From Octopus bimaculoides (taxonomy: Eukaryota), in NCBI RefSeq assembly GCF_001194135.2, contig NC_069003.1, positions 25,417,190 through 25,469,058 of the forward strand: DNA of 51,869 nucleotides, read 5' to 3'. This document shows, in pieces, positions 1-51,869 of the stretch. Both the position numbers and the translations under genes were made by a program. The notes beneath the pieces were generated by a model. It was not told the origin of the DNA. It made no database searches and worked only from the letters and a program-made list of their open reading frames with translations. Positions within the stretch are counted from its first letter, which is position 1. Each line of letters opens with the position of its first letter.

Positions 1-870
1 TAGAGTTTAGCAAGAAATGCAGATGGTTGTTTTACATAAAGGTATAGCAAACTCATAAGAGGCGGAGAGAGAACGTAAGTTCGTTTGCCCGAACATGAGA
101 AATTATTGATTTCTCATTGGTTAAAAAGTACTGCCCATATACGAATTATGAACTTCGTTGAAGAAGTCTTTCACGGGGTTACGGTTCTAGGATTCGTGTA
201 TGAGTAGTTATAAAAACCCTGATTTTCGGCCAAATCTCCAGTGATCGTTGAATGTTACTCAAGTCCACGACACTCACCCTTTTGAGTATAGGCTAATATA
301 TATACCACGTTCAATACTCAAATCCGACAATATTGAATTGTCGTGAAACCTTATTAGTTAGAATGAGAAACTAGTTAATAATAAATTTAAGTCGTAAATT
401 CTCTACGATGAAATGCTTTGTTTCTAAATTTCTATAAATGTAAAAATATGTATATAATAAATTAATGTAGAAACTTAATTGGTAAAAATTTGGCGACCGG
501 TAATAAAGTTACAATTTTGGCTAGGAAAAAAAGTCACAATTTATGGGATCCGGATAAAACACCTGTGACTTTTTTCCTGCGACTTTTTTTTTTATCTGGA
601 TTCAAAATTTTACCCGGTCATATCCCATTCCTCATCTGTTATAAACCAAATTTCATGACAATTCGACACCTTCCGATAATATTGTTCAGATTGGCGGTGT
701 CAATGAATCTAGGGGTTACATGTGAGCTACTTCACGTTTCATATTCGGATAGTGCAGGAATTGGACCATCTTGGATTGCACACTGAGCACGATTCGGCAA
801 TCGTTCAGTATCAAATAGTATGGCTACTCTGTGAAGAAATATGAAGCTAAAAAACGAAAATAACATTCGA

Positions 871-1089
871 GGGCGATCTTACGTTACCAGTTCCAAAGCT
901 GTCAATTAAACCACGTGTGTTTATTTACACCACATCGGCCTTTTCCGTAAAAAGGAAAAAGGCCGATGTGTTAGGGTTAGGGGCGGAATTCCCTAACCCT
1001 AAAACCCTCTTGCGGAAAAGGCCGATGTGATGTAAATAAACACACGTGCTTTAAGTGACAGCTTTGGAACTGGTAACTTAAGATCGCCC
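871..1089. mobile_element. MITE with 77-bp TIRs, 6-bp TSD (ATTCGA) and telomere-repeat core
   Basis: TIRs 871-947/1013-1089 (73/77 identical); ATTCGA at 865-870 and 1090-1095; single ATTCAA at the paralogous empty site near 17755-17760. Confidence 0.9.
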
Positions 1090-1196
1090 ATTCGAGTAAA
1101 CAGAAAACGTAAAATGTTAAAGGTCTTCTAAGGATATGTGTATAACTCCATTCATGGACTCTAGGTTACGTTCGTTTGACCTATTAACTAAAGTAT

Positions 1197-1389
1197 ACAT
1201 TTTACGTTTTCTGTTTACTCGAATGGGCGATCTTAAGTTACCAGTTCCAAAGCTGTCACTTAAAGCACGTGTGTTTATTTACATCACATCGGCCTTTTCC
1301 GTAAGAGGGTTTTAGGGTGAGGGAATTCCGCCCCTAACCCTAACACATCGGCCCTTTCCTTTTTACGGAAAAGGCCGATGTGGTGTAAA
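1197..1389 (-). repeat. Inverted duplication of 924-1117 (partial MITE plus host flank)
   Basis: Reverse complement of 924-1117 with about 4 differences; includes the TSD and 22 bp of flank; 79-bp spacer. Confidence 0.9.
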
Positions 1390-1426
1390 GTTGAGTGTTT
1401 GATATATTTTAACTACATGTTGTCAT

Positions 1427-1778
1427 ATGGAGGCGCAATGGCCCAGTGGTTAGGGCAGCGGACTCGCGATTTCGATTCCCAGACCGGGCGTTGTGAGTGT
1501 TTATTGAGCGAAAACACCTAGAGCTCCACGAGGCTCCGGCAGGGGATGGTGGCGAACCCTGCTGTACTCTTTCACCACAACTTTCTCTCACTCTTACTTC
1601 CTGTTTCTGTTGTGCCTGTAATTCAAAGGGTCAGCCTTGTCACACTGTGTCACGCTGAATATCCCCCGAGAACTACGTTAAGGGTACACGTGTCTGTGGA
1701 GTGCTCAGCCACTTGCACGTTAATTTCACGATCGGATCAACTGGAACTCTCGACGTCGTAATCGACGGAGTGCCAACA
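1427..1778 (+). mobile_element. tRNA-derived SINE, family A
   Basis: A-box-like TGGCCCAGTGG and B-box-like TTCGATTCCC; (CAA) tail; 12-bp TSD ACATGTTGTCAT (1415-1426, 1779-1790); empty site in the paralogue near 17865-17890. Confidence 0.9.
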
Positions 1779-2419
1779 ACATGTTGTCATGCAACGACTA
1801 TGTCTAGTAGGGATAGTCGAACAGAGTTAAACTCTGTATCTAATGAGGTGAGGTGAGCGTCTTTAAGTTCGATAAAAAAAAATGTTGTAAAAGCTTCTCA
1901 CCTTAGAAATGCTTATAGTATGATTTCTGACCTTGTTATCTACATACCTTAAGTGAGACCCACTATCTGGAACTAGACAGCATGGAATAAGTAAGCACCA
2001 AATTTTAGAGAAAAGTATGACAAAAAAGGGAAATAGTAGATAAGAAAAGTGATATAAAATAAATTAGCTTTAGAGCTTTGTTGATGAATTGAAAGTACCG
2101 GCCGATAGTGCTGTGATGAAATAAGCTACTAATTGTTTCGAGGGCTTTAATCTTCTAACCTGAGAATTATTTATTCAGGCGTTATCTCATTTCAGCACGC
2201 TTTTGAATATCATTAAACCTTTTTTGTTTTTTTTTATTATTCATTTACACAATTTGGTGGCGAGAAGCTTCTTGGGTATATAGACATAAGAAGAGGAAAT
2301 ATTGTGCTTATTTCTTCAATGAGACCATCAGTGGTAGGACACCGATCCCCATACGTATATACAAAACATACATACAGTCACACACGTAGAAAGTAAAGCC
2401 ATATATGTTTAGATTGAAA

Positions 2420-2607
2420 ATGGCCAAAAATAACGAAATTATTATCCAAGTAAACTTACTAAATGCTAAATCAGAAGGGAAGAGAAATCTCACAGAAGGT
2501 GTTACAGAGATATGTCCCCAGAAAGGTATGAATCCCGGATTTTGTGAAGATGATGAGTGTATAAATCGAGAATCAGATATCAATGTTACACCTGATCAAC
2601 CTGTAAG
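2420..2607 (+). CDS. SLC16-like copy 1 exon 1 (cytoplasmic N-terminus)
   Basis: gaaaATGG start is shared with copy 2. Donor AG|gtaatt (phase 2) is the only donor in frame with exon 2. 180/188 nt identical to 18526-18713. Confidence 0.8.
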
Positions 2608-4554
2608 GTAATTAGTATTTTTTTTTTTTTAATTTAGTGATTTTAAGTACTTTATAATTGAGTACGGTAGTTGCATGTCGGTAACCGACAAATTACATCC
2701 ATCACACTGTTACCTAGAAACCAATATAAAAAAAAACCCCACATCACACACGGTTGGCAGCTACCCAAAATCCCACATAAACCCATGTCTCAACTGAGTC
2801 CATCATAAAGACTATCTCACTTCCTTCCTTTGACCTGAAAGGGCATGCAGGTTTTATCTGTCTGGTGGGTTTCGTGAACGAGGTTTTTGTGGTAGACGAG
2901 ACTGAAATGGCTGGAGACAGACAGCTACCTCTCACCAACTTTTTCGAGTTTCATTTGAATGAGAAAATATGAGTTGAGAGGGAAGTGCTACTTCTCAGCT
3001 AATTTGTTGAAAGATGAATGACAGTGGCGAGCATGGTCCAAGTGAAGAGGCCTGCTCTGAGCATGTACCTGTCAGAGAAGGATCACCTCTGACAGGTCAG
3101 AGAAGGACAACCGAGAGAAAGGGCACTTGCCTTACTGGTCAGCGTCACTATGGTTTTGTGCGGTTTCCGCATGTCACCCTCGGAGGTCTCCCCACTTTTA
3201 GGAATTTTACTCTGAATTTTTCCGGGTTTTCTCTTTTTGCTATTTCTTTTATTTACACGTTTTTTTTGTGTAATCCCCCATGTGTAAGTCTTGTGATCAT
3301 CTTGGAATTAAGGTTAATTTCTTAATGACCACAGATTACTAGTCATAGATGTGATAGTATTACTGAAACCATAATTCTGGAACGCATGCACTCAACATCA
3401 TTTTTTACTACTACAATATGTACTCACCTTGAGGTTCGACGTGATCGGATGGTGAAGTAGAATTGCTTTTCCGGGAAGAATTAGGTTAAGCAGTACAGAC
3501 AATCTTCATAAATCCACGTGGTGAGTCGGCGGCATTGCACATGAATGATTGTAAAGTCAGTGCCCTGAGACTCAGTTCAAAACCAAAATTCATCAAAAGA
3601 AACGGTGGTCTGGCGCAGGTGTGGTCCATTATAATTTCATTAAACTGGGCTCATCAATCATGGTCGAAGTATACTGCAGCCAACTGGACCAAATGATGCA
3701 GAAACTTACAAAAAAACAGCCTAGGTTAGTCAACAGATCCACTCCTATTTTATTGCAAAACACCAAACCACACATCGCAAAAATGACATTGATGAAACTA
3801 CAGGAGTTGGAGTTGGAAGTTCTCCATCATCCAGTTGCATAAAAGAGATATCTGGTGTAATCCTCCTTACACAAATTTTGTTTTAAAAAATCAAAGCATT
3901 TAACAGATAACATTACTGTTATTAACCATCATAAACTAAGTAAACTGTTCCTAAATAGGTACAAAACAGATGCACATATGAATAGAGTCCCTAATCATTC
4001 TCTTGTAACTTGTTCTTATTGGCAAGTTTCAAACATCTTTAGTGAAGCAGTTGTGTCTGAGCCACACTCTGTGTGGCTAACACAGACAATAATTTATCTC
4101 CTTTTCACCCAAACTATGATCACCAGATTTGATTACGTAAGCAGTAACCCTAATTATGATACCTGACATGTGACTATAATACTAACAAAACTATCCCTAT
4201 CAACAACGTTCTGGACAGTCTTGATCGCAATGCACATGACCAGTTGATTCTATCCCTTGCTATTCTATCCCTGTTCCTTCCCTCCAATGTTATAGAAATC
4301 CTCTTCCTGCCTTATATTCTTGTTCTACTCCCCTTCCTTCAGCCATTTAAATCTCTGGCACTACAATGCAAACTGCTTTTTGCCGATCTTCTCTTCATGA
4401 GGAAAGCCGGTCTTATTGTAATATTTCTCTGTGTCTGTTTACTGATTATATACCCATCACTTATTTGCATATTCCGTCTGCAAGTTATGATTATTGCATA
4501 ATTGCAGGAACCGCTGTCGATCGAGCTAAGAAATTGCATATATTTTCATTCTCC

Positions 4555-4597
<43 letters not shown>

Positions 4598-6963
4598 NNN
4601 NNNNNNNNNNNNNNNNNNNNNNNNNNNNNNNNNNNNNNNNNNNNNNNNNNNNNNNNNNNNNNNNNNNNNNNNNNNNNNNNNNNNNNNNNNNNNNNNNNNN
4701 NNNNNNNNNNNNNNNNNNNNNNNNNNNNNNNNNNNNNNNNNNNNNNNNNNNNNNNNNNNNNNNNNNNNNNNNNNNNNNNNNNNNNNNNNNNNNNNNNNNN
4801 NNNNNNNNNNNNNNNNNNNNNNNNNNNNNNNNNNNNNNNNNNNNNNNNNNNNNNNNNNNNNNNNNNNNNNNNNNNNNNNNNNNNNNNNNNNNNNNNNNNN
4901 NNNNNNNNNNNNNNNNNNNNNNNNNNNNNNNNNNNNNNNNNNNNNNNNNNNNNNNNNNNNNNNNNNNNNNNNNNNNNNNNNNNNNNNNNNNNNNNNNNNN
5001 NNNNNNNNNNNNNNNNNNNNNNNNNNNNNNNNNNNNNNNNNNNNNNNNNNNNNNNNNNNNNNNNNNNNNNNNNNNNNNNNNNNNNNNNNNNNNNNNNNNN
5101 NNNNNNNNNNNNNNNNNNNNNNNNNNNNNNNNNNNNNNNNNNNNNNNNNNNNNNNNNNNNNNNNNNNNNNNNNNNNNNNNNNNNNNNNNNNNNNNNNNNN
5201 NNNNNNNNNNNNNNNNNNNNNNNNNNNNNNNNNNNNNNNNNNNNNNNNNNNNNNNNNNNNNNNNNNNNNNNNNNNNNNNNNNNNNNNNNNNNNNNNNNNN
5301 NNNNNNNTACTTAACTGGTTTCACTTATTTAAAAATATTTTCAAAAGTAAAGTGTGAAGTTTAGTTTACAAAAATTTATTCAAATCAAGTGATAGCCACC
5401 CACACTATTGTTACACCTGAAAACGAATACTGGATGACAATGGCATTTAAGGGATTTATCTGCTGTATTCTTTCACCACAACTTTCTCTCACTGTTTCTT
5501 TCTGTTTCTGTTGTACCTGGATTTCAAAGGGCCAGCCTTGTCACACTCTGTGTCACGCTGAAGATCCCCGAGAACTACGTTAAGGGTACNNNNNNNNNNC
5601 TGTGTCACGCTGAAGATCCCCGAGAACTACGTTAAGGGTACACGTGTCTGTGGAGTGCTCAGCCACTTGCACGTTAATTTCACGAGCAGGCTGTTCTGTT
5701 GATCGGATCAACTGGAGCCTTTGCCGTCATAACTAATGGAGCGCCACGCTATATACATAAGACTATTGAAATTATAAAAGTACATTTTAATTAGTACTGT
5801 GCTGCTACAAATTGTTAGTACTGTACTACTGTTATATGTTCTGTTTTACCACAACTACTACTATTACCACTGCTGCTGCTCTTCTACTACTACTATTATT
5901 GCTACAACTACTACTGTAGTTTTTCTCTATTTGCAGGACAGTGGAGTGTACACCGGAGGGTCACACATCAAGTCAATGTTCTTCTTTCATGAAATATCTA
6001 TCTTATGTTTTTATATTATACAACAATGTGTTGGGTTTTGGTTTTGCTTATTCTCTCGGAATTCTATACACCTACTTTATAAGAGAATTTAACACTACAA
6101 AATCTGAAACAGCCATGATAACATCTGCATGTAGTGCAACTTTGGGTGGTGCAGGTGAGTATTCATTAACTAATAGCAGTTAGTTTTACTACCAGTAGAA
6201 AAAAGGAAATAACTAATATTTTGGTTAATAACCTTTGCCCTCTCATCTTGTCATTTGGAACCGTTTGTGAATAACCTAAAATATGCCATATTCTTACACT
6301 TTTGGAAGAAGAAATAGTTCAGAGCTAGAAGTATATGTAACAATATTAAAGATCAAACAACAAATATTAATATTCCTTCAAGCAATAATCTTACATATAA
6401 TAAAATGTAACTTGTATCTCATTGGTTACACTGGGTAAAGAATAGTAAAATGACAAATGGAGTGGGAGCAAGTAACAGTCAGAGGTGTTGAATGCAGGTA
6501 AATTATTAAAAAAAAAAAGGCTTTGCTCTGAAGACTCTTTGTATTTTGACCAAAACAAAACTTTTTATTATAAATTGTATTTAATTTATCAGTTTCGCAT
6601 ACACATATATAAGCATTTATCTGAAACTAAATATCAAACTCTTTTGTTTGCAAAATATTAAGGTCCACATAATATATATATAAATGTTACATGAACTAAA
6701 TAACCTCCTAAGCAGACTTAGTGCAGATATGAGTAGAATATGGGAACTGGTATTAAGGAAAGATACAGAAATATTAGATTTATAAGCCCTAAAATTCACT
6801 CTATAATTTCCCATGGGCATATACTGTTTAGTTTATGTATTTTCCAGTGATGTTCTCTGTCAATTATTTTAACTTCATCCCACAGAGGAAGGTGGTCTCA
6901 GTTTTTCCATCCGTCCAACGCAGTAGTTGTACTAACAAGTAATATTCATAGCCACTTCAACAT

Positions 6964-7005
<42 letters not shown>

Positions 7006-9383
7006 TGTACATATATATATCATCAGCATCATCATCGTTTAGCGCATTTAAACCAGCCATATCCGGCCAAAAGTATTTTGCCTATTCTATGTTCAAACTG
7101 ACCAGATCTGGTCTCTCACACCAACCCTACAATATCGTTTTAAAAATTAACAGCTACCTCATCAAAATCTCATAGCTACAAGATAATGCATGATTAGTTC
7201 AAGACAATGTGGATAAAAAAGCATTAATCATGGCAGAATAATGTGAACACTAAAGGATTAATCAAAGAAATTTTAATTCTATCATTCTGTAAAATAATAT
7301 TTAATTAGTTTAAATGTACACAAATGCATAAAAATAATTTTTAATTCCATTAGACATTCTAAAATATATATATATGTATATACGTATATACATATAGTCA
7401 TCTACTATATCGTAGTGAAGACTAAAGCCTTGTGAATAGATTTGGTAGATGCAATGTGAAAGAAGACTTCCGTGTATATTTGCATTTATACCTATATATG
7501 TGTGTATGTACGTGTGTGTGTACATGCATTGTGTGGATGATATTTTCAATCGCGACGTTACAACCACATCTGATTCTTCAAATGTTTTAATTCCGTGTAT
7601 GTACATATATTTACTAGAGTGCTGGCATTTATCAATGGTTTCCCTCATTGTATTGTTGTGCAATTTTTTTATCATTGATAAAACTGTCAGCATTTTTGAT
7701 GACATGAGTTTACTAGTTATTCTACAAAATTCCTTCTTTTCTTATTAACAAGATATAATAATTATCTTATTCTATTTCTTCAGCATTTACCAAGATTTTT
7801 CTTAAATTCCCACTTTTCATTTGTAGGAATATTTGCAGGAATGTTGTACAGAAAAATTGGTATTGGACGGTCATATATCCTTGCCAGCGCTTTGTGTTCA
7901 ATTGGTTTGTTTGCAAGTAGCTTTACACCAAACATATGGTTTCTGTTTTTCTCACTTGGAATCTTATTTGGTAAGTTCAACAAATTATGGCTGAAATACT
8001 AACCAAGACATATTTGATTTATTCAGTTAGACATTGGTTAGAACTTCAATGTGGCTTGTAGCAGTACTCAGCATTCAAAACTCTATCAGTTGAGTTACAA
8101 GAAAAAGACACATCTTATTGAGTTTCTATATCTGGTGGAGGGAGACGGTCTGGTAAACTTGGTCCATATTTCAGCCAAACATTGTTCCGGTGCATTTGTG
8201 TGATGTTAAGATTAATGGAGAATTCCTTGCAGTTTCACAAAAAAATTATGGTTATAGATTGATATGCACAGAAGATATGAGGCTGGGCAGTCAGAGGACT
8301 CATAGAGGATTTTTTAGTTAACTGGTACCTATTCTGTTCTAACTTCATGTAAAAAATCTCCTCTCATCAAGCATACATCCTCACACATTAGCTGCTGGTA
8401 TTCAGCACAATAGTCTTTTTTAAAGTAACAATTTTAACATCAATCCGTGGACATGTTAATAAAAGCTAAATACTGGGATTGACTTTATTTGGGGGTAGCA
8501 CGCAACCAGACTGAATGTTCGCAGTACCTTTCTAAGCAGCCAAACAGACTATTTGATATTGGAAATCCTGTTAAGCTGCCGATATTCTCTCCTGAAGACC
8601 GTAGAGAATCCAACGCGAACATTGAAATTGTGATTGAAACAACATAGTAAATGTTTGTATATTTGTGCTTTAGTGCATGCAGAACCACTGACATGCATGA
8701 TTCTATGTAAATCTATTTTAACCCATTACCTCCCATAATTCTATTAACTGGAATTTTTTTATGAAACTTTGATTTCTAGCATAAAACAGTCTTAGAAACA
8801 CGCTGGAATGATCAAAATAACATTTTAAATAGAAATAAGCGAGATATTGGGTGAAAAAGTAGCAAACCTCATTTGAATATCAGAGAAATATACCTAGTAG
8901 ATATAGCAAAAAGGTTAGATATGTGTAAATATTGACAGATAATTACAAAATTTGTAATTTTTAAGTGATCTCATATGAGATCACTGGTAGGTAATGGGTT
9001 AATCACTCTGAGAAAATATTTCCTATACTTTGTTTAGAGAAAGAAGAGAATTTCATTGTTACATAATAAATGTAGAATCAAAATTCACATGATATCATAT
9101 TCATAGCTTCTTGATAACTATACCATGTTCATGATGTAGAGAATTAATCTACAATGGCTAAATTCACCTCACTGTAACAAAGTAATAGGTAACAAGTATC
9201 ATTCAGTGGTATAAATAGCTGTAAGTCTATGATGTTGATATGGTCTTAATGACTACAGCTGCGAGTCGAATTCTCGTTTCAGGTAAAGCTACTTTTGATC
9301 CAGTGTTTTGTCCACTTTGCGGTTTTACTCTATCTGCTTAACAGTATGAACCCATAGAGAAGCACTCACACACACACAGATAG

Positions 9384-9414
<31 letters not shown>

Positions 9415-12400
9415 TATATACCCATTATTATTGGAGCAGCAGGATGCATACCAATCCATCTGGAGCCAAATATGACTGAACTTGGAATCTTGGGGAGAGA
9501 AAGCAAATCCTTAATTTATAAGCTACAAATGATCGCGATATCTGAGACTATAGAAATCTGCAAGATTTTCTATAGACTTAAAGACTGACGCTTAAAACAG
9601 GATATTTTCCTTTACAACCTTGCTATCAAGTCAGTGGTTGGTCAAAATTTACTCTAAATTAAAAAGAGAAAGAGAAGACATACATACATACATACATTAT
9701 CAACTCGTAGGTAAGTATAACCATTGATGAAAATTATCACTTAAACTCTCACCTTCAAAGCCAAGTTATTCAGTAACAGACACGAGTAATACCTCTGGCT
9801 TCACAATGAGGTGAAGTTATTTCGGAGTTTCCCTCTCCTACGGAAATGTCTTGTAGCAAGACCCGTTTCTGTTGTGGCATTTTGTAGTCAACTAGCCTTT
9901 TATAGGCGCCACATGTTAATCTTTAATGAATGGTCATTTGATTTATCATGGGAGTTTGGAATATTTAGCTGAGTCCTGTATTTTGATTGGCTGAATATTG
10001 CAAGGGACATGAATCTCAGATCCAATCACGTAGTGCGTAACAATTTCTAAATAACTTAACTTGAACCGTTGCTGGGAGTCTATATTTACTGATATATAAC
10101 CTTAACAAAACCTCTGTAATAGGGAGTTGAGAGGATTCCAGGAGGACACATCATATTTTCCTGTTGTAATAATGAAGCCAGAGCTGAATTATCTAAACAA
10201 TGGATGAACTATACAGCCACCAGAATCCATGATGTGTTTATTCAATCCACTGTAAAATTTAGCAAAGCAATAAAATATTTCTTGGTTTACTACGGAAACT
10301 TGGATACCATTATATAACATGTGTTGCATGTTAACTCATAAAAATAATACAAGAAACAAACTTTAAAATAACAGCATGACTTTATTCCTCAGCTAAACTA
10401 TATAGTGGCCCTCCAGTTGAGATGACGATCATAGTGATGTAAAAAAAAATCAGTTCCAATGATGGGGTAAGGGAGATCAGCTATAAGAAAAAATCACTTG
10501 AACTCTCTTCATAAATTCAAATATTTTTGTCATATGTTGGTATCGGTGAATGATTTACACATGTATACATTCATACATACAAAAATACATGCATGTGCAG
10601 GCAGGAATACACATGTACATTTCTACATGAGTATCTACACAGCACTGTTCATACATCAAAACCAAAAGCCATTCATATCTTATATAGATTCCCTCGCTGA
10701 ATAATCTTGAGACTGTGTGCTTATGTAACAAATCTACAATATCTTTAATACAATCATCTTTCTTTATATTTTATTTCAGGTTCTGGAGCAGCCATCAACA
10801 ATATCGTCAGTTACGCAGCCTTGGAGAAATTATTCCACCAAAATGTTCAAATTCTATCCATTATACTGACATTATGTGCCCCATTCGGAATTTTATGTGT
10901 ACCATATTTAGTAAATTTTTTATTAAATATCTACTCTTGGAGAGGAGCTTTGTTGATTATTTCTGGCTTCTGTTTGAACATGTGTTTTTCAGGATTGTTA
11001 TCGAAAGTTGATAGAAAACCAAAATCTGATGCGAAGGTTGAACGACTAAAAATATTTGATATAAAAATATTGAAAAACAAACGTTTCTTGATATTATCAA
11101 CTAGTGCATCAGTAAATACATGTTGTGGTTCCCTTCTTCTGCTCCTTATTGTAGATTTTTGGGTTGGAAAGGGTCATCCAATGTTAGAGGGTATTACACT
11201 AGTTACTTTTGTAAGTATTTCAAGTTTGGCAAGCAGACTTGTCTTTTGCTTCTTCAGCCTCTTATTCGACATAAGACCAGTACTCATTCTCATATTTTAC
11301 ATAGTTTGTGGTACTAGTGGAACGTTCTTCATTTTTGCTCCTTTGTGTGATACTTATTCACCATTAGTGTTCCTGATAGTCTTGAATGGATTTTCTCGCG
11401 GCTTGTTCTCCACATTACGTCCCCTGGTCTTCAAAAAAGTTGTCGGTATTGAAGCTTACCCACTAGCGATTGGTTATACTTACACTGTAACTGGTATATG
11501 TGCAATACCGATGGCAACTATTGTAGGTAAGTGTGAAAGTCTTCATCTCTTCTGCTCCAGACTTTGTCGGTCATAATTTTACTATGTCTCTAATCCCACA
11601 GTTGGCTTCATCTGCTTTCTGATTAGTGGCTTACTTGTGATACAGGAAACACTGAGATATTCACTGTTAAATCTATTCACCACAGATAAATTATAAAGAC
11701 AATAAAAGATAGAACTAAGTGTTTTTCTATTAATTTACAATTGCATTCTACATATATGTCTGGATTAACAAAGCTACAAAACTGTATACAGAAGACGAAA
11801 GCGAAATCGTGATGGCATCACCATTTGAGTGTGATCGTTACCAGCATCGCCTTCCTGGCACTTGTGCCAGTGGCACGTGAAAAGTCATTCAAGTGAAATT
11901 GTTGCCAGTGCTGTTGGACTGGCTCCTGTGCAGGTGGCATGTAGAATACACCATTTTGAGCGTGGCCGTTGCCAGTACCACCTGACTGGCCTTCATGCCG
12001 GTGGCACGTAAAAGCACCCACTACACTCTCGGAGTGGTTGGCGTTAGGAAGTGCATCCAGCTGTAGAAACTCTGCCAAATCAGATTGGAGCCTGGTGTAG
12101 CCATCTGGTTCACCAGTGCTCAGTCAAATCGTCCAACCCATGCTAGCATGGAAAGTGGACATTAAATGATGATGATGATGATATAACATTAAAGGTGATG
12201 AAACAATGTAAAAGAATACAATTTTAGATGTTTACATGTGACCTCTAACTTTTTGGCTTAAAATCTTTTTTTTTTCTTTTCTAGGTAAAATCACAGATCT
12301 TACACAGAGTTATGACTTTGCTTTTTATCTCACTGGACTATTTGAAATTCTTATGGTTTTGTTATTAGGATCTACATACATACTTATTACTTGTATGAGA

Positions 12401-12433
12401 AAAAAGAATCATAAATTTAAACTTGAGAATTAG
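2420..12433 (+). CDS. SLC16/MCT-like MFS transporter, tandem copy 1; join(2420..2607,5937..6154,7827..7970,10780..11526,12285..12433), 481 aa
   Basis: Five exons (188+218+144+747+149=1446 nt) with GT-AG sites and matching phases 2,1,1,1. About 12 hydrophobic segments. MCT-type motifs FNTTKSETAMI, YSWRGALLIISGFCLN, IFDIKILKNKRF, TM8 Arg (SLASR), VGKITDLTQSYDFAF. Same exon structure as copy 2. A 710-N gap lies in intron 1. Confidence 0.9.
3570..3835 (+). mobile_element. mariner transposase fragment (degenerate)
   Basis: VHYNFIK...YCSQLDQM...LVNRSTPILLQNTKPH...LQELELEVLHHP matches the mariner catalytic-domain pattern; absent from the paralogous intron. Confidence 0.8.
5461..5747 (+). mobile_element. 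SINE family A, 5'-truncated
   Basis: Matches 1560-1778; interrupted by a 9-N gap with duplicated overlap. Confidence 0.85.
5937..6154 (+). CDS. SLC16-like copy 1 exon 2 (TM1-TM2)
   Basis: ttgcag|G acceptor and GCAG|gtgagt donor; encodes NNVLGFGFAYSLGILYTYFIREFNTTKSETAMI. Confidence 0.92.
7039..7261. mobile_element. piggyBac-type MITE, decayed
   Basis: Right end ctaaaggattaa resembles a ..GGG-TTAA terminus; left end disrupted by a simple-repeat tail. Confidence 0.45.
7827..7970 (+). CDS. SLC16-like copy 1 exon 3 (TM2-TM4)
   Basis: ttgtag|GA acceptor and TTTG|gtaagt donor; 144 nt, phase 1-1; IFAGMLYRKIGIGRSYILASALCSIGLFASSFTPNIWFLFFSLGILF. Missed by the ORF track. Confidence 0.92.
8722..8998. 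mobile_element. piggyBac-type MITE
   Basis: TTAA-CCCATTACCT ... AGGTAATGGG-TTAA: perfect 10-bp TIRs and TTAA duplication; 22-bp perfect palindrome at 8964-8985. Confidence 0.8.
10780..11526 (+). CDS. SLC16-like copy 1 exon 4 (TM4-TM11)
   Basis: ttcag|GT acceptor and GTAG|gtaagt donor; 747 nt open; overlaps ORF 10821..11576. Confidence 0.95.
11809..12182 (+). mobile_element. Family C repeat (3' UTR/tail of RTE-clade LINE or partner SINE)
   Basis: ggcgttaggaag..catccagctgtagaaac...gcatggaaag..gacattaaa(tga)n; same sequence forms the 3' end of the RTE at 36140-37340. Confidence 0.8.
12285..12433 (+). CDS. SLC16-like copy 1 exon 5 (TM12, stop TAG)
   Basis: Long polypyrimidine tract then ctag|GT; KITDLTQSYDFAFYLTGLFEIL...KFKLEN*. 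Confidence 0.92.
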
Positions 12434-12751
12434 CCAACAGAAATGAAGCTACATTCTGAAAATGGCTGCACATGATTCTACATTTCATAAGAAAGTTCTC
12501 AGTTGTATACACGGAATATATATAAAGCAATATATCTTACTATATTCAGTTTTGATGTTCTTGTATTCTGGATTGGAAAAACTGCTTGTCTACACAACAA
12601 ATTGCCCATGAGGAAAGCTTGAGCCTACAAGAAATTCTCTATGTGTTCTCTCAATTTGACTTTGACATCTTAAGAATGGTTGAATATAGTACATAATTCA
12701 CTGGATAATATGCTAAAGGAGGAAGCGGTTACAGTTAAAAAGTTGCGGAAC

Positions 12752-12757
12752 AATAAA
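12752..12757 (+). terminator. Candidate poly(A) signal of SLC16-like copy 1
   Basis: First AATAAA after the stop (about 320 nt); position only. Confidence 0.35.
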
Positions 12758-13332
12758 GATTTATCACAGAGACCTCTATCAAGAAAATAAATACAGCAAA
12801 CACACTGAATGGTTAAATCTTGAAAGCTGAGATTCTAGTCAAAGTAATAAACAACATTTCAAAAGTTGACAGCACTAAAATGAACTTAGAGATATCTAAA
12901 CTGGAAACACAAACATCAAAACCTCACTTACCGAAACCCACACATCTCAAAAATCCTTCCCACATCTGAAGACCTTCTGTGAATTCAGATAACAAATCTA
13001 AACACAGCACTTGACACATAAAATGCATATCAAGAAAAATAACCAATATGCGCACATAAACATAGAATTATAACCAATCTGCAATACAGCATTAATGATC
13101 TAAAAATCACTTTTATGTAACTAAAAGAAACTTCATAATCACTGATATCATTCACTGTCTTGAAACAGACTTTAACATTTTTATGTAAGTGCTTGTCCCG
13201 ACTCATCCCATTTTCTGGAGTGTTAAGAAATGAAATAACAAGACCCTGCTCTGGACAGGATGCCAGTCCATTGTAAAATTAACTCCAGCAACTGCATATA
13301 ATAATTTTAAACTGTATAGAGTAGAGTAATCT

Positions 13333-13679
13333 GTATATCTATAAAAGGCAGGATGTGTGTGTGTGTGTGTGTACGTGAATGTAATTTATGCATAATTTTA
13401 GGACATTCATCACAGCCCTAGCTGGGTTTTTGTCAACTTATTTTTCCTGAGGCACCCACGGATAGCAGTAAAAATCGATTTTCAACAATAACTTTTACCC
13501 ATTTTGAAGTTTGCTAACATGAGTTAAGTCCCCTTCTTGCCATAAGGAAGTGAAAGTGTGTGTGTGAGGACGAGAGAAGTTGTGTGTTGATGTGTGTGTG
13601 TGTGTGTGTGTGTGTGAGGGAGAGAGAGTTTGACAGCATCTAACAAAACAAAAAATGTAAAGAGAAAGTGTATGCAAGG

Positions 13680-13716
<37 letters not shown>

Positions 13717-14450
13717 ACAGCGTCTAACAAAAAGAAAATGTGAAGAGAAAGTATGTGTGAGGGAGAGAGAGAGTAAGTGACAGCGTTCATCAAAAATAAA
13801 AATGTAAAATGTTTTTTTTTTCTTAAACACAAGATATAGTCTTCAAATTTAGGATGTTTTTGAAAGACACTATATTTTATAATCAGATTATATATACTTT
13901 CTCACATAACAATTAAAATATATTTATTTTAAATCACTTATTTATCTATAAAAGCGGGATGTGTGTGTGTGTACGTGAATGTAATTTATGCACGTACACA
14001 AATTAGCACACATGTCGCTCCAATTTTAGGAGGACATTTGTCATGATCATGGCTGTGTTTTTGTCAACTTATTTTCTCCGAGGCACCCGTGGCTAGTGGT
14101 AAAAATTAATTTCAACCATAACTTTTACCAATTTCCACGTCGGTAAAACCCGTAAGTTTGCTAATATGAATTAAGTCACTTGTCTAGCAAGAACAACAAA
14201 GGGTAAAGTTTTAGATTAACACCCGCGCAATTTTCACAAAGAAAAAACTCAGATTTTTTGCATGGAATCAAGTACCCTGACCTAATATGCTGCAAATCCC
14301 TTATTTTGGTTCGGAAAAAAAGGGGGTAGGTTTTTTTTTTTCATTGAATGAATTCCTGTGATCTAATATGCTACAAAACCCTTTGGGGGGTCTGAAAAAC
14401 AGGGTGGGCTGAGGTGGAAGCCTCGGAAATTTTACCCACTCCCAACATTT
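13333..14450 (+). mobile_element. Two related Helitron-like non-autonomous fragments (13333-13560, 13943-14450) with an internal ~60-bp GA-rich tandem repeat
   Basis: Both start tatctataaaa..ggatg(tg)n tacgtgaatgtaatttatgca and stay alignable for about 200 bp. Three ~60-bp units at 13620-13800. No CTAG 3' end found, so the class is tentative. Confidence 0.5.
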
Positions 14451-14494
14451 TACAGAAATAAATTTTCCAGAGTGTGAATTACATGGTTCGTTAT

Positions 14495-14555
<61 letters not shown>

Positions 14556-16754
14556 AGTAGTAGAGAAAGTGACATATTGTGTGTATATATATATATATAT
14601 TTATAATAGTGTGCAAACCTTTGATGCAACCTTCTCCAATGCATATCTCCGATGCACACTTGACCGATAGTACCCCTAGGAGGGGTTAGGTCGAGATCGG
14701 GATTAGTCGCTGCCTTTCAGAAGCTCCTGAGCCCCCTTTCACTAGGTTAGCTTTGGGGGTGTACCACATCCTCTTTTTGGACACACTATTGTCTGCCATT
14801 ACTTCGCAAAGGATTACAAAACAAATATACTCACTCAAAATGTTAAATTTTAAATCGCGAGTAACAATCGAAGCATACACCACCAACACAGTCAAACTGT
14901 CAACTGGCGGTGTCAGAGTTTCACACAAGTGTACAAGCGGCCACCAACTCATTGTAACTTGTAGTTGCCTGGTATGATACAAGTATAACCAAATAACGAA
15001 CGCATACGATCGGTAATTATGTCAAATACAATATTTGTATCGATAAATTCATTACGTGAGATGATTATGGATGATATATAGAAAGTTTACAAAGTATTAG
15101 AAGAGGTGCAACTTTGGTGCATATTGCATACAAAAAGTATGACACCGAATTCTGTTCAAAAGATAAGTTTGCAGCCAAAACTAACTTTAAAAACCCAGAT
15201 TTAATGTAAATTTGGAAATTAAAACCCACAAACCCATCATTGCTCAAAAAAAAAAAACAGATATGGGTAGAAAAACCCATTAGTGGCATCCCTGGTTAGT
15301 ATACAGAATATTTGGTTAGTTNNNNNNNNNNNNNNNNNNNNNNNNNNNNNNNNNNNNNNNNNNNNNNNNNNNNNNNNNNNNNNNNNNNNNNNNNNNNNNN
15401 NNNNNNNNNNNNNNNNNNNNNNNNNNNNNNNNNNNNNNNNNNNNNNNNNNNNNNNNNNNNNNNNNNNNNNNNNNNNNNNNNNNNNNNNNNNNNNNNNNNN
15501 NNNNNNNNNNNNNNNNNNNNNNNNNNNNNNNNNNNNNNNNNNNNNNNNNNNNNNNNNNNNNNNNNNNNNNNNNNNNNNNNNNNNNNNNNNNNNNNNNNNN
15601 NNNNNNNNNNNNNNNNNNNNNNNNNNNNNNNNNNNNNNNNNNNNNNNNNNNNNNNNNNNNNNNNNNNNNNNNNNNNGATTCGATCCACTATACCCAAATT
15701 TGAATTAACACTGCGTCAGAACTTTTCCCACGGTGGAACAATGGTTTTGATCTGACAGCAGTTAGATATTTCCCAGACGCCTTTAGCTAGGCCGAAGCAG
15801 TGTCTCCACCACTTGACCCTTTTCTGACCTCTTCTACTCCATCAAATCTAGAATAGAGATAACAAGACCGCCAGCTAAATCCTTTGTTGTCACTATCCTT
15901 CTAGATAGCTATAAAAACAGGAGACCCCAAGCCAAACGTTTAGTGGTCACTTGGCGACAACGGAGCGAAGCAATTCGTGACAACTCAAGCAGTTAGAGAA
16001 TGGACATCTACAGATATAGTCACAAGCAGTCAGCCACCTAAAAGACAACACGACCAAAGGGAGAGAGAAGTTTACAACCAGCCAACTATGAGACACACCT
16101 TCCCTCGACGCTATAACTATCGCTAGCTCTCATCTCTTTACTCGGTAACCTTACCCTGTCTTTTTATCGGTTTACTACTACAAGAATGTGTACACACCAA
16201 TACAGGCCAAAATTAACTTTCTCTACCTTGCATTTTTTGAGAACTGTCTTATACGATTACACTGGCCTATCCGTCGTGGTATGGCAACATATAAAGTAAC
16301 GGTAAATAAATATTTCTATAAAAATGTTGATCATCTTCATCGTTCATCTTATAACCAGTACAATTGGTAAATAATACTTANNNNNNNNNNNNNNNNNNNN
16401 NNNNNNNNNNNNNNNNNNNNNNNNNNNNNNNNNNNNNNNNNNNNNNNNNNNNNNNNNNNNNNNNNNNNNNNNNNNNNNNNNNNNNNNNNNNNNNNNNNNN
16501 NNNNNNNNNNNNNNNNNNNNNNNNNNNNNNNNNNNNNNNNNNNNNNNNNNNNNAAAAAAGAAGTTTGAAAACGCCAATATATAAAAAATGAATTTTAATT
16601 TAAAATTTTGTTAGAGATATTTTTAACATGTTTTGGTACTTGTAAAAACGAACCTTATCAAAAATACATATTTAAGAAAATGAAATTAAATGAAGAGTTC
16701 ATAATTGTTCCTTACCGGTGTCAATAGTCCACGTGGGGGCATTTTTTGTTGGTT

Positions 16755-16945
16755 GTAGTAGTAGTAGTAGTGACCCTGTTGGTAATGGTAAGTGCAGTGA
16801 CCTCTGTCCGTGTCAGTAGCAGTAGTTAATTAGTTGTAGTGGTAGGGGTGGAAGCAGCAGCAGAGGCAGCAGTAGTAGTGACCGTAATAACAGTAGTAGT
16901 AGTAGTAGTAGCAGCAGCTATAGTAGTGATAGTAGTAGCAGTGAT
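16755..16945. repeat. Compound (GTA)n/(GCA)n trinucleotide tract
   Basis: Direct reading; generates the poly-T/poly-V ORFs. Confidence 0.85.
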
Positions 16946-17285
16946 TGTTAGAATAAATATATATGTATATATATATATACATAGATATATATATGTATGT
17001 ATATACATAGATAAATATATATATATATATANNNNNNNNNNNNNNNNNNNNNNNNNNNNNNNNNNNNNNNNNNNNNNNNNNNNNNNNNNNNNNNNNNNNN
17101 NNNNNNNNNNNNNNNNNNNNNNNNNNNNNNNNNNNNNNNNNNNNNNNNNNNNNNNNNNNNNNNNNNNNNNNNNNNNNNNNNNNATGATATTTTTCGCAAA
17201 ATTTTTTTGAGCTGCAAATCTCTCCACAAACCAGTCAGCAAATTTCCTCCACTTCCCATGGCCAGGTGACTGAAGATGCTGCGTA

Positions 17286-17515
17286 AGGAGTGGCTGTGTG
17301 GTAAGTAGCTTGCTTACCAACCACATGGTTCCAGGTTCAGTCCCACTGCGCGGCACCTTGGGCAAGTATCTTCTACTATAGCCTCGGGCCAACCAAAACC
17401 TTGTGAGTGGATTTGGTAGACGGAAACTGAAAGAAGCCCGTCATATATGTATGTGTGTGTGTGTGTGTGTGTTTGTGTGTCTGTGTTTGTCCCCTAACAT
17501 CACTTGACAAGTTAA
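17286..17515 (+). mobile_element. tRNA-derived SINE, family B, 3'-truncated
   Basis: aggagtggctgtgtggtaag...ggttcagtccc...caccttgggcaag; matches 39567-40030. Confidence 0.85.
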
Positions 17516-18525
17516 GTTAAGTACGATAACAAAATAATAGGATCAGTGAGAAAAAGCATTCAATTCAAGGAGAAATTAATATCGTTTAATGAATGCAGAA
17601 ATTGTGCGTGAGTTACTTCGCATTTCATATTTGGATAGTGTAGTAATTGGACGAGCTTGGATTGCGTGCTGTGCATGATTCAGCAATTGTTCAGGATCAA
17701 ATAATATGGCTTCTCCATGAAGAAATATGAGGGAGAAAAAAAATGAGAATAACATTCAAGAAAACAGAAAAGGGAAAACGTTAAGGAACTTCTAAAGAAA
17801 GGTGGATGCTTATGTTCCTTTTACCCATTAACTGAAGCATATTATTTATGAATGATTAATATATTTTAACAAAAGGTTGTCATGCAATATTTATGTCTAG
17901 TAAGGGTAGTCGAAAGCAGTTAAACATTGTGTCTAATGAAGTGTGGTGAACATCTTCCAGTTCGTTAAAAAAAATCTTGTAAAAGCTTCTCGCCTTAGAA
18001 ATGTCTACTGTATGATTTCTGACCTTGTTATCTACATACCTTAAGTGAAACCAACTAGACAATACTGGTTTTATATCTGGAACTAGACTGCTTCGAATAA
18101 GTAAGCATCAGATTTCAGAGAAAAGTATGATAAAAAAAGGGAAAATAGTAGATAAGAAAAACAATATGAAATAAATTAGCTTTAGAGTTCTGTTGTTGAA
18201 TTGATGAATCGTGAGTATTAGCTGATAGTGTTGTGATGAAATAAGTTGCTAGTTGTTTCAAGGGCCTTAATCTTGTAACCTGAGAATTATTTACTCAAGT
18301 GTTGCCTCATTTCAGCACGCTTTTGAATATCATTAAAATTTTCCTTTTTTCATAAGAACAATTTGGTGGTGGGGTGCTTCTTGGATATATAAACACAAGA
18401 ATAGGAAATGTGTTTATTTCTTCAATGAGACCATCAGTGGTAGGACACCGATCCCCATACGTACATACAAAACATACATACAGTCACTCACATAGAAAAA
18501 CAGGCCATAGATCTTTAGATCGAAA

Positions 18526-18713
18526 ATGGCCAACGATAACGAAATTATTATCCAAGTAAACTTACTAAATGCTAAATCAGAAGGGAAGAGAAATCTCACA
18601 GAAGCTATTACAGAGATATGTCCCCAGAAAGGTGTGAATCCCGGATTTTGTGAAGATGATGAGTGCACAAATCGAGAATCAGATATCAATGTTACACCCG
18701 ATCAACCTGTAAG
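18526..18713 (+). CDS. SLC16-like copy 2 exon 1
   Basis: ORF 18526..18717; donor AG|gtaatt; paralogous to 2420-2607. Confidence 0.8.
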
Positions 18714-21700
18714 GTAATTAGTATTTTCGTTTTTATCTTAATTTATTAGTGGTTTTAAGTATTTTATAATTGATTACAGTAGTTGCATATCGGTAACCGT
18801 CAAACTACATACATCACACTGTTATCTGGTAACCAATAAAAATAATCCACATCAAACATGGTTGACAGCTACCCAAAAACCCACACACATTTGTCTTTCC
18901 TAGAGCTCTTTCATAATGCTGGCATAGACTCCAGTGTCTGAAAGCTCAAAAATGTTATATCGGTATATACAGCTGAGTTTCAACTGAGTCCTTTGTAAAG
19001 ATTGTTTCACTGCCTTCCTTTGACCAGAAAGGGCATGCATGTTTTGTCTGTCTGGTGTGTCTGGTGAAAGAGGTTGTTGTGGTAGACGAGACTGAAACAG
19101 CTGGAGACAGGTACCACCATCTTCGACCAAACTCACACCAACTTCTTCAAGTTTTATTTGAAAAAGAAAATGAAGGTTGAGAGGGAAGTGCTACCTACCT
19201 CTCAGCTAATTAGTTGAAAGGTGAATGAGAAAAATGAGCATGGTCCAAGTGAGTGGCCTGCACTGAGCATGTACCTGTAGGTCAGAGGACAGAGAGAGGG
19301 CATTTTCCCTAGTGGTCAGAGTCACTATGGTTTTATGGGGTTTCCATGAGTATCCCTCGGAGGTTTCCTCACTTTAGGGGATTTTACTTTGAACTTTTCT
19401 GGGTTTTCTCTTTTTGTTATTTCTTTTGCTTACATCTTTTTTGTGTAAGCCCACATTGTATTGTCTTGTGATCTGGGCTCATCTTGGAATTAAGGTTACT
19501 TCCTCAATGACCTCAGATGACTTGACATAGATGTGGTAGCCATTACAGAAACCAACATTTGTGTAACACATACAGCTTCACTTTTTACTTCTAGAAAGCG
19601 TACTCATCTTGAGGTTTGACGGGAATGGGTGGAGGAGCAGCAGTGCTTTTCCAGAAAGAATTAGGTTAAGTGGTACAGACGATCTTCATAAATCCACGTA
19701 GTAAGTCGGTGGTATTGGATAAGAATGGTTTTAAAGTCAGTACCTTTAGAGTTGTAGTCGTCTATGCACCCACTGGGGTAAGACGATGACAAGAAATGTT
19801 CCTGAAAGCATCCGACTTTACTAGCTGGAGATTTGATTTAGACGCACAATGGGATTGTTACCATATGGGTTAACCCATATGAGAAGGAGGTGCAAAAACC
19901 TTGAAAACCTGCTCAAATGCTTCTAACTGTCTGACATATACTGACTAGATTTCCTGAATGCACCAGAGTGGACTTGGAACGACCAAAATAGGTCATCCAG
20001 ATTATACTTAGAGTATTTGTCATATTAGAAAAGAGATGCCACTGAATATCCACATTTTAAAGAAGTCAGCTACACAGGCCACAAATTTGTGGTCTGCACA
20101 GATAGAACTTATAGACTAGGGCCCAGTTACTGGATGTTGAATGCGCAAAGTCTATAGAAACCAGATTAACAAACTAGTCAAGCAGCATTTGATGGGGGCA
20201 ATCATCAACAATAAGCACCTCGAAGCAGGAAATATGAGCCAATATCACTTAGCAAAAAGATAGTGATAGAGAGAAATAGATTAGAGAGTGAGTTAATGAG
20301 TGGGCTAGAAAAGATGATAAGAAAAGCATCGTGGCCAGCATCCGAGCATCAAGAATGGCCCTCAGCCATTTCTTTAACACGAAATACAAAGGTTGAATTT
20401 CCAGAGTTAGAATTTGTGCGCTAAAATTAGAAGAAATGAAAGCTGTTTGATGAAGATGGTTTCAAGCAAATATGTGCAGCGTTCTATTAGAATTTTGCTC
20501 AACTGTTTGGAATAAGTGATAGGTCAGAGACGGTCATGGTCTTTAGTACTTACCTCAATGGCTTACCGCAGCTCTCAGCAGCTTATAGCAAGAGCCGTGG
20601 TATGCCGTCTAGGTAGGCACTGCAAATGACCGATAACAACTAACATATGGGAGGTACTGAGCGAGTGCGCAAGAGACAAATTGCCTGGTTTGAATGCTCT
20701 GCCAGATGAGTTTTATGATTATATATTAGATTTATTTGGCATTTTCTTGGCAAACATTCACTGCTATTGGCAGGTAGAAGGGAAAAATTCAAAATAATGC
20801 ATGTTAAATCTGCTGATAAAAGAGATATTACAGACAATTCCTGGCCTATAACTCTGCTAAATGCACAGTTTAATACTGTAGTCAAGGTATTAGCAAAGTG
20901 GTTGGCGCGAGTCGTCGGTGGTTAGGTTGGAAAAGCAGAATGAGGTCAGTGGTTTTCCAGGGGATGTGGAGTCTTTGAAGAGCCTGCTCTACCAGCTTGT
21001 GTGACATGGACACGTAGGTATGTGTGAGGTGCCACCACATAAGCACCAATGTAACTACAGCAGTGACAACAATAGAGGTAGCGGTGGCATCAGCATCAGT
21101 AACAACAACATCAATCACAATAGCAGCGATATCAGCTGCAACGATGACAACAACAACAAAACAATGGCTATATAAGCAATAACAAGAAAGAAAATAAGAA
21201 CAAGATAAATAATGAAGACGAGAAACAAAGTGGTGAGAGGAAAACACTACGTTCAGAAAGTCTTTTGTTGAGATAGCAGCAAAATCAATGCAATTTTTTA
21301 CACTGTCACTAAGTAATGAAGAGAAAAGGCTGAGAGAATCAAAATGATTTGTGAAGCTGAAAGGGAGGAGGACGCAAGTTGCCATCCTTGCAGAAACAGA
21401 CGTAGAAAAATAGACATAGTTCTGTAACGGTTGTTGTTAAGGTGTTGGTTGCCAGTGTGCAGGATGGAAGAAGAACAGTGATTGAAGTTGTAAAGAAATA
21501 TTTATTTACTGTTACTTTAATATATGCCATACCACGATGGACAGGTGTCTGTATCATATGAAAACAATAGAGTTATCTTTTCTTGTATGTTGTTGCTGTT
21601 TATGTTTGGTCAAACTGTTAGCTGCCTAACTAGGAATTAGAGGAAGATAGAGTGGATGTTAAGTGTAGGAAGTCGATAAAATGATACCTTCATTGTGCCT

Positions 21701-24700
21701 GACATCTAAACAGCAATGGTGTTGTGATAAGACACTGAATCATAGTTGACATTCTCACTATAAGCCTTCTCAGTTACTGGATTCTGCCTGTGGTCGCCTC
21801 TGCATCATCTCCTTTCTGCTCACTGACTTTTTCCTATGGTGTTTTAGTATTTATAATTATCCAAACTAGTTAGAAGGAGAAACATATTATTGAGAACAAT
21901 AGATTTCATTGGCGGTCTGTTATCTCTATTCTAGCTTTTGGTGGCCCAGAAGAGGTTAGAAGGGTCAAGTGGCAAAGACATTATTCTGCTTAGCGAAGGC
22001 ATCTGGCAAATGTAACTGCTGTCACTCACAGAAAAACTATTGTTTTACCGTGAGAAAAGTGCTATTGAACTGTTATGTGAAATTTGGCTATTGAAGATCA
22101 AATCCACGCTATACCTGCACAAACCACTACAGTTCTTAGCATTAGGCGTACAGTAATTGAATTTGATTTCAAACTGCTGACTAGGAAAAGAGTAAATAAC
22201 ATCCACATAGCAATGGGATCAAATGACTCAGTGCAAGTAACCGACTTGGTTGGAATTTGTAGTTTGCATTGCCTATATGGGCACTTACCAAATCTCTCGG
22301 ATGGTCTATTTAGGTACAATACAATTTTCTTGATGCGCGACTCAAGTAGGATAGATGCTGAAAGAATTAGGGCGATATCAAGAATTTTTTTTAATGCGAA
22401 TTTCTATTGAAAACAACCTTAAAGAAGCAAATTTCTTGATGTTACTTTGTAGTTGAATATTGACCGGTCCTTTCCTTTCCATTCACCAAACAAAAAATTT
22501 TAAGTAACTGAATATATTTTTAAATCATCCTAGAAGTATAATAAATTATATGATTAAAGGAGTTTCCACCATAATTTCAAAATTAACTACTAATGATCTT
22601 TATGTAGAGCTGGCTATAAAGATTTTTTTTTATTTATTCCCAACTCAAATAACTCCCATTTTGGTTAAAATAAGTAACAGACATTCGAAGTCACTTTAAA
22701 AGCATCTGAATAATATGCAAGATGAAAAGGGGGATATTTTATATCTCATCTAAATATCCATTATAAAAACATTGAGGTTAAGGTAAGTTCAGTGAACAGT
22801 AACTTAATTACTTCTAATACTGAGATCTATAAGTTTTTATCTAAAAACTTAACTGGCCACAATAACTATTATAAATCTAGGAAAAATGCAAATGCATAAT
22901 GCTTTAAATATATCCAAATCCTCTAATACGTTTAGGTACTCAAATAGTAAACTCTAATTTGGCTTCTGAACAAGACCGACGCACTAAAACTTGAGTAAAA
23001 CATTACAGGCAAACCAACAATAACGTCAGCAGCAGGGACAGTACTTGACCATTGATCAGTAACCGTCGGTTACGTAAGAGGGAAATCTTGTATAAATTCT
23101 CCTTATACAATAAATTTCGTTTCGCAAATAGCTAAAAAAAAAAAAAAAAGAATTAAGGTACTACAGAGTAATTTCCCTGCCCCCAGTAAATAAAGGAAGG
23201 TATTTAATAAACACTATATTAAACTTTCATTTTCAAATGCGCCCAATTTAGCAGATAACATAAACTGCTATTAACCACCATTGTTGTTGTTGTTGTTGTT
23301 GGCACTCCGTCGCTTACAACGTCAAGGGTTCCAGTTGATCCGATCAACGGAACAGCCGGCTCGTGAAATTAACGTGCAAGTGGCTGAGCACTCCACAGAC
23401 ATGTGTACCCTTAAGGTAGTTCTCGGGGATATTCAGCGTGACAGTGTGCCAAGGCGTCCACTCACTTCAGTGCCCACATCCTGTGCATTTCCCACTTCAA
23501 ATCATCACTTTTTCTTCCTTTTCCTCTTTGATCCTGTTGCCATCGGGACGTGCTATGTCGATTATCAGGCATGTTTTATCGTTTTTGTTCACCACAACAA
23601 TGCCAAGTTGCCAACATCTAATCTGATGGTCACACTGATTATTATTATCATTATTATTATTATCATTATTGAGTGAGGTGGTTAGGGCAGCGGACTCATG
23701 GTCATAGGAACGCGGTTTCAATTCCCAGACTGGACATTGTGAGTGTTTATTGAGCGAAAACACCTAAAGCTCCACGAAGCTCCGGCAGGGGATGGTGGCG
23801 AACCCTGTTGTACTCTTTCACCACAACTTTGTCTCACTCTTTCTGCCTGTTTCTGTTGTACCTGTAATTCAAAGAGCCAGCCTTGTCACACTGTGTCACG
23901 CTGAATATCCCTGAGAACTACGTTAAGGGTACACGTGTCTGTGGAGTGCTCAGCCACTTGCACGTTAATTTCACGAGCAGGCTGTTCCGTTGATCGGATC
24001 AACTGGAACCCTCGACGTCGTAAGCAACGGAGTGCCAACAACATTGAGTGAGAGAGCAGTGTATGCCATCAAAGTGACACTGGGGTAAAATATATGAAGC
24101 CCAGTATACCCATCATGACTACTCATCTGATAAGGGTACACCAGGCACATATATCACAGCCATATGTGCGCGACATAGTGATCTCATATCCAACCAGAAT
24201 TTGATTGCTTCTATTCCATAGTAATGCGGGATTTTGGTGTAAAGATTGATAACATCTTGGGTAACCAATATTGCTACTTCATCAATTGTTTTTGGTAGGT
24301 GTTCTAGCATGTCTAAATCGTCTCTAATGAAGCTTTTGATGTATTTCAGCAAGGGTGTTTCTACTTGTGAAGTCATTCACTCGTAAATATCATCACACAC
24401 AACATGGACAAAAATTTCTTCTTAAAAAAAATACATATTCAAATAAGTAAACCATAACATCATGAATAGCGAAAGTGAAACCGGTTGAAATATTAAAAAT
24501 TATATTAAAACTATGTAAAGTGTGCGTATTTTCCTTTTTTAATTTCTTATATATATTACAACTGTGAGGATAATTGAAATTCCTCCTTTTCTGTTCGCAG
24601 CCACTTGGCTGAAACCCATAAATAAATAAATAAATAAATAAATATATATATATGACATCCATATAATATGTATATATTTTAAAAAGATATTAAACTATAT

Positions 24701-24822
24701 GCAACAAAGGCATTTCTCTTCCACTTTTTATATTTTTTTACACATATTTTCAACTCATAATTTTGCCACGTGGTGTATACTGAATCTTCAGTATCTTTAC
24801 ACCTTGTATATTTTTATATTGC

Positions 24823-24854
<32 letters not shown>

Positions 24855-25101
24855 TATAATCTTGAGTACCACAATATTAACCTATGCACATGCATTAAGT
24901 GGAATACTTCAATATAATTGAAGAATATAAAACCAGAAATAAAATATAGCGTATGCACAGAGCTGAGTTTGGTTTTACTGTGAAGGCACGCAATATACAT
25001 AAGACTACTGAAATTATAAAAGTACATTTTTATTAGTACTGTGCTGTTACCTCTGCTCTTGCTAGAGCTTCTGCTGCAATTACTGTTGCTGCTTCTGCTG
25101 T

Positions 25102-25143
<42 letters not shown>

Positions 25144-28100
25144 AGTTTTTCTTCTCTATTTCCAGGGCAGTGAAGTGCACACCGGAAGATCATACACCTA
25201 GTAAATGTTCCACTTTCATCAAATATCTGGCTTATGTTTCTTTATTATACAACAATATTTTGGGTTTTGGCATTGCTTATTCACTCGGTATTTTATACAT
25301 CTACTTTATCAGAGAATTTAACACTACAAAATCTGAAACAGCCATGATAACATCAGCGTGTAGTGCAACTTTAGGTTGTGGAGGTAAGTATTCAAAAATT
25401 AATAGCAATTGGTTTTTCCAACAAAAAAGAAAAAAAAACAAATAAAATGAACTAATACTTTGGTCAATAACCTTTGCCCTCTCACCTTGTCATTTGGAAC
25501 CGTTTCTGAGAAACCCAAACATATCACATCCTTATACATTTGAAAAAAAGAAATAGATCAGAGTTAGGAAAATATGTGAAGATATTAAAGATCAAAAACA
25601 AAAATATTAATTCTCCTTCAAGTACTAATTATTCTAGAAAATTCCTTCTTTTTTTTTCATATTAACAGAATATAATAATTATCTTATTCTATTTCATCAG
25701 TATTTAGCAAAATTTTCCTTAACTTTTCAATTTTCATTTGCAGGAATATTTGCAGGAATGTTGTACAGAAAAATTGGTGTTGGGTGGTCATTTATCCTTG
25801 CCAGCGCTTTGTGTTCAATTGGTTTGTTTGCAAGTAGCTTTACACCAAACATATGGTTTCTGTTTTTCTCACTTGGAATCTTATTTGGTAAGTTCAACAA
25901 ATTATAGTTGGAATACTAATAAAGACTATTTTATTTATTCAGTTAGACATTGGCTAGAACTTCAATATGGCTTGCACAGTACTCAGCATTCGAAACCCTG
26001 GCAGTTACAAGAAAAAACCACAAGTGTGGATTAAAGGCACGGAAATATAGTCCTTCTTACCTCGACTTGCAATCAGGTACCGCCTGCAAATTTGTTCAAG
26101 TGTTAACATGTGTCGTCATGGCCTCTCTTCGCCACATCTGGCCTCTATTGATGACAACATGACAAAGAGGGAAACTTTCCTTCTCGCACGTCGACGTGAC
26201 ATCATCTCTTCCCTTCTGGTCTTCCTGTACCATCCCTCCCTCTCCTTTCCATTGCACGCCCCACTGATCTAAGGATCACTGCTCTTCTGTTTTGTTTCGT
26301 AATCGTCCATCCACCTGGGGAGATGTGACGTTCCTTTGAGATCTGTGTAGGGTCACAGAGCCGGCTTCTCCCTCCTCTTTGTCATCAGAAGAGCTAATCA
26401 CCCATCGAATACCAGGACATGACACAGCATTCCATCCACTGATACACTATTTGGAGTACTAATCGCGGTCACCTTTCCTTTTTCCCACTGCATTGTGCAC
26501 CAAGCGTCTGGGGCTTCAACCACACTTCATCTCCAGCCTGCACAGATGTAATCCTTCTACCTCTAGCTGCTGTGGCACCATGCTCAGGTGTCTCCATTTG
26601 TGCCAGAATATGACCTTGTGCGGAACCGACTCTTCGGCTTGCCCTACCCTGGAGACATGTTCTACCAGAAAACTGCCTCCATAAGGGAGATTCATCCCCT
26701 CTCAGCCATGGCTTTAATCATACGGTGGTGCCATTCCACAATCCTGTTTCCACCTGGCCTATATGCAACTCTGAAGAAGCGTCTTGTGCTCCACCTTTCG
26801 AGCATCTCTCTCAGCTGCTCTGAGCGAAAAACTGCACTGTTGTCCATCAATAGCTCGTCTATAGACCCCCTTTCCATAAACACCGCATTCAGCACTTCTG
26901 CAACTTCTGCAACTTCATATAGCCATTTGCCCAGGTCCACAGTCAACCGTTGAAAGCTACACCTTTCCCCAATAGTGCGTCATGTAATGGCTAGCCTCTT
27001 CCAGTCTTCTTCTACCTGAATCTTTCCTAATTCGTGTATGCTCGGAGAAGGATCAATCGATATTTTCCTCTGGTAGTATCATTCAAGATGTACCAACCTT
27101 TTGCAGCACTTTTCATTTAACGGTTGAATAAAGTGTGGCAGTAAATTACAACTTTTGTTCTTGTATTTCTTCCGCTGTTATACCTGACTCATTTGGAACC
27201 AAGGGCCAGAACTATACTACTCATCCTCCTAAAGTACTAACAGCAATTTTGAGAATCTGCAGGTTCAGTCGGAATCTGATTATACTTACAAATCAAAGCC
27301 AATCCTTGAAAAGATAGTACAAGCTTGTAGAGAAACTGAGAAATCATGAATGTGAAGAACAATTCTAGCATTTAACTTCCTATAATCTTCACAAGGATAC
27401 CAATCATCATCAATTTTCTTCCGTCCCAAGAACAGAGAAGCCCAATTACTTCATGATGGTTGAATTATTCCAAGCACCAACTTGTGGCTGAATTTGTCCT
27501 TCGCAATTTTCAATTTGACTGGGGCTTATCGCCTCGGTTGAGTGGAAACAGGAGGATGATTCATGACAATGTAGTGCGTTACCTATTGCAAAAGATTCCT
27601 CACACAAAAGATTGTGCAAGTTGTACCCTGAAATGTTTGCAGGATAGTATAGTAATGAGGCGATACTATCCTCATTAGTATAGCCTCATTACTAATGAGG
27701 ATAGTATTAGTAATGACAATACTTTCCTCATAGTATTGAGAATAGTATTGTCCTCAATACTATCCTCAATTGTATTGAGGATAGTACAATACAATTATAC
27801 TAATGACAAAGAGGTTTAAAAAAACCCAGAGAACCGACTGCATCAGGTTTTACACTCGTACCTTTAAGTTGATCAATGAGTCAACTAGTTTTTCTATTCC
27901 ATCAGTTGACAAGATCATAGTGATGCAAGGAAGATCAGCTATTAAAAAAATCCACATGAATTCTCTTCGTAAATTCAAATATAGCATCATGGACATTTTG
28001 CCATCTGCAGGTATCGGTGAATGATTTACCTCCTGTAACGTAACTGCTGTTGGCTGCCTCGTGTCATATAAAATTTGAAAAATTTGGTGGTTAGCTGCTT

Positions 28101-31100
28101 TTTCTAGCAGTCTGGTCACCAATTTGTGGATGTGCAGTGATACTCAATTTCAAATGTTGAACGTCCAGCATTATCGATTTGTAGTATGGTTGACAGCTCA
28201 CTTTTACTGTCAGAGTTGCCAGTTTGTGAAAGGTGGATCGGCTGGGGTCTGGATTATTTGGTCATACTGCATGCTGCTCCCAAATGGAGCCAATTACAAT
28301 ACTTAGGTTATATAATATGTTTTGTGGAGGTGCAATGGCCCAGTGGTTAGGGCAGCAGACTCGCGGTCATAGGATTGCGGTTTCAATTCCCAGACTGGGC
28401 GTTGTGAGTGTTTATTGAGCGAAAACACCTAGTGCTCCACGAGGCTCCGGCACGGGATGGTGGCGAACCCTGCTGTACTCTTTCACCACAACTTTCTCTC
28501 ACTCTTACTTCCTGTTTCTGTTGTGCCTGTAATTCAAAGGGTCAGCCTTGTCACACTGTGTCACGCTGAATATCCCCGAGAACTACGTTAAGTGTGCTCA
28601 GCTACTTGCATGTTAATTTCACGAGCAGGCTGTTCCGTTGATCAGATCAACTGGAACCCTTGACGTCATAAGCGACGGAGTGCCAACAACATGTTCCTAC
28701 ATACATACAAATGCAGGTAAGAATACACATGAACATTTCTACATAAGTATCAATACAGTATCGTACACACACACACATACACAGCCTTTCCCTCATTGGG
28801 TAATCTACAGGCCGTGTGCTTCTGTATCAAATCTACAATATCTTTAATACAATCATCTTCCTTTATATTCTATTTCAGGTTCTGGAGCAGCCATCAACAA
28901 TATTGTCAGTTATGCAGCCCTGGAGAAATTATTCCACCAAAATGTTTATATTCTATCCATTACACTGACAATATGTTCTCCATTTGGAACTTTATGTGTA
29001 CCATTTTTAGTAGATATGCTCTTAAATATCTACTCTTGGCGAGGAGCATTGATGATTCTTTCTGGCTTCAGTTTGAACATGTGTTTTTCAGGATTGTTAT
29101 CAAAAGTTGATAGAAAACCAAAATCTGATGCGAAGGTTGAACGACTAAAAATATTTGATATGAAATTATTGAAAAACAAATGTTTCTTGATACTATCAAC
29201 TGCTGCATCAATAAATACATGTTGTGGTTCCCTTGTTTTGCTCCTTATTGTTGATTTTTGGGTTGGAAAGGGTCATCCAATGTTAGAGGCTATTACACTA
29301 ATTACTTTTGTAAGTATTTCAAGCATGGCAAGTAGACTTGTCTTTGGTTTCTTAAGCCTCTTATTCGACTTAACACCAGTACTCATTCTCATATTTTATA
29401 TTGTTTGTGGTGTTGGTGGAATATTCTTCGTTTTTGCTCCCATGTGTGATACTTATTCACCATTAGTTTTCCTGGCAGTCTTGAATGGATTTTCTCGTGG
29501 AATGGTAGCCACAATACGTCCCCTGGTCTTCAAAAAAGTTGTCGGTATTGAAGCTTATCCAATAGCTATTGGCTTTACTTTCACTGTGAATGGAATATGT
29601 ACAGTACCAGCTGCAACTATTGTAGGTAAGTGTGACATGCCTGATCCAGGCTTTGTGAATCATAATATTGGTTTCAAATTCTGGTACAAGACAGCAATTT
29701 TGTGAGAGGTGGTATGTTGATTACGTTGACCCCAGAGTTCAACTGGTACTTACTTTATTGACCCCAAAAGGATGAAGGGCACTATCAAAACCAGCAGTAT
29801 TGGAATTCAGAAAATAAATTAGGAAAAACTACCTAAACAGTTATTCCAGCACAGTAACAATTCAACCAGCTCACTGCCTTTGTCAGTTATATTGGTTTCA
29901 AATTTTGGCACAAGGCCAGCAATTTTAGGGGAGGGTTAAGTTGATTAAATGAACCCCAGTGTTCAACTTGTACTTAATTTATCAATCCAGAAAGGATGAA
30001 AGGCAAAATCACCCTAGGTGGAATTTGAACTCAGAATGTAAAGATAAATGAAATGTTGCTAAGTATTTCACCTGGTGTGCTAACGATTTTCCTTGCTTGC
30101 TGCCTTGTCAATCATTTTTTTTTTTTATTTGCAAACAACTTGCAGATGTAAGTGCTACCAATTGAAAGCTCTGCATACTGGATGCTAGCAAGTTTATGGG
30201 GTCATCAGGAGAGAATGCACGCCATTTTGGGGCCTTCCTCTCAATGGCATCATTGTGCACCAGTCCCACTCACTGAAATGAAGCCCTGCCTGCTAGATCA
30301 ACTGGTTATTAGATTTTCCTCAAATTTCTTCTAACCATTGCTCATCATCTCTTTATAACCAAATCCAGTGGTTTGCCTTCTCCACTGTAGTCTGGATGTC
30401 ACCAATGGTATCCAGACTACTATAATGTTAACAATGCATCTGTCACTACAACCGGATTCAACTGCTTTCTGGCTGGTGATTTATTTAGGTTATAGCTAAC
30501 ACTGAGATGTTGATAGCTAATTATTTTGAAATTTTATAGAACATATATAAATGTTTGACTGAAGATAGCATCACAACTGAATACAGAAGATAAACACAGG
30601 TAACATACAACATAGAAAGTGATGAAACAATGTAACTGAATATAGTTACATATATTTAGATGTGAAGTTTACATGGCTCAGTGGTTAGAGTGTTGGACTC
30701 ATAATCTTGAGGATGTGAGTTTGATTCTTGGATCGAGTTGTATGTTGTGTTCTTGAGCAAGACACTTTATTTCATATTGCTCCAGTTCTTTCAGCTGTAG
30801 AAATGAGTTGCGATGTCACCGGTGCCAAGTTGTATTGGCTTTTGCCTTCCCCTTGGATAACATCAGTGGCATGGAAAGGTGAGGCTGATATGCATGGGCA
30901 ACTGCTGGTCTTCCATAAACGACCTTGCCCAGATTTTTGCCTTGGAGGGGAACTTTCTAGGTGCAATCCCATGGCCATTTATGACTGAAGGGAGTCTAAA
31001 TTTACATGTAGCCTTGATCTTTTCCTTGACAATTGTTTGGTTTCAAATTTGTATAGCTTGATGGTGTAAAATATTATATCAAACTAGAGTAACTGTAGCA

Positions 31101-31371
31101 ACTTAACCAGCTTTCATTCTAAATAACCTTATCTGTTATTATTTCACTGTTGTTTTTTTTTTTTATAGGTAAAATCACAGATATTACACAGAGTTATGAC
31201 TTTGCTTTTTATCTCACTGGACTATTTGAAATTCTTACATTCCTATTATTAGCATCTTTGTACTTCCTGGTAACTTGCCAGAGAAAAAGGAATCATAAAT
31301 TTAAGCCAGAGAATTTCACATCCCATAATTTAATAGCAATGAAGTCTCATTATGAAAAGAACAACAGATGA
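18526..31371 (+). CDS. SLC16/MCT-like MFS transporter, tandem copy 2; join(18526..18713,25166..25383,25744..25887,28879..29625,31169..31371), 499 aa
   Basis: Five exons (188+218+144+747+203=1500 nt), GT-AG, same phases as copy 1, no assembly gap inside the gene. 75 aa differences over the 481 shared residues by hand count. Confidence 0.92.
19750..20940 (+). mobile_element. L1/Tx1-clade LINE ORF2 remnant
   Basis: Broken frames give VVVYAPTG (19754), EWTW, TGHKFVV, GPSYWMLNA (20119) and WPITLLNAQF..VKVLAKWLARVV: APE end, G-P-x-Y-W-K-L-N linker and RT start. Confidence 0.75.
20940..21050 (-). mobile_element. Short RT remnant resembling site-specific (HERO/NeSL-type) non-LTR elements
   Basis: ..TYVSMSHKLVEQALQRLHIPWKTTDLIL resembles DLANAYGSIPHKLVE.AL.R.H.P as I recall it; very short. 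Confidence 0.4.
22030..22620 (+). mobile_element. Penelope-like RT remnant (Poseidon-type)
   Basis: AMGSNDSVQVTDLVGI (cf. TMGSYDGAEVCELVG), GLFRYN (cf. GLYRDD), ISIENNLKEANFLDVTL, and a degenerate SNHP motif (NHPRSII). Confidence 0.75.
23298..23455 (-). mobile_element. SINE family A, 3' part
   Basis: Reverse complement of the family A 3' module with a (TTG)n tail on its left. Confidence 0.88.
23678..24042 (+). mobile_element. SINE family A, near full length
   Basis: 10-bp TSD ATTGAGTGAG (23668-23677, 24043-24052); inserted into another repeat. Confidence 0.9.
24185..24385 (-). mobile_element. Penelope-like RT fragment
   Basis: PLLKYIKSFIRDDLDMLEHLP...ILVTQDVINLYTKIPHYYGIEAIKFWL fits the Penelope DV.SLYT.IP region. 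Confidence 0.8.
25102..25143. repeat. (TAC)14 microsatellite upstream of copy 2 exon 2
   Basis: Direct reading; an interrupted version precedes copy 1 exon 2 (5850-5915). Confidence 0.9.
25166..25383 (+). CDS. SLC16-like copy 2 exon 2
   Basis: tttccag|G acceptor and GGAG|gtaagt donor; 218 nt as in copy 1. Confidence 0.92.
25744..25887 (+). CDS. SLC16-like copy 2 exon 3
   Basis: ttgcag|GA acceptor and TTTG|gtaagt donor; 144 nt; 140/144 identical to copy 1. Confidence 0.92.
26020..26945 (-). mobile_element. Gypsy-type LTR retrotransposon integrase remnant
   Basis: ELLMDNSAVFRSEQL...AYRPGGNRIVEWHHRMIKAMAERG (integrase core) and a downstream VSVDGM segment; absent from copy 1 intron 3. Confidence 0.8.
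27640..27800. repeat. Patchwork of alternately oriented GAGGATAGTATT-like motifs
   Basis: About 8 variants in both orientations with local hairpins. Confidence 0.75.
28325..28690 (+). mobile_element. SINE family A, full length
   Basis: Matches 1427-1778; absent from the paralogous intron. Confidence 0.9.
28879..29625 (+). CDS. SLC16-like copy 2 exon 4
   Basis: ttcag|GT acceptor and GTAG|gtaagt donor; 747 nt open; overlaps ORF 29016..29705. Confidence 0.95.
29662..30110 (-). mobile_element. Two tandem copies of SINE family D (Meta-domain-like)
   Basis: Each has gaccccag...actggtactt..tttat.ga(cccc)aaaggatgaa.ggc; units near 29662-29880 and 29890-30110. Confidence 0.75.
30672..31010 (+). mobile_element. 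tRNA-derived SINE, family E (CORE-like central module)
   Basis: tggctcagtggttagag head; gttgtgttcttgagcaagacacttta module shared with 49241-49545. Confidence 0.7.
31169..31371 (+). CDS. SLC16-like copy 2 exon 5 (stop TGA)
   Basis: poly-T then atag|GT; ORF 31150..31371; 18 aa longer than the copy 1 terminus. Confidence 0.92.
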
Positions 31372-31410
31372 ATATACATTTTGTAAGAAAATTCACAGTT
31401 GTGTACATTG

Positions 31411-31416
31411 AATAAA
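31411..31416 (+). terminator. Candidate poly(A) signal of SLC16-like copy 2
   Basis: AATAAA 40 nt after the stop; position only. Confidence 0.35.
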
Positions 31417-31923
31417 TATATTTCTTATCTTCAATTTTGATCATTTTCCTTTTAATTCTTGTGTAAATCACTTCTGAATGGCATAACGGTGTTTTGGGAG
31501 AAGTGGTAAAGAAAAAAATCGAACATACTGGCTGTAGTTTTGAAATAGCTTTAACATGAACCATAAGTGCCAGAAATGCCCTCTACAATATTTATGGATA
31601 TAGCCCATGTCAGCTTGTTTTTGGAGGAAATCCCAACTTCCTTCATTTCTAAATGATAAACTTCTCACATTAGAAGCTATTCCTACCAATAAAGTTGTGG
31701 CAAGTAAGTTGAATGCCATACATACTGTTAGAAAAGGATTTATAAAGTTTAAGTCTTCACAGAAATTAAGATGTGCACTTCATCACTAAGATAGGACAAG
31801 TAGCACAATCCAGCAAAACAAGATATCTTTCTTGATAAAAGAAATGAATGTGGTTGACATCTTGGTTCAGGTGCTGTCATTGACTGGGAAGATAAGTACT
31901 TGTTAAATATGGAGGCACATATT

Positions 31924-32310
31924 GTGTGTGTTGTGTGTGTTGGCACTCCGTCGTTTACGACGTCGAGGGTTCCAGTCGATCCGATCAACGGAACAGCCTG
32001 CTTGTGAAATTAATGTGCAAGTGGCTGAGCACTCCACAGACACGTGTACCCTTAACGTAGTTCTCGGGGATATTCAGCGTGACACAGTGTGACAAGGCTG
32101 ACCCTTTGAATTACAGGCACAACAGAAACAGGAAGTAAGAGTGAGAGAAAGTTGTGGTGAAAGAGTACAGCAGGGTTCGCCACCATCTCCTCGTGGAGCT
32201 TTAGGTGTTTTGGCTCAATAAACACTCACAACGCCCGGTCTGGGAATCGAAACTGAGATCCTATGACCGCGAGTCCGCTGCCCTAACTACTGGGCCATTG
32301 TGCCTCCACT
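31924..32310 (-). mobile_element. SINE family A, full length, tail grown into a (CA)-type repeat
   Basis: 10-bp TSD GGCACATATT (31914-31923, 32311-32320). Confidence 0.9.
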
Positions 32311-32339
32311 GGCACATATTATAGCAGGGAGATAACAGT

Positions 32340-32670
32340 TTACTTGAAATAGCCAGCCTCAGCTTCCACCACAGCCTAGCTCCAGAACCGGGTGCTTGCA
32401 TTCTTTACTGCGTCCCTGGGAAGCTCTTCAAACACTTCCTTGATCTTGGCCACCAGCTTGGCCTTGGTGTTGCTGGCAGAGTGGTTGGGGTCGTTTTCAA
32501 CCATGCTCCCCCACACAGTAATCCATGGGATTACAATCGGGGTAATAAGGAGGCCAGAAAAAACTAGGCCTAATGAAGCTGTAGAAATTCTCTGACAACT
32601 ACTTCTCTCTCTTTCTGGAGGTATGACAAGGAGCCAAATCCTGCTGCCACACATATGGCCTTCCAGCAGC
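32340..32670 (-). mobile_element. Tc1/mariner-superfamily transposase C-terminal remnant (DD37D/maT-like)
   Basis: RPYVWQQDLAPCHTS...WPPYYPDCNPMDY...KIKEVFEELPRDAV; stop and frameshift present; cut by an N gap. Confidence 0.8.
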
Positions 32671-32770
32671 NNNNNNNNNNNNNNNNNNNNNNNNNNNNNN
32701 NNNNNNNNNNNNNNNNNNNNNNNNNNNNNNNNNNNNNNNNNNNNNNNNNNNNNNNNNNNNNNNNNNNNNN

Positions 32771-32815
<45 letters not shown>

Positions 32816-32817
<2 letters not shown>

Positions 32818-32945
32818 TCAGAGTGGTTGGTGTTAGGAAAGGCATCCAGCCTTAGAAACTTTGCCAAATCAGACTGGAACCTGGTGCAGCTCTCCAGCCT
32901 ACCAGTTTCGGTCAAACCATCTAACCCATGCCGGCATGGAAAGCA
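32816..32945 (+). mobile_element. Family C repeat fragment
   Basis: gagtggttggtgttaggaaaggcatccagc...gccggcatggaaagc. Confidence 0.75.
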
Positions 32946-33101
32946 GGTGGTAAATCACAATCATATATTTATTTGTAATTGGGAATGGGAGGCAAAACCT
33001 GAAAATGTTTAAAGTTTTGTGTGTTCCACAAATTGGTAAAGCTAAATTTCAGGTCTCTGACAACTCAGAAATCATAAATGAGACCCATTTTCAGCATTCA
33101 T

Positions 33102-33107
33102 TTTATT
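33102..33107 (-). terminator. Candidate poly(A) signal of AK8
   Basis: First minus-strand AATAAA after the stop (about 280 nt); another at about 32968. Confidence 0.35.
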
Positions 33108-33338
33108 TTCTGATACAATTTAACAACACTACATCAATACATATAAATATATGTGCGTATATCTCACAGAGAGACAGATACACAGGCTTGGAGAATTTTT
33201 CCAGTGTTTAACAGATATATAAATAAAAGTATTTTTTGAAGCAAACACTACTCTCTCGATTATTATTCTTCCTGTTCTTTATCAGCTAAAGAACTGAAAA
33301 TAAAATGCAATATAAGCCAAATTGGTCATCAAGAGATA

Positions 33339-33391
33339 ATGGTCATTAGAATATGGTCATTAAAATATGGTCATTAAAATATGGTCATTAA
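33339..33391. repeat. 14-bp tandem repeat (ATGGTCATTAAAAT)x3.8 overlapping the AK8 stop codon
   Basis: Direct reading. Confidence 0.85.
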
Positions 33392-33709
33392 TCGAAGTTA
33401 ACTGCTACAGGGTTGATGATCATACTCATAATGGTTTCAAACACAGTGTAATAATCTTGATCAGCATTCAGATGAGATGCTTTCTCTGTGTAATATATTG
33501 ACAGTTCATCCTCCTGAGCATGGAATCTTGATACTTTCTCTGTGACTGTCTTCTCCATATGTCTTGGGTTGGCTCTCAGGTGGTCCATCATCGCCAATGT
33601 CTGCGGAGGATTAAAATGCAGGTGATGTTGCTGTCCAGTCACTAAGTCTGTCCTTAGAGGAGTCAACCTCTCCAATATGGAATCCAATGATACATCTAAG
33701 AAAAATACC
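33388..33709 (-). CDS. AK8: AK8 last coding exon (stop TAA)
   Basis: tttcag|G acceptor; [16 protein letters not shown]...[26 protein letters not shown]. Confidence 0.93.
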
Positions 33710-35119
33710 CTGAAAAATGAGGAAAAGATATATTTATTCTTCCTTTGTCTCTTATTCTTTATTGCCCACAAGGGGCTAAACATAGAGGGGACAAACAAGG
33801 ACAGACAAACAGATTAAGTCGATTACATCGACCCCAGTGTGTAACTGGTACATAATTTATCGACCCCGAAAGGATGAAAGGCAAAGTCGACCTCGGCGGA
33901 ATTTGAACTCAGAACGTAACGGCAGACAAAATACCGCTAAGTATTTTGCCCGGCGTGCTAACGTTTCTGCAAGCTCACCACCTCCTTTGTCTCCTGTGTC
34001 CAGTCCCTTCCTATCCTTCGTTCAGTCTCTCCATTCTGCCCTCGAATTCTCTTGCACCGTCTCCAACTCTTCTGTTGAATTTCTCAACATATCCATTTTT
34101 ATTCACCACTCTGCCCTTACCACCTCCATCCACTACAAACACACAGAGCCACACTCTTATATTCACTTCTCTCCACCCAACCTACCCACATCAAACTCTT
34201 CATCCCCTACTCCTAACTCTGTCTACACCAGCTCTGAAGTGATGACTATGACTTTGAGACCTGGCCTCAACTCATGGCTTGCATAGATATCCCCTCACCA
34301 TTATCCAAACTGCTCTTGCCCAGGCACAATCTATTGACTGTACCTCTGCTCTCTCTCCCTGGACCCACCCCATCCTTGCCTGCCTCCCTTTTCTCCTCAC
34401 CTATCATGCCTCCACCCTACCCTTCCAACACACCATTCTCCGAGCCTTCCATCAACTCCAGTCTGACCCCTCCACCTCCCACATCTTCCCTAACTCACCC
34501 CTTTCTCCCTTCAAACACATCCATAATCTGCATGACCTCCTGGTCTGCAGTTTCTTCCCTACTCCTGGCACCCTACCTGGTTCCTTCCCTGGCTCTCGCC
34601 CATGCTGTCACACCTGCCCTACCTCTCCAACACCACTCTCCTCACCAGTACCCAACACCACCCCTAATACATCACCGACTCTTTTACCTGCACCTCCAGT
34701 AAAGTCAGCTCTTTCTGTCCTTCCATGTACATTGGTCAATCAGGACACCGCTTGACCAAACGGTTCACAGAGCACCTCCAAGACTCGGACTCAACAATGA
34801 CACCCCAGTCTCATACCACTTCTGCTCTACTGGTCATTCACTACCGCATCTCCTTTGTCTGCATTAAGACTGTCTTTGCACAGAGACCACCCAGACTCCC
34901 ACCTACACCATGAACAGGAATTAATCTTCTCCCTTCATTCTTTTGCTCTGAATGGCCTTAATTCACTACCTCTTTTCATCTAACACCAACCCCACATGTA
35001 TTCCAACACACCTGCCACCTTTAACTGCCCCTCCACCCCTACACCTAAGTCACTACACTCACCACACACACCATTCTTCCTGAGAATCAAACAACTACAC
35101 CTGCTTATCATTCTCTCAC

Positions 35120-35150
<31 letters not shown>

Positions 35151-38100
35151 ATGCGAGAGAGTTAGGGGTTGAGTATTCAACCCACTAAGGGATAGTATCT
35201 ATCCAATATACTGCTGGGACGGCACCTTAGCTATGAATTCAATTAATGAATTCAATGGGATACACTGTCTGCAAGTCGTTGGGTTCAGCATATTATCCTT
35301 CATTTTCTAATTGATATATATATATCGTCGTCATCGTCGTTTAACGTCCGCTTTCCATGCTAGCATGGGTTGGACGATTTGACTGAGGACTGGTGAAACC
35401 AGATGGCTACACCAGGCTCCAATCTGATTTGGCAGAGTTTCTACAGCTGGATGCCCTTCCTAACGCCAACCACTCAGAGAGTGTAGTGGGTGCTTTTACG
35501 TGTCACCCGCACGAAGGCCAGTCAGGCGGTACTGGTAACGGCCACGNNNNNNNNNNGGTGCTTTTACGTGTCACCCGCACGAAGGCCAGTCAGGCGGTAC
35601 TGGTAACGGCCACGCTCATCTCGCTTGAGAAACCTCATGTGTCACCCGCACATGAGCCAGTCCAGGGGCACCGGCAACAATCTCGCTCGAAAAACCTCAT
35701 GTGTCACCCGCACAAGAGCCAGCCCAGGGGCACCGGCAACGATCTCACTCGAAACATTTCATGTGTCGCCCGCACATGAGCCAGTCCAGGGGCACCGGCA
35801 TCGATCTCGCTCGAAACATTTCATGTATATATATATTATTTAAAGCAGTTTGATTCAGCTCCATGTGATTTAAATTTTCATGGGCCACTAACAGAAGTCT
35901 GCCTCTTTCAGGCTTTACATTAACTAAATTGGTAATATAAAGCCTGAAATAGATGGGCTTCTGTTAGAGGCCCACAAAACTTTAAGTCATATGGAGCTAA
36001 ATCAATCCATGTAACTCCCACTAAATGTGTTGGGTACTATTTTCTTTCATTTGTACACTCACTCGTATATATATATATATAGATATAGAAACTACAGTAG
36101 GGTGAAACTCCAGTAGCGAGAAACCCCAGAGGTAGGTAGAAACTCCTTAAGATGTACCCGGTGTAAGTTATGGAGACATAAGAGGTGCAGCAATATCAAA
36201 GGAAGGTTAACTGGGAAGATGTTTTTGTGTGTGGCAGATGCACAGGGGCAATAAACACCAAAGATTACAGAAAACAGATTCCATCACATGCCAGAAGGAA
36301 AACTAGAAGTAGTTGATAGCTTCCATTACCGAGATGATCAAGTCAGTAGCAGGGATGGATGCTCATCAGGCAATATGCTGTGCTTGAGAAGACCTGTTGA
36401 GTCAAGTGAAATCATAGTCATGGCCAATGCCAGTGCCGCCTGACTGGCACCCATGCTGCTAGCATGTTAAAAGCACCATTTGAGCATGGTCAATGCCAGT
36501 GCTGCCTGACTGACCACTGTGCCAGTGGCACATAAAAAGTTCAGGGAGCTCCTATCTCTGCTGGTAACAAAGGGTCTCTCACTCAGAGTGAAAGGTAGAC
36601 TGTATGATGCATGTGTGCAAACAGCCATACTACACAGCAGTGAAACATGGGCTGTGACTACTGAAGACATTCATAGGCTTGAAAGAAATGAAGCTAGTAT
36701 GCTTCACTGGATCTGTAATGTCAGTGTGCATACACGACAGAGTGTAAGCACCCTGAGAGAAAAGTTGGACATAAGAAGAGAGACAACTGCACTGGTATGG
36801 TCATGTGTTGTGTATGGATGAGGACAGCTGTGTGAAGAAGTGTCATACCCTAACAGTGGAAGGAACCTGGAAGAGGTAGATCCAGGAAGACATGGGATGA
36901 GGTGGTGAAGCACAACCTTCAGATGTTGGGCCTCACAGAGGCAATGACAAGCGACCGAGACCTTTGGAGATACGTTTTGCTTGAGAAGACCTGATAAGAC
37001 AAGTGAAATTGTAGCCGTGGCTGATGCCAGTATTGCATAATTTGCCTGTTTAAAAGTATCCTTCAATCATCGGGCAACATGCTGTGCTTGAGAAGACCTG
37101 TTGAGTCAAGTGAAATCATAGTTGTGGACAATGCCAGTGCTGCCTGACTGGCCACTGTACCAGTGGCACATAAAAAGCACCCACTTCACTCTTGGTGTGG
37201 TTGGCGTTAGAAAGGGCATCCAGCTGTAGAAATCTTGCCATATCAGATTGAAGCCTGGTGCAGCCTCCTGGCTTGCCAGTCCTCAGTCAAACCATCCAAC
37301 CCATGCCAGCATGGAAAGTGGACATTAAATGATGATGATATTTATATATAATCCAGGGATCCAGGTGTAGGAAGTTTGTAAGTGTCAAGCAATAGGCAGC
37401 TAATATAGAGAACAAAAGTGTACAGTATATGATAAAATAAAATAAAATAATTTATTGGCATCGTAAGTTGCACACTTTCTCCCATATTGAAGTAACAAAG
37501 AATTTCAATAAGCTGATAATTTTAATACAAACTGATAGTTTTAATACAACTTTAGACCTAGGAAAATTATTTGGTTTGCTCCTCCTTTTTCACTTAATGT
37601 ATAAACTAAGATAGGTAAAAGATTCCTGTCTCTCCTAAACAAACATTTTCCAGAAAATTACAAGCACAGGAAAATATTTAACAGGCAATCTGTGAAATAT
37701 AGCTGCTGCCCCAATATGGAGAGTATCATTACACAAGACCAACACCAAAAACCCACTCCCAGTTTTAACTCTCAAGACCCAGGAATTTATCCACTTGCAA
37801 GGATGTATGATTAAAACTGTCATATATGAAGCAGAAGTGACTGAAATGCTAGATAATAACACAACCGATAAGAACTACATTGGACTAAGTGAAGGATAAT
37901 TCAAGAATTGATATGCTAATCATATATCTTCCTTCTGACGCAGGGACAAAAGCAAAGCTACTAAGTTGGCTACCACGTATGGAGTTTGAAATCAAATGCA
38001 ACACCACATAAATAGTAAAAAAAAATCCACACCATCTGTTAACAGATCAAGAAAATGTAAGCTATGTGTAGCTGAAGGAGCTCAGATCTAAGATCTCTAA

Positions 38101-38546
38101 CTCACTGCTGAACTCTAGATTCAAAATTTTCAGCAGTTGTAAGCATATACCTAAGTACTTGTTGAAGAATTGGGAAGTACCATAAACTCTTAGCCACTAT
38201 TTTTCAGCCTTATAATTTACAGTCTAAGGGAAATAACTCTCTATCCCCCTTTTCCTCCTTTCTGATTACTTATTTTGTTTTCTGATATTTCACCCTTCCA
38301 CTTGTTATATATGCTTCCTTCTCACCTTTTCTTGCTTTTTCTCTCATCCCATTTTTAGTTTGTTATGCCATGTGGGCAGTGTCTGATGATTGTGCTGGGA
38401 CCCCAAATGTTTTATAAAACAATGTTTGGCATGTTCTCAGCACATGAAACTAACAGTAGCACATAAAAACACATTCTGTTTATTAAATAATATTTAGCTC
38501 TCACAAGATGGAGTACTCTTTTTTTTGTTGATTTTACCATCATGGA

Positions 38547-38630
<84 letters not shown>

Positions 38631-39726
38631 AAGAATGGAACTGACCCAATAACTGAGGTAAATCTAAATAAATGCTGATTTAATAAACTCAGAAAATACT
38701 ATAATCAGATACAAAACTGTTTAAAAGAGGGACAGAAACAATACCTTGTTGGAAATAATCCAGCGTCATCCAAATCTTGAGCTTGGTATACGTTCCTAGG
38801 AAATCCATGTAATACCCAGCCACATGTCATACAGTCAAGTTGAGTCAAACGTTCTTTGACAATAGTGATTACAATTCCATCTGGCACTGAAGATGAGAAA
38901 CAACAATATTTTATTGACACACATTTGTAAGAAGGGAGTCTAGCTGATGAAGAGACCACAGTAAAATGTTAGCTGCTTATTGAGTTCCAAGGGATATAAA
39001 ATTATGATCTAACCAAAAGAGATTTACAGAGTTAGGTTGTGAGTTCAAATTTTACCTTAGTAGATTTATGACTTTCATTCTTCTGAGGTTGATAAAATAA
39101 GGATGATTGAGAGACTGGGAAAGGTGTCAATGTAAACAATTATATTCTTGACAAAAAATGACCCAGTATGACCAAAATCCAGGGACTGGAACCAATGATA
39201 ATTCTAATTTTGGCACAAAGTAGTTTTGAGGGGAGTGGTCAAGTCAATTATGTTAATCCACAATTTGATTGGTACTTATGATTTTAACAACCGCAAAAGG
39301 ATGAAAGGTAAAGTTGACCTCAGCAGAGCTTAGAAGTGCCTGAAGAAATGCCACTAGACATTTCTAGTGCTGTAACAATTCTGTTGTCTTAATAATAACA
39401 ATAATCCTTTCTACTATAGTCACAAGACCTGAAATTTTGGTGGAGGGGAATATCACCAACGCCAGTTCTCAACATTAACTTATTTCATCAACTCTGAAAG
39501 GATGAAAGCCAAAGTTGCCCTCAGTAGAATTTGAACTCAGAACGGGAAGACAAATGAAATGTTAGTAGGAGTGGCTGTGTGGTAAGTAGCTTGCTTACCA
39601 ACCACATGGTTCTGGGTTCGGTCCCACTGCATGGCACCTTGGGCAAGTGTCTTCTACTATAGCCTCGGGCCGACCAAAGCCTTGTGAGTGGATTTGGTAG
39701 ACGGAAACTGAAAGAAGCCCGTCGTA

Positions 39727-39788
<62 letters not shown>

Positions 39789-41089
39789 TATATATATATA
39801 TATATGTATGTATGTATGTATGTGTGTATGTGTTTGTGTGTCTGTCCCTCCAACATCGCTTGACAACCGATGCTGGTGTGTTTGCGTCCCCGTAACTTAG
39901 CGGTTCGGCAAAAGAGACTGATACAATAAGTACTAGGCTTACAAAGAATAAGTCCTGGGGTCGATTTGCTTGACTAAAGGCAGTGCTCCACCATGGCCAC
40001 AGTCAAATGACTGAAACAAGTAAAAGAGTAAAGCATTTAGCCTAGTGTGCTAATGATTATGTCAGCTCACTACCTTAAGCATCAACATCATCCTCATTTA
40101 ACGTCTGTTGTCCATGCTGGCATGGGTTGGACAGTTTGACCAGGGCTGGTAAGCTGAGGGGCTGCACCAGACTCCAGTCTGATTTGGCGTGGCTTTTATG
40201 GATCAATGCCCTTCCTAATGCCAACCACTCCAAGAGTGAAATGGGTGCTTTTAAGTGCCACCAATATGGGTGCCAGTTACGTGACACCAGCAATAATAAT
40301 AATGATGATGATGATGATGATGATGATCCTTTTGTGGGAAGGAGAACAGTCGATCACATCCACCCCAGTACTTGACTGGTAATTGATTTATCAACCCCGA
40401 AAGGATGAAAGGCACAAGGCCATCAAGTTAGTGGGAAAGGATAAATCGATTACATCAACCCCCAGTGCTCATCTGGTACTTAATTTATCAACCCTGAAAG
40501 GAAGAAAGACAAAGCCAGCTTGGTGGAATTTGAACTCACAATGTGGAGACAGAAGAACTGCTGCTAAGCATTTTGCCCACCATGCTAACAATTTTGCCAG
40601 TTCGCCACCTAATTTCATTAAATATTAATTACTGATGTCAGTTATATGCAAAGTTTTCATATCAAATATGAAGAAATATAGGCTTCTCTGAGGAAGTCTA
40701 ATAAGACCAAAACATGTTCAGATTTATCTCCTTTACTGAAATGGTTAAAATATTAGTTATTACTAGCAGTATAGCCCGGCTTTGCCCAGGATTAAGTTGG
40801 GATTATTAAGCTAATCAAGTTCTTTATTTCAAACCAAACTAAGTAACATTGACGTCAAATTTGGGCAGAATCAGTGTTGTGTTGCAACTGGAGCGCATGG
40901 GTTGGGAGGTTGATTGGCAAAGGTGATCAGGTTACACATGCCAGCCCTTTGAAAACACCACCACCATCATCTAACCCCTCTTTGCCCATGGGTTAGGAAC
41001 CCTTTCAGCAAGGAAAATAGAATGACCAAAAGGGCTCCCGATTCTCTGTGTCAGAAGCGGTTCTGTTCAGATCACAACAAAGTCTTAAG

Positions 41090-41120
<31 letters not shown>

Positions 41121-44100
41121 ACACGGATGTTACGTAAGTAAAACGTTAATGTTCGAAACTGCAGCAGTCCATAGATAATTCTTTATTCTGTATATTTCTC
41201 ATTTTGTCCTGTTCTGGCGTTTTATTAGTTATTATGTTCATGTTGACTTTTCCACAGCATTTCAGTAATTCTAATTAGGAGGTTTTTGATACTTACAAGA
41301 TAAACCCTGGTCCAAATATGATTTGGCAATTTGTCCCGTTGATGTCTCATTGGTTACAGCTTGTTTTATCAGTTGACTACATGAAACTACAAAATAAAAG
41401 GGTTTTATTTTCATTTCTGAAATAGCTCAGAGACAATTACAATTTTGTATGTGTACAGTCAATCTCTCTATCTATCTATCTCTCTCTCGCTCATACATAC
41501 ACACATTCTCTATTTTTGTCTCTATCATTCTCACACTTCTATATGTACAAGGGGGTGCTGAAAAGTTCCTGGCTTTCGGTAAAAGAAAATACAGGAGGAT
41601 CAGTTAATTATAATTCCATTCAACATATTCCCCTCTCAGATTCACACACTTATTGCAGTAGTCCTTTAGTTTTTCTAAACCCTATAAAAGAACTCAGAAG
41701 GTTGAGCCTCCAACCAGGCCTTTCATGATGCCCTCAATAATACAAATGTGAAATTCTTAGTCCAGTTTCAGTATTTCTTACCATTGACCAACTGAAAACG
41801 TTTCGCCAACAAATGTGCCTGGGTTTTCTTACCACTGCCAAAAGCACCGAGAAGGATGACTCGTGGAGTATGTGGTGCCATAGATTGGGGTTTATGACTC
41901 AGGAAACAAAGTACTGAAAAAGAAAATTATTCGAAAAACTGAATAACTATAAAGACAACAACAATTTCTTTCTAATATAGACATGAGACAAATAGAAATA
42001 AGTACCAAGCATAATATAACTAACACCTGTTAAAGGCAATGCTCCAGCATGACCATAACCCAATAATTGAGACTAGTCAAAGATTAAAAGAAACATAGAT
42101 AAATAGGTGTTCAATCAATGTTGTGATTGTTTTCCTGCTATATATATATTTATTTTTATTTATTCGCCCTTTTAAAGCCTAGGCAGGCTCATGGGCCCAG
42201 TTTCCCGGTTTCTATGGCGTATGTGTCCCCCCCCACCAGCTGGACGATTCTGCTAGCTATGAAACATATGTAGCCTGGATTTTACCTGCTCCATTCCCTA
42301 ATTTTGGATTATTATTCACATACACAGCAACACCAGCTGCTAATCGTGAACTATAAAACAATTTTTTTCAGCTTATCGAACTTTGATATGGGAAAAATTT
42401 ACAACCTCCCACATCAATAAACCACTATTGTTCCTCAAAGTTGTTTTTTACACCTATGGACTGCTCAAAGCTCACTAACTTCCCATACCTTGATCCATGG
42501 ATCTTACCTTTACATATTACTATATTTTTATTTTATTTATGCGCCCTTTTTAAAGCCTATCCAGGCTCATGGGCCCGGTTTCCAGGTTTCTATGGCATNN
42601 NNNNNNNNNNNNNNNNNNNNNNNNNNNNNNNNNNNNNNNNNNNNNNNNNNNNNNNNNNNNNNNNNNNNNNNNNNNNNNNNNNNNNNNNNNNNNNNNNNNN
42701 NNNNNNNNNNNNNNNNNNNNNNNNNNNNNNNNNNNNNNNNNNNNNNNNNNNNNNNNNNNNNNNNNNNNNNNNNNNNNNNNNNNNNNNNNNNNNNNNNNNN
42801 NNNNNNNNNNNNNNNNNNNNNNNNNNNNNNNNNNNNNNNNNNNNNNNNNNNNNNNNNNNNNNNNNNNNNNNNNNNNNNNNNNNNNNNNNNNNNNNNNNNN
42901 NNNNNNNNNNNNNNNNNNNNNNNNNNNNNNNNNNNNNNNNNNNNNNNNNNNNNNNNNNNNNNNNNNNNNNNNNNNNNNNNNNNNNNNNNNNNNNNNNNNN
43001 NNNNNNNNNNNNNNNNNNNNNNNNNNNNNNNNNNNNNNNNNNNNNNNNNNNNNNNNNNNNNNNNNNNNNNNNNNNNNNNNNNNGTTGTACTCTTTCGCCC
43101 CCAACTTTCTCTCACTCGTTCTTCCTGTTTCTTGAGTAAAGCTCCGATGGACTGGTGTCCCGTCCAGCTGGGGCAGGGAACACATACGCCATAGAAACCA
43201 GGAAACCGGGCCCATGAGCCTGGATAGGCTTTAAAAAGGGCGCATAAATAAAATAAAAATATAGTAATATGTAAAGGTAAGATCCATGGATCAAGGTATG
43301 GGAAGTTAGTGAGCTTTGAGCAGTCCATAGGTGTAAAAAAACAACTTTGAGGAACAATAGTGGTTTATTGATGTAGAAGGTTGTAAATTCTTCCCATATC
43401 AAAGTTCGATAAGCTGAAAAAAATTATTTTATAGTTCACAATGAGCAGCTGGTGTTGCTGTGTATGTGAATAATAATCTAAAATTAGGGAATGGAGCAGA
43501 TAAAATTCAGGTTACATATGTTTCAGAGGTAGAACCTCAGAAGTAGTAATTATTCAAACGAGAGGTAATCTGCTAACTACTCATTGGGCCAAAGATACTT
43601 CAATCAAGTAAAGGTTATGTTATGTTGGCACTCTGTCACTTACGACGTCGAGGGTTCCAGTTGATCCGATCAACGGAACAGCCTGCTCGTGAAATTAACG
43701 TACAAGTGGCTGAGCACTCCACAGACACGTGTACCCTTAACGTAGTTCTCGGGGATATTCAGCGTGACACAGTGTGACAAGGCTGACCATTTGAATTACA
43801 GACACAACAGAAACAAGAAGAAAGAGTGAAAGAAAGTTTGTGGTGAAAGAGTACAGCAGGGTTCGCCACCATCCCCTGCCAGAGTCTCGTGGAGCTTTAG
43901 GTGTTTCCGCTCAATAAACACTCACAAAGCCCAGTCTGGGAATCGAAACCGCAATCCNNNNNNNNNNNNNNNNNNNNNNNNNNNNNNNNNNNNNNNNNNN
44001 NNNNNNNNNNNNNNNNNNNNNNNNNNNNNNNNNNNNNNNNNNNNNNNNNNNNNNNNNNNNNNNNNNNNNNNNNNNNNNNNNNNNNNNNNNNNNNNNNNNN

Positions 44101-44460
44101 NNNNNNNNNNNNNNNNNNNNNNNNNNNNNNNNNNNNNNNNNNNNNNNNNNNNNNNNNNNNNNNNNNNNNNNNNNNNNNNNNNNNNNNNNNNNNNNNNNNN
44201 NNNNNNNNNNNNNNNNNNNNNNNNNNNNNNNNNNNNNNNNNNNNNNNNNNNNNNNNNNNNNNNNNNNNNNNNNNNNNNNNNNNNNNNNNNNNNNNNNNNN
44301 NNNNNNNNNNNNNNNNNNNNNNNNNNNNNNNNNNNNNNNNNNNNNNNNNNNNNNNNNNNNNNNNNNNNNNNNNNNNNNNNNNNNNNNNNNNNNNNNNNNN
44401 NNNNNNNNNNNNNNNNNNNNNNNNNNNNNNNNNNNNNNNNNNNNNNNNNNNNNNNNNNNN

Positions 44461-44500
<40 letters not shown>

Positions 44501-47500
44501 TGTGTGTGTGTGTGTGTGTGTGTAGTTCAAATTTACAGAAAACAAAAGATGGAAACAGGTGAAGGAACAAGTAGGTGTATTGGTTTAATGCTCGGGAATA
44601 ATGGAAAAGTCTTTGACGTTTCGAGCCTACACTCTTCAACAGAAAAGATTAAGGGATAAAAAAATGGAGAGAGAAAAAAAATGTGTAGGGATTAGTGGTT
44701 CAATGACTAGAAGAAAGAGGCTGAACAAAAGGTATGCAAGTGTGTATGCGTATGTGAGAACAGTGTGTGTAAGTGCGTATGTGTGAATGGGAGTGAGTGC
44801 GTGAATATATGTGTGAGCTAGCTGAAAATTATGTGGGCCTGTGTGTATGTGTCTATGTGTATAAGTAACCTAGTGCATACATTATGTGGAGTGCTGTGCA
44901 TTTCATGTACTGGTGTGTATGTGTGTGTACATATGTGTGGGGTTATCATGTGTGTGCGCAAACGCATAGGCCCGTGTTTGTGTATGTGTACAAGTAACCT
45001 AGTGTATGCATTGTGTGGAGTGATGTACATATTGTGTGTGTGTGCATATGGAAATGTATATATATGTGAGTTTGTGTGTGTGTCGACGTTTGTATATGTG
45101 TGAGGCTGATGTGTGTGTGTGTATGTGCACATGTATACATGTGCAAACACTTGTGTTTAGCAGCTGACGTGTGCTTTTTCAGGTGGTATGTGCACGTGTG
45201 TATGTGTATGTGTGTGTGTCTATGACCCTATGGCATGCATGTGTACAGTGTACGTTTGTGTGCGAGAGTTGTCTGAGTTTATGTGTGTTGTATGTGTATA
45301 TTAAAAGATTGACCGAACATTCACCTTTTGACAGAATATCTCCTTTAGGTTGGTCAGCATTTATAGTTTTGTAATTCTTTTTGAAGCGTTGGATAAGTCC
45401 TGGCAAGGCATATTCATATGCTAGGTATTTCTGGATTATTTCACTTTCAGTACATCCTGGAGCTTCCACCAAGTTGGCCTTAACATCAGCACTCAATGGC
45501 CAGTCAAATGTCATATGGTAAATATCTGAAATATTGAAAACACCAGTTTATAATCTCTGATGTAGGGAAAGCTGCCAAATCTTCCTCAAATCTTGTTGAA
45601 CAATCTAGTTATTACTAGGATACAATAACAGTGACAGGATGGCCATGAATGGAATAACTTTGAGCCTAGGACTGACTTGGAGGGCTAAAAACAACAACCA
45701 CATGTCACTGAAAGGCAACAAAGGCAACTTCAACCAGCTAAAAACTGCAACCAATTTTCCCTCAAATCACACCTACAGAGTTAACTAGAACAACAGTAGC
45801 AACATGTCTACATATTTCATTATCTCTTCCATCAATATATACTATTGATATATAATATTGGTTTCAAATTTTGGCACACTGCCAGCAACTTCAGAGGAGG
45901 GTGTTAGTCAATTACATTTACCCCAGTACTCAACAGGTACTTATTTTATCAACAGCAAAAGGATGAAAGGCAAAGTCAATCTCAGCAGAATTTGAACTCG
46001 GAACATAAAGACAGACAAAATACTGCTAAGCATTTTGCCTGGCATGCTAATGATTCTGTCAGTTCACCACCTTATATTGATATACAGGGATGCAGATAAA
46101 TTGAGACCAATTTTAAGCAGTTCACTTAGTGGGTTTAACATTTCATTTTTTGACAAAACCGTGCTTCTTGAAAATCTAATCCTCCTCTTTATTTTTCAGG
46201 TAAATAGCGAACTGATTTGACAACAGAAAGTCATGGAACAACAGAATTGTTCCACTATTATTGTTTTGGTGTGCCAGACACACTGCTAATAAAATTGCTA
46301 AGTTGACAAAACTTCCAAAAGCAACAGTTCGTCGTGCATATAAATAATTTTAAAAAGTGGGAAAGACTGATAGAAAAGAACACAAGACTCGAAGTGATTC
46401 CAAGCGCAATCCAAAGTTACTCGCTGGCCTCAAATACTTGATTGAAGCCAACCCATCCACATCCATGACAACTCTTGCAAAGAAACGCAATGTGTCCCTT
46501 TCCACAGTGCTCAGAGCTTTGAACAGGAACCTTGACATGACTAGCTATGTTTGACAACGCCGTCACCTCCTAACAGCCAAAGCCAAAGCAATCAGAGCCA
46601 AGTGATGCTCAAAGCTTCTGTCATTCATCAAGCATCAAGGTGCAGAAAAAACTCACACGTTTGTGGACAAGAAGTTCACTGTGGATGCTGAGGTGAATCG
46701 CAGATATTCTCAAGTGACTGCATACAACCCCTCTGTGTTTGAGACTAAGAATCCTGCCTCTGTGGTGGTATTTGGAGCCATGGCAAGTGATGGAAGTGTC
46801 ATGGAACCACACTTCATTGAGTCTGGCTTGAAGATCGGCACAAAGGAGTATCTGGACATCCTGAAGAACTCTCTGTTACCTTGGATGGAGCAGAAGTTTG
46901 TGCTTGGCAATGTGGTACTTATCCAGGATTCTGCATAATGCCATGGGTCAAAAGCAACACAGGCCTTCCTTGGTGAGAAGGTGCCATTTTCCATGAGGGC
47001 CAACATCTGGCCCAGTAATAGCCCAGATCTCAACCTTCTCGATTGCTTTTTATGGGGTGTACTTCAAGCAAGGACCAATGCTTCACCACACTAGAGTGTC
47101 GACAATATAAAGACCTGCATCATACATGTGACACACAAATCAAAAAGGTGGAGGTTGCAACAGCTGCAAAAAAAATTTCATTCTCGAATGGAGGCAATAA
47201 TCGCCCATATTGAGTGATAAATGTTTTTGTTGTAATAAATGTTATATTAAAATTACATCTTTCTACTGCCATTATTTTAGCATTTATGACCAGTTTAATG
47301 CATCGTAGAAATTGTCTCAATCTATCTGCAAGATAATATTGATTAAATTTAAATCTTACCTCCATTCCTTCGATCAATCCTTTTACCAACAGCTCTCTCC
47401 ACAAGAATACTCTCCAGAGCCACCAAGAAAACTGAAGAACACAGAAATATTCAGAAACTTATTGAATCTAATAGCAATAAGTAAATAGTAATTCTCTTGT

Positions 47501-48789
47501 TATAGAAGATATAATTACTAGAGTTATTAATTTTATTTCATTAACACTCACCAATAATGTCAAACCAAAGGAATATTGACAAAATATTAATAACAATCTT
47601 TCAAATTTTGGCACAATTTTAGGGTCAGAGGACAAGTTGGTTATATCAACCCCAGTACTTGATTGATCCTTTATTTTACCAACCCAGAGAGGATGAGGGG
47701 CCAAGTTGACCTCAGCAGTATTTGAAATCAATATTTGCTGTGTGTATGTATCTATGTATGAACTTTTCTTTGGATTTATGTATCTACTGTCTCTCTCTCT
47801 CACTTTCTCTCTTTCACTTCGTTTGTGTCCCTCTTCTCTCCTGCTTTTGATTTAACAATGTGTATACGTATCTATATATCTATATATCTACTTCTCTTGC
47901 AATGTGATAAACATTTAAAAACACAAAACGAATGCCGTCAGCATTCACTGTCTCTTTCACTCTCTCTCTCTCTCTCTCTCTCTCTTACATCCTCTCTGAA
48001 ACATTTAAAAACACAAAACGAACACTGTCACCACTCACCGTCTCTTTCACTCTCTCACTTTCACTCTCTCTTACTTCCTCTCTGTCCTCCTCTCTCTCAC
48101 TTTGCCACTTCTTTGAAGTAAGTGTGATGCACACAACAGGTACATACAAAAATAAAAAGTTAGCGTATTAATATTATTGATAATAATAATAATAATAAAG
48201 ATCAAGAAACTTACTACAGTGAGTTGGATGAACGCCTTGTTGCTGCATTTTGGCAATAGCTTCTCGGGTGGAAAATACTCCCTCAAAGACCCAGCCATTT
48301 GCTTTACACTTGCCTCTTTCTGTTTCTTCCCACAACATACGCAGCCATAAATCTGCAGGAATAGGCTGGAAACATAAGAATAAAGAAAAAATAAAACATT
48401 TTTCTATTTCTGTTGAACTTACATAAAACTTGGTAGAACCAAATTGGCTGGGTTGATACAGCAACACCACATCATCCCCACCCAGGTACAGCAGTGATGG
48501 TTTGCCCCTGTAACATCTTCTGGCTATTTTCCAACAATCCCTACTGGTTATTGGGTAGCCTTTAGCTACTGCCACACAATTATAAGCATGTGTGTGTGTG
48601 TGTGTGAGTGTGTGTGTTTGTGTATGTGTGTGTGTGTGCGTGTATGCATTGTATGTGTATGTGTGTGTATTGTCTGCTGTTCAGTCCCAAATCTATGTGG
48701 CACCTTGAGCAAGTGCTTCTACTATAGCCCTGGGCTGACCAAAACCTTATCAGTGGATTTGGTAGACAGAAACTGAAACAAATCCAGCA

Positions 48790-48834
<45 letters not shown>

Positions 48835-49602
48835 ATGTATGCACTGTATGTGTGTATGTTTGTGTGTGTGTTCTTTTATTGTTTTATTTGTTTTAGTCAT
48901 TGGACCGTGACCAAACTAGGGCCCTGCCTTAAAGGGCCTAAAGTTGATCAAATCAACCTTTGTACTTATCTTAGAATTTGGTACTTATTCTATGGGAGCC
49001 TTCTCCAAACTGCTTAGCTGACAGAGATGTAAACAAACTAACACCAACTGTCAGGTGGTGAGAGACGACCACAAAGACACATACATACATACATATGTAC
49101 ATATGTGCATGTATAACACATACAGAGTCAAAAGCAAGTGTTTTTAAACACACAAAATCAATAAACATTGATTGGACTCCCATCCACATTGTCATTAGCA
49201 ACAGATATTGAAACCATATTGATGTATGTTTATCACAAGTGAAGGCACGTGGCTTAGTGGTTAGGGCATTCGGCTCATGATCGTAAAGTCATGAGTTCAA
49301 TTCCTGGAGATGTGTTGTGTCCTTGAGCAAGACACTTTATCTCACATTGCTCCAGTTCACTCAGCTAGCAAAAATGAGTAGTACCTATATTTCAAAGGGC
49401 CAGCCTTGTCACACTCTGTGTCATGATAAGTCTCCCTGAGAACTACATTAAGGGTACACGTGTCTGTGGAGTGCTCAGCCACTTACATGTTAATTTCACG
49501 AGCCAGCTGTTCTGTTGATCATATTAGCTGGGACCCTCATTGTTGTAACCGATGTTGTAACCAATGTTACATTGTAACTCCAATGACTAAAACAATTAAA
49601 AG

Positions 49603-49634
<32 letters not shown>

Positions 49635-51139
49635 GTGTACCAGTGTGAATTTCTTATATTTTTCCCATAAAGTAACTCAATAGCTGACCTCAACTAATAC
49701 AATATTTTCTGAGTTTTGGAGACGGCAGTAGACTTACTTTGCTACCTGGTTTCATATTACCATACTGCCACAACTACCACCATCACCACCACCACCACTC
49801 TGTTACAAGGATTTCACACCAAATCCCCAATCTAAAAGCAATATGTTAAAGTGCTGCCATCTACTTCACTAACCCACAAGTTGTGGTTTCTTATTCCTTC
49901 TCCACCCACAGTCTCAGAAGGGCTATGACACTGGTTCCCAATCAAGGTCCACATAAGATTTTGTAGCTAAAATTTATGTAGAATAAATTGGTTAAACGTC
50001 TACAATAACACAAAATATCTTAACAATTTTTTATACAATTCCAAATAATATCTAATTATAAAAATATGAGGACGTTTTTTTTAAACATCGAATGGCTATG
50101 AGGGCCCTCATGGGTAAAATAGGAATGAAAAGGGCTCATAGGTAAAAAAGGGTCAGAAACACTGGGTTATGGTTATGTCCCCTTCTGCCCAAAGATATAA
50201 AATACAAAACGAAACCCTTACAGTGACTTCACTGAGTTCCCAGAGTAAAGGACAAATTACCTTGTGGTACAATTAAACCTTGAGAGAGGCATTATGCCGT
50301 AATTTATAAACAGTATTTAGTTTTTCTTGCTTTTTTTTTTTTTTGTTAAATCATTTCATTGCACTCTTGCAATCTCTTCAGTAACTTGTCTCTCCACTTC
50401 CATTTATTTTATTTTGATGTGTGATTTAGCATTGTTTTGAAATTGTCTGGTATGAGCATGTGAGTGCGTGCACGCTCGTATGTGTGCATGCATGTATGTG
50501 TTTGTGCTTATATGTAAGTATGTGCGTCCATATGTGTGTTTGTTAAATTTCATTCATATCAGATAAGATAGAGACTTTGGACTTGGTTTTGGTTTCCTTT
50601 CTGTTATTACCTTGTGGTATTTGATCCAGGTCTCTGTACTCTGAATTCAAATCCCACTGAGATTGACTTTGCTTTATCGCCCTTATTTTGGCAGGAGGTG
50701 GGTTTCAAAAGAGTAATAGCTCTATGGTGGTAATTGTTCCCGTTCTTTCTGTTCTGAGTTCAAATCCTACCACACCCTACTTGGGTGGGTGGGCGCAGGA
50801 TAGACTTAATCCATCCCCCAGTTTAACATTGCACTCAGTCCTTGGGTGCCATTAGTGGTGGTCATTCCAGGAAGTCCGTGGTTTCAGGATAACTTTAATC
50901 TGCACGAAAGGATCACTTTCTGACATAGCAGATAAAAAAAAATGAATTAATTAAATACGATTTATTTGAACTTACATTATTTGCAGCCTGATGTTCACGC
51001 GCCTCATTTAATAAATTTGATGAAGTCTTAATCAATAATCTATCCTCACACAGATAGACCAAATCTAGTTTTTCACAGATCATTTTTGCTAAGGTAGTCT
51101 TTCCTGAGGCTGGGGGACCAAATATGATGACCTTGATAA
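33388..51139 (-). CDS. AK8: Adenylate kinase 8 (two AK domains), 5'-partial; complement(join(33388..33709,38745..38886,41297..41386,41782..41913,45325..45525,47360..47431,48215..48365,50976..51139))
   Basis: Eight GT-AG exons (164,151,72,201,132,90,142,322 nt in transcript order) splice into one open frame of about 424 aa. Two P-loops ([18 protein letters not shown]), plus [22 protein letters not shown] and YTVFE..S.IINP, which I recognise as AK8-type. The first coding exons lie beyond the window. Confidence 0.93.
33733..33984 (-). mobile_element. SINE family D, near full length
   Basis: Clean copy with gtcgactttgcctttcatcctttcggggtcgataaattatgtaccag on the minus strand; tail ends 22 nt from the AK8 last-exon acceptor. 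Confidence 0.85.
33990..34960 (+). mobile_element. Penelope-like element remnant (RT C-terminus, Cys linker, GIY-YIG)
   Basis: [35 protein letters not shown]; [19 protein letters not shown]; [11 protein letters not shown]; [17 protein letters not shown] across frameshifts. Confidence 0.88.
35330..35820 (-). mobile_element. Family C repeat with three internal ~60-bp tandem units
   Basis: Reverse complement of 11809-12182; units tcatgtgtcacccgcacatgagccagtccagggg at about 35637, 35697 and 35759. Confidence 0.85.
35850..36005. repeat. 156-bp foldback (hairpin MITE-like)
   Basis: 68-bp arms, 56/68 matching, about 20-nt loop. Confidence 0.8.
36140..37340 (+). mobile_element. RTE-clade LINE 3' end, rearranged
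   Basis: [80 protein letters not shown], then the family C 3' UTR and a (GAT)n tail. Confidence 0.88.
37640..38470 (+). mobile_element. Penelope-like element 3' end (GIY-YIG remnant plus hammerhead-bearing tail)
   Basis: From 37801: [15 protein letters not shown]...[20 protein letters not shown]; RKCKLCVAE at about 38050. Confidence 0.85.
38379..38462 (+). ncRNA. Type I hammerhead ribozyme motif in the 3' tail of a Penelope-like element
   Basis: CUGAUGA 38383-38389; stem II 38391-38400/38435-38444; GAAA 38446-38449; stem III ACU/AGU with an AAC loop; GUA cleavage triplet 38456-38458; stem I GUGU/GCAC. Folded by eye, activity not shown. Confidence 0.75.
38551..38620. repeat. (CA)35 microsatellite
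   Basis: Direct reading. Confidence 0.95.
38745..38886 (-). CDS. AK8: AK8 exon
   Basis: cttcag|TG acceptor and CAAG|gtattg donor; [31 protein letters not shown]. Confidence 0.93.
39195..39560 (-). mobile_element. Two decayed SINE family D copies
   Basis: aaaggatgaaagg.aaagttgacctcagc modules at about 39295 and 39497; the second is cut by a family B SINE. Confidence 0.65.
39567..40030 (+). mobile_element. SINE family B, full length, with internal (TA)n/(TG)n
   Basis: tRNA-like head, central microsatellite, 3' end ...gactgaaacaagtaaaagagtaaa. Confidence 0.9.
40080..40280 (-). mobile_element. Family C repeat fragment
   Basis: catcatcc..tttaacgtc...gcccttcctaatgccaaccactcc. Confidence 0.75.
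40330..40610 (-). mobile_element. SINE family D copies (partial duplication)
   Basis: Two ccccagt..ctggta.tt.atttatcaaccc.gaaagga modules. Confidence 0.7.
40763..41090 (-). mobile_element. Helitron-like 3' end
   Basis: Minus strand ends cctgggcaaagccgggctatactgCTAG|T: a GC hairpin about 11 nt before CTAG followed by host T. Left extent uncertain. Confidence 0.55.
41297..41386 (-). CDS. AK8: AK8 exon
   Basis: ttgtag|TT acceptor and TCTT|gtaagt donor; [29 protein letters not shown]. Confidence 0.88.
41548..41736. mobile_element. mariner-type MITE (one TIR lost)
   Basis: TA-caagggggtgctgaaaagttcctggc; body is the reverse complement of 51473-51683. Confidence 0.75.
41782..41913 (-). CDS. AK8: AK8 exon, P-loop of domain 2
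   Basis: tttcag|TA acceptor and AATG|gtaaga donor; [32 protein letters not shown]. Confidence 0.92.
42247..43535. repeat. Long inverted repeat (arms ~42247-42598 and ~43187-43535) centred on an assembly gap
   Basis: Arms are reverse complements with scattered substitutions; each carries a SINE tail at its inner end. Confidence 0.85.
43084..43255 (+). mobile_element. SINE family F (family A middle module with a different 3' tail); further pieces at 42154-42246 and 42530-42598 on the minus strand
   Basis: tgtactctttcg..caactttctctcactc then ggactggtgtcccgtccag...gggcgcataaataaa. Confidence 0.7.
43623..43957 (-). mobile_element. SINE family A (head in gap)
   Basis: Reverse complement of family A. 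Confidence 0.88.
44524..44700 (-). mobile_element. Penelope-type terminal repeat; second copy at 51716-51869
   Basis: The two copies align, both abut (TG)n, and both carry the ..TTGAAGAG.GTAGGCTCGAAAC motif on the minus strand. Confidence 0.6.
44610..44648 (-). ncRNA. Minimal hammerhead-like motif (A6 to U variant) in a Penelope-type terminal repeat
   Basis: Minus strand tctttt-CUGUUGA-A-GAGU(GUAG)GCUC-GAAAC-GUC-aaaga. A second, more decayed copy is at 51809-51844. Confidence 0.5.
45325..45525 (-). CDS. AK8: AK8 exon
   Basis: tttcag|AT acceptor and AAAG|gtgaat donor; IYHMTFDWP...[13 protein letters not shown]. Confidence 0.92.
45855..46075 (-). mobile_element. SINE family D
   Basis: Same modules as 33733-33984; further decayed copies at 47590-47730 (-) and 50620-50770 (+). 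Confidence 0.75.
46085..47330 (+). mobile_element. DD37D (maT) transposon, near full length, pseudogenised
   Basis: TA-CAGGGATGCAGATAAATTGAGAC left TIR; partial right TIR at 47309-47330; transposase from ATG 46233 with stops and frameshifts; FVD..KFTVD / IQDSA*CH / [12 protein letters not shown] with 37 residues between the last two Asp. Confidence 0.9.
47360..47431 (-). CDS. AK8: AK8 exon (LID of domain 1)
   Basis: cttcag|TT acceptor and GGAG|gtaaga donor; [23 protein letters not shown]. Confidence 0.9.
48215..48365 (-). CDS. AK8: AK8 exon
   Basis: ttccag|CCT acceptor and TGTA|gtaagt donor; PIPADLW...[12 protein letters not shown]...GVHPTHC. Confidence 0.9.
48690..49075 (+). mobile_element. 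SINE family B, degenerate
   Basis: caccttgagcaagtgcttctactatagccc...gtggatttggtagacagaaactgaa then (TG)n. Confidence 0.6.
49241..49545 (+). mobile_element. Hybrid SINE: family E head and core with family A 3' module
   Basis: 49241-49380 aligns to 30672-30810; 49381-49545 aligns to 1612-1770. Confidence 0.8.
49929..50164. mobile_element. hAT-type MITE, decayed
   Basis: cactggttccca ... gggtcagaaacactg ends; flanks ggctatga/ggttatgg match 6/8, consistent with an 8-bp TSD. Confidence 0.55.
50976..51139 (-). CDS. AK8: AK8 exon, P-loop of domain 1
   Basis: tttcag|TT acceptor and AAT|gtaagt donor; [24 protein letters not shown]. Missed by the ORF track. Confidence 0.92.
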
Positions 51140-51206
51140 CTGAAATGACAAAACAGACAGATTAACCCTTTTGTTACCATATTTCTGTTGAAATACACTG
51201 CCCTTC

Positions 51207-51390
51207 ATCATCATTGTTTAATGTCCACCTGCCATGCTGGTATGGATTGGAAGGTTTGACGGGAGCCAACCAGGTAGAAGACTACTTCAGGCTACTGTAT
51301 CTGTTGTGGCAGGGTTTCTATGGCGGGATGTCTTTCCTAACACCAACCATCCCGCAGAGTGGACTGGGTGCTTTTTATGTAGCACAAGCA
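51207..51390 (-). mobile_element. Family C repeat fragment
   Basis: catcatcattgtttaatgtccacc.gccatgc...gatgtctttcctaacaccaacca. Confidence 0.7.
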
Positions 51391-51472
51391 CAGGTGAGAT
51401 CAGTTTTGGCATGGTTTTTAACTAATTTTGAAAATGATGCAAGATTTAGTAAAATTACTTTATCATTATTAT

Positions 51473-51682
51473 CATGGGATGCTAAAAAGTTCTTGGCTTT
51501 AAGGGTATCACAAAAAGCCTGGTTAGAGGCCCAACATTCTAAGTTCTTTTATAGGGCTTAGAAAAATTGAAGAACCACTGCAGTAAGTGTGTGAATCTGA
51601 GAGGGGAATATGTTGGATGAAATCATAATTAAATGATCCTCCTGTATTTTCTTTTACTCAAAGCCAGGAACTTTTCAGCACC

Positions 51683-51683
<1 letters not shown>
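51473..51683. mobile_element. mariner-type MITE with both TIRs
   Basis: gggatgctaaaaagttcttggctt ... aagccaggaacttttcagcacc. Confidence 0.75.
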
Positions 51684-51718
<35 letters not shown>

Positions 51719-51869
51719 GGAGAATTTACGAAAAAAACCAACAGATGAAGACAGGTGGTGTAAACAACAAATGGATGTATTAGTTTAACGCTCAGGAATA
51801 GACAATGTCTTTAATGTTTCGAGCCTACGCTCTTCAACTGAAAGGAACACAGAAAGAAACAAGGAGAAA

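What the first reader, a model, noticed from the sequence alone, without database searches (positions are those of the whole stretch)
2420..31371. SLC16-like pair with a rebuilt, Arg-rich predicted substrate pocket
Seen, aligned by eye to human MCT1 from memory. The TM8 Arg (R313) is kept but its partner D309 is Ser (ISSLASR/ISSMASR), and K38 is Tyr. In TM10 (NGFSRGLFSTLRP / NGFSRGMVATIRP) the positions of F367 and L374 are both Arg. The family signatures DGGWGW (before TM1) and YFxKRR (TM4-5 loop) are replaced by PEGHTS/PEDHTP and LFHQNV, and the TM6-7 loop is only about 20 aa. Knowledge: K38, D309 and R313 underlie H+-coupled lactate transport and F367 gates substrate size in MCT1. Inference: not a lactate/H+ symporter; three uncompensated cavity arginines suggest a di- or poly-anionic substrate and possibly an undescribed cephalopod transporter subfamily.
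Basis: partly seen in the sequence, partly recalled or inferred. Interest (0 to 1): 0.75.

Follow-up and report, generated by a model that had tools for sequence, protein, structure and literature searches.

The report
Octopus SLC16-like transporters with three arginines
Two neighbouring octopus genes encode membrane transporters related to the lactate carriers of vertebrates. Their predicted substrate pocket has lost the proton-coupling residues and gained two extra positive charges, so they probably carry some multiply charged anion, but nobody has tested this.

Summary
The window is Octopus bimaculoides chromosome CM046623.1. It holds two intact, tandem, 5-exon + strand paralogs (481 and 499 aa, 84% identical), and a third copy lies 10 kb upstream. 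None of the assembly gaps touches coding sequence.

The proteins are 12-TM MFS transporters. Their best sequence and fold matches are all SLC16 proteins (MCT1/2/8/10) and the bacterial SfMCT. Both SLC16 signature motifs are missing and the TM6-7 loop is short (about 25 aa).

The TM8 substrate-anchoring Arg is kept (R336). The proton-coupling K38 and D309 are Tyr/Ser and Ser/Gly, which is ordinary for non-classical SLC16 members. The unusual part is TM10. Arg sits at the MCT1 F367 / MCT8 D498 binding-site position (R390) and again seven residues on (R397). Both are invariant in Octopus and Argonauta. The triad occurs in none of 97 other cluster representatives.

My best reading is a proton-independent carrier or exchanger for a di- or polyanionic metabolite, by analogy with OxlT. 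This is inferred, not shown. I could not read the model's coordinates, so cavity exposure rests on homology and helix periodicity. The conserved TM12 Glu (E453) might neutralise R397.

Verdict: a new variant of a known kind, of moderate interest.

The parts
2420..12433 (+). Gene A: 5-exon SLC16-like transporter gene, 481 aa. Exons 2420-2607, 5937-6154, 7827-7970, 10780-11526, 12285-12433. An alternative upstream ATG lies at 2405.
   Evidence: Spliced model with GT-AG introns. Identical to RefSeq P0002, 'monocarboxylate transporter 14 isoform X1' of O. bimaculoides. Pfam MFS_1, E 1.4e-23.
18526..31371 (+). Gene B: tandem paralog, 499 aa. Exons 18526-18713, 25166-25383, 25744-25887, 28879-29625, 31169-31371. 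No assembly gap inside.
   Evidence: 84% amino-acid identity to gene A, dS 0.195, dN/dS 0.42. Pfam MFS_1, E 1.3e-24.
11235..11237 (+). R336 codon of gene A (gene B: 29334-29336). This is the TM8 Arg equivalent to MCT1 R313, SfMCT R280 and OxlT R272.
   Evidence: Invariant in the clade and present in 80 of 97 other representatives.
11223..11225 (+). S332 codon of gene A (gene B: 29322-29324), at the position of MCT1 D309. It is Ser or Gly in the clade.
   Evidence: MCT8 also has Ser here (PMC12078798).
11397..11399 (+). R390 codon of gene A (gene B: 29496-29498). This TM10 Arg is at the position of MCT1 F367 and MCT8 D498(D424).
   Evidence: Arg occurs here in only 1 of 97 other representatives. 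F367 is a binding-site residue (PMC12894981, PMC11176948).
11418..11420 (+). R397 codon of gene A (gene B: 29517-29519). This TM10 Arg is at the position of MCT1 L374, directly before the conserved Pro398.
   Evidence: It lies i+7 from R390 and i+3 from S394 (the S371 equivalent), so on the same helix face.
6049..6051 (+). Y101 codon of gene A (gene B: 25278-25280), at the position of MCT1 K38. It is Tyr or Ser in the clade.
   Evidence: Profile and multiple alignments. The pairwise phmmer alignment gave I105 instead.
10827..10847 (+). TM4-5 loop KLFHQNV in gene A (gene B: 28926-28946), in place of the SLC16 signature KYFYKRR.
5980..5997 (+). SSFMKY, aa 78-83 of gene A (gene B STFIKY: 25209-25226). 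This is the true positional equivalent of the DGGWGW signature at the start of TM1.
   Evidence: MAFFT alignment with Haliotis and MCT1-like proteins that carry DGGWGW.
12344..12346 (+). E453 codon of gene A (gene B: 31228-31230). This clade-specific Glu lies in the middle of TM12 and is a possible counter-charge.

Best explanation
Shown: the two genes are intact tandem paralogs of a three-gene array. They encode 12-TM major-facilitator transporters of a divergent, octopod-restricted clade descended from the SLC16 (monocarboxylate transporter) family.

Inferred mechanism:
- They are not MCT1-type H+/lactate symporters, because the proton relay (K38, D309) is absent.
- The conserved TM8 Arg (R336) still anchors one anionic group of the substrate, as in MCT1, SfMCT and OxlT.
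- The new Arg at the central TM10 binding-site position (R390) supplies a second anion clamp.
- R397, two turns further towards the cytoplasm on the same helix face and next to the conserved gate Pro, lines the inner pathway.
- The pocket therefore most likely binds a small organic di- or polyanion. Candidates are a dicarboxylate, or a carboxylate that also bears a sulfo or phospho group.
- By analogy with OxlT, repulsion between the basic residues in the empty site would disfavour reorientation of the empty carrier. The protein would then work as an exchanger or as a strictly substrate-gated facilitator.
- The missing DGGWGW motif suggests independence from basigin-type chaperones.
For: Gene structure and integrity.

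Homology to SLC16:
- Gene A by phmmer matches MCT1 at 2e-18. Every PDB hit with E below 1 is an SLC16 protein or SfMCT.
- The wider family profile matches MCT2 and MCT1 at about 1e-114 to 1e-106.
- The AlphaFold2 model has pLDDT 83 and pTM 0.80 with 12 TM helices.
- The top 24 Foldseek PDB hits are all MCT1/2/8/10 or SfMCT, with target-normalised TM-scores mostly 0.8-0.87 (range 0.74-0.87).

Residue mapping.

Binding-site status of the mapped positions:
- Tyr34, Lys38, Asp309, Arg313, Phe367 and Ser371 form the monocarboxylate site (PMC12894981).
- F367Y is an active-site mutant (PMC11176948).
- MCT8 D424 (D498 in the long isoform) aligns with F367, and MCT8 Ser367 aligns with D309 (PMC12078798).
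- In SfMCT, R280 is the only positive residue in the site, and the protein has no significant affinity for di- or tricarboxylates (PMC9814091).
- In OxlT, R272 plus K355 bind the two carboxylates of oxalate, and their repulsion keeps the empty carrier open (PMC10070484).
- The TM8 Arg of an OFA-family protein aligns with R336.

Conservation and charge:
- All three Arg are invariant in 7 clade members from Octopus and Argonauta. The triad is absent from 97 other representatives.
- No Asp or Glu lies in the core of TM1, 2, 4, 5, 7, 8, 10 or 11.
- In other lineages, positions 390, 393 and 397 accept polar and charged residues, as expected for a cavity face and not for a lipid face.
Against: - No transport, expression or localisation data exist for any clade member.
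- I could not read the model's coordinates. Exposure of R390 and R397 to the cavity is therefore inferred from homology and 3.6-residue periodicity. TM10 has Gly391 and Pro398, which can kink it.
- E453 in mid-TM12 is clade-specific and co-occurs with R397. It could neutralise R397 away from the cavity.
- dN/dS of 0.42 between the paralogs indicates only moderate constraint.
- Several characterised SLC16 members that lack D309 carry zwitterions or monoanions (taurine for MCT7, thyroid hormone for MCT8). Loss of the proton triad does not by itself point to polyanions.
Confidence: 0.4

Rival explanations
1. The proteins are ordinary facilitative carriers for a monoanion or zwitterion, as MCT7, MCT8, MCT10 and MCT12 are for taurine, aromatic amino acids, thyroid hormone and creatine. 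The extra arginines would be structural or gating residues. R397 would pair with E453 (TM12) or with the invariant E199 of the TM4-5 loop at the cytoplasmic gate. R390 would hydrogen-bond to polar TM7 residues such as N296.
For: - E453 and R397 appear together in the octopod clade and in P0013 and P0016, and nowhere else among the representatives.
- The TM4-5 loop lost its KRR cluster while the TM10 cytoplasmic end gained R397, K402 and K403, where MCT1 has E376 and D380. This looks like a charge swap across a gate.
- Non-classical SLC16 members without D309 carry non-polyanionic substrates (PMC8980330, PMC12078798).
Against: - R390 sits exactly at the central binding-site position, next to the retained R336, with no acidic partner in any cavity helix.
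- By my recollection of general MFS topology, TM12 is a peripheral helix that packs against TM7 and TM11 and not against TM10. This was not tested here.
- The E453/R397 co-occurrence reflects a single evolutionary origin, so it is weak evidence.
Confidence: 0.3
2. The proteins are organellar (vesicular or lysosomal) anion transporters driven by membrane potential or anion exchange, functionally convergent with SLC17 or SLC37 carriers, and not plasma-membrane carriers.
For: - A conserved N-terminal cytoplasmic extension of about 78 aa, predicted disordered, carries the invariant-looking motifs EIIIQVNLL and CPQKGxNPGFCEDDEC.
- The motif used for basigin-dependent surface trafficking is lost (PMC11176948).
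- The pocket is Arg-rich, as in SLC17, SLC37 and OxlT. SLC37A4 and DgoT appear among the weaker profile and fold hits.
Against: - No recognised sorting motif was demonstrated.
- There are no localisation data.
- Sequence and fold are much closer to SLC16 than to SLC17 or SLC37.
Confidence: 0.15
3. The genes are recent, functionally redundant or decaying duplicates with no specific new function, and the Arg residues are tolerated drift.
For: - dN/dS is 0.42 between gene A and gene B.
- RefSeq lists isoforms that lack TM1 (P0001) or exon 3 (P0006).
- Mollusc MCT families are known to expand massively by tandem duplication (PMC11939762).
Against: - All three O. bimaculoides copies and the orthologs in O. 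sinensis, O. vulgaris and Argonauta hians keep open frames.
- 188 alignment columns are invariant in the six-sequence octopod alignment A1, including all three Arg.
- dN/dS well below 1 shows purifying selection.
- The splice sites are canonical in both genes.
Confidence: 0.07

Closest known systems
Human MCT1/MCT2 (SLC16A1/A7), H+-coupled lactate/pyruvate symporters (PDB 6LYY, 6LZ0, 7BP3)
   Same: - Best sequence hits (E 2e-18 for the single protein) and best fold hits (target-normalised TM-score about 0.85).
- 12-TM MFS fold.
- The TM8 Arg (R313 = R336) and the TM10 Ser (S371 = S394) are kept.
   Different: - K38 is Tyr or Ser and D309 is Ser or Gly, so the proton relay is absent.
- F367 and L374 are both Arg.
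- Both signature motifs (DGGWGW, YFYKRR) are missing.
- The TM6-7 loop is about 25 aa against about 55 aa.
- There is an N-terminal extension of about 78 aa.
- Identity is about 20%.
MCT8/MCT10 (SLC16A2/A10), proton-independent thyroid hormone and aromatic amino-acid carriers
   Same: - Ser at the D309 position.
- A charged residue at the F367 position of TM10, facing the retained TM8 Arg.
- No proton coupling is expected.
   Different: - The TM10 charge is reversed: Asp (D498/D424) in MCT8/10 and Arg in the octopod clade. The pocket therefore has two like charges in place of an Arg-Asp pair.
- MCT8/10 keep the family signature motifs.
OxlT (oxalate:formate antiporter, OFA family, PDB 8HPK/8HPJ)
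   Same: - The homologous TM8 Arg plus a second basic residue in the C-domain half of the pocket gives a dibasic site that binds a dianion.
- It provides a mechanistic precedent: repulsion in the empty site enforces exchange (PMC10070484).
- It appears among the profile and fold hits.
   Different: - The second basic residue is Lys355 on TM11, not an Arg on TM10.
- It is bacterial, with about 16% identity.
- The octopod proteins have a third Arg.
SfMCT (bacterial SLC16 homolog, PDB 6G9X)
   Same: - The fold.
- The TM8 Arg as carboxylate anchor.
- TM10 residues at i and i+4 (Y331, F335) line the site, as do positions 390 and 394 here.
   Different: In SfMCT R280 is the only positive residue in the site, and the protein has no significant affinity for di- or tricarboxylates (PMC9814091). 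The octopod clade adds two Arg.
Lineage-specific SLC16 expansions in molluscs (for example 54 MCT genes in Sinonovacula constricta, PMC11939762) and other cephalopod MCT-like groups (P0013, P0014, P0017, P0018, P0021, P0033)
   Same: - Tandemly duplicated, divergent SLC16-like genes.
- The cephalopod groups also lack both signature motifs. Several carry a single TM10 Arg at position 393, or H390/R397.
   Different: Only the octopod clade combines R336, R390 and R397. It forms a clade with 100% bootstrap support.

Membership tests
SLC16 / monocarboxylate transporter family (TCDB 2.A.1.13) | 12-TM MFS fold that is closest to solved SLC16 structures | tested here: met
   The AlphaFold2 model has pLDDT 83 and pTM 0.80 with 12 helices. 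The top 24 Foldseek PDB hits are all MCT1/2/8/10 or SfMCT.
SLC16 / monocarboxylate transporter family (TCDB 2.A.1.13) | Significant sequence similarity to SLC16 members above other MFS families | tested here: met
   By phmmer, MCT1 scores 2e-18, MCT2 4e-16, MCT10 2e-8 and MCT8 2e-7, and no other MFS family is below E=1. With the wider profile, MCTs score 1e-114 to 1e-94 against 2e-27 for OxlT. In the NJ tree the clade nests among invertebrate SLC16-like proteins, some of which carry both motifs.
SLC16 / monocarboxylate transporter family (TCDB 2.A.1.13) | N-terminal signature [D/E]G[G/S][W/F][G/A]W at the start of TM1 | tested here: not met
   The positional equivalent is SSFMKY or STFIKY. A regex for the motif finds no match in any clade member or in any related cephalopod group.
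SLC16 / monocarboxylate transporter family (TCDB 2.A.1.13) | Second signature YFxK[R/K][R/L] leading into TM5 | tested here: not met
   LFHQNV stands in both genes.
SLC16 / monocarboxylate transporter family (TCDB 2.A.1.13) | Conserved TM8 arginine (MCT1 R313) | tested here: met
   R336 is invariant in the clade.
SLC16 / monocarboxylate transporter family (TCDB 2.A.1.13) | Large cytoplasmic loop between TM6 and TM7 | tested here: not met
   The loop is about 25 aa (P0002 residues 264-288) in the model. In MCT1 it is about 55 aa.
SLC16 / monocarboxylate transporter family (TCDB 2.A.1.13) | Dependence on a basigin- or embigin-type ancillary glycoprotein | not testable with these tools
   I can only note that the motif implicated in the CD147 interaction is absent (PMC11176948).
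Proton-coupled MCT1-4 subgroup | Charged triad K38 / D309 / R313 | tested here: not met
   The clade has Y or S at 101, S or G at 332, and R at 336.
OFA family (OxlT-like) | TM8 Arg plus TM11 Lys (R272/K355) and a Gly-rich NGGxRP motif in TM8 | tested here: inconclusive
   The TM8 Arg aligns. The hhalign probability is only 80%, and the alignment stops before TM10 and TM11. Similarity to OxlT (2e-27 with the wide profile) is far below that to SLC16.

The most novel reading that the evidence does not exclude
Within the SLC16 scaffold, octopods have evolved a dibasic or tribasic binding site. It converges on the solution used by OxlT, GlpT and SLC17-type carriers. The result would be the first SLC16-derived obligate exchanger or carrier for a di- or polyanionic metabolite (a di- or tricarboxylate, or a sulfated or phosphorylated small molecule), probably independent of basigin.
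Probability: 0.25. Interest if true: 0.6.

Novelty: new variant of a known kind. Interest (0 to 1): 0.42.

Why it matters
Every characterised SLC16 and SfMCT pocket has a single basic residue, and its substrates are monoanions or zwitterions. A natural clade with an Arg at the F367/D498 specificity position and another Arg below it would be a test case. It would show how substrate charge selectivity and coupling mode can be rewired on this clinically important scaffold.

It would also add an orphan, lineage-restricted transporter to cephalopod physiology.

The finding is limited. It is a sequence-based prediction in a family already known for lineage-specific expansions, and the genes themselves are already annotated.

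Tried and rejected
- Looked for further copies in the window by tblastn. There are only the two genes. The third paralog is upstream of the window.
- Rfam and tRNA scans of the window found nothing.
- The word-indexed homolog searches reached only octopods plus a few distant proteins. The last one, with P0013, did not reveal which species that transcript comes from.
- Tried to look up gene B's full protein on assemblies.
- Looked for the model's coordinates in the working folder. None are exposed, so I could not measure distances or accessibility.
- A variability-moment analysis of TM10 could not separate a cavity face from a lipid face, because the binding-site positions are themselves the most variable across the family. 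I used only the residue spectrum at those positions.
- The first NJ attempts failed, once on time and once on a missing outgroup. The third run worked.
- The pairwise phmmer alignment put K38 on Ile105. I rejected this in favour of three profile or multiple alignments that put it on Tyr101.
- Pfam found nothing (E up to 0.01) for ORFs that looked to me like LINE reverse-transcriptase, integrase or Tc1 fragments. The exception is the mariner fragment at 3555-3839.
- Literature searches found no paper on this octopus clade.
Full report
**What is in the window**

Joining the open frames with canonical GT-AG introns gives two 5-exon genes.
- Gene A has exons 2420-2607, 5937-6154, 7827-7970, 10780-11526 and 12285-12433 (481 aa).
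- Gene B has exons 18526-18713, 25166-25383, 25744-25887, 28879-29625 and 31169-31371 (499 aa).
- Exons 1-4 have identical lengths in both genes.

Gene A is identical to the RefSeq protein 'monocarboxylate transporter 14 isoform X1' of Octopus bimaculoides, apart from five optional upstream residues. It maps to chromosome CM046623.1 of assembly GCA_001194135.2.

**The gaps**

The gaps at 4598-5307 and 5590-5599 are inside intron 1 of gene A. The gaps at 15322-17183 are intergenic. Gene B has no gap and has the same exon 1 to exon 2 junction in the same phase. The gaps therefore do not affect the reading frames.

**Extent of the duplication**

tblastn finds only these two copies in the window. 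A self-comparison shows a tandem duplication with conserved exons and promoter-proximal sequence. A third paralog (P0003, 79% identical) lies 10 kb upstream on the same strand. The two Argonauta hians homologs are also tandem.

Genes A and B are 84% identical in protein, with dS 0.195 and dN/dS 0.42. Both are therefore under purifying, though not strong, selection.

**Family assignment**

- Pfam sees only the generic MFS_1 domain.
- Against all PDB sequences, gene A's best hits are MCT1 (2e-18), MCT2, MCT10, MCT8 and the bacterial SfMCT, and nothing else below E=1.
- A profile of the wider family hits MCT2 and MCT1 at about 1e-114 to 1e-106, SfMCT at 5e-53 and OxlT at 2e-27.
- An AlphaFold2 model built on a 43-sequence alignment has mean pLDDT 83 and pTM 0.80. 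It shows twelve long helices and a disordered N-terminal extension of about 78 residues.
- The top 24 Foldseek PDB matches to the model are all SLC16 proteins or SfMCT, with target-normalised TM-scores mostly 0.8-0.87 and down to 0.74.

The proteins are thus homologs of the SLC16 family by sequence and fold.

Both family signature motifs are nevertheless absent. LFHQNV stands where MCT1 has YFYKRR.

The TM6-7 loop is about 25 residues.

For these reasons I call the proteins SLC16-like or SLC16-derived, and not canonical members.

**Residue mapping**

| MCT1 | Gene A |
|---|---|
| D309 | S332 |
| R313 | R336 |
| F367 | R390 |
| S371 | S394 |
| L374 | R397 |

K38 corresponds to Y101 in the hmmalign, profile and MAFFT alignments. 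Only the pairwise phmmer alignment shifted it to I105.

**Which parts are unusual**

An exhaustive profile search of 1.84 billion cluster representatives gave 4285 hits. Scores drop steeply after the octopod sequences.

The next best hits are other cephalopod MCT-like groups from Sepia, Octopus, Argonauta and an unidentified RNA-seq assembly. Other lophotrochozoans follow.

| Position (MCT1 equivalent) | Finding in the 96-97 representatives outside the clade that cover the column |
|---|---|
| 336 (R313) | Arg in 80 |
| 332 (D309) | Asp in only 11 |
| 101 (K38) | usually Phe or Tyr |
| 390 (F367) | Arg in one, a hemichordate protein that lacks the TM8 Arg |
| 397 (L374) | Arg in six |

- 90 of the 147 representatives listed outside the two octopod ones match neither signature motif.
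- The literature agrees that MCT8 has Ser at the D309 position (PMC12078798).
- MCT7 lacks D309 and is pH-independent (PMC8980330).
- Loss of the proton triad and of the motifs is therefore ordinary for this part of the family.
- The combination R336+R390+R397 occurs only in the octopod clade, where all three are invariant in seven sequences from Octopus and Argonauta.
- The nearest relatives have His or a neutral residue at 390. Several carry a single Arg at 393 instead.
- A neighbour-joining tree gives the octopod clade 100% bootstrap support. It places the clade weakly (45%) beside other cephalopod groups, inside a lophotrochozoan expansion.

**Do the arginines face the cavity?**

The tool does not expose the model's coordinates, so this is inferred.

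- R313 and F367, with S371, Y34, K38 and D309, form the monocarboxylate site of MCT1 and MCT2 (PMC12894981).
- F367Y is used as an active-site mutant (PMC11176948).
- The same TM10 column is D424/D498 in MCT8 (PMC12078798).
- In SfMCT the TM10 residues Y331 and F335 (i, i+4) line the site, and R280 is its only positive charge (PMC9814091).

R336 and R390 therefore occupy experimentally defined pocket positions.

R397 is i+7 from R390 and i+3 from S394, so it lies on the same helix face, two turns nearer the cytoplasm. It immediately precedes a widely conserved Pro. In OxlT a TM10 Pro is part of the cytoplasmic gate layer (PMC10070484). I could not confirm that the two Pro residues align, because the hhalign alignment stopped before TM10.

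In other lineages columns 390, 393 and 397 accept Asp, His, Tyr, Ser, Lys, Gln and Asn. That spectrum fits a water-exposed face.

No Asp or Glu lies in the core of any cavity-lining helix.

There is one caveat. Glu453, in the middle of TM12, is specific to the clade and its closest relative and co-occurs with R397. It might neutralise R397 or face an unknown partner.

**Mechanism**

Shown:
- homology to SLC16
- integrity of the genes
- conservation of the three Arg
- residue correspondences to MCT1

Inferred:
- there is no MCT1-type proton coupling
- R336 and R390 form a two-point anion clamp
- R397 lines the inner pathway
- the substrate is a small di- or polyanion

OxlT is the closest precedent. 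Its homologous TM8 Arg and a second basic residue bind the two carboxylates of oxalate. Their mutual repulsion in the empty site underlies exchange (PMC10070484). I give this reading a probability of about 0.4.

The main rival (0.3) is a monoanion or zwitterion facilitator in which the new Arg residues have gating or structural roles. It is supported by the E453 co-occurrence. It is also supported by an apparent charge swap between the TM4-5 loop, which lost KRR, and the cytoplasmic end of TM10. That end gained R397, K402 and K403, where MCT1 has E376 and D380.

**Novelty**

The genes are already annotated automatically as MCT14/12/13-like. Mollusc SLC16 families are known to expand by tandem duplication (PMC11939762). 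I found no paper on this clade and no characterised protein with this pocket. It is a new variant of a known kind, of moderate interest until a substrate is found.

Noticed in passing
Upstream of the window; locus L003 10001-23492 (CM046623.1 25,396,132-25,409,623): A third paralog (P0003, 481 aa, 79% identical, with the same three Arg) lies 10 kb upstream of gene A on the same strand. The locus is therefore a three-gene tandem array. The two Argonauta hians homologs (P0008, P0007) are tandem too (L004).
   Followed up: partly
window 12344-12346 (gene A) and 31228-31230 (gene B): Glu453 lies in the middle of TM12. It is invariant in the octopod clade and present in P0013 and P0016, and it co-occurs with R397. 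Its role is unexplained. It may be a buried counter-charge or a contact for an ancillary subunit.
   Followed up: partly
window 2420-2607 and 5937-5980 (gene A); 18526-18713 and 25166-25210 (gene B): An N-terminal extension of about 78 aa is predicted disordered (pLDDT below 50). It nevertheless carries conserved motifs (EIIIQVNLL, CPQKGxNPGFCEDDEC) shared by the Octopus paralogs and partly by Argonauta. It may be a sorting or regulatory segment.
   Followed up: no
window 6091-6099 (gene A) and 25320-25328 (gene B): An N-glycosylation sequon (NTT) lies in the predicted extracellular TM1-2 loop. It is conserved in most clade members. From memory, classical MCTs are not glycosylated and rely on basigin.
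   Followed up: no
window 1428-1785, 23678-24044, 28311-28695, 31938-32323 (-), 43623-43957 (-): An interspersed repeat family of about 350 bp (83-93% identity between copies), SINE-like, lies in introns and flanks. ARAGORN and Rfam found no tRNA or RNA family in it.
   Followed up: partly
window 11961-12185, 35321-35546 (-), 37124-37348, 40081-40283 (-), 51205-51375 (-): A second dispersed repeat family of about 220 bp. One copy sits in intron 4 of gene A, just upstream of exon 5.
   Followed up: no
window 3555-3839 (+): A mariner-type transposase fragment (Pfam Transposase_1, E 1.5e-9) in intron 1 of gene A. Other ORFs looked like LINE reverse-transcriptase, integrase or Tc1 remnants (20719-20922, 26695-26979 on the - strand, 36510-36818, 46606-46935), but they gave no Pfam hit.
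   Followed up: partly
window 42253-42596 and 43188-43532: A 345-bp inverted repeat (96% identity) flanks the assembly gap at 42599-43083. It could be a transposon with terminal inverted repeats, a palindrome, or an assembly artefact.
   Followed up: no
RefSeq isoforms P0001 (gene B) and P0006 (gene A): The annotated alternative isoforms skip most of exon 2 (which removes TM1) or all of exon 3 (which removes parts of TM2-TM4). They could not form a complete 12-TM transporter.
   Followed up: no
gene A versus gene B, TM10 residues 392-396 (window 11403-11417 / 29502-29516): The paralogs differ on the putative binding face: LFSTL in gene A against MVATI in gene B, so F393V and S394A. This hints at diverged substrate preference within the array.
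   Followed up: no
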